Assembly: GCF_000150275.1 (NCBI RefSeq)
Contig: NW_002060947.1
Span: 7,115,880-7,179,879 of the forward strand
Direction: 5' to 3'
Origin: Trichoplax adhaerens
Taxonomy: Eukaryota; Animalia; Placozoa
DNA length: 64,000 bases
In this document: positions 1-64,000 of the stretch, piece by piece
How the letters are laid out: every line of letters begins with the position of its first letter
Numbering within the stretch: the stretch's first letter is position 1
Program-made: the position numbers and the translations under genes
Notes under the pieces: model-generated
Database searches by the model: none
Told to the model about the DNA's origin: nothing
Seen by the model: the letters and a program-made list of their open reading frames with translations, nothing else

Positions 1-3000
1 CAGCAGTTTCACTTTCATTGATACCATCAGTACGTGCATTAGCTGAATCGCTACCAGTATTTTCAAGTAATCTGCTAGTTTCTGCTTCATTAAGTTCAGT
101 CTCTTCAGCTAAGAGATTAACTTCCATTGGGTTTCGGCTCCGTTTAGCTCTGCCCAAAAGATTAAATTTGCCAACGCCTTTCATATGTTCAACGACATCC
201 TGGTGAACATCGGAAACATCCCACATACTCATGAAGGATGTATATAACGAAGTATGAGGTGCCGCTCCGTCGATATAAGGTTTATGAGAAAAGACAAAGT
301 AGTGTAATAGGGCAACTATAAACATTTCGATACATATAAGGAAGTTCTAAAAACAAATGGTCAATAGAATATTGTGATGATTTCATTCGAGAATAACATT
401 GAATCATTCGATTAGCAACCTTCTATCTTAAATTGAGCCATAAGGTCTTATTAGAGCCCGTATATCTTACCTGTAAACCTTTGGCAACTAGCTCAGGGTC
501 GTAAAAATTCCACTGCTTATTAGCCCTAATAACTCCGGTCTGCAAACAAAAATTGTTACGCGAGTGTTAATACTGGCGATGAAAAATACTCTTAAATATT
601 TCGATCTAGAAGGTTCTTACGTCAACCAGTACTGAAATGAAGCAGTCTTGCCTAGACAAGGTAACAAAGTTATGTTTTGAAATTAAAAATAGCAATTTTG
701 TAACTTCAGCCTGTAACACAGCACAGTTAACAGTTCCTGCTATTCTCATAACTAGAAACCGTGGCCAACTTACCAGAATGAAAAGAAAATTATAAATTTG
801 ATTGCAGCAAATTTTCCAATGGGTTTAATTGGTTTTAATTCTTCTTTAAAGGCTTTGTAGAACAACGTTAGACAATACAAAGCGATCTGAAAAGAAAGAT
901 TCAAAATAACATACAATTATTTCTTCTAATACGAATTATTGTAAATTGATATGATAGTAACTACTTGGCAAAGAAAGTACATACCAGTTGCGTAAAGTTA
1001 TCAATAATTATTATGTAAGGATATGGATAAGCAAAGTTAAATTCTCCTTCGTGATAAGCTCCAGCGAGATGACAACCTCTATTGGGTATAAGATTGCAAT
1101 AAGGAGTATTACACTAGATGTAAGGGTTAAAAATTTATTCGATAGATTTAAAAATTTGATCTATGCAGCAAACTTACAAAGCAATTAATGTTGTTAGAGG
1201 CATAATGACAACGTAAGTTAGTACTCCTTGTTTACACCTAATTAGGAAGGGCCTATAAACAGTACGATGAATCAAGAAATGTTATAATTTTGATAATCAA
1301 TCAACAGCTGTGCTGATTCACGCCATCTTATGGATGCTTACTAATGTAACTAATTAGTATCTACACTTTCGTATTACCTGCCGTTCTTCCATGCCTTAAG
1401 TTTACAAAATGGGAAAACATGAGTTATTTGGGGCTTCTCCTGTAGTCTTGCAACAATGTCATATTCCGTTTTCAGAAAGTTTAAGAGGTAAACCATGAAG
1501 TTGTATAACACGTACGCTTCATAGCAGCGTCTAACAGTATCAAAATAGAATCCAATTTTTGGAAAACGGAGTGCGATCCACTGTAATTAGAAGCAAATTA
1601 TTGATGAGTTTTAAGATTGAGGATAGTTTATATAAGCATTCTTTAAAACCTATTCAATGTAAGTTTATCATGATACAAGTATCTAGTAGTTTGATTTCAC
1701 ACCAAAAAAGATGTCGATACTGTAGGTTTAAAGACTATTAATATTTGAAATTCATCGTTTCAATATCATTACTAGTACTCGTATATTGAATCATGAATAC
1801 AGCAATTACATTCTCGACAAGATTAGATTAACTAACCGAATTTAAGGAATAAATTGGTACCATCCACAGAATCCTGCAAAACATAGACAGAGTATAAATT
1901 ATATTAACGAATCAAGTTTTTATGAACAATTTAAATGCACATTTCCAAAAATTATAATTATTATTTCAAAAAATAGTCTAAATAGATCATGTAGTTAGAA
2001 TTGCAACACCTTATATCTACTCGTTAAGGTATGCGTAGTACTAATTCTAAGATCGCGATAGTCAATTAAACACACTGTACTCGTCCCATTTTTCAATAAA
2101 TTTTCTAGCGTAATACAGAATGCATAATTGGAATACTCCATAACACATCTTTTAGATTATGATCTGATTTTTGGATAAATGATAGCCTGTATCAGTAACC
2201 GCTGTGTCCCATACTTTTAACTGTTGTTTTGATTTTCGAGAATGTCTGTAATCAAGAAATAACAAATTACCGTTCTCGCGGTATACTTCAATGAGGTTTA
2301 GTGTAAGTTATTCGATCGGCAGTTCAATGAAGTACTTTTAAGCTTTTCTAGATCACTGGCAACCATACATTGGTTTAAAACATAGCTGAGGGCGCTGGCT
2401 CTATACGCTATCGTAGCCAAATGCGACAGCATCACCAATACCGTTTAAATTTAGTAAGGGATCAATTATCGAAATTTAATCTATGCATCTATTTAGAAGC
2501 AATCGAATCGAAAATATTAACTATCTTATTATATTATTGAAATTATTTCAACCAATTCTAATGCATGATACCATGAGACATTCCCTTTTCTATCGTTTTG
2601 ATTGCTCTATATCAGTATGAATATCGTCATCTTTAGACAGGCGTATAAGAACCTTCGATTGTATTTTACGGTGGAAAAGAGCCCACTAAAACTTATTGCT
2701 GAAGTTCTTCTTACATTAATTATTGCATAGACAGTACAATACTTGAAGTAAGTCTTAATATTGCTACCCATGGAGCCTCTAACGATACCACGGAGATATT
2801 CCTTCTTCTACCATTTTTACCATTCTAAATGTATTTTTTTGCCTTTACATAAAAACGTTTGATCTGAACATTCGATATTATTTAGTGTAGATAAGAACCA
2901 AGCACTGCTGTCATGGTGCATCGAGTAGTCTAAGATGTGGACATAGTCAAGTTGACAGATATTATACATTGACTATGCTATCATTTCCAGTAACCAGCAT

Positions 3001-3815
3001 GCACGATAAACAAGTTAGCATACCCTTTTTCTATAGTTTTACTCTTCTAACGTGGAATGGGCCCGTCTTTCCATAAGAATATGCCATAGAATTATAGTAC
3101 GACTAAAGATGACTTTACACTTACAATTAATGTTGCTCTTAACTAACAAGAACATCGTTGCAGCACTATCGACGTCTGTCATATGGCGTACTGAGTATCT
3201 AAATTAAAAATTAACCGTGGCAGTACCAGTCCCGTAATAACATTATAAAGTTAAAATTGAATAGTTACTTACTTACTGTGCGTCAAATTTAGACTCTAAA
3301 AATCGTTATTAAAACGTTTGTAAGGTAAGTTAGAGCAGCACAAGGTTAAGCGAATCGTTGTTTCCTTGATTTTACCCATGATAACAAGGATAGCCATTAT
3401 GGTTTTACGACAAGGTCGAAACCTGTGTAGACTCCAACTGTAATTAAATCTATTTACGGAAAAATCAAGATACTACCATTTCTATTCTTTGTATAGCTTT
3501 CGATCAGTATAAGAAATGTCTTACAACCTGCCTATACCTATTTCATCAGTGCAATAGCACATATACATCTATTCTACTAAGCACAAAAGTCCCCCCCAAA
3601 AATCCTCTCCTGGTAATAGGGCCGTCATAGGTGTCATAGCTTGTTGTTGTCGTCGCCGTTACCTTATAATATGTCTTTGCAGAATAGGCTGCGTATAATT
3701 GAGCAAATGTTGTAATACTCTTCCATATTCTCTCTTCCTTATATCAATGAGTTTATTTTATACTAAAATTGAGTCTAAACGCAACGATTTTCAAGTTATT
3801 TGCCTACTTGATCAT
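1..3815 (-). CDS. TMEM184C: TMEM184C-like transmembrane protein (OST-alpha / Solute_trans_a family); multi-exon, 3' end beyond the left edge of the window
   Basis: Spliced minus-strand exons with GT-AG borders: 3737-3663 (..VLQHLLNYTQPILQRHIIR), ~1874-1837 (ILWMVPIYSLNS), ~1581-1378 (WIALRFPKIGFYFDTVRRCYEAYVLYNFMVYLLNFL..), ~1252-1177 (PFLIRCKQGVLTYVVIMPLTTLIAL), ~1077-986 (CHLAGAYHEGEFNFAYPYPYIIIIDNFTQL), 886-774 (IALYCLTLFYKAFKEELKPIKPIGKFAAIKFIIFFSFW), 651-621, 539-471, 346-<1 (NFLICIEMFIVALLHYFVFSHKPY..SFMSMWDVSDVHQDVVEH). These motifs are collinear with human TMEM184C as I recall it. The start (ATG 3815, mini-exon 3815-3808) is tentative. Confidence 0.9.
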
Positions 3816-4009
3816 TGAAATCGGACGGGTAGTTTCCCTAATCCATCGACTCCATATTGTTTACGTCTATGTCGGCAGTCCGGATAGATTTGAAAGAGCT
3901 TCAGCACAGCTGTCCAAATCGTATAGAAGTCGTGCGCTGCCGCAGGACTGATAGAAATGCCCATAGCGCGTCGTCCTGAACGGAACAGTACTCGCAATCG
4001 ATTCACTCA

Positions 4010-4386
4010 TGACGTCACCATCCATCGTTCAAGCTTTCTATTGGACAAGATCATAACCATGACATTATTTTTGTTCTAAATTGTAGATCACAGTAGAGTC
4101 TAGAAGCCTAAATGATGTCGCCAATAGGGGTAGTGCGCCTCAGGGTGACATTATTTTTGTATAGATTATACGATATAGTATGATCAATAAGAAAAAATAA
4201 TATCGCCAATACTGGCTTCGGGTGCACGACATTATTTTTGTTCTAACCAGCTATAATATCCTATAATAGGAGCAATAGTTATGTCAGTGGTATGTTGCCA
4301 CGGATTTTATGACGTCATAATACCTGGCTTCAAATATGGATCTTTTCCTACGTCACTAAAAGTGGGATGGACGTTGCCATGGTGAC
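4010..4386. promoter_or_regulatory. Divergent intergenic promoter region with two CRE palindromes and an RFX X-box-like site
   Basis: TGACGTCA at 4010-4017 and 4310-4317; GTTGCCATGGTGAC at 4373-4386; three copies of GACATTATTTTTGT (~4061, ~4148, ~4228). Lies between the 5' ends of TMEM184C-like (-) and SDR-1 (+). Confidence 0.5.
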
Positions 4387-5006
4387 GGATCAGATCTGAA
4401 CTCCAATTATAGAAATTAATTTATTAGTGATTTTGGGGGAAGTTAGTGAAGGTTAAAGGTTAGCATAGGAGAGGACTAGACTGTGCTGTAGAATTCTACG
4501 GTCTAGATCTAGCATCTGTAGTCCCTGGTACGAAATATAGCTGCTCTTGTTAACGTCTCTAACTAAAGCTTCAACAGTTAACTGCTCAGCTACGAAGGTG
4601 TTCTGTATCCAGCCAGAGACGTTTACTCGAAGCCTTATGAAGTTAATTACAGTATGAATAAATCCTTTCTAGTCAGATCCTTTTCAGTAATGAATTTAGA
4701 GTGCAAACAACTGTCTGTACTGCATACTGTAGTATTACAGTATCACTGGATATGATTGCACTACTCTTGGCTTACCATGGTATTACTCAGCATTTCTCAT
4801 TGTTTCCTAGTCAGTTACAGTACTCTACCATTCATACTCATCGCAGCTCACCTAGGTTTATAGCACTCTTGACCTAGATCTGCTCTCTCATTTCCATCTT
4901 CACCTTCTTCAGAACTTGTCTGGTGAATTTCTCATATCACCGGTAGACTGTCCTATTCTACTCAGCATACTGCAAGTACAATCCAATTACTATCAAGTGG
5001 ATACTC

Positions 5007-6674
5007 ATGGCCTTCCAATTTAAGAGCGTGTTAATCACTGGAGCGAATCGAGGACTGGGACTCGAATTTGTCAAGCAATTAGCCAAAGCATCGCCGTCTC
5101 CCAAATATATCTTTGCTACTTGTCGCTCTCCAGAGGGTGATACTGTTAAGGTTAGTTGTATTACCCAATTGCAATATTTTGAATGGTGGATTAGAGAGTA
5201 TGTTGTACATTCGAATATCAACAGAAACACCATGCGTTCTAGAGCAGTTTATTAAATAAGCTCGTATATCCGAGATCATCTGCAAATACTCATATGATGG
5301 TATAATACAGTAGAGGAAACAATGACATATAGCAATTGAACGCACTCATATTTTAATATCTCTACCTTTTATAGAACTTAAGAGAACTCGCCGCTAGTCA
5401 TAGCAATGTGACGATCATTAAACTAGGTCAGTTGGCCGAATCTTTCATGAGTGATAACAAATCATTTCAAATTGAAATATTGCGATCAAGTCCAATCAAT
5501 CGACCAAGTTTCTGCATAGACAGCATCATATACGGATAGATTGAATCCTAATCTATATCCTGTCCATCAAGTTGTTCACCTATCCAGTGCTGCTATCGTA
5601 CCTGTATTTTAACTGGAGAATAATAAATGGACATGCAAAAAACTTGGTTTCTTTATTGGACTTGATCTGAAAAGTTTTTTACTTCAATGATTTTCCAAAT
5701 GTCAAAATCGGTTACTTGCAGTATGAATATCTACTTCTTGATACAACACTCTACAAAGTGAAAACAGTATAGAGTTAGATGTCAGAGATACCATGCATAA
5801 AGTTTGAAAATATCTTTGATGCTGTAGTCTGGTTCTAACATTTTTATAGATGCTTCGGATAAACAATCTATTGAAAATTCAGCAGCTGCAGTCAAAGAGA
5901 AGTTAGGTGATGAAGGGCTTGATCTGATAATTAATAACGCAGGAATTGGAGCACCTGGAAAACTATTGCAAGTTACAAATGAAGATATGATTCGTGTTTA
6001 TCAAACTAACGTTATCGGACCACTCAATGTCGTACAGGTATAGTAAGATATTAAAGAACAACGATATTTTAGCCAAGTTTAATTTCAAACTGTTTCCCAG
6101 TCTACGTGTGCTATATACAGTAGAATGCAAGCATCTTGGCAATAATTGTGATACTATTTGATGTTACATTGCATTCAATAGGCCTATCACTCCTTAATAA
6201 CAAAAGCAGGAAAGAAAAAAGGATTTGCAGCCGTGATCAATATGTCGAGCTGGCTAGGATCATGCGAGCAAACATCTACCGGTGGATTTTATCCGTACGG
6301 TGTTTCTAAGGTAACTAGTAGAAACTACGATAATACTCACTTTATAAAAGAGATTTCTTGTACAAGTTCATACTCTGTACCTTCTACAATAAGTCATACA
6401 AAAATGAGAAAATATGATAGTAATGTCATTTCATTTGAAATTATTTTAGGGTGCAATGAATAGAATGACGAGAGCATTAAGCTATGATTTGATTGGTGAT
6501 AACGTCATTGCCGTGAGTATGAATCCGGGATGGGTTAAGACTGACCTTGGTTCACAAAATGCAACACTAACTACGGAAGAATCGATTAAAAAAATGCTTA
6601 AAGTGATTAGATCTTTGGACAAGAATAAGAATGGAACATTTTGCGACTACAACGGACAAATCGTCCCGTGGTAA
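5007..6674 (+). CDS. SDR-1: C-factor (CsgA)/sniffer-like classical short-chain dehydrogenase/reductase, probably NADPH-dependent, 245 aa
   Basis: Exons 5007-5150, 5375-5426, 5850-6037, 6182-6310, 6450-6674 join in frame (738 nt). Motifs TGANRGLG, ATCR, LIINNAG, NMSS, YGVSK, MNPGWVKTDLG. Confidence 0.92.
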
Positions 6675-8096
6675 AATTTCTGCGAAGAAATATATAGTAA
6701 ATTAAAGTAAATGTAGACTGTGTTATCATTGCTACTTTTACTGAGCATCAGCAATACTCATAGCAATATACGAGTTAGGGTTAGGCTCATATATGTAGAT
6801 CGAAGTAATCGTATTTGTTTTCTTACACTTTCAATAAACTTGCAAATTTTTCCGAATAGGATAATAATCGTATTAAATTTGCTACAGCTGCAGTATCTAA
6901 ATTATTTCGTTGCACCAAAAGATTGCAATGATAGTGTTACATGCAAGGAAGGACTGTTTGATTTTTCTAATGAGCTATGCCTACTGAATGTATATTGCAG
7001 TATATTTGACTGCTATTAGGCAGTGTACAGCATGGCAAGAAATAAGTTACTAGGGTTAATTGAACTAACTTTGGCATCATCACCCTGTGGAAATTCATAA
7101 GCTGTAAATACAACCGTATAGATAATTGCCATGCCATTTCGGATCTCAGCCTTAGACCAATTCCAATAGTTGTATCGTTTATGCTTTCAAAGTTGAAGAT
7201 AATAATATTGCGATTGGTTTGATTGTAAATTATGCAATAGTAAAGACAAAAAATTTTATTTGTGTGAGATACAGGTATACTGACTGATATATAAGAGTAT
7301 AAAGAGTCAGATGCTAAAAGCTGTTAATCCGTTAGTGCAGTTCTGTGTGGATGAACCCGTATATTTATTGCGTATATACAGCACAGATTGTACAAAATTA
7401 CTGTATAGAGTATTATGTATTAATTAACAAACACTATTAGTATAGATCACTTTTAGTATCAATAAGTAATTAGTAGATGTATCTGTATCGCCTTGCTTAT
7501 AGACCAGTATTACGACATGGTTAGAACTACCGTACGTATATCAGTGACTCATAGTTTACATTAAAAAGTTGAAAGAAATAAAACTACTCAGTACTACTGT
7601 ACAATAAAAAGTAATCTAAACATCAAGAGTTCGAGGTTGTACTGATCTGGCTGCGTGCAATTTGAGCCAAATTTAAAGTATATTTCTTCAAAATTTAAAG
7701 ATATAATTCAAGGTATCACCATAGCTGAATATCTTTCAACTATTTTAAAGGGTTCGCCATGTCTCTGTAATATTGGTTTTATGATTAGTAGCTATTATTC
7801 GGCGTGATACAGATACAGGACAATCGCAATAATGCGCGTATTAATTAATAGTTAAACTATGATCCTACTAGAACTAAAAGCGGTTGCAACCTTGCAATTT
7901 GCAGCCCAACACATTCTTAACCTGGATCCGCTTCTCCCATTTCCGTCTTGTCGTCCTTCATTCTAAGGTCAGTACTAGTCTCCTCTGGTCTATCTCTCAT
8001 ATCATCGGTAGGCTTCCTATTCTACTGGACTTTTGTTGAATCCACTTCTAGTCAGCACTCTGCAAGTACAACCTAATTACTGTTGGTTTAACATTC

Positions 8097-9823
8097 ATCC
8101 CCTTCCAATTCGAAAGCGTGTTAATCACTAGAGCAAGTTGAAGATCGGGACTCAAATTTACCAAGCAATTATCTAAAGCATCGCCGTTTCCCAAGTATAT
8201 ATTTGCCACATGCTGATCTCCAAGAGGGTGATACTGCCAAAGTTAGTTGCATTACCCAATATTTCAAACCGTATATTGGATAGTATGCAGATAGTAAATT
8301 AAATTACTCGCGAATTACAATAATATCAATGCATGCATTATGTGTTCCAGAGGAGTTTACTAAGATGAATCTGATCTCATCTACTAATAGATTGATATCC
8401 GAATTGCTTGATATGAACCATTGAAGTCTTCGTAGAACTTAAAAGAACTAGCCGCTAATCGTAGCAATGTGACGATAGTTAAGCTAGGTCAGTACTAATA
8501 CATTGCACCTGTTGACCGAATCTTTTATCCATGATAATAATCCATGCAAATTTGGAGATATAGATTTAAGCCCAAAGACCGACCTAGTTTTTGCATAGAC
8601 TGTATCACATAAAAATAAATCTGGTCCTAATTCCATTCATAAGTTTTCCAGCTATGCAGTGCTGGTGCCATACCAATATTGTAACAGGAGGATAAATGTT
8701 CCTGCAAAAACTTGGTTTCTTTATTGGACTTGACCTAAAAATATTTTTTACCATGGTGATTTTTCCAAATATCAAAATCAATTGAAGTATGAATATCTAC
8801 TTCTTGATACAGCACTCTACAAAGTGAAAACAGTATAGAGTTAGATGTCAGAGATGCCATACATAATGATTGAAAATATCTTTAATGGTGTAGTTTGGTT
8901 CTAACGTTTTATAGATGCTTCGGATAAACAATCTATTGAAAATTTAGTAGCTGTAATTAAAGAGAAGTTAGGTAATCAAGGACTAGATCTGATAATTAAT
9001 AATACAGGAATTGGAGCACCTGGAAAACTATTGCAAGTTACAAATGAAGATCTGATTCGTGTTTATCAAACTAACGTAATGTCGCACAGGTATAATACGA
9101 CATTAAAGAACCGCCATGTTTTAGCCAAGTTATATTACTTCATCCTTCAATAGCGGTACCTAAGTCTACATGAAAAGCAATTCCTTGGTAGTTGACTAAT
9201 ACATATTTGCGACACTTTTTTTGCGTTGATAATTAACAAATAATAAAAAGTAATGATACTGAACGTATTACACAATGCAAGAATCTTAACAGTAATTATG
9301 ATATTACTTGACTTTGCATCGCATTCAATAGGCCTATCACTTCTTAATAATAAAAGCAGGAAAGAAAAAGGGATTTGCAGCCATGATTAATATAACGAGC
9401 TGGTTAGAATCATGCGGGCAAACACCTGTTGGTAAATTTTACCCGTACGGCCTTTCTAAGGTAACTAGTAGAAACTACAACAATGCTCACTTTATAAAGG
9501 AGATTTAATCTATAAGTTCATACTTTATATCTTCTATAATAAGTCATACAAAAATGAAAAAGTTTGATGCTAGAATCATTTCGTTTTAAATTGTTTCAGG
9601 CTGTAATGAATAGACTGACGAAAGGATTAAGTATCGATCTGATCGGTGATAACGTCATTGCCATAAGTATGAATCCGGGATAGGTAAAGACTGATCTTGG
9701 TTCGCAAAGTGCAACACTGACCACGAAAGAATCGATTGAAAAAATGCTTAAAGTGACTAGATCTTGGACAGGAATAAGAATGGAATATTTTACAACTACG
9801 TCGGAAAAATGGTCCCCTGGTAA
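8097..9823 (+). pseudogene. SDR-2 pseudogene (paralog of SDR-1/SDR-3)
   Basis: Same five-exon layout, but ATG>ATC at 8097, TGA at 8139-8141, a second TGA in exon 1, a deletion at the end of exon 3, TGG>TAG at 9681-9683 and frameshifts in the last exon. The glycine-rich motif is degraded (TRAS*RSG). Confidence 0.92.
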
Positions 9824-10802
9824 AATTTCTGTGAAGAAACGTATTGTAAATTTAAACAAGTGTAGATGCTGTTATCATCTACTTACGCTTATTGAGCTTT
9901 AATAATACTCATAGCAATAAATATGTTAATCGAAGTAATCGTAGTTACTATTTGGCGCTTTCAATAAATTTGTAAATTTTACCTACTTGGATAATAATTG
10001 TACAAAATTTACTACCGTTATAGTATTTAAGGACAATTGCTTAGCATTAAAATTGCCTGATGTGCGTACGCCAAAAAATTGGAATGATGGTGTTGCATAC
10101 AGGCTTGCGAGGGAGGACTGCATGATTTTTCTAATGATCTCTACCTATACTGTATACATACAAACGTATAGATAATTGCCATGCAATTTCGGATCTCAGC
10201 CTTAGACTAATTCCAGTAGTTGTAATATTTGTGGTTTCAAATTTCAAGATGACAACGTTATGACTGGTTTAATTGTAAATTATGCAAGAATAAAGACGAC
10301 AAATTTTATTTGTGTGAGATACTAGTATATATAATATATATATAAAAGACGCGAATGCTAAAAACTGTTAATCTGTTAGTGCAGTTTTGTGCTGATGGAC
10401 CGTACAATTCTTCTCTCAGTAATCCATCTTGTTGTAATGCAAGTATATTCGTTATATCTTTCTCTTGTACTGCTCTATTCTCTCTTTACTTCGTTCTCTA
10501 CTCTAACAGAATAGTAGCTGTCTGTACGTTGGTATTTGCAAATAAAAATTTTTTTTATTGAATTAATTTAATTATTAGTTTCTTTTTTCAATTCGTTCGT
10601 TCCTCAACTCTGCTCAAGTCTCTTTGATCCTATTCTAGTAAAGTATTGTATAGGCAGAGATTATTAAAGTAAGACTATTTTTGTAAGCTCGAGTTGCTTT
10701 GGTACATTCCAATTGGTAGAAATTGCACCTGTATTCAATTTTTTGTCCGTGCTGATTCATTTAGCGCAAGCTAGCTCCGTATTTAAAATCAATTTTGAAC
10801 AA

Positions 10803-10985
10803 TTAAATCGATGGATCAATAGTTACTAAGATTGTAATTATAATTGTAATTATTACATCTTGTGTATAATTGTAATTGTAATTATTAAATCTTGCGCGTA
10901 ATTGTAATTGTAATTTACTGTTCAAAGTCTGAAAGTAATTGTAATAATAATGATTATTTTCAAATGTAATTAATGATAACACCAT
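10803..10985. repeat. (AATTGT)n-rich low-complexity element, possibly a degenerate MITE
   Basis: Repeated AATTGT/GTAATT hexamers. Lies within a ~0.6 kb block absent from the paralogous spacer near 7360. Confidence 0.55.
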
Positions 10986-11524
10986 GAGAACGGAGCGGAA
11001 AGGTTAACATACGAACATATACCGTAGTCCATATATATTGCTGTATAGAGTATGGTATTATGTATTAATTAATTAACGAACACGATCAGTATCACTTTTA
11101 GTATTAAGAAGTATCTGTATTGCCTTGCTTCTATATAATGTATATGTGAAGTTTTTTTGTTGTTAAAAAGAAAGGGAAATGTAATATGATCCCTAATTGT
11201 AAATGTGATCTTGGTCGAGTACAGTGCGAGCTAAATCGATAAGCATCACCTGTCTACAGTATATAAGACGAGTTGTCTATGCTCTAGACCAATTCTGTTA
11301 CTAGCTTCCCCGTATGTGATTCTTGTGAATAACCTGAATAAAAATCCTGATACTTTTCAGAGTGTAAAAACGAGTCTGAATCACTAAATTTCCCATTAAG
11401 GAAAACAGTACACTAGTCTCTTCTAGTTTATTCCACATATCGTTACTAGACTGTCCTATTCTACTAGATCCACTTTTAGTCAGCATCCTGCAAGTATAAT
11501 CCAACTGCTGTTGACTTAATACTC

Positions 11525-13358
11525 ATGGCCTTCCAATTCGAAAGCGTATTAATCACTGGAGCGAGTCGGGGATTGGGACTCGAATTTGTCGAGCAATTAT
11601 CCAAAGCATCGCCGTCTCCCAAGCATATATTTGCTACTTGCCGATCTCCAGAGGGTGATACTGCCAAGGTTTGCTGCATTACCCAATTGCGATATTTCAA
11701 ACCGTGATTGGATAGTATGCTGACTTTGAATTAAATTAACATCGATATAAACGCTATGTATTCTAGAGCAGTTTACTAAAATGAACTCGTATATCTGATG
11801 TCATCTGGCAATAGATTGATATCCTAATTGCTTTGTGTAAACCAATTGATTTTTTCGTAGAACTTGAGAGAACTTGCTGCTAATCATAGCAATGTGACGA
11901 TTGCTAAGCTAGGTCAGTACAAATGCATTGCACCTTTTGAACGAATCTTTTATCCATGATAACAATCCATGCAAATTTGGATATTAGAGATCAAGCTTAA
12001 AGACCGACCAAGTTTTTGCATAAATAGTATCACATACAAAAGGATTTGATCCTAATCTAAATCCTATCCATCAAGTTTTTCTGTTATCGAATGCTGCTAT
12101 CATACCAATACTTTAACAGGAGAATAATAAATGTACATGCAAAAACTGGGTTTACGTATTTATTGGACTTACTTGACCTAAAAAATTTGAGCTTGATGAT
12201 TTTCCAAATGTCAAAATTGGTTACTTGCAGTATGGATATCTACTTTTTGATACGACACCCTACAGAGTGAATGTAGTATAGAGCTAGACTTACGGAGATA
12301 CTATGTGTACTGAATTGACAATTGAAAATATCTTTGATCGAGTAGCCTGCTTCTAACATATTTTATAGATGCTTTGGATAAACAATCTATTGAAAATTCA
12401 GCAGTAGCTGTCAAAGAGAAATTAGGTGATGAAGGACTAGATCTGATAATCAATAATGCAGGAGTTGGAGCACCCGAAGAATTCTTGCAAGCTACAAATG
12501 AAGATATGATTCGTGTTTATCATACCAATGTTATCGGACCACTCAATGTTGTACAGGTATAATGCAAATATTAAAGAAACTAGCATGTTTTAACCAAATT
12601 CAATTTTAAATTATTCCATAGTCTGCGTATACATCGTGGGTGAAAGCAACGGCTGTTATAGTTATAAGTATTATTTCACTCTATACATCAACAGCGTAGT
12701 TTGAGTTTTCTTCGAGTGTAATTCCTTTATGATTGGTTATTATATTACGCCATACTTTTTTATGTCGTAGATATTAAAAATAATGAAAAGTAATAATACT
12801 AAACATATTGTACAATACAAGAATCTTGGCAATAATTATGATACTATTTGATTTCGCATTGTATTAAACAGGCCTATTACTCCTTAATAACAAAAGCAGG
12901 AAAGAAAAAGGGATTTGCAGCCGTGATCAATATATCGAGCCAGCGAGGATCATGCGAGCAAACATTTTCTGCTGACTTTTTTCCGTATGGTGTTTCTAAG
13001 GTAACTAGTAGAAACTATATGATAATGCTCACTTTATAAGAGATATAATCTATAAGTTTATACCTTCCGCAATAAGTCATACGAAAAATAAGAAAATTGG
13101 ATACTAATATCATTTCATTTTAAATTATTTCAGGCAGCAATGAACAGAATGACGAGAGCATTTAGTTTCGATTTGATCGTACATAACGTTATTGCCATGA
13201 GCATGAATCCAGGATGGGTTAAGACTGATATTGGTTCACAAGATGCAATACTAACCACGAAAGAATCGATTGAAAAAATGCTTATAATTATTAGATCTTT
13301 GGACAAGAATAAGAATGGAACATTTTACAACTACAACGGAAATAGGCTCCCGTGGTAA
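11525..13358 (+). CDS. SDR-3: C-factor/sniffer-like SDR, 245 aa
   Basis: Exons 11525-11668, 11861-11912, 12369-12556, 12872-13000, 13134-13358 join in frame. Motifs TGASRGLG, INNAG, NISS, YGVSK, NPGWVKTD. Confidence 0.92.
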
Positions 13359-14718
13359 AATTTAAGCGAAGGAATATATTGTAAATTTAAATAAATATTG
13401 GCCATTTACTTATTTTTACTGAGTATCAGCAATACCAATAGCAATATAGATGTTGACTAAAGCAATCGTAGTTGCTTTTTTACGCTTTCATTAAACTTGC
13501 ACATTTTGCCGAACTGGAATAATAATCGTACTAAATTTTGTTGCAGCTACAGTACTTAAGAACAGTTACTTAGTATTTAAATTACTTCATCACCCAAAAG
13601 ATTGCAATGACAGTGCTGCATCACTTACGTGCCGGCATATGAGGGAGTACTTGTATGGTTTCTTTAATGACGTAAGCCTATACAATATGTGCAAATTCAT
13701 AAGTAGTAAACATACCTGTATAAGTAATCAGCGACCTATAGTTGTTGTATTCTTTGCACTTTCAAAGCTAAAGATGATAATGGTTGCGACTGATTTGATT
13801 GTGAATTGTGCAAGATTAAGAAAATAAATTTTGTTAGTGCGAGATACGAGTATACTTGTATGGATAGGAGATGGCTGCTAAAAGCTTTTAATCCGTTAAT
13901 GCAGCTTTGTTCTGATCTGTTCGTTTTCTATCTACCTTATATGGGCTGTATAGTGCCATGAGAATTCTGACTGTCTGTGATATAGATTGATTAGATTTGT
14001 GGGTATATGAATTATAAAGGTAATGAAACTTAACTAATATACCCAAAAATGTAAGATTCTCGAGTACATGCTGTTGTCGTAGCAGTATTATTAATGCAAT
14101 CATTCTCAGTTATAGCTACCTTATCTCCGCATACATCGACCTTAAATATAAGTCTCCCGAATTTTACTATTTTCACAAAATGGATGTAATTAACTTAAAC
14201 TGCACAGCTGTCCAATTGTACTTGTGCTGTGCATGAATTGAATAGAAAGTAAAGAACTTCATGCAATAATAAATTCATTAGCAAATATCAATAAACAATA
14301 AATTGCTATCATGATTATGCACACTCGTCGGCTTTTATCCTAAGAAACGGCTCTTAATTTACGATTAATAGATTAAATTGATTATTTAGTAGTCCCTAGG
14401 AAAGACCATCAGCACTCAAAGGTGATATTGTGCCAGGTATACTATACTCGTACATTGGATTGTAACATGCCATACCGTAATTGCAGTCTTCATGTGAATG
14501 GAGACACTTTTAATATTATCAAATTGTTCTTAAATAGCTGCAACGAATTTAGTGGAACTTCCAACTTTATTTTAAGAGTGAAGTCAGCAGTTACGAACAA
14601 TATGCGTATACATATTTTGTAAGGGTTATTACTCGCTATCAGATAGAGCAAATAACTAATAAAAGGGTTTCAAAATCTATTGGAATTAAATTTACGACAT
14701 GCACTCTTTGGAATAACT

Positions 14719-17303
14719 TTACCAGGGGATAATATTGCCGTTGGCGTGGTAAAACGTTCCATTTTTACTCTTATCCAAAGATTGAATAAAATTAAGTGTA
14801 TCTTTAATCGAGTCCTCAACAGTTAATGGAGCTTGTTGAGAACCAAGATCAGTCTTAACCCATCCAGGATGAAAGCTCACGGTGATAACGTTATCATCGA
14901 TCAGGTCGTAACTTAATGCTCTGGTCATTCTATTCATAGCAGCCTGGGCGAGTTAAAAATAAAATGATGCAAGTGTGTTATTCCTCGTTTTCCGTAATAC
15001 TTAGCATACGAATATAGATTCAATTCGTAATGGTTTCTACTAGTTACTTTAGAAAGCCCGTACGGATACATTCCACCACAAGATGTCTCCGCACATGATC
15101 CTAACCAGCTTGACATATTGATAATGGCTGCAAATCCCTTCCTCTTTCCTGCATTTGTTATTAAGGAGTGATAGGCCTGTTAAAAGAACACAAAATTAAG
15201 TGTACGAAAATTACAATTGTTACAAAGATCAGACCATGATATTATGAACGCGTACAGCATCGTTATTATTTTATTTAAGGAAAAAAAAATAAGATCGTAC
15301 GTACAATAACTAAACTGCGAGCAATGGCGCTTCCTTAAGCCAATTAATTTAAAGCGTTCAGCAGTCTACATACTGTGCATAGTACTTGAAGAAAACAACA
15401 TTCAGCATGGTTATATTTTTAATTTATGGTACGTGAAGAAAATAACACCTAACATAGTTATACTTTTAATTTCCTTGTTTCGACATAATAATAGAATCTG
15501 AGCTACCATTTTAAGCGTTATCACTATTTAAAAATATATCGATACCAATAAATTGAAGATATAACTATGCTAGCCGTTGTTTACTATACGCAATATCTAT
15601 GTACATTGTTCAATATTTTAAATTGAATTGGCTTATATATTATTACTAATAATATATTTATACCTATAAATTATTAGTGTAACTTTGCTAGATGTTATTT
15701 TCTTTCAATACTATGTACAGTATGTAGACTTTGTTTTCTTCATAGACTACTCTAGTAAAAATGTTACCCTTACTCTCACTTTAACGTCAAATCGCTGCTC
15801 TTACTACTGTATATAATTTTTTTTTTTCATATTTCGATTGAATTGGATTAAACGTTATCGCTATTTACTAATATAGTTTTACCTGAATGACATTAAGTGG
15901 TCCGATCACGTTGGTATGATAAACTCGAATTAAGTCTTCATTGGTAACTTGCAATAACTTTCCCGGTGCTTCAATTCCTGCATTGTTTATAATCAGGTCG
16001 AGCCCTTGATCCGCTAACTTTTCTTTAACCACCACTGCTGAATTTTCAATCGATTGCTTGTCCGAAGAATCTAAAAAATTTTCGAAAGCAGGCAATTTCT
16101 ATCTAAGATGTTTTTAATCATTTGATCATGTTAATACGTACAGCAGTGTTATCCTTATCCTCAACACTCTGGAGACTATTTTTACTATGATGAGTTAAGT
16201 ATCGAAATGTAGCTTTATAATAACAAATGCATCGTGCAGATCATCGATTTCAACATTTGGAAAAATCATTACACTATAATTAATCGTTGCACTGCTATCT
16301 CTGTCCTTAATACTCTGGCTTCTCTTTTCATCATATCGAGCTACGCAACAAAAAGTATCTCTCCGTAAACTCTTAAACCGATTCAGTCGACTGTTAGTTC
16401 GTCAAACCTCAGTCTATTGCACATAATGCAAACTATTAATTTCAACATTAAGAAAAATCATTGTGCTATAAGCGTATAAAATTGACATTGTATTCTATCG
16501 GTTGGGATCCAATAAAATTCGGTCCAAGACTGACCTAGCTTGATGATGGTCACATTGCTTCGCTTAGTCGCAAGTTCTCTTAAGCTCTGTCAAAAGGGCA
16601 TAAAGCGTATGTATAATAAGATGAGTACATGTCTTTGATTATAATGAGCAGTAGAATAATGTCGTAGTTTATTATCATTTTTACTGTACTTTGGGGTTAT
16701 TCTATTGGGATATTTCGATCGTTTTGGCACTATTGGCAATCACATTGAATGCAGTAGGACTAGATATTAAGGTACAGTAAGTGGATCAACTCATTCTAGT
16801 AGCTTGAAATCTGATACCACTTCATCAAAACATTGGTGGAATCAAATGCATTCGACGGACCCAGCAAATTGTTCTACTGTACAACGTAGATCGAATGTAT
16901 TTGATCCTATAGGCGTCCATCAACGACTACTCCATTTTAGCAGTCCATGCCCAGGCGTACATCATGAGCTTTATGTACATTTGGACATACAGGCAATAAT
17001 AGTAGTACTTTACAGTGTAGAATACTCTACTTCAAATCAGTATTTTTCATGGAAGTAGTTCTGTCCATGGCTATCAACACAGAATACTCCACTTCAAATC
17101 AGTATTTTTCACGGAAGTAGTTCTGTCCATGGCTATCAACACGTCTCAATCCAACTCACCTTGGCATTATCGCCTTCTGGAGATCTGCATGTAGCAAATA
17201 TATATTTAAGTTGAGGCGAAGCGGATAATTGCTTGATAAATTCAAGTCCCAATCCTCGATTAGCTCCAGTTACTAATACGCTTTCAAATTTAAACATCGC
17301 CAT
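14719..17303 (-). CDS. SDR-4: C-factor/sniffer-like SDR (inverted copy), 245 aa
   Basis: Minus-strand exons 17303-17160, 16586-16535, 16070-15883, 15176-15048, 14943-14719. Motifs MAMFKFESVLVTGANRGLG, INNAG, NMSS, YGLSK, HPGWVKTDLG. Confidence 0.92.
17019..17142. repeat. 62-bp tandem duplication in SDR-4 intron 1
   Basis: AGAATACTCYACTTCAAATCAGTATTTTTCAYGGAAGTAGTTCTGTCCATGGCTATCAACAC occurs twice. Confidence 0.9.
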
Positions 17304-18239
17304 ATTGTGGATAGATCAGAATGACTGTCAACTCGTACCGGACTGCAAATCCAATCAAGGGGTATGGAAGAATGGCTTACTGATGGAAGGAATAAAACTA
17401 CTAGCTGTAAATTCAATAATTTCCTATGTATAGGGTAGTTTTTCACCGATGAGTCTGTGATCTTTACTCGTGGTTGAGTATGGTATCGCACTGTTGACTA
17501 TGTTGTGACCTTGCTGCTTTTGGGTCAAAATCAACACCCTCTCGATCAGGCGTTTTAAATTGGAGTAATGGATTATGTCAATTCTCTACGACTAGAGCTC
17601 TCCAATTTATCACTTAGTGACATGTTATTCTTGCTGTTCTGCTAGTGCATCTATCTACTCCAACTCCATACTGTCTATTGTCTTGGTGTGTGCAAATAAA
17701 AACTCTTTTATTAAATTGTCATAGTGAATTAATTTTATTTTATTTATTTAAACGCATTTGTTCTTCACGTCGACGTAAATTTGGGGGATCCAATTCTAGT
17801 CATAAATAAGCGCTGTCCGATAGAGAGCGGTGAAAGAAAATACACTACTATATAGAGTTGCATCCTCCATAAAAGGTTATTCTTTGACCTCATTAGCATT
17901 TCATCATAATAACACTAAGTGGGACGATGGGAGGTCTTAAATTGCGAGTGGACATGACATCAGTTTTGTTTTACATTCAATATTGTACAGGAAGGCAATC
18001 TGTAGCAAAAATGCAACATAAAATAGAATATCTCAAACTATACTAACCATAGCGTCGAGTAGAAGGGATGACATCTTTTTGGCTCCAAGATGCATTGCCC
18101 GGTATCTACTATTTCAGCTCAAGCTGCACAGTTCGTCAAACCATCAGCCAGATGATAGTTCCTAAATTTCAATTTATCAATCTAGTCTTGTTGATTTCCT
18201 TCTCGGTTTACTAACGCGTATTGGTGTCGTCTTGGGCTC

Positions 18240-21238
18240 ATGATGGCGTTCACTTTTCAAAGTGTGTTGATCACAGGAGCCAGTCGAGGGATAGGATTAG
18301 GATTTGTAGAGCGATTGGCTGCAGCATCGCACTCTCCGAAGCATATATTTGCCACTTGCAGATCTCCACAGGGTGACACTGCTAAGGTTAGTGGCGTGAG
18401 TGATGTTGTTATTATGGCACTTAGCAAAGAACGCTATTAGCAATCTTAAGAGCTAGCTAACGATGCACGCAGCATGGATCATTCCTTACCTGTTGTTCAT
18501 GACTCGCTGCTAGGCGCTAGCAGCATTAAAAAATTCCGCTCGCTCACTGATCTTAACGATGTACCCTTTTAGTAGTCACACAACTGTACAAATACTTTAT
18601 TAGTCTAGCAATCGTAAAGAGCTGGTCAATTAATTTGGCGCTAGCAGTAAAAAATTCCGCTCGTTCATTGATCTTAACGATGTGCCCTTTTAGTAGTCGC
18701 ACAACAGTACAAATACTTTATTAGCCTAGCAATCGTAAAGAGCTGGTCAATTAATTTGACGCTAGCAGTAAAAAATTCCACTCGTTCACTGATCTTAACA
18801 ATATACCCTTTTAGTAGCTTGCTACGGCACTACGTTGCCTAAATTCTAAAGTTAAAGAAAGTATTGCTACTGACGGTGTTTCTGTATTATAGTGTCTACT
18901 GGTTGCCAGCCATTCAAAAGGATAGTTTTTAGGCGTTATAGTAGTAGTACTATATTCTTTACTCGATCTTTCGGCAGATTAGGGTAGTAATCTGTAGAAG
19001 CAACTCAAAGTAAGTGCTTTACCTTAGACTAGTAAACTTGTCAGGAAGTAGTCCGTGATAGAACCACATAACCAACGGTATAAATACTTCATTAGTCTAG
19101 CAATCATAAAGAGCAGGCCAATGACAGTAGTTTGGGCGCTAGCAGTAAAAAAATTCCACTCGTTCACTGATCTTAACGATGTGCCACGCGACGGTACAAA
19201 TACTTTAATAGTCTAGCAATCATAAAGAGATGGCCAACTAATTTAGCTATAAACATCCTATAAGATGATGCAAGTACTTCATTATAAGACAGTAGCTAAC
19301 TAACAAGGATACCTTTGGCCTTATTACACAGCACTACATGATGCTGTCAACACTTAAATATTATATACTTTCTTATTATTCAACACAGCAGCATGAACCT
19401 CTCAAAACGAGAAGAAAATATTGCCCAATACTCGCTACTGCCTATCTACATAAAAGTCAGTCTTCCAAAAAATTTAGTCATCGCTACCATCGCCAAATTA
19501 TACACGGACAGTGCGGTATGTAACTAATTTAGTATACATAATTCCAAGCATGGCTTTGATAGGATGGAATCGTCGCATGGTAGCTAAAAGTGTCCATTTT
19601 CATACCATTAGAGCAACCATTTGGCAAGGCACGAAATTGAGAGTGATATCTGCTATAAAAGTATACGCGTAGATGTTGTTTAACCACTGAACCTGTATGA
19701 AAATACGAGTATACAATCAATCCTGTAGTGGCATGATCGACAATCGTATTGCTGCTATTTTCTGACTTGGCTGCTTGCAGGTTATAATGGTAGCAGTCAT
19801 GATTAATCCCAGATATCCTACAGTTACTACTGCTAGTAAATGAAAACTGGCCGTAGCAGACTGGATGTAAATAGTGTGATTGCATCATCGCATACATCAT
19901 GATGATTGCTGAATATACGCGTATATAGTTATGACATTATAAATTAAAATCAAATAAATGGCATACTTAGATATATCTCAGTATCTATCCCTTACAGACT
20001 TTAAGAGAACTTGCAGCAACTCGAAAGAATGTGACCATAATTAAGCTAGGTCGGTTGAAAGTATTGCACTTACTGCATTGGCTGCTTCTTTACTAGTGAT
20101 TGAGCTGTATGAATTAGAAACTTTGATTTAATGTTATGCTTTCATGGTGACTTTTTTCAATTGAATAACTGTGCTGTCCAATTTTTCTATTGGATAAGAA
20201 GCAACTCTGTGTTATGAAATGCCAAATTATGCGCTTAGTAATCATTGAAAAATACTTTAGATTGAATAGATTGATCTTCGAATTTTCAGATGCATCAGAG
20301 AAGCAATCTATTGAAGATTCTGTGGCCTCAGTCAGAGAGAAATTAGGTGATGAAAGACTAGATCTAATAATCAATAATGCAGGAATTGGAGCGCCTGGAA
20401 AATTATTACAAACCACCAATGAAGACATGATTCGTGTTTATCATACTAACGTTATTGGACCGCTCAATGTCGTGCAGGTAGGAAGATGTGTCATAATTCA
20501 TTAGCGATCCTTAGCGTTAAACAAGTTCCATCTCTAATCCCTTTGCCTGCTGTATCTCTACGAGTATGCTGCAATAGTTGTGGAATTGTAAATGAAATCG
20601 CCATATTCGATGTTATTCTTGTGAAGTAATAACGTATATATACATTAAAATGGTGGTTCGACTTATATAATGCGAAATTTTAACCTACGTAATAACTTCA
20701 CGATCAAAATTTTCTATATTGGAATTTTGTAAATAGGCCTATCATTCCCTAATAACCAAAGAAGGGAAAAGCAAGGGACTTGCAGCCATCGTTAATATAT
20801 CGAGCGTGGTAGGATCCTGTAAAGAGACATTTGCTGGTGGACTCTACCCTTATGCCCTTTCTAAAGTAACTAGTATGATTAATAAAATTTCAATTTTATA
20901 GAAGGAATTCACTCTGTATATTCAATTGATGGCTTTTACTTGTTGCCAGTAAATATTACAGAAAACGAAGGCTACTTGACACCTAAATCTCTTTCCTTTC
21001 AACTCAAATTTAGGCTGCATTAAACAGAATGACTACTGCATTAAGTCACGATTTGATCGATGATAACGTCATCGCCGTCAGCATTCATCCTGGACGTGTT
21101 AGAACTGATCTTGGTTCCAGAAAGTCGCCACTTAGTGTGGAAGAGTCAACTACAGAAATGATGCAAGTTATTAGGTCTTTAGACAAGAGTAAAAATGGGA
21201 CATTTTACAATTATAATGGAGATGTTATCGCTTGGTAA
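18240..21238 (+). CDS. SDR-5: C-factor/sniffer-like SDR, 246 aa
   Basis: Exons 18240-18386, 19998-20049, 20290-20477, 20737-20865, 21014-21238. Motifs TGASRGIG, INNAG, NISS, YALSK, HPGRVRTDLG. Confidence 0.9.
18514..19245. repeat. ~122-bp tandem repeat array in SDR-5 intron 1
   Basis: Unit GCGCTAGCAG..AAAAAATTCCRCTCGTTCACTGATCTTAACGATG..TACAAATACTTTATTAGTCTAGCAATC at ~18514, ~18638, ~18759 (partial) and ~19075-19245. Confidence 0.9.
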
Positions 21239-23159
21239 TGCTGCTATATTCTAAATGGTATCGCAATTGCAAATTTCAAATTATGTTACCATAACTCTTG
21301 CTGATGTTGAACAGACAGTGCAATATCTATTAATCTTAATTATAATCGCCCTTACTACACCGTAACAAACCTGTGTGTGATTTCTCTGATTGGGTGTTTT
21401 ATTGTCACAAACTTGTTTCAGCGATTAAAACTGTTTTATTTTACTTTTTAAAATCCTGAATTTCTGACGAAGGCATATAGACTGTATCAACTACCTCTTG
21501 TAGTATTTAGAAAGGATATTGTTTGAAATCTACAAGCCTTGGTGTCCCATTAAATCATTTATCGAATTGCTTTACTTGCTGTAATAAAATTTAAATGTAA
21601 AGGAAACGTCAGTGGATAGTAATAGCTTTTATTACAATTTATTTATTGCGAGTGTGATAGTAACGGAGGATTAGAATTAACAATGACAGAAAGACTTGGC
21701 TTTACATACTACTACCGGTCAATATCTACTATCCTACAAGTAACTATAACATCCTAATTACTCACATCAACAACTATTTTAGTTAGTTAATCTTACTAAC
21801 GTTACTTTTGCAAATGAACAAATCAGACGCAGGCTTTCATTATAGTATATTTATATCTAAAATCTCGATCCCCTATGCGATTGTATATGTTTAAGTATGA
21901 GTGCGAAGATTTCAAACCGGATCTACCTTTAAGAGGTAGTTGGTGATATTAGATATTGCATAAACTCGAATATACACCTTTCTATTCAATATCCTTTTCA
22001 GTGAATATGAAATTAGTAAAAAGACCCATCGGCCAAAGCGTACATCAAGGTTACCAGGCTCCAGGAACTGTAATGGCTGTTGCAATAACGTTACATTTGT
22101 ATGATGTCATCTTTTCAAGCCAATCTTCAGGCTGTCTTACCTATCGCTACCCATCTATGATATCAAGTTGCAATAGTACTGTAAGATTACATCAATATTT
22201 TTTTATAATTATATATATATATAATAGAGAGTTATGAGCGAAATATTAATACAGCATAGAGGTACAATTGCAAAACGTTTATGCCCCTGCATAGCCAATA
22301 TGTATTGAATTTTCTCTCAAGTATGGTGGCATTCTAATTTACAGAGTTTTTGAATTTGTAACATTAAGCTGCATGCAGAAATGCTAATCAGGGTTATGTA
22401 TCCCTCCGATTAATTATAGTACAGTATACTATCCTCGTATAAACCATTCATTTAAATTGTCCAGCAACCAACCATGCTACCTTTATAAGCTGCCAAAACA
22501 TGGACTATTTGATCCACCTGGCTTGGAGCTGGACCCGGCTATTTTAGCCAGTTATCATTCTATCAGAGACTACAGTACTACAAAAAGAGGCTGAAGAAAT
22601 GATCGTTTAGTATACTCAAAATACCCAGGATGATTATTTCAGCTAAATTGTATGTCTGCCTACTGTCTAGTGTCCATCATGGACAATTGAACATCCAAAT
22701 AAGTTACTCGATACCCGAGAGGCAGAGCTCCGGAAAAACAGCAGTCAGGAGTATTGCAGCGGGTAGATGCTTTACCTTGATAGTAGTGTCCCATACAGCC
22801 GTCAGTAGAGACCTTCTACTGTATAGTAGAGCCCGCAAATTATATCATTTTGTATCAGCAAGTAGCACTGATATTTTCTCCGTATCATGGAGACTGTCCT
22901 ACTGACTGGTTACATACTGATTCTTATTTAGTAAATCTATATTCTATCTATATGTTATATATAGATAGATAGATATACATATATACCAAACAAATTTTGT
23001 TTACATTAGTATCATTAAAGTACTATTAAGAGATTGGTCGTGATTAGTGATCTTTCTAGTCTGATCAAGACTAGAAATTGGCCTTGAACAGTTATTTAAT
23101 AATTAATCGCTTGCATTTGTTGCCTAGTCAAGTATTCAGTGATGCCATTCAAGAGAAAG

Positions 23160-25514
23160 ATGCCTTTCCTGTTTGAAAGCGTTTTAGTAACGGGAAGTAG
23201 TCGTGGGTTTGGCTTTGAGATGGTTCGCCAATTGGCTAATTTGTCATACCCACCCAAGTATATCTTTGCTACGTGCAGATCACCAGGTGGAGAGACAGCA
23301 AAGGTGATCGCAAATTAAGACGATACAAGGATTAAAGTTGATCGAGCTAAGTGATAAAGCAGTTTGCCTCCTAGTGATTTTTGATCGGTCAGGTTGATTG
23401 TTCAATTAGCTAGTAAAACGCCATTGCAATAGCGATGTTGTACTGTATTATTGTCAATGGCTATGATAAAACTTGGTGTACATTTTTAACATTCTTATAG
23501 CATCGCCATTGATCGTATAATTAATTAATGGACTGCATTATACTATTGATTAAATTTATCTCTACCAATTTATATCAACTTTACCGTCATCAATCATGAC
23601 TGAGGAGACTCGATTCGAAATAATGAACAGCGCGATACATCGTTCTAGTTGATTTTATATCAACATATTTTCACTTTCTTGCATATTGATGATGAATATT
23701 TTGTATTTAGATGATAGGAGTTAAAGAACTTTGCATCAGATCATAGCAATGTCACCATTATTTCGTTAGGTAAATTTTACGGAAATTGAGAATGTAGAAA
23801 ATGTCCTTAACTTTGTTTCTTTGTAGCTAGTATTAGATAGTTTAGCAAACACATTGTGTACTCAAACAGTAACGAATTTCATCCATTTTAGCTATTAAGA
23901 TCTAGAAATGTACTGATTTTCATTTTATTTACCGATATAACAGTTACCAAGAAATAGATTTAGTGGCTAGCGTTCAATTTTGATAACGTAACAGTTATAG
24001 CGATAGCGGAATTTTCTTACTTGCATTCAACAACATATTATTAAGACAGTTTACTTTTTATAGTAGTTTTAACTTCTCTTACCACTGCCCATTTTTATTC
24101 TTTGCAAACCACACTAAAATTTTATCGTTAAAGTTTTATACTGATAGACTTTTACTTTCATCAATAATCTCAATTCCTAGATACTTCATCGAAAGAATCC
24201 ATTCAAAAATCAGCTCTTTTGGTTAAAGAGAAATTGGGCAATGATGGACTCGATCTTGTAATCAATAATGCAGGAATTAAAACAGAATCGCCTAGTTTTC
24301 TAGATGAAACAGAGGAGGATATGATGCGTGTGTTTAAAACTAATGTGGTAGGACCCTTCCAAGTCATACAGGTTGGTGTCTAGTAAAGCTTAAAATTTTA
24401 GCATGATAGGTGCTATGTTCGTATTACATAATATAGCAGGTTTGAATGTATGAAATGGTAAATTCAAGTCGTATAGCGACAAATCTTGCAACATACTACT
24501 GCAGTAAGGTAGTAATGATTTTACTTTAGTGAAGCCAACGGACCGCCCCATTTATCCTTGCCTAGTCTATTTCTCGTACTTGTCTCAGATTCTTTCAATT
24601 TATATAGTATTTAATAACAGTATAGATCTGTATTTCTTTCAGAACTCCAATTGGACGCTGTAGTGTAAAAGTAGGCATTGATAGATGATCATCTAAGCTA
24701 AATTACCTACGAACTCTATTGTCACTTTATAGATAGTTATACAACGCTTACTTCATGATCAGCGAGGGTTGTTATTACTTAGTAAATATGATATATTAAT
24801 ATAAGAAGGAATTATAATTATAGGTACGTACCAGTACACATTTAAGGACACGATTACGTTAATGTTTGATATTGACAGATTAATACAGGTGTTTACAAAT
24901 GCATACGACAGCAAACAGTTATACGATGATTCTTATATTTAGTATTAAATTCGACATGCAGTCTGGTTGATTTAAAACTCATCTACTTCTTAATTCTTAC
25001 ACTTAGAAATATCATTTTTTGCCCAATGTTTAGGCCTATCATTCACTTTCAGCTACGGCAGGTCAGAAAAAAGGTTTCGCCGCTATTCTAAACTTTTCTA
25101 GTATCCTTGGACCATGCGAAAAATCGAATTTTGGTGGTTTATATCCTTATGTCATATCTAAGGTAGTAGCCTAAGCGATAGAGTATAAAAATCAATGCTG
25201 CATGCCTGGTATATTAATGTCTATTTTGTATTTAATGTACATTTTTATCTTTGCAACTCCCAAACTTTTTCTATCTATGTTTTCAGGCTGGCATGAATAG
25301 AATGACCAAAGGCTTGAGCTTTGAGCTCATTCGTGATAATATCATTACCATGTGTATTTGTCCGTGTTGGGTAAAGACTGCAATGGGAGGTTTGGATAAA
25401 GGCATACTAACACCACAAGAATCTGTTGGATATATTATGAAAATTATTCAATCAATGGATAAAAGTAAAAATGGAGCCTTTTACAACTATACAGGTGATA
25501 TCAATCCATATTGA
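23160..25514 (+). CDS. SDR-6: C-factor/sniffer-like SDR, second subfamily, 247 aa
   Basis: Exons 23160-23303, 23718-23769, 24181-24371, 25034-25162, 25287-25514. Motifs TGSSRGFG, INNAG, NFSS, YVISK, CPCWVKTAMGG. Confidence 0.9.
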
Positions 25515-26837
25515 ATGAATTTATCAAAACCAACATTACAAAGTAGCTAGTAGCATAATCATCTTAGTATCTACTATGTGCCGTATGTTATCAATCTATG
25601 CGTAAAGTAAAGATTTAAAGACTTAGGTTCGTGATAATTTCTCACACTATAACTAAGTGCATAGTAATTATGTCTCAGCAATCATAATTTGCTTGATTTT
25701 GCGGTAGTACAACTATTTTAATATCTCTATAGTTTTATAGGATATTACAAATATAGAAAGGTAGACTTTCTGTGCAGATATTATCGTATTATTGATTTCA
25801 ATATTTCTGTTCATTATTATTTTACGTCTGCCATTACTTGATAAGAATATCTTTTGCTGTTCAAAAATAGTCAATCATTTTATGCCGTTGCTTACTCCAT
25901 AGTAAAATACTTATCATTCAATTTATGCCTTTTTTAATAATTGTAACGTTCGATTCTCGATTACTAATACATTTTATCGTAATGTTAATAAATTTACGAT
26001 ATTAGATCTATTTTGTAACCTATCTTATCTTGTGGACTTGCACGACAGTATGGGCAAGAAAAACGAAAGATTAATTGCCATAGTTAGACTTTTTGGGCAT
26101 GCTTGAGGGCATAGTGTAATTTTATGATATCGTTGGTATACGGGTGTCTGTACGCGATACCCCGTATGCAAAATGTTTTAAATTTAGTTCTCAATGTGGC
26201 AATTTTTGTCAGTTTTACACCACACCATTAGCTTTCCAGAGAAAAGTTACCCCGGCTAAACATCCTTAGAATTATGTCTATTGCTTAACCTTGATTTGTA
26301 TCGTGGACAAACAAACAAACAAGCAGATTTCATTTTTATTTATGCAAGGAAGGATATTTCACTTTTTAGGCGATAAACAAATTTGGAGGCCTTTAAAATC
26401 ATGATATCCTATTTTAAGATTTATTCTAAGATAAAAAATTTGCTCGAATCTGATAATTTATTGATTTTGAACATCAGGTGATCCAATTTTATCGTGAGAC
26501 ACTAAGTCATTTATATTGAGTTCCATAGCATAAAAATATTTTATGTCCTGATGGGTACCGCAAGAAACAATATTCAATCTTAGCAAACTAAATTAATACG
26601 TTGTCTAGCATGATGAAGAGAGTAGCGTATCGAGAACATATTTACTAAGTTTAGCAGAAGAACACAAACAGTACTTTTATGTAAGATGTTAAATAAGTAC
26701 ATCAAATGATGTAAAACTGACAGATAGAGGATAAATCTATAAAAGACAGAAGTTTGTTTGCTAGTGATGATATGTGCCCTTAGTCGTTGATGATGGCATA
26801 TAATTATAATTGTCGACAGTGTACGAGTTATGTTAAA

Positions 26838-27644
26838 CTAAATAGTTTCCCAACGGATAACAGTATCTTGGAGTAAATAAGCCTGAAGAAATTTGACAAA
26901 TTTATCGGGAAATTGGTGTTGTATGAAATGGTGACCACCGGGGATGATATACAATTGTGATCTTGGAATATTCTCTCGCTGATAGTGAGCATGAATAACA
27001 GGTGTGATAGGGTCATTTTCACCGTGTAGAATAAGTGTTGGACTTTGAATCTTGCTTAATTCTGATTGACACAAGCCTTGAGCATTACGAAGTAATATTG
27101 AATGCGTGTTTAAATAGCTAGTGAAACATTGTTGCACCGTGACTATGTCACCATAAACTTTAACATAGTCTTTTAAAACCTTTGGATCAAAGTCTGATTC
27201 GACGTTCTTAAGTTGATTTAGAATAGCGAGTTCTTTCTCAGTATTATAAGAGCGCGTTGCTAGTAAAATTAGTTTTTGAACCCTTGTCGGATACTTAGCG
27301 GCTAAAATCATAGCGGATACGCCACCGTCACAAAATCCGAGAACTGAATACTTTTCAAAACCTAAAGATTCCATGATAGCCGCGCAATCGTCAGCATCTT
27401 TGTAATAAAAATCCAATGGACATTCACGAGTTTGGGGAGGTTTAGATCGACCAAGGCCTCGAAGATGAAATGTCACTATTCGTAAATGATCGGGAACATC
27501 TTGTATCAAATAAGAAAATTCAATATCGCTAGCGCCGATACTACCTGGTATAATAACCAAAGTCTCTTCACCGTTACCCGATAATGAATAGTAGATATTT
27601 GTTTCCATATTAGAAGTTTTCACACTGATGACGTTACTTGACAT
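26838..27644 (-). CDS. Intronless BPHL/valacyclovir hydrolase-like alpha/beta hydrolase with Cys at the nucleophile position, 268 aa
   Basis: Single ORF. LVIIPGSIG, LRGLGRSKPP, DFYYKDADD, SVLGFCDGG, AAKYP, PTLILHGENDP and GGHHF align with BPHL motifs as I recall them (PGMLG, PRGYGHSRPP, DFFERDAKD, LLGWSDGG, AAKYP, HGEKDP, GKHN). Confidence 0.88.
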   Translation of the reverse strand: MSSNVISVKTSNMETNIYYSLSGNGEETLVIIPGSIGASDIEFSYLIQDVPDHLRIVTFHLRGLGRSKPPQTRECPLDFYYKDADDCAAIMESLGFEKYSVLGFCDGGVSAMILAAKYPTRVQKLILLATRSYNTEKELAILNQLKNVESDFDPKVLKDYVKVYGDIVTVQQCFTSYLNTHSILLRNAQGLCQSELSKIQSPTLILHGENDPITPVIHAHYQRENIPRSQLYIIPGGHHFIQHQFPDKFVKFLQAYLLQDTVIRWETI

Positions 27645-29045
27645 TTTAAAAATATCTTTAGTGATATAGTTTTACTTTATGTGTACTAGGAGTTTCTGAC
27701 GAGACTATAAAACGCTGGTGCCTGAAGACCACTTTTTAGTTAATAGTCGGTTAGTTAGTCAACCTAGTTTGTCAATCTCTATTAAATTGTCAAGACTTTA
27801 ACCTTGGTTGACTAGATTTCTTCAGTAATAAATAGTAGTAATTCTCCGACTACCTCGTCTATACTATCAGTGATGCTGTACCTATACTATAGTATTCGGT
27901 CGTTGGAATTAAACTATTTGATGATATAGCTAACCACGTCTCTTTAAGTCAGTAAGAGACATTCTTCGTAAGCGTTGGCGTGTGTAGGCTTACTTTGCTA
28001 CTAGTGGTGTGTGACAATCGTATATGTCGATTTCGATTCAATATCCCTTTCTTCTTAATCTTTAATTTGGATATCGTACAGTACTAGAGAAGAAGCACTG
28101 TGCGGCAGTAATATACGCAAAGTATAGGTAGTCGCCGAAGAAATATTTCGGATAACTGGTATACTGTAAGATTAAATAATCCAATTCAATGAGTGTAATA
28201 AGCGACGTCGCGCTAAAAGTTATTAAAATAATTTACGTCCGACAGAGCCATAATTGGCGAATACTATATAATAATATTAGCGAGATGACAGTAATAATTT
28301 TATTAGGTTATCTTGTGTCAATCATATTTGTTCTTATAGCATTATATAGCTTAAATCATTATCATTAGGAAGGATTCTAACATAATTCAACAGCACGATA
28401 TCATATTACCCTTAACTCCTAAGGGTCTCTATGTTACAGTATTTAATAAAGAACAACGAAGTCGAGAGGGACAATATCTCTTTAATCTTCTCGGAGCAAA
28501 ATACAGCATCGATTTTTATATTTTTGCCCTGTGCTAAATCTGCCCGGTGGACTGTCCTCAACAGAAATCTTCTTTACGCTCTCATCTTAGATAAAACCTA
28601 AGGAATTAAGTTGTGACATTAATTTTTTAAATGTCCCTGGCTGGCTAATACGGGCAATACTACTTTAAAGCTGCTCTAACATATGCTACTATACAGTAAA
28701 TGAGGGCTCTGTATTCATCGGGTCAATGATAGGATAGCATACTGTAAAGTCTATTTATTCAATTGATCTGATCAAATTAAACCAAGTTAAGCGTACAGTG
28801 GCCATGAGCCCCGTGATATCCTAATTAGCATACAAACAGCCAAGGTTTGAAGATAGACCAGGTATCGAGTACTGACTGTGCTAGAGAAATCGATGATTAC
28901 ACTATCATTGCAACTATTCTCTGCGTATCATCATAAATTATCAACATAAGCCAACATCAAGACTACTGTATAAGTTCATCTTTAATAAAATAAAATTACT
29001 TGCATTTATTGCCTGCCTAAAGACTCAGTAACGCTTAACGAGAAG

Positions 29046-31660
29046 ATGCCTTTTCAGTTTGAGAGTGTTTTAGTAACAGGAAGTAGCCGTGGGATCGGTT
29101 TCGAAATGGTTCGCCAACTAGCTAATTTATCATGCCCACCCAAGTATATTTTTGCTTCTTGTAGATCTCCTGATGGCGAAGCAGCAAAGGTGCAAATTAA
29201 AATGATGTATTGATTGAACGTGATCGAGCTAAGTTGATACACTTGCAGACTGTCTTATCAGTAATGATTCTAGATCAGCCAGGTTTATGACTGAATTAGC
29301 TATTAAAATGCAACTACAATAGCGATGCTAAACGACGATAAAATGTGTGTTATTCTAATATTATTGTACTGCAGCAGTTTATTAGACGACAAACACCATA
29401 ATACTGTATACTACTGATTTTATTTTTTACTTTTCACCGATTCATGTCCATTTTATCATGATGAATCATGACCGTACTGATGTGACTTCATTCGATATCC
29501 ATAGCGATAGGTCGATTTTGTACTATCATGTTTTAACTGTTCTGTGTATTGATGATGAACACTCGGAATGTCAATGATAGGAGCTACGGGACTTTGCATC
29601 AGAACATAGCAACGTCATAATTATTCAATTAGGTAAATTTCAAGTAAATCGAGAACATATAAAATAGCGTTAGTCTAGTGTAGTCTCTTAGTTGCTAATA
29701 TTTAGACACCGTACTAGGTATACACGTTGTATGCTTAGACAGTAATTATCTTCATCCATTTTACCTCTTTCGATCTAGCAAGTGACTACATTGAAGGACT
29801 AATAAGTTACTAAGAAATGCCCTTAATGGCTAACTTTCAGTCTTAAGGACATCGCAGTGATAGTAATGACTACAAGCCGGAGTTTTTTTACTCGCATACA
29901 ACACTTATACGATATTATTAAACAGTTTCTTTTCTGTAGTATTTTTTAAACTCCTCTTTACTACAACCAATTGATTCATTGTAAATCATATAGAATTGTA
30001 TTTCAGGATCTTGTATAGTTATAGACTTTTAATTCCAATAAATAATCTCCATTACTAGATGCCTTATCGAATGATTCGATTCAAAAATCGGCTGTTTTGG
30101 TTAAAGAGAAATTGGACAATGATGGACTCGATCTTATAGTCAATAATGCAGGAATTTTGACAAGATCCCCTAACTTTCTAGATGTAACAGAGGAGGATAT
30201 GATGCGTGTGTATAAAACTAACGTGGTAGGACCCTTCCAAGTCATACAGGTTGGTATTTATTAAAACTTAAAAATGATAGCAGGATGGATTATGTCTTTA
30301 AATTGCATGATGTATCGAAATTGAACATGTGAAATGGTCAATCTTGCAATGTAGTAAGGAAATAACGGTTTTGCTGTGATGAAGCTAGTGCACTAAGCGC
30401 GTTAACCTTTGCCTGGCTTATTCTTAGTACATTCGAGACTACGAAGAAAATCTGCCTGATCGCAGATTGTAGATTATATGACGTTTTATAACAGTACAAA
30501 GCGGATATTCTACTGTAAAAGTAACGATTGATAGATTTATCATCTATATAAAATTACCCACAAACTCATTGTCACTTTACAAAGACAGTAAATAGTTGTA
30601 CAACCATTTACTTTATGGTTAGCGAGGGCTATTATTACTAAGCAACTATAATATATCATAAGAAAGAGATCTAGATATAGATTCTAGGACATTCCGTAAA
30701 TGGTTAATATTGAGATATAAATGTAAGCATTTACAGATACGCCTAGCAAATAATTAACGAGAGTTCTTAGTATAACTTGCTAACAATCGTGCATCCATTT
30801 ACTTTATGATTAGCAAAGGTTGCTATTACTTAGTGACTGTAATATATCATAAGAAAGAGATTTAGATATTCGTAGATTCCAGGACATGATCTAGTCATAA
30901 TTATTATAATCGAATAATATTAAAAGTTAAACATAAGCATTGACAGACAAACGCAGCAAATAACTAGCGAGAGTTCTTAGTAGAGCTTGTTAACAGTTCT
31001 AAATATTGTAGTGATACTTCAACAGAGAAACAGTAGATACTTGTTCTCTCTATTAAATTGAAAAATTCTTGTCTAGATTGATGTTGCATAAATAATTAAA
31101 TCAAACTGTAATATCACTTAATGTTTAGCAATAAATTTAAAATTCAGTCCAAATGATTTAAATTCTATTTATGTGTAAATGTCTAGGCTTATCATTCGCT
31201 TTTAGCTAAGGCAGGTCAGAAAAAAGATTTTGCTGCTATTCTAAACATTTCCGGTACCCTAGGATCATGCGAAAAATCAAATTTTGGTGGTTTATATCCT
31301 TATGCCATATCGAAGGTAGTAGCCCAAGTGATACCGTATAAAAATCAATGCTATACAGTATATCTTGTAAATAGATTACTAATTTTATATCCAATATGCA
31401 ATTTAAAAATACTTTCAATCAATAATTTTTAGGCAGGCATGAATAGAATGACGAAAGGCTTAAGCTGTGAGCTAATTCGTGATAATATCATGATCATGTG
31501 CATTTGTCCAGGTTGGGTAAGGACTGCATTAGGAGGTTTGGATAAAGCCAGGCTATCACCACAAGAATCTGTTGAAAATATCGTCAAAATTATTGAATCT
31601 ATGGATAAAGATAAAAATGGAATCTATTGCAACAATACAGGTCAAATCATCCCATGGTAA
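29046..31660 (+). CDS. SDR-7: C-factor/sniffer-like SDR, second subfamily, 247 aa
   Basis: Exons 29046-29189, 29581-29632, 30059-30249, 31187-31315, 31433-31660. Motifs TGSSRGIG, VNNAG, NISG, YAISK, CPGWVRTALGG. Confidence 0.9.
30598..31000. repeat. ~190-bp diverged direct repeat in SDR-7 intron 3
   Basis: CCATTTACTTTATG.TTAGC..TATATCATAAGAAAGAGAT..CGAGAGTTCTTAGTA occurs twice (~30604 and ~30795). Confidence 0.8.
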
Positions 31661-32459
31661 AATTGCAATAATATGACTGGGCTAAATTTTTTATCGAATG
31701 AACTTTTTCAAAGCTAAAATTGTAAACTAGCTAATGGTCTAATCATACAATTGAGGGTATGGTTAATCATGTCTCAACAGCCATAAATTACCTACTTTAC
31801 TACAGTACAACTAATTTAATATCTCTAGTTTTTGTAGGATTTAATAGAAATAGAAAAGTATACTTACTCTTCAATGTATTATTGGTTTCAAACTTCTATT
31901 CAATTTCTTTTTTCGTCTGCCAACATCGGATGTGAATATCGTCTATTGTTAAAAGTCATCGATCATTTTTTGCTGTTATAAACTGTATACCGAATGTTTG
32001 TCATTTATCCGATGTTGTTTTTAAATAAAATGACCATGACCAGCTATTGTCTATTAATTAATTATATTTATCGTTGAGGTAATAAATTTAGGATATTAAT
32101 TTCTATTTTTACTATCAATTTTGTAAGCTAAGACAAGGAGAACTAAAGACCAATTGTTATAATTATTCCAACCATAATTATGTTAAAATTTTTGCATGAT
32201 AACTAGTTGGAATTACTACAACTACCGCTAATGAAATATTATTTCCAATAATTGAGGTCTGCAATCATGAAGAATACTTCTCAAATATCGCATTTCGAAT
32301 ACAATCCAACAAAGAATACTAGTTGCTACCAAGACTCTTTACATACGTGTGTTTATAATTTACACCTTGTAAGCGAGTGTTAATATCATTACAAAAGTGT
32401 GCTAACTCGGACAAATGTAATAATTTTTCAACTCGTTGTATAACTCAACAAAACTTAAA

Positions 32460-33040
32460 GAAAAACAGCAGGAAAAATTGCCAATTTCTTCAATCTGATC
32501 GATTTTTAATTGTGCATTGAGGCACTTTTTACTCTATACTGCAAGTTTACGAGCACTTTAGCCTTTACTAATATGGAACATTTAGATATAGAAACGTATT
32601 TGCACCATATATCCGATATGATCCGAACATTCTTTGAGAACTTTGCAGATAAATAAATAATACCTTACGAGAGAAAGCTGTAATTTCATAAAAATAGCAG
32701 GAAAAATCGTCTATTTTCTTAATGTGATTAAGTTATGATTCTGTGTTGAGGTATTCGTAACTCTGCACTGCAAGTTTGCAAACACTTTAACCTTTTCTAC
32801 TAAAAATATCTAATATTTTTCGAAAATTTTGTAGATAAATAAAATAATACCTTACGAGAGAAAATTAATTTCATACAAATAGCATGAAAAACTAACTATT
32901 TACTTAATTTTGATCGAGTTGATTCTGTATTGAGGTACTATTATCTCTGTACCACTAGTTTCCAATCACTTTAACCTACTGTACATTACTAATAATACTT
33001 TATATTTTTGGAAAGCTATGTAGATAAATAAATAATCCCT
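32460..33040. repeat. Three diverged ~185-230 bp tandem units
   Basis: Recurring AGCAGGAAAAA..TTGAGG..CACTTTAACC..GATAAATAAATAATACCTTACGAGAGAAA. Confidence 0.8.
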
Positions 33041-34095
33041 ATATTATATCAAAAATATCGTTATTTGTGTGTTATTTTTAGTATATTTCGAGAGAAAACT
33101 GTAGTTTTATACAATCAATTATTTCTTAATTACATTACCATTTGCGCCTCGGCATGGACAGCATCTGATAATAAATATCATTATTATCAACTGTGAGTTA
33201 ATAGTATATCATGGCTTGATCTCATTTATGATATCGGATGTGCTGCACGATAATCAATAGCACCATTTGTACCTGTGCACATCTATTAATTAAATTAAAT
33301 TATTGCCCTAATAACTGAGTAATACAATAAGTACTCATGGATAATTTTAGTTTCTAGTGATTTCATTTATCTACAATATTATTAATTCAGTTGATTAATA
33401 TGATGTAGGGAAAATGCAATACTCGTATCAGAAAAGAGTTTGATACTGTGTATAATTATTTTTAGCCTACTTAAGATACCATTGATCATAACTTATGATC
33501 AATAGGAACCTTGCACTTGGGTATGCTTCATGCATTTTGCTGATAGCGTAGCTAAATACTATAGGCAACCGTAAAATTTTATATCATCATGAATCACCTC
33601 TTTAAGTCTATAGTAAGAATATTAACGATCTATCAGCAGGCAATAGTGTTCAAATATGAAATGTAGAGTAGATTCCATGCCTGCCTGCTCGTAGTCAGTC
33701 ACTAGAGAACATTACGAATCAATTGATTTAATTAGCAATCAAGCCAGATTTAGCACATAACATGATGATATTGCAATAGCGAAACTATTACGACTTCGAG
33801 CAGTGCAATCTGAAACTGGTGCGTTAATGTACTACGGTGCTAAGAAGTGTCGTCCAGTTGTTATTGACATAATTAATGACAAAATATTGTATTGCATTTG
33901 CACCAACACTTTACTGACTTTAATTTGTGGTCAACAATCATCGATCGCAAGACATCAGCGAAACCTATAAATACTTCACAATTTTCATCATCTGGCAATA
34001 GAAAATAATCAAAAGCATTGAAACGTTTTCGGAAATATTGGTCTATCGTTCAGTTTCTCAATTTGTAACTTCACTCATTTCCTGTCAGCAAAATC

Positions 34096-34787
34096 ATGAA
34101 GACTGCTCTTGCTATCGTATCGGTTCTGCTTTGTATGACAACCATTGTGGTAATTTTAGATTTATATTTACAAAGATTGATTTCTTGATTTGATTTGCAC
34201 AGTAATTTAAATTTTTACAATTTATTTCAGTCTGCTATCGTAACAGACTATGTGATCCAAAGTAAGACTTAATTTTGATTAGATTATTCGCTTTTATCTA
34301 CTAGTAAAATGGTACTCATTTCTTGTCCCTAATCTATTTACAATCTACTATAGCTGATCCACGAATTTGTAAAAACAGCGTGCTAGCTTTTAAAGTCCAT
34401 GGAACATCAGTAATTGCTTGCCCAGGTGGTTGGAGTGGACATATTAGTAACTCTAGATTGTGTGGAAGAGGTTATCACTTGTGCAATAAAAATGATAAAG
34501 GGCCCAAACTTTCCAAAATTAGCTACTCACATGGCATCAAAATTCCCGGCTGTTATGCCTTTAATGCAGCTCATGACTTTGGACAGTGTATTGACTGCGA
34601 GAATAAGCGACATCATGATGACTTAGGTGGCGTTGGTGTTACATGTCCCAGAAAAACTACCAGTCAAAGTACATCTTGTTTAACCGGTGGAACGATTGAT
34701 GCAGCACCGAATGTGAATTCCTCCAATAATAATAAAGGTTGCCGTTACCATCCAGGAATATCAGGCGTTCTATGCTGTAAGAATTAA
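34096..34787 (+). CDS. Secreted 12-Cys protein, copy A (intact, short pro-segment)
   Basis: Exons 34096-34149 (MKTALAIVSVLLCMTTIV, signal peptide), 34231-34261, 34354-34787 (..ICKN..IACPGGWSGH..LCGRGYHLC..PGCYAFNAAHDFGQCIDC..HDDLGGVGVTC..TSCLTGGTIDAA..GCRYHPGISGVLCCKN). TATAAA at 33966. Confidence 0.88.
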
Positions 34788-36059
34788 TAATCCACTTACA
34801 GTAAGAATCTTAGTAAGCTCCGTGTTATTTGATGTTGTAGTTTAAACAATGTTGAAGTTGCATAAGCGATATAAATCAATAAATTGATATGGAAAAAAAT
34901 TAATACCACTTAAGAATATCTAATTTACTTCCATAGCGCAGTAATTGTCTTGTTTATGGAAATATTCAGCTGTTAAAAGAATAAATTTAGTTAAGAACGA
35001 AGCTCAATCTACGCAATTGTAACCATAACCTAATCGTGTTAAAGCTATGAAGAACAGTGATTCATTACGAACTGATGTTACCGGATCTATGTTACGGGTG
35101 TTTGCAGTGATTAAAATAAAAAGTAAAAACGGTAAATGAAGAAATCAAAAACCCCTATATAATTGATTTTGTACCCGATCTGGAAAATACTAATCATTAA
35201 TTCAATTACAAAATAAAGTCTTCTTTAATTCTCTAGCATTACCATTTTCTTTTATTTTATGCAGGGCAATACTAAAATTGTTTTGCAATGTTTACGATAA
35301 CTGCATGATTATAGCGACAGGTACTAAATTTAATAGAGTTTCAATTACAATACAATGCGAAAATTTAAGTAATATAGTTTTCTGGGCCAAAGCAGTAGAT
35401 AGAAAACTTGAAGAATTGTTGGGCTCGGATGTAGGACAGAATGGGGCTTCATTAATTAAATTATCGAAAACCGATAGACGTTCGATTATGAACTACAATC
35501 GATGGCGTTGAAATAAATATAGATGCAACTTCATAAATGACTTGAGGTTTAACATCCATTATGTAATTTTATCCTAAGGACCTTTCAATATTAACGTTTG
35601 TAGTCAAGGCGGTAGTATACAATTTTAAGGATTGCGTTATATCAGCTCAAGCATTCATTTTGGATGTGTTCAAATACCTAATTCTTACTTTCAAGAACTT
35701 GTGAAAGTTTCAATTTTTGAGCTAATAGATTAAAAGCGTAGAACAAGATAAATGCAAGGCTGAGTATTCCTCTACCTGAGCTCAATCACTCAAACGGAAA
35801 ACAGCTTATTGAATTGCATAATACTGATCTGCAATGGATTATCTAGATATTCTGTCGCAACAATACTCGTAAATGCATTTTGGTGGTCGTTGAATTTACA
35901 GTAAGCAACCACAAGATCTATAGGTTATGGAATAATTAGCTCCCCAAAACTTTGTACACAAAGTAGCAGTATAGAGAGCCTGATAATGCATAACCCCATC
36001 GTCTTTATAAGATACAGTAAATAGGAAATACGGTTATACTGTCACCTAGTAAACACATC

Positions 36060-36490
36060 TTACGTATTTACTTTAGAACATCAACATTATCTATTTACCG
36101 TAACTGTAGATTTTAGCTAGGTCGTCAATTTTTCTACATCAAGCTAGCAAATATTCTATGTACTACTTTATAGCATCGATATGATCGATTCAATTATAAA
36201 TTTTGATTAGTCTGTCAATTTTTTCTATGTCAGTTTAGCAAAAAATCTGCTTGTCTACTTTAAAGCATCGACAAAATCGATTCAATTATAGACTTTAGTT
36301 AGGCTTTCAATCTTTTCCTGCACCAAGTTGGCAAACACTCCACGTTTCTACTTTGTAGCATCGATAATACCGATTTAATTATAGATTTTACATAGATTGT
36401 CAATTTTCCTACATCAAGCTTGCGAAACACGTACGTATCTACTTTTCTTATAATATCAACATTATCGATTTAATAATAAATTTTAGTTAG
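36060..36490. repeat. ~88-bp minisatellite, about 5 units
   Basis: Recurring TCTACTTT..AGCATCGA..ATCGATTCAATTATAGATTTT..GTCAATTTT.CTACATCAAG. Confidence 0.8.
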
Positions 36491-36766
36491 ACGTAGATAA
36501 GTGGATGATATCTGAGTTTATGTTGATACTTAAATTGGCGCAATAGTTATTAATATTATTTATATTGTAATAGTTGGAACTGACAGGGTCTACTTATAAC
36601 TAGTGCCTTAATGTATCGACAGAACATATATCCCACTATTTCTCTATCCTATTACTGAAATTGGAAAGGCGTTGAAATATTGGCTGAAATATTACTTTGA
36701 TCAACCTCATCGTCCAGATTTTTGACTTTTGTTCATTTTCCAGTACTAATAATCCATTAGTGAAAT

Positions 36767-37598
36767 ATGAAGACTTTTCTTTCTCTCCTGTGCGCTCTAC
36801 TCGGTCTAACTAGGTTTACGGTAATTTATTGTTTATATATTTATAATAATTACAGCTATTTCATTTGAAAAAATTTATTACACAGTTTAATTCCTAGAGT
36901 TAACGACTATATATCCGCTATATATCCGCCAAATTTTTCAGTCTGCTATGGTAACAGATCATCGAATCCGAAGTGCGGTTTTTGATAAAAATTTGTGTCT
37001 ACGACTCAATTTAAATATGAATTTCAACCCTCAGGTGGACTATGTCAAACGAAGTAAAACATTTTAAATTCAGCTTCATTGACTCGAATAACTATAACCC
37101 GTCGATTTCTTTAATCTTAGTTACTAGTAAAATTATACTTACTCTTGTTCTTAATCTTCAATAGTGAAGCCATCAATCTGTAGAAATAGTTTGATCGGTC
37201 TTAAAGTCTATAAGATATCAGTCATTGCTTGCCCAGGTGGTTAGAGAGGGCATATAAGTAACGCAACTTTGTGCGTTAGTGGTTATCATCTATGCAATAA
37301 AAATGACCAAGCATCCCTACTTTCCAAGATCACATATTCGCATGACGCTCAAATCGCTGGATGTTATGCATTTAATGCAGCTCATGATCTTGGACAATGT
37401 ATTTACTGCAAGAATCAAACATACCATGATGATTTAGGTGGTGTGGGTAGAACATGTCCTAGAAAAACCTCCAATCAAAGAACATCTTGCTTAACAGGTG
37501 GAACTATCGATACAGCGACCAGTGTTTCTTCCTTTAGAACCAATAAAGCTTACTATTATCATTCAGGAATATCTGGTGTTTTGTGTTGTAAGAATTAA
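36767..37598 (+). pseudogene. Secreted 12-Cys protein, copy B (probable pseudogene)
   Basis: Exons 36767-36820, 36942-37053, 37165-37598. In-frame TAG at 37242-37244 replaces the conserved Trp of GGW, and the 10th Cys is replaced by Tyr. Confidence 0.85.
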
Positions 37599-39628
37599 AA
37601 TCTATTATCTTAATAAGCCTCTTTTGTTGTTAATAAAAGTTCTAGTTTTAAAGATAGTCAGCAAGAATAAACTCTAACTGTATATTTTATTCGTTATATA
37701 AGCTACAGATAATTCGATGTGATTAAATTGATTTCGCTTACAATCGCTAATCCACTTTAAAAGAATATTCACTGCCTCAAGTAGAAGTGGTTAGTATTGT
37801 AATATCAAATATAGCTTTTCTAAAATACTCTTATAATGAGAAACAGATTAGGAACAAATCCTATTATGAGCAGTAATAACTGTAATCTGCTTAACAATGT
37901 TGTTAACTTCTTTTGCTATTTCTATTATTAACTGATATACTTTGTATGTCTGGACTGATGATTTGTAGGTTTGTTAAAAAATTAGCCTTGCAGTGCGACT
38001 AATTAAACTGCAAACATGATAAATTTCGAAATCATAAATCTCTAAATAGCAATCAAATTGTTTTGCGCAAAATTAATCTTTTGAGCAAGCCCTGAAAGAA
38101 AGTAGATCTTGTGAGTGTGAGACTTTATCCAAAGATAAAAGATAATTAATAAAGATGTTTAAATTCGATTAAGATAAACTCTTCGTCACGATTGTGAAAT
38201 ATTATGCTAAGCAGTTAGCTAGATGAGATAAAGTACTATATTTTTTATTTTCAGTAGAAAGAAATAGACTATTGGACTTATAAGAATATTCTGTGCCTGT
38301 ATATCGGGCACAGTAGTAGTAAACTGATGTTATTAAGACGTTATTAGAGTGGTATTATAAGAAACTATCTAACAGCGAAGTCCGATGATACTAACTTTAG
38401 TTCACTCTTCAACTGTAAGGTTACTAGACAGTTCTAAGATTTATACATGTTAAGACATGGAACGTAACTAGTACGTTATGAAGGCCTAATTTTGTTTTAT
38501 TCTTAGTTTAGAGGACTACAACAGGTACTAACCGTAGTGATATGAAATTAATAGAAATTGCATGGCGATGAATGTAATTTTTATTTCAAGTTAAAGTAGT
38601 AATAAGTAAAATTTCGACTAGCCTATAAGATGAATAAGACGTTATAATTCATGATATGACGGCATAAAAGTCTAGAAGTGAGTACCGGAGAAATAATTAT
38701 TACTTCTCTGATTTCTATGTAGCAAATAAATATATTGGTGTTTACAGTAAGCTTATGCTGAATTTATAATTTATTTCTAGAAGAAAAAGCTCCCGTAAAA
38801 CTTACAAACATCGAGATTTATTTCTGCTACGTTTGCTGCAAGCGTAGTTGTAGCAGTGTAGGAACCTGATAGCTCAGTCTAGTCCGGTAATTATGGCCTT
38901 TCTAAAAAATGTTTGATAGTATTTTAAAAATTATGTTAACAGATTTTCTATGTGGTATTCATGTATAACATTTGATCTAGAATTAGTTAGCTTGCCTAAT
39001 GTTTAGTGCTAATAAGTTATGTTAACTTAAGACTTAAAGAATTCTGCTCTCTTTTTTTTAAAATACTGCAAGAAATTACAATTTTGAAATCTAGCAAGTT
39101 TAAATTTTAGAAATTTATCAAGTAGGATAGTAATTCATCTAACTACATTCAGAAGATTCTAGTTACATAAACAATGCTGGAATTTTATTCCGGTTGGCAA
39201 CTGAAAATTATACGTAGATTTATAAGAGCAGTTTACTATTTGACGACAAGACTAAGTTTACATACTAATTAGTATATACTTCGTTGTACATGGTATTCTA
39301 ATATCATGATAAGTTACATCTATTAAAAAAAGTTACTTTATTATGAAGTTTAATAGACTTAATAGCAGTCTTAGCTATCTAATTATCAAAGTGTTAGTTT
39401 TCACTTTACAGTTTGGATTAATAATGCGATATGAACTTCTTATAAAATGCTATAATACTATGTAATTGAGTAGCAGAAACCAATAAGAAAGGTCTAGACT
39501 ATCTCTTTACTTTAAAAGTTACCGGATTGCAAATTAGAATACCAACAGATATGATGAATATTTATAATATATGTGTTAACTTGTATATAGCAGTAAAATC
39601 GCTTTCTCTCTCCATACATATATAGCCC

Positions 39629-40105
39629 TTGTTTTCTTCAGTTCTGTATCTGATATTGCTAAAAAATATTGAAATGACATCGTGCATTGACTAATCATAA
39701 GCTACTTTACAGAGATCGACATCATTGAATTAAGGATAAATTTTAATTAATTAAGTACTAATAATTGATGATATTCAAGTTTATTGATGTTTAAATGAAC
39801 GTAATAATTGTTAAATACTGCTTGTAATACAGCATTTAGAGCCAACTGGCCACTACATATTGTATAAATATTATTTTGCTTTCTTCAGTTCTATGTTTGA
39901 TGTTGCTAAAAAATCTCGAAATGATATCATGCACTGATTAATCATAAGCTACTTTACAGAGATCGACATCATCGAGTTATTGTTGGATTTTAGTAAATGT
40001 CAATAATTGGATGATACTCAAGTTTATATTGATCGAGTTAACGCAATAACTGCAAATACTGGTTATACTACAGCATTTGGAGCCGACTGGCCACAACGTA
40101 TTGTA
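39629..40105. repeat. ~250-bp direct repeat pair upstream of copy C (also at 60258-60735)
   Basis: TTCAGTTCT..TTGCTAAAAAA..TAATCATAAGCTACTTTACAGAGATCGACATCAT..CAGCATTT..ACTGGCCAC occurs twice. Confidence 0.85.
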
Positions 40106-40434
40106 ACACTGACGCCTTGACTAAGGATTTTGTAGAATATTTAATATACCACGATGACTACATCTGTATAAGCAAACAATATGCTTGTTACATATTAGCA
40201 AAATTTCCTTATTTTTGTTGAAATAATGAAGGGCAAGATATGAATCAGTATTTAAGAAAGGTTAAGCTATTATCATCTAGTACTGACAGAACCTATAAAT
40301 ATCCCAAATTTTCATCTTCTTACAACTGAAGTCGGAAAACCGGTCGAAGTACCGGTAGAAATATTTCCTTTAATCAATCTTAGCATACATATCCTCGACA
40401 TTAATTATTCTCTAGTATTCTATTTTGTGAGAAT

Positions 40435-41640
40435 CTGAAGATTTCTCTTGCTCTCGTGTGTATTTTACTCTGTATAACTACGCTTGTGGTAATTTATTGT
40501 CGAAATTATCAATCATTATAGCTGATTCATTTGTAAAGAAATAATGCGATTTAATTGCATAAGTAACCAACTTCATGTCTGCAATATCTTTAGTTTGTAT
40601 AGTGAAGCCCCAAATAAGGTTACGATTAAAATTATGGAATAATGCAAAAATAGATAAGTTTTACGCTAGGTTGCAAGACTACATACGTGTCTAATTGTGG
40701 AAGATGTTTACAGTACGTATTGTAGTAATTGTATTAAGGTGCTTATATTAAGAATCTGAGATAATAATAGATAGCGTTAATTATGTTAGTAATATGAGAT
40801 TTGTATTGTGACGCTTTAATTAGAAGCGCGAACTATGGATTTATAGCGCGATAATAAATTTAGATATGATCTTGTAACTTAATTTGTAAGACATGATTGT
40901 GCTTGAAAGAAAATCATTATATAACTAATTGTGTATAAATTATGAATATTGCCATTATAATTTATACAGTTCAGAGATAGACCTATTGAAACTAGATAGT
41001 TCTTGATAGTTATAAGACGAGCCTAACCTATGTAGTAAAGCGAAATTTACAAGAAGCTGTAGTTCTTTTGTATTTTTGAGAACATACTTTATCACAGTTT
41101 GCTATGGTAAAATATCCTCAAATCCAAAGACCGATTTATGATAAAAAATTGTACCTGCACTCCAATTTACGAATAGATATACAAACTCTCGAAGCGCCTA
41201 TACCAGACGAAGTCATTATTTTAAATTCATTTACTAGAATAATTATCAAACGTATCATTAATCTAATGTACTAGTAAAATGTACTCTTTTTTTGTCATTA
41301 ATTTTTAATAGGGACAACACCAATCTGTGGAAATAGCGTGATTGCTCTTAAAGTCTATGAGATATTAGTCATCGCTTGCCTAGGTGGTTGGAGAGGACAT
41401 ATTAGTAATACAAAATTATGCACTAGAGGTTACCATATGTGCAATAAAAATGATCGAGCATCTCTACTTTCCAAGATCACTTTTTCGTGTGGCATTCAAA
41501 TCTCTGGCTGCTATGCTTTTAATGCAGCCTATGATTTCGGACTATGTATTGATTGCGGGAATAGGGAACATCAAGATGATCTAGGTGGTGTAGGCATGAC
41601 ATATCCTGTCCTACAATCAAGGACTATCTTTATTATCTAA
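40435..41640 (+). pseudogene. Secreted 12-Cys protein, copy C (pseudogene; duplicate of copy E)
   Basis: ATG>CTG at 40435, ~0.5 kb insertion at the end of intron 1, a 2-nt frameshift in exon 2, and the C-terminal third deleted after ~41610 (sequence resumes with the equivalent of 62470). Confidence 0.88.
40592..41101. mobile_element. ~0.5 kb insertion flanked by a 6-bp direct repeat (AGTTTG); putative non-autonomous element
   Basis: AGTTTG at 40592-40597 and 41096-41101. The paralogous empty site in copy E (61221-61226) has a single AGTTTG. No ORF or clear terminal inverted repeats. Confidence 0.55.
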
Positions 41641-43599
41641 AATGAAGGGCTCTAATACCTCTTTACAGTAGATAGAAGTTATAGATGATATCAAAAGCGG
41701 TTAAGTAATTAGCTATTCTATTTATATCTAAATGCTTAATTACTACGGCTATATTTATTAAGAATATCGATATTCGATGACTAATATGAGACAGTTAGAT
41801 TATAATATGCCAATTCACAGAGTCGTCAAAACGCAACATAAATTCTAATATCGGTCAGATACAATCATATTTTACGGTACAAGGTACCGGTATATAAAGC
41901 ATAACCATCTCGTAAACTAAATGAAGATATGCTACCAAACATTGCTAACTTCTCTATGGTAAGATATCTTCGTGATAATCTTTCAAAAATTTAGTTGCTT
42001 AGAAAAGTCATAAAATAAAATAGATCTTGCGACTACAAGATTTCATCTGAGCAGGAGAATAGTTAACATTATTTAGAAATATACTTTGTTATGTACAAGT
42101 TTATAAAATAATATTAGTAGGTATAATAAATTACTTGGTGTTGATAGATGAGTAAGATAGATTATGAAGATTTCATTTAAATTCCAAAAACACAACGGAA
42201 GAATTTAAAACAACCAACTGAATCTCTCTAAATTTTGGCAATGTAGATTAGAGTGATAGTTATTAATTCATGAACTAATGTTTAAAATTCAGTATACAAT
42301 TCGGCGCTGAATACATAGAAGACTACAAAAAAATTTAGATTAAGATGTATATCTTGCCTCGATATCAGAGGATTATCATATCTGTTGGTAGCATGAATTA
42401 ATTAAAGTAATAATTATTTTCAGTAGAAAAAAGTGAACTAGCAGCAGGCTTACAATAGTATTTCATGTGCCTACAACACAATTCTTTTCTTTTTATTATT
42501 AATTAATATACTATTAGATCGGCAGCACACGGCGCTAACCAATCACTAATTTTAGTAATGTTTGCCTTAGATAGTTCTTTAACCTTATTGGTCTAATACT
42601 GTTTACAAAACTAGTCGGTTTTGATATTTGCATGTGTTATGATATGGCTAATTTATCTGCTGTAGCTGGGATCTATTAAAAGCCGGCTGTTCTTTTTGCT
42701 TAATTTAGAGGACTAAGATAGTGCTTGTATTGCTAATTCATCGTAGAGATGTAAAGTAAACGATGATTGTTAAGCAAAGAAATGTGATTTTGTTACATGT
42801 AAAAGTAGTAATAATTAACTTACATATACGAGTATATATTGATATGTTACGAGCAAAGATCAATTCTAACTTGCAATATAGGTTGAGAGTGTGTTTTCGG
42901 ATCTGCACTGCTGTGAATTGAAATACTAATTAATTTCTATATAGATATAACTAAGATTTAGCACAGTGAGGTCTCGGATCTCTCTAGAAAATCACAATCT
43001 ATCTCATTACTAGCGAGGCCGTAGCTTATATAGGTTCATGTACCTAAAGCCGACTTAATTATACGATTTATCTCGTCTTTTAGAAATCAATCAAATTAAT
43101 ACTCTGAAGAGTCTCAATTTATACGGATTAAACACAGTCTAATCCTGTTCAATTTACTGTTTCAGTATTCATTTACGACCAGGGATTACTTATTTCTATA
43201 CGAATTGATAAAGTTACGAAGTTATTTATTTGATTTATTTACATTCTTGTGACTAATCGCAATGTTAAAATAATGTAACAGCGCAAAATTAGAGCTAGCT
43301 TTGCAATTTAATATTGTTAAAATCTTTATCCAGGCATCGATTAAATCACATAGTATTTAGATGATTATTGAATATAGTGCTACGCTACGTCTTTACTATA
43401 TATTCGTATACATCATTATGTGAAACTAACTAGAGATGAAGGCAAATAGTTCTGTTCAGTTCAAGAAAACTTTACTGTAACAGTTATTTTAAAATTTGTG
43501 TGAATTCATAATTCAGGTTACCTGATGTTGGAGTGTTTACTTTTACGAAGTACAATAATGACGATGCTATCGATAAATAGTATTTAATAGCTATGCGAT

Positions 43600-44640
43600 A
43601 TTAAATTGATTGAGCCAATAATTTAATAAAGTCAAGAACTATTTTATATAGTCGTCAAATTATTGCTTATTTTATAAAGCTAATCAGTCAATTTATAAAA
43701 TAACCAAGTCGGAAGTTATTTTATAAAGTATGCCAGGTCGCCTTGGATGTTAAAGTGCTTATTTTCACAATTAAAATCATGGCGAAGTACTATGACTACT
43801 TTTTATAACACAGAAGCTACTTCTAGCGACAGTTAAGCGCAGACACTAGTCTTCACTAAGATCTAACTAGAAATCTGCTGATTTTAAAAGGTTACTCGCT
43901 TTTATACCTTTCATCCATCTATTTGCAAGCAGCTACAGCATACATATGCATAGAAGTTAATACTGATAAAAATATCAGCTATCGTGTATTATATTTAAAT
44001 TAGTATCGCTTTAAGCTCTACTTTAAAATACGTTAGAGCACTCTCATAACATGAAATTAACCATGATCAGAACACGATCTGGCCTTTGAGCTCTTTTTTA
44101 ATTAGATATCTAACTTATCACCAACAATCCGTATATATACGTACAATATAACTCGTCGCAATACGAGTACGATAACAGATGCTATACATAGATAGCATTT
44201 AGTAGTTATGCTAGGCCAAGTTTTAAGTATCAAATCATTGCTCGTTTTATGAAGCTAACTAGTCAATTTATAAAATACCGTAACTAAGTCGGTAGTTATG
44301 TTACAAAGTAATGCAAGCCGCCTTGGTTAGTTTATGAAATATTATAACCATAGCAGTTTTATAAAGTTACCAAGAAGTTACAGATAATTTATGAAATAAC
44401 TCTCGATGGTTATCTATAAAAAAGTTCTTAATTAATTTATAAAATAATCAAGGTGATGGTTATTTTGGTTATTTTATAAAATATTAACCAAAGCAATTTT
44501 AAAAAGATACCAAAGAGTGAATGGATGATTTATGAAGTCATTTTTGGATGGTTACCGTATTTTATAAATGTTATGTGTTACTTTATATAATAATTAAGCT
44601 AACAGTTATTTTATAAAATAATTAACTCAGTAAATTTGAT
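43600..44640. repeat. TTTTATAAA-rich internally repetitive region
   Basis: Many TTATTTTATAAA / AATTTATAAAATA units. AGTCAATTTATAAAATA..AAGTCGG..CGCCTTGG recurs at ~43686 and ~44261. Confidence 0.65.
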
Positions 44641-46325
44641 TTAAAGCTACATCGCTTTTAATCGAAGGAATTTTACATCCAGAATGTATACCGTGCCTTT
44701 GATATCATAACACTCTACAGTAAGAGTACGTCAGATCGATGATCTTTACTCTCATGTAAAATGCTTGTTAAAGAACTGCATTAATCACAGTTAGTCCGGT
44801 AGCGGTTTAATTACGTCTACTTAATTGATAAATAGCATTTAATAGCTGCATCACTTCTAATTGAAAGAATTATTCGTCAAGGCGGTATACCGTGCCTTTG
44901 ACATCATAATACATCAGATATCGATCGATGACCCTCATTCTTATGTAAAATATTTGTTTAAGAACTGTATGAACTCGCATATACTGGCTGTCACGGAGTG
45001 ATGTGCGTGAAGCTGTATTGCTTTTGTTATTAATTAATTGTTTACCTGCATTAATTAATTGCCTGGGGCTTTAAAAATTGTAATAATTAATGGAGTGTTA
45101 ATTGCAATTACAGCCTACAATGTTGTGAAATGGTATTATTGTGCTTATGTGTCAAATCATTAGTAGCTGTTAATTAATTAATTGCAATTAAGGTTGCTTA
45201 CAAATATTTAGCTATAGTGAACTATATAACTTATTGGTAAACAATTTATCATACTAATGTAAGTAAATCTCGTATAGCAATATTGCACAATTGCTTATAT
45301 GTGCACCGCTTATCACCACCGAAAACTATAAAAGCCTGAGCAGCAGCTCTGCCAAAAAAAAAATCAGTTAGTTCCTCAGCTCTTGTTATATAAACAAGTA
45401 TCTGCTTTAACTTAATAAACTTAATTTACAATTTTTATTAGAGTAACTTTATACCTGTGTGGTTGTATCTTATAATAGATCTCCATCACTACGAAAGAAG
45501 TAGACTTATTCTAGTAGATTTGTATCGTTCGCAGTGTTACTTAAATAGTGACAAAAGAGATACTGCCACAGTGTATGTAATTGATGTTATACCCGATCGT
45601 GGTGCTTAATTACCTCTGCTTAACTGATAAATAGCATTTAATAGCTGCAACGCTTTCTAATAGAAGAAATTATTTGTCAAAGCAGTATTCCGTGCTTTCT
45701 GGCATCATAATACATCAAATTCATGACCTTCGTTCTTAAGTGAAGTGCTTGTTGAAGAACTGTATGAAAATCGTACATACAGGCTAATCAATGTCAGCAG
45801 ATCGTGATGTTTAATTACGCCTACTGCAATTGCATCTATCAATCTTCTTTAATTCTTTTATTAAGATGTAAACGAAATGGATAAATCCCATTAGTACAGT
45901 CAATAAACTATAGCATTATCTGATAATATTGACTTAAGCATCTCTTATCTAATTGCTTTAAGCATTATTTACATTTGACAGAAGCATATAAAAGCTCTGC
46001 GTTCACGCATTTTTCTTATCATTTCGTATTTTCCTCAGTGCCTTGAAAGGAAGAAGGATCGTTTGATTTGATTTCCAAGTAAGTATTAAGCTGCCGTTCT
46101 AGTTATTCTTGGTAGAAATGTGTGTGAAATAGAGTTTAATTCTTTTAGCTTCCGGAGTTATAAAGTAGCTCCAATTATCTATGTTAAATTGTACTCTTAT
46201 TTCTGTTACTGTTATAAAGTGTAATAAACTTTGCTAGAGTTTTGTTATTTTCATTCCTAGATACTTAAAAACATTGAATCATTGCATTAATTTTTTTGCT
46301 TTTATCAAAACCTGTAACATAAAGC

Positions 46326-48715
46326 ATGAAGACCGCTATCATCTTTTGCGCTTTATTTGCCGTGACCTTTGCATCAGGTAAATTTACTAGTACCATTCTA
46401 ATAATAGTAAAGATGTCAAGTAAAATTGTTATAAATTTACCGTACTTGATGCGCAAAGCGACGCTTTAAACGCAATCCAGTATTAGGCAATAGCTTATTA
46501 AGTCAATTTATTTCTATCCGTCTATTTTTGCAGTGTTGGTATACAATTGTATACTCTAATGACTGATAATTGGTTTTAATTTATTGTTTAAGCTGTGATT
46601 TTGATCATTACTCTTTTATGTTGATGTTTATAACTCTCCAATTGGTAATCCATATTTCTAATGTTATTTCTATATTCTTACTAACACTGTAGTTCGTCCA
46701 GTGCCATTTGACTTGGATGAACAGCACGAAACTGGTAAGTTAAGGATGTAACATTTTACTATTGCTACGTAATTCTGATATGTATCGTGAGGATAAGCCA
46801 AACAACAATAAGTTATGCATCGATAATCATATATTGACTAACTTAATGAGATGTAAGAAAGAAATGAAAGAAGTCCTCTATACTATTTGTATAGGATAGA
46901 AGAGTAGTATTTAAATGACTGATGATAGTCGTTCATTATCATGGTTACTTATAAGAGATACCAATTGAAACTGGACTTAGAACAGTATGTAAAACAAACA
47001 AAATTACAATCTATTTTAATTTAGCTATTCCTGTAACTGTCGACATGTTTACATTAGAACCGTATCTCAGTATCATCGTGATGCCATTACTTGAACGCTA
47101 TTCGCGGTCGATTCGATTGTATTGTAGTTCTATCGAAGCAATGAAACTAGTACAGTAAAATTGCAATTCAAGTAGTGTCATATTGTACTCTACTTATGCT
47201 TCAAGTAGTATGCAAAACAAATTAAATTGCAATTTATTTAATTTCGCTTATAATAACATAGCTACGACTCTCGGTATTTCGATATTACTACAGCATTATA
47301 TCATCACTATGCTATTACTTCAATACCATTCATCGTCGATCAGATAGCGTTCTAGTTCCATCCGAGCAATGTAACTTATGCAGTCAAGTCACAGTTTAAA
47401 TAGTGTAATAGTTTACTCTGTAGATAAAGAATCGGCTTGTCAAATAATTTTTATCCCAATTTGTTCACTTATTTCAATGTTCGTCCATTTAATGGTATGA
47501 AATAACCTTGTACATTACAGTTGAATACAACCCTAAGGTGTTGACTGTACCTGCCAGGAAAGATATAGATAGAATTATTAACGGTCAAAATGACGTGAGA
47601 GGCGAACACCCATACCAGATCTCTTTGCAAAGAAAAAATCCTTCTCAGCCTGGCTCATTCTACCACACATGTGGTGGCTCCATCATTAATCAGCAGTATA
47701 TTTTGACTGCTGCTCACTGTGTTGACAGCGGTGTAGCATCTGACTTCAGAGTAGTCGCCGGTGAATACGATTTCAGCAGAAACGACAATTCTGAACAAAC
47801 CATTGCTGTTACTAAACTGTAAGAAATCGATGTCTAAGACGTTATAATTTATCATTAAATCTAGAACTAAATAGGTTACTCTTTATTCCATAATTATAAT
47901 ATGAATTATAATTATTGGATAGCATGAAACATATTGCTTCTTTGCCATCCTATGCAGTAACAATCATCTTAGGCTTTATAACGCGGATCGATAAAAATAT
48001 CCTTGCGTGACCGAGTCTTCTCTGACATTTTATTTTTCACAGTATCATCCGTAGCGATTGGAATCCAGCTAAGATCAACAATGATATTGCTGTTGTTAAA
48101 TTGGCCAGCAAATTGACCTTCAATAGCTATGTTGCTCCTATCGCGTTGGCTTCTGTTACTCCACCAACCAATACAGCAAGTCAGGTTACTGGATGGGGAT
48201 TAACTAATTATTTCCTTCAAACCAGACCTAACATTCTACAAGTATTGAACGTCAAAAGAAGATCGGACAGTGACGCTGCCGCATCAAGCAGTAACTACAA
48301 TAGTTTTTCTCAAGTCGCAGCTACTACTACTGCATACCGTGATGGAACCTGCCAAGGAGACAGCGGTGGCCCACTTGTATTCAAACAGAATAACCAATAC
48401 CAGCAATATGGCGTCGTTAGCTACGGCACAGTCCGTAAGTTTGAATGAACATGATTATTATTAGAACTTGATTCAAAAGATTGCAGTGTGATAATCAACT
48501 AGCGGTTTTACTATACCTTCGCCAAATAGAATGTTGGATAGCCCATGTATTTCGCTTTGAAAGTCTTACGGCATGAAGGAATATTATGACCAATTAATTA
48601 CTAATGTTCATTTTGAATACTTTTTTTTCTTACAGCTTGCTCATGGTCCTCTGCTGATTTCTATGCCCGCGTTTCTTCCTTCAAGACCTGGATCGAAAAT
48701 AACTCCCGCATTTAA
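46326..48715 (+). CDS. Secreted chymotrypsin-family (S1A) serine protease zymogen
   Basis: Exons 46326-46377 (signal MKTAIIFCALFAVTFAS), 46693-46734, 47521-47818, 48043-48434, 48636-48715. Activation site DR|IING; catalytic motifs TAAHC, NDIAV, GDSGGP; C-terminus YARVSSFKTWI. Probable 5'UTR intron 46079-46260 and TATAAAA at 45987. Confidence 0.95.
46985..47420. repeat. ~220-bp diverged direct repeat in protease intron 2
   Basis: AGTATG.AAAACAA..GC.ATTACTT..GTCGAT..TAGTTC.ATC..AGCAATG.AACT..TAGTGT.ATA..TACTCT occurs twice. Confidence 0.7.
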
Positions 48716-50839
48716 TCTGCCACATGGATCACGTAGTTATGTTACAGCATCATTAAAAGGATAAAACCTTAATAGTTAAATTTCTACGGTTTTAGATACA
48801 GTACACACGTCGATAATAGGTTCTGTAGCTTAATTCAAAATAAAAAGGCATTTTTTCATATGATTCCATGTATTATTAATTTCGATGTCTTTTGATAAGC
48901 ATTAACTTATTGAAGATAATCCCAGTGCTATATGAGAAGGATTCTGTTTGAGTGAAATCGCAAATGTGCGCATAGCAAGGAATCATCTATGTTATTGAAA
49001 AATATGACGTACTTTAGTAAACTATTACCCTTGTACTGGATTGCTTAGTCAGTCAAACAACGCATAACAATAATCAACTATAGAAGGTCAAGAAATTCGT
49101 GTCCGTAATGATATATCAAATACCAACCATTTAGGTTCTTGTCAATCCATTTTTGTCCTGCAATGGACGACGGTAGAGTATATATTTCAAAGAGTTGTTA
49201 CTTTATACGTCCAATTTGAGTCTATTGAAAGTAGATTGGCTTATTCTATGGATATTTTATAACTAGAATGATATCAATCTAGCCATAACATAGTAACGTC
49301 TACTTTATCAGGCTGTCTAATTTTTCTACGCTTAATAAGGTTAATTCAAGGCAGAAACCATTACTAATAAAATTAAGGCTAATTAATCAGAATTTTGTAT
49401 CTATCTTGGCTATTATTTATTTTTATAGCAATAAGAAGTTACTTTTAAGTTTCAGACTTCGCCTCTGGTACACATCAATGAGTTATCTTGCCATATTAAT
49501 AGTAAATTACCTACGTAGATTATCTTGCTATTTAATGTACAGTACCTGAATTAAGTGATCATTGAAAAGAAAGCTTCTACAGATGTAATGTTATTTTAAT
49601 ATGCCGTTATCGATCTATTTTATATCGGTGAAATTGTAACAAAAATAGCTCGATCTGGTCTATTGTAGTATATCTCTCTAGCGTAACATCTTGACTATCC
49701 GATAATATTTCCAATCGAAAATGGATACAAGCACAGCAAGGATTAATTCTCTGAGAGCTAACATTTTCTCTTTGCAACTGTTACCGCCTAGTCCAAATGG
49801 TAAATAGGAGAAGATATCAAAAATTTGTTTCTCCTTCCATGAATCCGTCCGGATTCAATGTAAATGAGTTTTGTCACAATTTTTCAAGCCTAATAAGTAG
49901 ATAGTTTTCATACTTACTAGTAACATATATCTTACTATACAGTACAAGCTATCACAGTATCATGATTGTAAGCAGCTGCAGGGCAATACAGTATTAGAAA
50001 ATGCTTAGAATATTGTTCCAGCAGTACATTGATAACGACATCATGTTAGTTACCTACATGCACTAATGTACTTTTACTTGATAATGAATAGATGCGCTAT
50101 AACATAAGATTGCTTCCCGAATTTAACAATAATGTAACCATAGGCTATTTTGTCTCAAATTAGGCAAGGCTAGTTTGTATGTGATAGCTAGACTTACTTA
50201 GAAACCCCCTAGTTCCTTTCTGGATAGAATAATGTCCAGCAATATCGTCTAAATATCATTTTTCGACCAAGAAGCTAATATTACTTTTATGCTATTTTTC
50301 TATTCATTAAAGATTCGTTAATCATTCAACTTATAAATGAATCAAATTTAAGTTTCTCTAATTATAATTCTACACCTATTAAGAATAAATGCAAAATTTT
50401 TTGTAAGCACGATAAAGTAATCTTTAATTAAGATTGACATCGTTCGCCATATTCTGTAATTAGATTCGTGTTGGAACAAGGCACCGTGTTTTTAACGATT
50501 ACCGTAGAATGATGGAATGGCACAATGATAAAATTAATCTTTAGTAATGCAAAGGGTTCAATAGATTGATGTAATACATGGAAAGCGTATTATTAACATC
50601 TTTGCATCGCTACATCTTGATGAGGAAAATAGAAGCAGAATACTAACGTTGTTTACAATCTTACAGGTATACCTGTAAATTATCGAGAGATTAGATCATT
50701 AAATCAATTAAAGCATCGAAACTAAGACCATATTTACGGCAATTAAATTGATGCCATTATCTATTCGTACACGGCAGCATTGGTATGTTAATGCTTTAGT
50801 AAATAATACAACATATTTGAATGATAAAAGAGTAAAAAA

Positions 50840-51425
50840 TAATTTACAACACTGAAAAAGTACAGTAAAGCTTCAGATAGTTTTTGATGATGTGGTAAAA
50901 AATTGGAAGTAAATACTTTGCGATTGATATTTATTGATAATTTACACCATTTAAAACTATAGTAAAGTTGCAGATAGTTCTTCGATCATGACGTAAATAT
51001 TTAAAGTAAACGACTTGCTACGGGTCGTTATAAAAGATAATTTACATTAGTAAAATTACGATCAAGCTTCAGATAATCACGTAATAAGGTCGTAAATTAC
51101 TGAAAGTAAATGGCTTGCTGTGGATAGTTATAAAAGATAATTTACAATATTAAAAGTACGGTAAAGCTTCAGATAGTTCCATAATAATATTGTAAAAAAC
51201 TTGAAGTAAATACCTTACTATAGATATTTATAGAAGATAAATGACATCATTAAAAAGTACAGTAAAACTCCATATAGTTCTTCGATCATAAGGTAAAAAA
51301 CAGGGAGTAACTGCCTAGCTATGAGTAGCTATAAAAGATAATTCACAACATCCATAAGTATAGTAAAACTCTAGATAGTTTTGCAACGATATTGCAAAAA
51401 TTTCAAAGTAAATGCCTTGCTATGC
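50840..51425. repeat. ~100-bp minisatellite, about 6 units
   Basis: Unit GATAATTTACA..AAAAGTACAGTAAAGCTTCAGATAGTT..GTAAA..AAGTAAAT.CCTTGCTA at ~100-bp spacing (50840, 50938, 51038, 51138, 51238, 51339). Confidence 0.88.
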
Positions 51426-52320
51426 TATAGTAATAGTACTGGTACTGCAAGGATCGAATTTACCACGTATAGAGTTTATTCTAAACTATAAAATTATTTA
51501 TAAGTATGTTACAGGCAATCTCGGCAAGGCAGCGTTCAAAAGCGTTTTCTGTGAAAGCATTCTCTCGGAATGCAAACAATTATAAGGGATTGCCTAGGAT
51601 TACCGATAATATAGTGAAAGTATGTAAATGCAGAGACATTCATAAAGGATTTCCTAGGATTACTGACAATTTATAAGCGTTCCTGGGAATTATTTTCTTT
51701 TTAAAAGCATCATTTAGCATTGAACGGTAGCACAATTTAAATACGCCATAGAAAAGGCCCTCATTGGCAAATATTGCTTATCAAAATTGAAATTTTTTTC
51801 TGAGATTGCTACACATTAGATTCATTCATAATAACCCCGATTATTCAAATACTTAATATTCAAGAACATTCCCACAGAATGCTCTGCCAGCATTGCTTAT
51901 TTTAGAAGTGCTGTTATCTTCACATCGTTGCCTATATACAGTATTGTAATAGCTAGAGCTGACTGATATAATCTATAACTGATGCATTGGCTATCGAAAA
52001 TTTTATAAATAAATATCTCTTAACAACCAGGCATCCATAGGAAATAACGTTTATGCTAGGGTAGCAATAAATATGACACAGTTCTTGTTGACATGGTTAA
52101 TAATGAAATACGAAAGCAAGCTTGGCTTTATATTAATATGATCAATAATCACTGACCATGCGGTATTAACAAAGCATATAAATACTTGATAACTTGTCAT
52201 CATCGTGTAACTCAAAGCGGAAAAAGCATTGAAACTTTGGCTAAAAAGGATTACTGTAATTGACCTCAACATCTCTATCCTTGACTAACTCATCCACTTC
52301 TCGTTTCCAGCTGTCAAAAC

Positions 52321-53124
52321 ATGAAGGCTATTCTTGCACTCTTTTGTGCTCTACAATTGATGACTCTTGTTGCGGTAATGGATTATAATTAGTCATTAAT
52401 TACAACCACTGCTAATGTGATATGATTCTCAGAGAAATCAACTACCAATCTTGCAATTTTTCAGCCATCCGCCGCGGCATATTATTCTAAATATAACAGG
52501 AATTACCTTAAAAAACTACTTCTTCAACTTGATTTAAAACTCAAACTCCAATCAAAGAAGCACCACATTAATCATAGTAAGACTTTAAAATAAAATACTG
52601 TTTCTTTCATTTTGCTAACTGAACTGTAAACTAAATCTTCCGTTTCATACCATATTAACATTTATTCTCGTTTTAATCCATAAGGTTCTACGGACAGACT
52701 AAGGATTTGTAAAGAAAGCAGCTCTGTAATCAAAGTCTATCATTCATCGGTCATTGGTTGCCCAGGCAGTTGGACTGGCCACATTCGAAACGCCGATTTG
52801 TGTGGCAGAGGATATCATTTATGTAATAAAAACGACAGAAGGTCCCTACTTTCCAAGATTACCTACAAAGATGCCATTAAAATCCCTGGCTGTTATGCAT
52901 TTAATGCAGCCCATGACTATTACAAGTGTATTGACTGTGAGAATAGAACGGCTCACGATGATCTAGCCGGTGTCGGTAGGGCATGTCCTATAAAAGTCGA
53001 ACGTAGAACATCCTGTATAACAGGAGGGATGATTGATGCAGCAAAAACCCTTGAGAGCTACAGCCATAAGAGGGCTTGCCAGTATCATTCAGGAATATCT
53101 GGTGTTTTGTGTTGCAAACATTAA
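52321..53124 (+). CDS. Secreted 12-Cys protein, copy D (intact, most divergent)
   Basis: Exons 52321-52374 (MKAILALFCALQLMTLVA), 52465-52576, 52685-53124 join in frame. All 12 Cys present; ends GISGVLCCKH. Confidence 0.88.
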
Positions 53125-56100
53125 CACTTATTTTCGGTGGAGTTTACCCATATTTTGCTGTCACTTTATGTTCTAGTTTAAAACATTGATTGTAAGGATT
53201 GAACTAGAAAAATTTCAATAAGACTGGATTAATGTCCGCACTCCTTGTTTCTAAAATAAAAATAGTTTGCAGTACCAAATGAATTATTGCTTGCCTAAAA
53301 TGCCAAGTTAAATCAGAATCTAATCTTAAAAGACCCTCTTATTGGCGGTATTTAGTCATATCGTTATACTTTCGAGTCGGTTTATAATGTTTTAACTAGC
53401 ACTCTATTCTTTTCTACCAAGCAGTACATTAGACAAGTAACCATAGCAACTACAGCACAGTAATGCGTATTATAATCATATTAGTAGCAAGCAATGACGG
53501 AACATATTTAACAAAACAGCTTTGCAACAAGATAACGTAATCTACGATCAATAAGTCAATTCCTTGAACCACGTATCAAGGAACGATATCTGCACTATCA
53601 CGAACACTTTTGCTCTACTAGCAGACTACGCAAAGACTTAAACGCCTCGTATTTTACGTTAAACACTAAGTTGGACAATTTCACTTTATTTCACGATATA
53701 CTGCATTTATATACTACTCCTCAATAGTTCATGAGTCATAGTTAATACAATTAACATTAGAATCATTTACTGAATTAGATATTAATTTTAGCTACTGCTC
53801 CCTTAATGTAGACAACAGTATTTACGAACATAGACATGTAATGACTAATACAGAATAGTCAGATTACGATATGTCCTATCACGGAATATTTCCATGATAA
53901 TTTACAGTCTACCATAAGTAAATTACAATCACAATAATTCGAACTGTAAGCAGATGATTTGCATTCCCTATTATAACTATTAATTTCAGTATGTGTATAA
54001 GTGTCACTGTCATAAAAAATCAGTGCTATATTCAAACACAGTATATCCAAATTAGAAGTTAACTAAATAAGGATAGTCTAACAGAATTATCCTAACATAG
54101 ATATTTCTACTGTAATACAGTATATAACACTGTAACAGGAACATATTTAACTCAATCGTAAAATAAATTCTCCTTCGATATAGCAATGCGATAATGCACA
54201 GTACTAACGGCGTGTAAAGAAAGATACACCCATACTTGATCATATGGATAGCTATATTTGATATAGTTAGGTTACTTTGAATAGATATTATCGTGAAGCT
54301 AATACTAGATGATTGCTAATTACTATATTAGAAATTGTTGTTGACTAATAGTAGCCAGTTGACTAATTATGTTACAAGATTTATATAGCTAGAAACACTA
54401 TAGTTGTTAAGATGCCTTTCGGAGAAAGGGACTAAATGTTAATAGAAAAGTAGTGGCATCTTAAGTAGAATGATTTAGATTTATAGAAAATAATGATATA
54501 TTATTAAAGAAAAGTATTTTGTTTGATGACTCATGTCTGATTGTCCATTAATCAAGATGTCATAAATGGATTTAACGAAATGTTTATAAGAACTGCAGAG
54601 ATGAGCTCAAAAAGGAGAAGAGACTTCACTTCACTTTGAGCTCGGAAGACTTTAGGTTTAAGCCTTTTAAAAAATACCACTTGACTAAAATTGTTATTCT
54701 GAGGCCCATTTATTACACGGCGATTACCATTTATTATAACTAATAAAGAAATTGTATGGGTTAGCATAATATAAGAAATGGTTTCTGCTCTGCCGTTATC
54801 GCTGCAATATTGCAACATTGGTATTACTATAATACTCCAGAACTTATGTAGATTTTAGTTAGTGAGCAATCTAATAGATTAGAACCAACTTTCTTTTGAG
54901 ATTTCTAGTTAATTATACTACTACGATTCACATTACAAATTGATCATGCAGTTCTAATTCTGACTGCAGTTAACAGTAAATAAATCTTTGCTCGTTAAAA
55001 TTCATAAAGGTGTGTAAGATGCGAGATGAAACGCTTCATAGTGTCTAAATAAGTTTTTAAATTATTACAGGTACGAGTACATGCCAACATCTTGCCCAAA
55101 TTTTGCATTGTAAATTGAAACTTTTGACGAAATTTAATTCTTATTAAAGTAATTATATTTACAAAAATATAACAAACCGCAAAGATTTAATAAAACAATA
55201 CATTGGGTTATATAAAGCTGTACTATTGATTGATACTTGTGTATTTATGAGAACTAGCATGGTTTCGTTATAGGAAGGTCAATTTGCAATAACCTCCTTA
55301 GCTTAATGAGAAAACAACATTAATTAAATCACTGTCATCCTATAGTCACTATTATGATGAGTGGGAAAATGGTGCAGCCACACTGCAATATTTTTTACCA
55401 CTCCTTTGTATTTAGTGACAGTGGGCAAAATATATTGAGATGATATACGTATGAACAGATTTACCTACTATAACGTTAAGTAAACTCAAAAATTTTGTAA
55501 TTGTATTAAAAAATCATCTAAATTAAAATCCTTTTCCATTCTCTAGGATTAGATTAGTGTTGGATTATGCTAGTGCATTGTTAACGATTGCGATCGAAAG
55601 GTGAAATGCCATATTAGTAGAATTAATTGGAGATCAATGGGATCCAGTATATCGATATAGTGCAGGAGTGGTATCTTCATTTTCGTATTACTGCATTTGA
55701 TTAAGTAAAAACTGGAATAGAAGCAGGACGATGCATTTGTTCTGAACCACACTTTCAGTAATTAATTATCGTCTTAAGGTTAAATAATCAGATCAATTAC
55801 AGCATCAAAAGTAAGACAATGATTATTGCATAACAAATCAATCGTATCATCCAGTCGTATAATTAGTAAGCACGATTCGCACGACGATTACCTTACATAA
55901 TCAACATCAATGGTCTAAATTTTAAAATTAACTACAAGTATGTTACAGATAATCTCGAGAATGTAGATGTTTAAAGGAAGTCGCTACATATTTATAAGCA
56001 ATTGTTGGAATAGTTAATTGTAACAGCATTCCCTAGAAATGCAGATATTTTCAAAATATACCGGCATTCTAGGATTGCTGACTATTTAAAGTATGGGATT

Positions 56101-56384
56101 GTAGACAATTGAAAAATATTCTCTACAAACCTGCTTTCAGATTGGAATTGTATTCTGAGATTGTTACACATTTAAGACCATTCTTGCTCTGTAGTATTGG
56201 CAACTCTTAAAAGTGCTCTTACTTTAGCATCTTTGTCTATAAATGGTACTTTACTTTAATAACTACAGCCAATGGGACAATAAGCAATTGATACCTTGAT
56301 ATCACAGTCATCAAAATAATTTCGATACAATCTTGTATAATCGGTGCAATGACCAATACAGCAAATAACACGCATGGCTACAAA

Positions 56385-56438
56385 AATAAAAAAGCTTGCC
56401 ATTATTATTCAGGAATATCTGGTGTTCTGTGCTGTTAA
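56385..56438 (+). pseudogene. 3' remnant (copy F) of the 12-Cys gene family
   Basis: Encodes NKKACHYYSGISGVLCC. Downstream sequence (~56440-56810) resembles the 3' flank of copy D (~53125-53440). Upstream exons are not recognisable. Confidence 0.75.
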
Positions 56439-57958
56439 GAATTCAACTCCTTTTTGAAGGAGTTTATCTTGCTGCCATTTTATATTCTAATTTTAAAACA
56501 TACATTATAGCAGTATAATAAATTAATAGGTACTCTCTCCCTGTACATATCATTAACTAGAAGCATTTATTCGTTATTAAATTAATGCGTCAATGATTTA
56601 ATTTACACTTCTGTAGAACGTTAATCGCCTTTGAATAAGAGTTAGCGATACCAAATGAAGGATTTTTTGACTAAATGACAAGTTGAATCAGAAACTAATC
56701 TCAATAAATGCGGTCATGAGCATAGTTTAATCATATCGTTATACTTTGAAGAAAGTTTGTAATATTTTAATGGTACTCCGTCCCTTTCTATTAATTACTA
56801 CATTAGATAAGAATATTTATAGTAAGTACGTACTTTTGATAGGTATGTAATTGTGTTTTGTGGCGGACAACTATTGATTATGTTTAATTCAATTGGAAAA
56901 TAAATTCTTCGATATGATAATGTGTTCCACAGTGCTAACGGTAATTATCCCTTAAGCTATAGTCTAAAAAATTTCAGAAATTACTATAATATGAGGAAAA
57001 GATTTCTACCCTACTACTATCACTGCAATACTGTAACGCCAGTATTAATATTTCACAATTAATGTAGACTTTACTCAGTGAGTAATTTAATAGATTAGAA
57101 CGGGTTTTAAAGCTAATTTCAAAAAATTGCAGTTCAATAAATACCAGGATTGTTCTTGTCTTTATATACTGAGATCAAAGAAACCGGAGATTAAAAGAAG
57201 TAGCATGAGACCTTATCTCAGAAAATTGTTTAAATTTTTCGCAGTCACACCAATTGTGTGGAAATTTATACGGTGAAATCGATAAATTGGATTACATGAT
57301 TGACTTTTTAGTATCAGATCTATTATTTAAATGGTTTAATCTAAGTTTATCGAAATGTAAGGATTTATGTTGCATATATAATTATAAAATCCATTTCTTC
57401 CTACAAGATTAGCTGTTTTACAATATAATATACAAGCAATTTTTAAAAATAATTGACAAGTATAGCTAGATGCCGACTAATAATTTTACTAGATCGCTCA
57501 ATCATACGGTGCCAATGCATTTTCGATATCTTACTCAGACATTTTTGAAAATTCCACCTAGCTTTGCAAATAACAACACTTCTATCATTATTTTAACGGA
57601 ATTTAATATCGTACCGTGCTATATCCAAAGTAAAAACAATTTTACTAATCAAGTTTAAGCCATGTTTATTATACTTATTAAGTTGATGTTGTAGTACTTA
57701 TTCAACCAAAATTAATAGATTACAATAAAAATATATTAATTTCAATGCTAAACTATTTAATCTAAGAATAATTTATACATTTTTGCGGTAATGCAAAATT
57801 TATTCCTAGAAAAATTTATAGAAAAGACAGCAATAGAGCAATAAAGTATTAGAAAATGCTTAGAATATTGTTACAGTAGCACATTGATAACGACATCATG
57901 TTTGTTACCTACATGCACACCGCGAAAGAAGTAGACAAGTGGACTAGTAACAGTATTT

Positions 57959-60900
57959 TGTGTCTGTACATCAGGCACAGTAGTAGTAAATTGATATTAT
58001 TAAGACGTTATTAGAGTAGTATTATAAGAAACTATCTAACAGCAAAGTCTGATGATACTAACTTTGGTTCACTCTTCAACTGTAAGGTTACTAGACAGTT
58101 CTGAGATTTATACATGTTAAGACATGGAACGTAACTAGTACGTTATGAAGGCCAATTTTTCTTTATTCTTAGTTTAGAGGACTACAACAGGTACTTACCG
58201 TAGCGATATGAAATTAATAGAAATTGCATGGTGAGGAATGTAATTTTATATCAAGTAAAAGTAGTAATAAGTAAAATTTCGACTAGCCTATAAGATGAAT
58301 AAGACGTTATAATCCATGACGTGATAGCAAAAAATCTAGAAGTGAGTACCGGAGAAATAATTATTACTTCTATGATTTCTATGTAGTAAATAAATATATT
58401 GGTGTTTATAGTAAGCCTCTGCTGAATTCATAATTTATTTATGGAAGAAAAAGCTCTCGTAAAACTTACAAACATCGAGATTTATTTCTGCTACGTTTGC
58501 TGTAAGTGTAGTTGTAGCGGTGTAGGAGCCTGATAGCTCAGCTCAGTCTAGTCCGGTAATTATGGCCTTTCTAAAAATGTTTGACAGTATTTTAAAAATT
58601 ATGTTAACAGATTTTCTATGTGGTATTGATGTATAACATTTGATCTAGAATTAGTTAGCTTGCCTAATGTTTAGTGCTAATTAGTTATGTTAACTTGAGA
58701 CTTGAGAATTCTGCTCTTTTTTATAAATACTGCAAGAAATTACAATTTTAGAAATTTACCAAGTAGAACAGTAATTTATCTAACTACATTCAGGAGATTC
58801 TAATTACTTAAACAATAATGGAATTTTATTCCGGTTAGCAATTGAAAATTATTACGCAGATTTATAAGAGCAGTTTACTATTTGACGACAAGACTAAATT
58901 TACGTACTAATTAGTATATACTTCGTTGTACATGGTATTCTAATATCATGATAAGTTACATCTATTAAAAGAAGTTACTTTATTGTGAAGCTTTATAGAC
59001 TTACTAGTAGTCATAGCTATCTAATTATCAAAATGTTAGTTTTCACTTTATAGTTTGGACTAATAATGCGATATAAACTTCTTATAAAATGCTATAATAC
59101 TATGAAATTGAGTAGCAGAAACCAATAAGAAAGGTCTAGACTATCTCTTTACTTTAAAAGGTACCGGATTGCAAATTAGAATACCAATAGATATGATAAA
59201 TATTTATAATATATGTGTTATATGATTGGCTATTTTCGTTAAATTTATGTTATAGATTTAATGTAAGCGGAAGTGAAATGCAAAAAGAGTAAGTATTAGT
59301 TTGCTTCATAATTTAAAAATTGATCACATTTCAGATGATAATATAGACTTCTTTGATGGAATTTTCAAGGATGTTTCTCACACAAGCATCATCTATTGCT
59401 GTAATTTTTCTTTTACTACGTAACGTTTTATATCATGAAAATAATAAATTTTTTGGTAAACGTGTAAAAAGATCAAGTATGAACTTGAAAAATCTTCCTT
59501 AAGATTACAAACATTGATCATAAACACAAATTGACCCTGAATTTTACCTATTTATTAGCATCATAATGACTTGGTTAGGAATCATCAGCAGAAAATTAAG
59601 AACAAAAACTACACACTAATTGTATTAGAAAATGTTGTAATAAAAATTTTGTAAATTTTTTTAGATAATTTGAAACTCTCCATACTCACAAAATCTCGCA
59701 AATTGATAAACTTAATTCTAGCCGTTCATTAGTATTATCATAATTTGAGAAAGAATTATGAGCCACAAATGGAGAATAGGAACTACATCAATTGTATTCG
59801 ATAATACTCTGATAAAAAATTTTTGCAATTTTTTTGCGATATTTAGAAACTATCTGTAAATAAAATGTATATAGCGTCTATATCTTGGAAGATAGATAGG
59901 AACAACAGTTATAAAGCTAATTTTACCGGCGTTAAACTAACAAATATTATCTAAAAATATACAGAAGTTGGATGCTGCTATTACTCTTTTCTAAAATGTT
60001 AGGTGTCATTATGAAACTACTGTGTATAGGCTCTAAAAGATCATTAATTATACCATTAATTATAGAAATTAGTTGACAAAAGTCAATTTTATTATCACAA
60101 TCGAACTATAAGTCTTAACTGATATCATAGAACTTTAGTTTTCGGCTATTTCTATAAAACACGATAATATCTTACGTCATTTAATTGTCAATATTGATAT
60201 GAAACTTTGATTTTATTCCGTCAAGTAGCAGACTGATTCTAATTATTATTCATTATCTTGTTTTCTTTAGTTCTGTATCTGACATTGCTAAAAAATATTA
60301 AAATGACATCGCGCATTGACTAATCATAAGCTACTTTACAGAGATCGACATCATTGAATTAAGGTAAATTTTAATTAATTAAGTACTAGTAATTGATGAT
60401 ATTCAAGTTTATTGATGTTTAAATGAACGTAATAATTGTTAAATACTGCTTGTAATACAGCATTTAGTGCCCACTGGCCACTACGTATTTTATAAATATT
60501 ATTTTGCTTTCTTCAGTTCTATATTTGATATTGCTAAAAAAATCTCGAAATGACATCATGCACTGATTAATCATAAGCTACTTTACAGAGATCGACATCA
60601 TCGAGTTATTGTTGGATTTTAGTAAATGTCAATAATTAGATGATACTCAAGTTTATATTGATCGAGTTAATGCAATAACTGCAAATACTGGTTATACTTC
60701 AGCATTTGGAGCCGACTGGCCACTAGGTATTGTAACACTGACGCCTTGACTAAGGATTTGTAGAATATTTAATATCCCACGATGACTACATCTGTATAAG
60801 CAAACAATATGCTTGTTACATATTAGCAAAGTTTCCTTATTTTTGTTGAAATAATGAAGGGCAAAATATGAATCGGTATTTAGGAAAGGTTAAGCTATTA

Positions 60901-63900
60901 TCATCTAGTACTGACAGAACCTATAAATATCCCCAATTTTTATTTTCTTACAGCTGAAGTCTGAAAACCGGTTGATGTATCGGCAGAAATATTTCCTTTA
61001 ATCAATCTTAGCATACATATTCTTGACATTAATTATTCTCTAGTATTCTATTTTGTGAGAATATGAAGATTTCTCTTGCTCTCGTGTGTATTTTACTCTG
61101 TATAACTACGTTTGCGGTAATTTATTGTCGAGATTATCAATCATTATAGCTGATTCATTTGTAAAGAAATAATGCGACTTAATTGCATAAGTAATCAACT
61201 TTATTTCTGCAATATCTTTTAGTTTGCTATGGTAAAATATCCTAAAATCCGAAGACCGATTTATGATAAAAAATTGTGCCTTCATTTCAATTTACTAATA
61301 GATACATACTCTCGAAGCGCCTATACCAGACGAAGTAATTATTTTTAAATTCATTTACTAGAATAATTATCAAGCGTATCTTCAATCTAATTTACTAGTA
61401 AAATTATACTCATTTTTTGTCCTTAATCCTTAATAGCGGCACCACCAATCTGTGGAAATAGCGTGATTGCTCTTAAAGTCTATGAGACATTAGTCATCGC
61501 TTGCCCAGGTGGTTGGAGAGGACATATTAGTAATGCAAAATTATGCGCTAGAGGTTATCATGTGTGCAATAAAAATGATCGAGCATCTCTACTTTCCAAG
61601 ATCACTTTTTCGCGTGGTATTCAAATCCCTGGCTGCTATGCTTTTAATGCTGCCCATGATTTTGGACGATGTATTGATTGCAAGAATAGGGAACATCAAG
61701 ATGATCTAGGTGGTGTAGGCATGACATGCCCTAGAAAAACCACTAGTCAAAATACATCCTGCTTAACAGGCGGAACTATTGATGCAGCAATGGATGTTTC
61801 TTCCTTTGCGACTAATAGAGCTTGCCATTATCACCCAGGAATATCTGGTGTTTTGTGTTGTGAGAATTAATCTCTATTTCTCAACGTGTCTATTTCGTTG
61901 TTATTACAAGTTCTAGTTTAAAGATATTGATGACAAGAACGAACGATGTTGATACGATATATGTGAACTAAAGTAGAGGCTAATTTGATGTGATTAAATT
62001 GATTTCAATTAGAATAGCTAATATAATTACGTAGAATACCGGTATGTATCGTCTTGAGTAAAATGTTTTGTTACAAGGTCAAATATCGCTTCGTTTAAAA
62101 TAGAATAAGAAATTGATTTCCTAACGAATCTCAATAGGTACTGATATAATTATAATCTGTTGTAATAATGTTATTAACCTCTTACCCAATTTATATTATC
62201 AACTGATCTATTTTATGTTTGGATCGGTCATTAAATAAAAGTAAAATGAAATACGTTAAATGTCAAAATTAAAAATCTCTCCGTAGTTATTTACGCATCT
62301 TTATCACAAACCAGCTCTGTCATAAGATAACGAAATAGCTCAATTTATAAGTTCTTTCCTTAAACTACGTATCAGGGCACTGAAATCCGTCTAAGACAAG
62401 CTTAGGAACACTTTTCTCTAATTCCACAGATTCTCAATAATTTGAACGTCTTTGACTTTGCGTTAAGCACTACAATCAAGAACTAACTTTATTATCTAAA
62501 ATGAAGGGCTCTAATACCTCTTTACAGTAGATAGAGGTTATAGATAATATCAAAAGTAGTTAAATAATTAGCTATTCTATTTATATCTAAATGCTTAATT
62601 ACTACGGCTATGTTTATTAAGAATATCGATATTCGATGACTGATATAAGACAGTTAGATTATAATATGCCAATTCACAGAATCATCAAAACGCAACATAA
62701 ATTCTAATATCGGTCAGATACAATCATATTTTACGGTACAAGGTACCGGTATGTAAAGTATAACTGTCTCGTAAACTAAATGAAGATATGCTACCAAACA
62801 TTGCTAACTTCTCTATGGTAAGATATCTTCGTGATAATCTTTCAAAAATTTAGTTGCTTAGAAAAGTCATAAAATAACATAGATCTTGCGACTACAAGAT
62901 TTCATCTGAGCAGGAGAATAGTTAACATTATTTAGAACTATACTTTGTTATAGACAAGTTTATAAAAAAATAATAGCAGGTATAATAAACTACTTGGTGT
63001 TGATAGATTATGAAGATTTCATTTAAATTCCAACAACACAACAGTAAGAATTTAAAACAACCAACTGAATCTCTCTGAATTTTGGTAATGTAGATTAGAG
63101 TGATAGTTATTATAATATTCATGAACTTATGTTTAAAATTCAGTATGCAATTCGGCGATGAATACATGGAAGACTACAAAAAATTTGGATTAAGATGTAT
63201 AACTTGCTTCGATATCAGAGGATTATCACATCTGTTGGTAGCATGAATTAATTAAAGTAATAATTATTTTCAGTAGAAAAAAGTGAACTAGCAGCAGGCT
63301 TACAATAGTATTTCATGTTACTACCACATAATTTTTTTCTTCTTATTATTAATATACTATTAGATCGGCAGCACAAGGCGCTAACCAATCACTAATTCTA
63401 GTAATGTTTGCCTTAGATAGTTCTTTAACCTTATTGGTCTAATACTGTTTACAGAACTAGTCAGTTTTGATATTTTCATGTGTTATGATATGGCTAATTT
63501 ATCTGCTGTAGCTGGGATCTATTAAAAGCCGGCTGTTCTTTTTGCTTAATTTAGAGGACTAAGATAGTGCTTGTATTGCTAATTCATCGTAGAGATGTAA
63601 AGTTAACGATGATTGTTAAGCAAAGAAATGTGATTTTGTTACATGTAAAAGTAGTGATAATTAACTTACATATACGAGCATATATTGATATGTTACGAGC
63701 TAAGATCAATCCTAACTTACAATATAGGTTGAGAGTGTGTTTTCGGATCTGCACTGCTGTGAATTGAAATACTAATTAATTTCTATGTAGATGTAAGTAA
63801 AATTTAGCACAGTGAGGTCTCGGATCTCTCTAGAAAATCACAATCTATCTCATTACGAGCGAGGCCGTAGCTTCTATAGGTTCATGTACCTAAAGCCGAC

Positions 63901-64000
63901 TTAATTATACGATTTATCTCGTCTTTTAGAAATCAATCAAATTAATACTGTGAAGAGTCTCAATTTATACGGATTAAACAGTCTAATCCTGTTCAATTTA
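57959..64000 (+). repeat. Segmental duplication, copy 2 (continues past the right edge)
   Basis: Matches 38291-43156 through to the last base of the window. Confidence 0.95.
61063..61870 (+). CDS. Secreted 12-Cys protein, copy E (intact)
   Basis: Exons 61063-61116 (MKISLALVCILLCITTFA), 61223-61334 (pro-segment ending YTRR), 61437-61870. 12 Cys in the mature domain; TATAAA at 60922. Confidence 0.88.

What the first reader, a model, noticed from the sequence alone, without database searches (positions are those of the whole stretch)
34096..61870. Tandem family of small secreted prepro-proteins built from a single 12-Cys domain I cannot assign to a named family
Seen: six copies in 28 kb (A, D, E intact; B, C pseudogenes; F remnant). 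They share an 18-codon signal exon, a pro-segment exon and one exon for a ~145-aa Lys/Arg/His-rich domain with 12 conserved Cys and motifs C-P-G-x-W-x-G-H, LCxxGYHxC, GCYAFNAAHD, (H/Q)DDLxGVG, SCxTGGxIDAA and GISGVLCC. From memory (unverified), a very similar module occurs inside large invertebrate CPAMD8/thioester-protein-like and EGF-repeat proteins; here it stands alone as a secreted protein. Inference: the LCxxGxHxC ... GVLCC framing recalls C-type-lectin-like folds (FGE-sulfatase/Link type). The rapid birth-and-death suggests an effector family, such as a lectin, antimicrobial, lytic/toxic or feeding secretion. This is the best candidate for an undescribed system.
Basis: partly seen in the sequence, partly recalled or inferred. 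Interest (0 to 1): 0.85.

Follow-up and report, generated by a model that had tools for sequence, protein, structure and literature searches.

The report
Placozoan secreted 12-cysteine lectin-like gene cluster
A Trichoplax gene cluster encodes small secreted proteins, each made of one copy of an ancient, unnamed 12-cysteine domain with a distantly C-type-lectin-like predicted fold; the domain also occurs in an uncharacterised animal matrix-type protein and in myxobacterial surface proteins, and its function is untested.

Summary
The window (Trichoplax, contig C1410) carries six copies of a three-exon gene: A, D and E are intact, B and C are broken, and F is a 3' remnant. A seventh intact copy, G, lies 10.5 kb beyond the window.

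Each intact gene has an 18-codon signal exon, a variable second exon (10 or 37 codons) and a terminal exon of about 145 codons with 12 invariant Cys and its own stop codon. Old paralogues are under purifying selection (dN/dS 0.14-0.22).

The domain matches nothing in Pfam, NCBIfam or PDB sequences, but it is not an orphan. A profile search finds 250 cluster representatives:
- a conserved, uncharacterised animal protein (module-Ig-module-EGF) from sponges to tunicates, with a Trichoplax orthologue on contig C1407;
- many Myxococcota lipoproteins and large surface proteins.

Best reading: a placozoan-specific expansion of soluble, basic ligand-binding proteins with a divergent lectin-like fold. 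The ligand, transcription and splicing are unverified, because the sequencing runs found were DNA. The same domain was noted before in this scan, just beyond the window (s1-733019).

The parts
34096..34149 (+). Copy A exon 1: ATG plus 18 codons, hydrophobic signal-peptide exon, GTAA donor
   Evidence: same exon in Trichoplax sp. H2 model P0003
34231..34261 (+). Copy A exon 2: 10 codons plus 1 nt (phase 1); probably holds the signal-peptidase site
   Evidence: matches exon 2 of H2 model P0003
34354..34787 (+). Copy A exon 3: 12-Cys domain, terminal exon with stop codon
36767..37598 (+). Copy B, pseudogene. Exon 1 36767-36820, exon 2 about 36942-37053, exon 3 about 37165-37598. In-frame TAG at 37242-37244 at the conserved Trp position, and one framework Cys replaced by Tyr.
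   Evidence: DNA runs X1 and X2 also carry a 10-nt insertion after 37279
40435..41640 (+). Copy C, pseudogene and recent duplicate of E (92-96% nt identity). No ATG, about 490 bp extra in intron 1, domain exon truncated after about 290 nt, one Cys replaced by Tyr.
52321..52374 (+). Copy D exon 1: signal exon, 18 codons
52465..52576 (+). Copy D exon 2: 37 codons plus 1 nt, Lys/Leu-rich variable segment
52685..53124 (+). Copy D exon 3: 12-Cys domain, terminal exon
56330..56443 (+). Copy F: remnant of the last ~38 codons of the domain exon
61063..61116 (+). Copy E exon 1: signal exon, 18 codons
61223..61334 (+). Copy E exon 2: 37 codons plus 1 nt, basic, one extra Cys, ends in Arg-Arg just before the domain. 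The reading frame is shared with copy B.
   Evidence: present in H2 model P0002
61437..61870 (+). Copy E exon 3: 12-Cys domain, terminal exon. AlphaFold model m87954e864177 covers window 61427-61867.
47508..48448 (+). Trypsin-like serine protease gene (two exon ORFs) lying inside the cluster. Neighbour only; not shown to be part of the family's function.

Best explanation
The cluster is a placozoan-specific tandem expansion of small secreted proteins (about 150 residues when mature). Each is a single copy of an ancient, so far unnamed extracellular 12-Cys domain.

Shown:
- The gene anatomy: signal exon, variable exon, then a terminal domain exon.
- Seven copies in one array, four of them intact.
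- Purifying selection on the old paralogues.
- Homology to the two modules of a conserved metazoan module-Ig-module-EGF protein and to C-terminal modules of Myxococcota lipoproteins and surface proteins.
- No match to any curated family.

Inferred:
- The domain adopts a disulfide-stapled, divergent C-type-lectin-like fold and works as a non-enzymatic binding module for an extracellular ligand, most likely a glycan or another polymer on microbial or matrix surfaces.
- In Trichoplax the module has been released from its matrix-protein context and made soluble and basic (pI 8.5-9.1). It is probably secreted into the external digestive or mucosal space, where paralogues that differ mainly in surface loops recognise different targets (feeding or defence).
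- The long second exon of E, and formerly B, may be a propeptide removed at its terminal dibasic site. Copy A has none.
For: Anatomy and splice phases. The evidence-based H2 annotation model P0003 has the same three exons (annotation method in PMC6057997).

Stop codon directly after the domain in every copy.

Selection: dN/dS 0.14-0.22 with dS above 1 among A, D and E; A is identical in protein to its H2 orthologue.

Census: nine modules in the genome, seven of them in this array.

Homologues:
- 250 representatives at E<=1e-3 and 149 at E<=1e-10.
- Animal module-Ig-module-EGF proteins in sponge, echinoderm, hemichordate, tunicate, mollusc, annelid, nemertean, priapulid, centipede and nematode.
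- The Trichoplax orthologue, with an Ig exon between the two modules.
- Myxococcota loci.

Fold: models with pLDDT 91.3 and 96.8. All 50 top VIA-align neighbours of both models are CTLDs, and the weak Foldseek hits are also dominated by CTLDs.

Charge: stand-alone modules have pI 8.5-9.1, against a median of 4.6 for the bacterial-type modules.

Tree: the placozoan stand-alone clade has support 96 and lies on the animal side of a 96-supported split from 69 bacterial-type modules.
Against: - No transcript evidence was obtained. The runs holding the locus behave as genomic DNA (even depth over intergenic DNA, no joints).
- Lectin_C does not match by HMM or by profile-profile comparison (probability 0.05%).
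- The CTLD hallmark motifs (WIGL; EPN/QPD with WND) are absent.
- No ligand, localisation or cell type is known.
- The signal peptide is judged by eye only.
- Exon 2 is not conserved between subgroups, so the propeptide reading rests on E and B alone.
Confidence: 0.6

Rival explanations
1. Antimicrobial or cytolytic effectors. The basic, His/Lys/Arg-rich, disulfide-rich proteins would act directly on prey or bacterial membranes or walls rather than only binding them. The cationic exon-2 segment of D and G would serve as an amphipathic pro- or co-peptide.
For: Net charge +4 to +9 and 6-8 His per module. Exon 2 of D is Lys/Leu-rich. The array is tandem with dead copies and has a very recent duplicate pair (D and G) whose differences cluster in one loop. 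It sits beside a trypsin-like gene.
Against: The second module of the animal multidomain proteins is just as basic (median pI 9.3), so charge is not specific to the stand-alone copies. A 145-residue globular domain under purifying selection looks more like a binding module than a membrane-active peptide. No similarity to a known AMP or pore-former was found.
Confidence: 0.15
2. Secreted signalling or matrix-regulating ligands. They would be soluble decoys or competitors of the conserved module-Ig-module-EGF protein, binding the same endogenous partner, and would be processed like prohormones at dibasic sites.
For: Homology to the modules of the conserved animal protein. Exon 2 of E and of B ends in a dibasic pair just before the domain.
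Against: Copy A lacks any pro-segment. The stand-alone clade is not nested within either module clade of the animal protein. Copy-number turnover with three dead copies suits environmental targets better than a fixed endogenous partner.
Confidence: 0.12
3. The genes are untranscribed or decaying, or the domain exons belong to one larger multidomain transcript.
For: No RNA evidence was obtained here. Three of seven copies are dead. The H2 annotation fuses B and C into one model and gives E's orthologue no signal exon.
Against: dN/dS 0.14-0.22 over dS above 1. All 12 Cys are retained in A, D, E and G. Each copy has its own ATG, signal exon and consensus splice sites, and a stop codon immediately after the domain. 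The evidence-based H2 model P0003 is a complete three-exon gene.
Confidence: 0.08
4. A catalytic CTLD-like variant, by analogy with FGE-type enzymes, using the conserved His and Asp residues with a metal.
For: Conserved acidic positions in the NAAxD, DD(L/M) and (R/T)IDA motifs. Some CTLD-fold families are enzymes (general knowledge).
Against: The His in the W-x-G-H motif is not conserved in bacterial members. There is no match to FGE-sulfatase or any enzyme family. The usual context, as a terminal module of adhesin-like proteins, is typical of binding domains.
Confidence: 0.05

Closest known systems
Uncharacterised metazoan module-Ig-module-EGF proteins (for example Acanthaster planci LOC110977079, Strongylocentrotus LOC100893885, Mizuhopecten OWF50963 auto-named 'Titin', Sycon 'adhesive plaque matrix protein 2-like')
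   Same: True homologues of the domain (E 1e-40 to 1e-70 with the Trichoplax profile), with the same Cys framework and motifs. Trichoplax has its own orthologue on C1407.
   Different: Those proteins are about 500-640 residues, with two modules flanking an Ig domain and followed by EGF repeats. The window genes are a single module with a signal peptide and nothing else. They form a separate, well-supported clade. None of these proteins has a described function, and no paper was found.
Myxococcota lipoproteins and large surface proteins carrying the same module at the C-terminus
   Same: Homologous domain (E down to 1e-35) with a shared Cys framework and the motifs GC(F/Y)A-x-(N/D)A, DM-x-G-x-G and GRIDA. 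Found in Myxococcales, Polyangiaceae, Archangium, Myxococcus and Kofleriaceae MAGs.
   Different: They are acidic (median pI 4.6) and carry an insertion of about 10-20 residues after the fifth Cys. They are joined to lipobox linkers, fn3, TSP3/MopE, LamG, beta-propellers or nSTAND1-WD40. A branch with support 96 separates them from the animal modules.
C-type lectin-like domain superfamily (Pfam Lectin_C PF00059; also Link and APT-type compact CTLDs)
   Same: Both AlphaFold models retrieve only CTLDs as structural neighbours over nearly the whole domain. The framing is similar, with a Cys near the start of the helical part and a Cys in the last strand. Both are extracellular, and both occur with EGF and Ig domains.
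Lcl_C / DUF1566 (PF07603) and other bacterial CTLD-like modules
   Same: Weak language-model neighbour (0.78). These are bacterial surface modules with a CTLD-like fold.
   Different: No HMM match, and the score is in the range that chance hits reach. A lead only.
Hydra SWT (sweet tooth) domain proteins
   Same: Taxon-expanded secreted proteins built only from one domain type, in an early-branching animal.
   Different: SWT proteins are about 370-390 residues with two domains and a predicted beta-sandwich, lectin-like fold (PMC3531485). They are unrelated in sequence and Cys pattern. Considered and rejected.

Membership tests
C-type lectin-like domain (Pfam Lectin_C, PF00059) | Significant match to the Lectin_C profile HMM | tested here: not met
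   No Pfam hit at E<=1 for A, D or E. A genome-wide Lectin_C search lists 58 matches, none at the cluster or at the C1407 modules.
C-type lectin-like domain (Pfam Lectin_C, PF00059) | Profile-profile similarity to canonical CTLDs | tested here: not met
   hhalign of the Trichoplax module profile A1 against nine Trichoplax CTLDs (A6): probability 0.05%.
C-type lectin-like domain (Pfam Lectin_C, PF00059) | CTLD fold (two helices, two antiparallel sheets, N- and C-terminal strands paired) | tested here: inconclusive
C-type lectin-like domain (Pfam Lectin_C, PF00059) | WIGL-type core motif, and the EPN/QPD plus WND Ca2+/carbohydrate site of true C-type lectins | tested here: not met
   Neither motif appears in the alignments of 6 and 39 modules. 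The canonical Trichoplax CTLDs do show WIGL.
C-type lectin-like domain (Pfam Lectin_C, PF00059) | Conserved disulfide linking helix 1 to the last strand | not testable with these tools
Only the linear framing (LC...GVLCC) is compatible.
Unnamed 12-Cys module family (metazoan module-Ig-module-EGF proteins and Myxococcota surface proteins) | Significant full-length profile match across the domain | tested here: met
   250 representatives at E<=1e-3; 128 domain hits cover at least 115 of 146 profile positions.
Unnamed 12-Cys module family (metazoan module-Ig-module-EGF proteins and Myxococcota surface proteins) | Shared Cys framework and motifs (C-x-G-x-W-x-G, LC-x-x-G-[WY]-x-x-C, GC[YF]A, D[ML]-x-G-x-G, SC...G-x-ID, GV-x-CC) | tested here: met
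   Invariant or nearly invariant columns in the 39- and 40-sequence alignments.
Unnamed 12-Cys module family (metazoan module-Ig-module-EGF proteins and Myxococcota surface proteins) | Multidomain context (Ig and EGF in animals) | tested here: not met
   The window genes are a single domain with their own stop codon. They are therefore domain homologues, not orthologues of the multidomain protein, whose Trichoplax orthologue is on C1407.
Hydra SWT (sweet tooth) proteins | SWT domain (about 180 residues, beta-sandwich prediction, few Cys) | tested here: not met
   The description in PMC3531485 does not fit a 145-residue, 12-Cys alpha/beta domain.
Secreted prepro-protein | N-terminal signal peptide | tested here: inconclusive
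   Every intact copy has an ATG, a basic residue and a hydrophobic 18-codon exon, followed by small residues at -3/-1. No signal-peptide predictor was available.
Secreted prepro-protein | Conserved pro-segment with a processing site | tested here: inconclusive
   Exon 2 has 10 codons in A and 37 in D and E, and is unrelated in sequence between D and E. Only E and B end in a dibasic pair.

The most novel reading that the evidence does not exclude
The 12-Cys module is an undescribed extracellular domain superfamily, a highly divergent CTLD-like fold with six disulfides. It is shared only by Metazoa (from sponges on, apparently lost in vertebrates) and Myxococcota, which hints at an ancient transfer between bacteria and stem animals. 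Placozoans have turned it into a diversifying family of soluble, basic recognition or effector proteins for extracellular feeding or defence, with specificity set by one hypervariable loop.
Probability: 0.3. Interest if true: 0.65.

Novelty: new variant of a known kind. Interest (0 to 1): 0.5.

Why it matters
The finding delimits a well-conserved domain that no curated library covers. An AlphaFold model at pLDDT above 90 is available for a placozoan and for a bacterial member.

The domain defines a near-universal but unstudied invertebrate extracellular protein (module-Ig-module-EGF). It also links that protein to myxobacterial surface proteins.

In Placozoa, which digest prey externally and have few cell types, a lineage-specific family of soluble versions is a tractable entry point for asking what the domain binds. 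It also adds a candidate class to the sparse list of placozoan secreted feeding or immunity proteins.

If the lectin-like reading is right, it extends the CTLD superfamily by a branch undetectable by sequence. If it is wrong, the fold itself is new.

Tried and rejected
1. Hydra SWT ('sweet tooth') domain as the identity. Rejected after reading PMC3531485.

2. Pfam, NCBIfam and PDB-sequence searches with single modules and with a 39-sequence profile. All blank.

3. Foldseek against PDB with both models. Nothing at E<=0.001.

4. hhalign against canonical Trichoplax CTLDs. No similarity.

5. RNA evidence. The look-up of sequencing runs found no run on record as RNA that holds the locus.
- Read laying on window 33600-39400 showed that X1 and X2 are genomic DNA (even depth across intergenic DNA).
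- X4 and X8 give only patchy low-depth contigs.
- There were no joints.
- Expression and splicing therefore stay unverified; this is not evidence of silence.

6. Exact look-ups of P0003 and P0016. They returned only genomic contigs. The P0016 model reads through a TGA and its N-terminus is an artefact.

7. The search for related loci with the broad alignment A2 failed for lack of a conserved stretch. It was repeated with the bacterial subset A3.

8. CPAMD8/thioester co-occurrence. Not seen in the 64 multidomain representatives.

9. Upstream motif AAAGCATTGAAAC.
- It is exact at equivalent positions before A and D.
- The window-wide count equals chance, so no regulatory claim is made.

10. Gene neighbourhoods of the Myxococcota homologues. 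Not interpretable from raw ORFs at 64-76% GC; dropped.

11. Paper searches for the H2 locus tags and for LOC identifiers of the animal homologues. No papers.

12. The joined (spliced) full-length models of A, D and E were not assembled or searched. Exons were searched by reference only, and the database protein P0003 served as the full-length example.

Full report
ORGANISM AND OBSERVATION

The window is G000:C1410:7115880-7179879 of a 105.6-Mb, 1414-contig, roughly 32% GC genome. The nearest database proteins are hypothetical proteins of Trichoplax sp. H2, at 97-100% identity for the orthologues of A and E. The genome is therefore a Trichoplax, a placozoan.

Six-frame ORFs and translations show the described domain on the + strand at six places. 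A whole-genome search with one module, and then with a six-module profile, finds nine modules in total. Seven lie in one array on C1410: six in the window and one 10.5 kb beyond its end. Two lie on C1407. Among the six Trichoplax modules aligned, 29 columns are invariant, including all 12 Cys.

GENE ANATOMY

This comes from reading the sequence directly.

The intact copies share one plan:
- exon 1 is ATG plus 18 codons of a basic-then-hydrophobic peptide, ending at a GTAA donor (phase 0);
- exon 2 ends in phase 1 at a homologous A|GTAA donor;
- exon 3 starts after a (Y)nAG acceptor, encodes the domain, and ends with a stop codon two residues after the terminal CC.

Coordinates:

| Copy | Exon 1 | Exon 2 | Exon 3 |
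|---|---|---|---|
| A | 34096-34149 | 34231-34261 | 34354-34787 |
| D | 52321-52374 | 52465-52576 | 52685-53124 |
| E | 61063-61116 | 61223-61334 | 61437-61870 |

The H2 annotation came from an evidence-based pipeline that used transcriptomes (PMC6057997). It holds a 172-residue model (P0003) with exactly the three exons of A.

Exon 2 is not a uniform pro-segment:
- In A it has 10 codons. Small residues there fit a signal-peptidase site, so A probably has no propeptide.
- In D it has 37 Lys/Leu-rich codons. G has an identical exon 1.
- In E it has 37 basic codons, with an extra Cys and a terminal Arg-Arg.
- The dead copy B keeps E's exon-2 reading frame at 75% nucleotide identity and ends in Lys-Arg. 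This argues that the long form is coding in that subgroup.

Because every domain exon carries its own stop codon and every copy its own ATG and signal exon, the exons are not pieces of one large protein.

Exons were used by reference.

BROKEN COPIES

- B has an in-frame TAG at the conserved Trp position (37242-37244) and a framework Cys replaced by Tyr. Two DNA runs of other individuals also carry a 10-nt insertion after 37279.
- C is a recent duplicate of E (92-96% identity, including 500 bp upstream). It has no ATG, about 490 bp extra in intron 1, a Cys-to-Tyr change, and has lost the last third of the domain.
- F is a 114-nt 3' remnant.

SELECTION

Nei-Gojobori estimates on the domain exon give dN/dS of 0.14-0.22 with dS of 1.1-1.5 for A/D/E/G pairs. 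This is long-term purifying selection. D and G are recent duplicates (dS 0.022, dN 0.024). A's domain exon is identical in protein to that of its H2 orthologue.

Five of the eight D/G differences fall in one 12-residue loop, at domain residues about 120-131. This is suggestive, but the numbers are too small to test.

'Birth and death' therefore describes copy number, not the survivors' sequence evolution.

THE DOMAIN IS UNNAMED BUT NOT ORPHAN

Pfam-A, NCBIfam and PDB sequences give nothing, either with single modules or with a 39-sequence profile. Precomputed Pfam annotations on animal homologues list only Ig and EGF families.

A profile search of 1.84 billion cluster representatives finds 250 at E<=1e-3, 149 at E<=1e-10 and 20 at E<=1e-30.

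The best non-placozoan hits are proteins of about 450-640 residues with two modules. Pfam and names show the architecture signal peptide, module, Ig, module, EGF repeats. It occurs in these taxa:
- sponges (Sycon, Oscarella);
- echinoderms and hemichordates;
- tunicates;
- molluscs and annelids;
- a nemertean, a priapulid and a centipede;
- a basal nematode.

All are 'uncharacterized', or auto-named hemicentin-like, Notch-like or 'Titin'. No paper mentions them.

Trichoplax has the orthologue on C1407: module, Ig exon, module, EGF exon.

The remaining hits are bacterial-type: short lipoprotein-like proteins, or the C-terminal module of large proteins carrying fn3, TSP3/MopE, LamG, cadherin-like, beta-propeller or nSTAND1-WD40 regions. 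A scan of species-representative genomes places ten such loci in Myxococcota MAGs.

PHYLOGENY

This is a quick maximum-likelihood tree of 114 modules.
- The placozoan stand-alone modules (this genome, H2, and two more distant placozoan-like contigs at 50-63% identity) form one clade (SH-aLRT 96).
- That clade lies on the animal side of a 96-supported split from 69 bacterial-type modules.
- Its nearest neighbour, on a weakly supported (unresolved) fork, is an Oscarella protein.
- It is not nested in either the first-module or the second-module clade of the multidomain protein.

The family is thus an old placozoan offshoot of the animal module rather than a recent exon copy of the C1407 gene or a recent bacterial import. 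The root, and hence the direction of any animal-bacterium transfer, is undetermined.

FOLD

AlphaFold2 was run with the 39-sequence alignment for module E, and with a 40-sequence alignment headed by a 136-residue bacterial protein. The models have pLDDT 91.3/pTM 0.88 and pLDDT 96.8/pTM 0.90, and are mixed alpha/beta.

Foldseek finds nothing significant. Its weak hits are pertussis-toxin S2/S3, mincle, KLRG1, ovocleidin, CD93, codakine and TaqVP, all CTLD-type.

Sequence-level tests of CTLD membership fail:
- no Lectin_C HMM hit, although the genome has at least 58 canonical CTLD exons;
- hhalign probability 0.05%;
- no WIGL motif and no EPN/QPD-WND motif.

I therefore file the domain as 'works and probably folds like a compact CTLD', at roughly 70% confidence. 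I do not file it as a member of the Lectin_C family.

MECHANISM (INFERRED)

A disulfide-stapled CTLD-like module sits at the end of adhesin-like bacterial proteins and next to Ig/EGF in animal extracellular proteins. That context makes it most simply a ligand-binding module.

The Trichoplax stand-alone proteins are basic (pI 8.5-9.1, net +4 to +9, 6-8 His), whereas bacterial modules are acidic, with a median pI of 4.6. They vary mainly in surface loops.

Together with a signal peptide and no anchor, this points to soluble recognition proteins released into the external digestive or mucous layer. They would most plausibly bind anionic glycans or microbial surfaces.

A trypsin-like gene lies inside the array, but adjacency is not evidence of co-function.

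Direct antimicrobial action, an endogenous signalling or decoy role, and non-expression are kept as rivals.

EXPRESSION

When laid on 33600-39400, the two best holders cover genes and intergenic DNA alike at even depth, so they are genomic. Two small runs give patchy contigs. No joints were seen. Transcription and splicing therefore rest only on selection, splice consensus and the evidence-based H2 model.

NOVELTY AND SCORE

The gene family and the domain are undescribed in the curated libraries and in the searchable literature. The kind of thing, however, is familiar: a lineage-specific tandem family of secreted, Cys-rich, lectin-fold-like binding proteins derived from an ancient extracellular module. 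I rate it a new variant of a known kind, interest 0.5.

The same domain was noted by this scan just beyond the window (s1-733019). I confirmed that it is the seventh copy, G.

Noticed in passing
window 47508-48448 (+): Two exon ORFs of a trypsin-like serine protease (Pfam Trypsin, E 5e-20 and 3e-16) lie in the middle of the 12-Cys array, on the same strand.
   Followed up: partly
window 26838-27644 (-): 268-aa single-exon ORF of the alpha/beta-hydrolase type with a G-F-C-D-G nucleophile-elbow motif. Already noted by the scan as a BPHL-like hydrolase (s1-775951).
   Followed up: no
window 20190-20504 (+); L010:1-486: A short-chain dehydrogenase (adh_short) exon lies upstream of the array. In Trichoplax sp. 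H2 the gene upstream of A's orthologue is also adh_short, so local synteny is conserved between the H1-like and H2 genomes.
   Followed up: partly
window 37275-37279: DNA runs X1 and X2 (other individuals or strains) differ from the window inside pseudogene B: two substitutions and a 10-nt insertion after 37279. This is an indel polymorphism in a dead copy.
   Followed up: partly
window 34012-34024 and 52223-52235: An identical 13-mer, AAAGCATTGAAAC, lies 84 and 98 nt upstream of the ATG of copies A and D, with degenerate versions before B, C and E. The window-wide count with 2 mismatches equals chance, so only the positional conservation is notable.
   Followed up: partly
window 53040-53075 versus L004:1815-1850: Five of the eight amino-acid differences between the very recent duplicates D and G fall in one 12-residue loop of the domain (residues about 120-131). 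The H2 orthologue resembles G there. This may be a diversifying loop, but the changes are too few to test.
   Followed up: partly
window 39684-39864, 39931-40434, 60313-60492, 60560-61063: The 500 bp upstream of E is duplicated before C at 96% identity. Its first ~180 bp occur again as a tandem partial repeat (77-78% identity) just upstream in both places. This shows that the E/C duplication unit included the promoter region.
   Followed up: no
L022:7601-9038 (-) = G000:C1407:225600-227037: The Trichoplax orthologue of the conserved animal module-Ig-module-EGF gene. An Ig I-set exon (L022:8168-8458) lies between the two 12-Cys module exons, and an EGF exon follows.
   Followed up: yes
L011:547-1038: Database protein P0016, from a 28% GC placozoan-like Logan contig, is a mis-called gene. 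Its N-terminus reads through a TGA; only the domain exon, which again ends with CCKN and a stop, is real.
   Followed up: yes
P0072 (1586 aa, metagenomic): One bacterial homologue joins an nSTAND1 NTPase and WD40 propellers to a C-terminal 12-Cys module. This is an unusual pairing of a normally cytoplasmic signalling ATPase with a disulfide-rich module.
   Followed up: no
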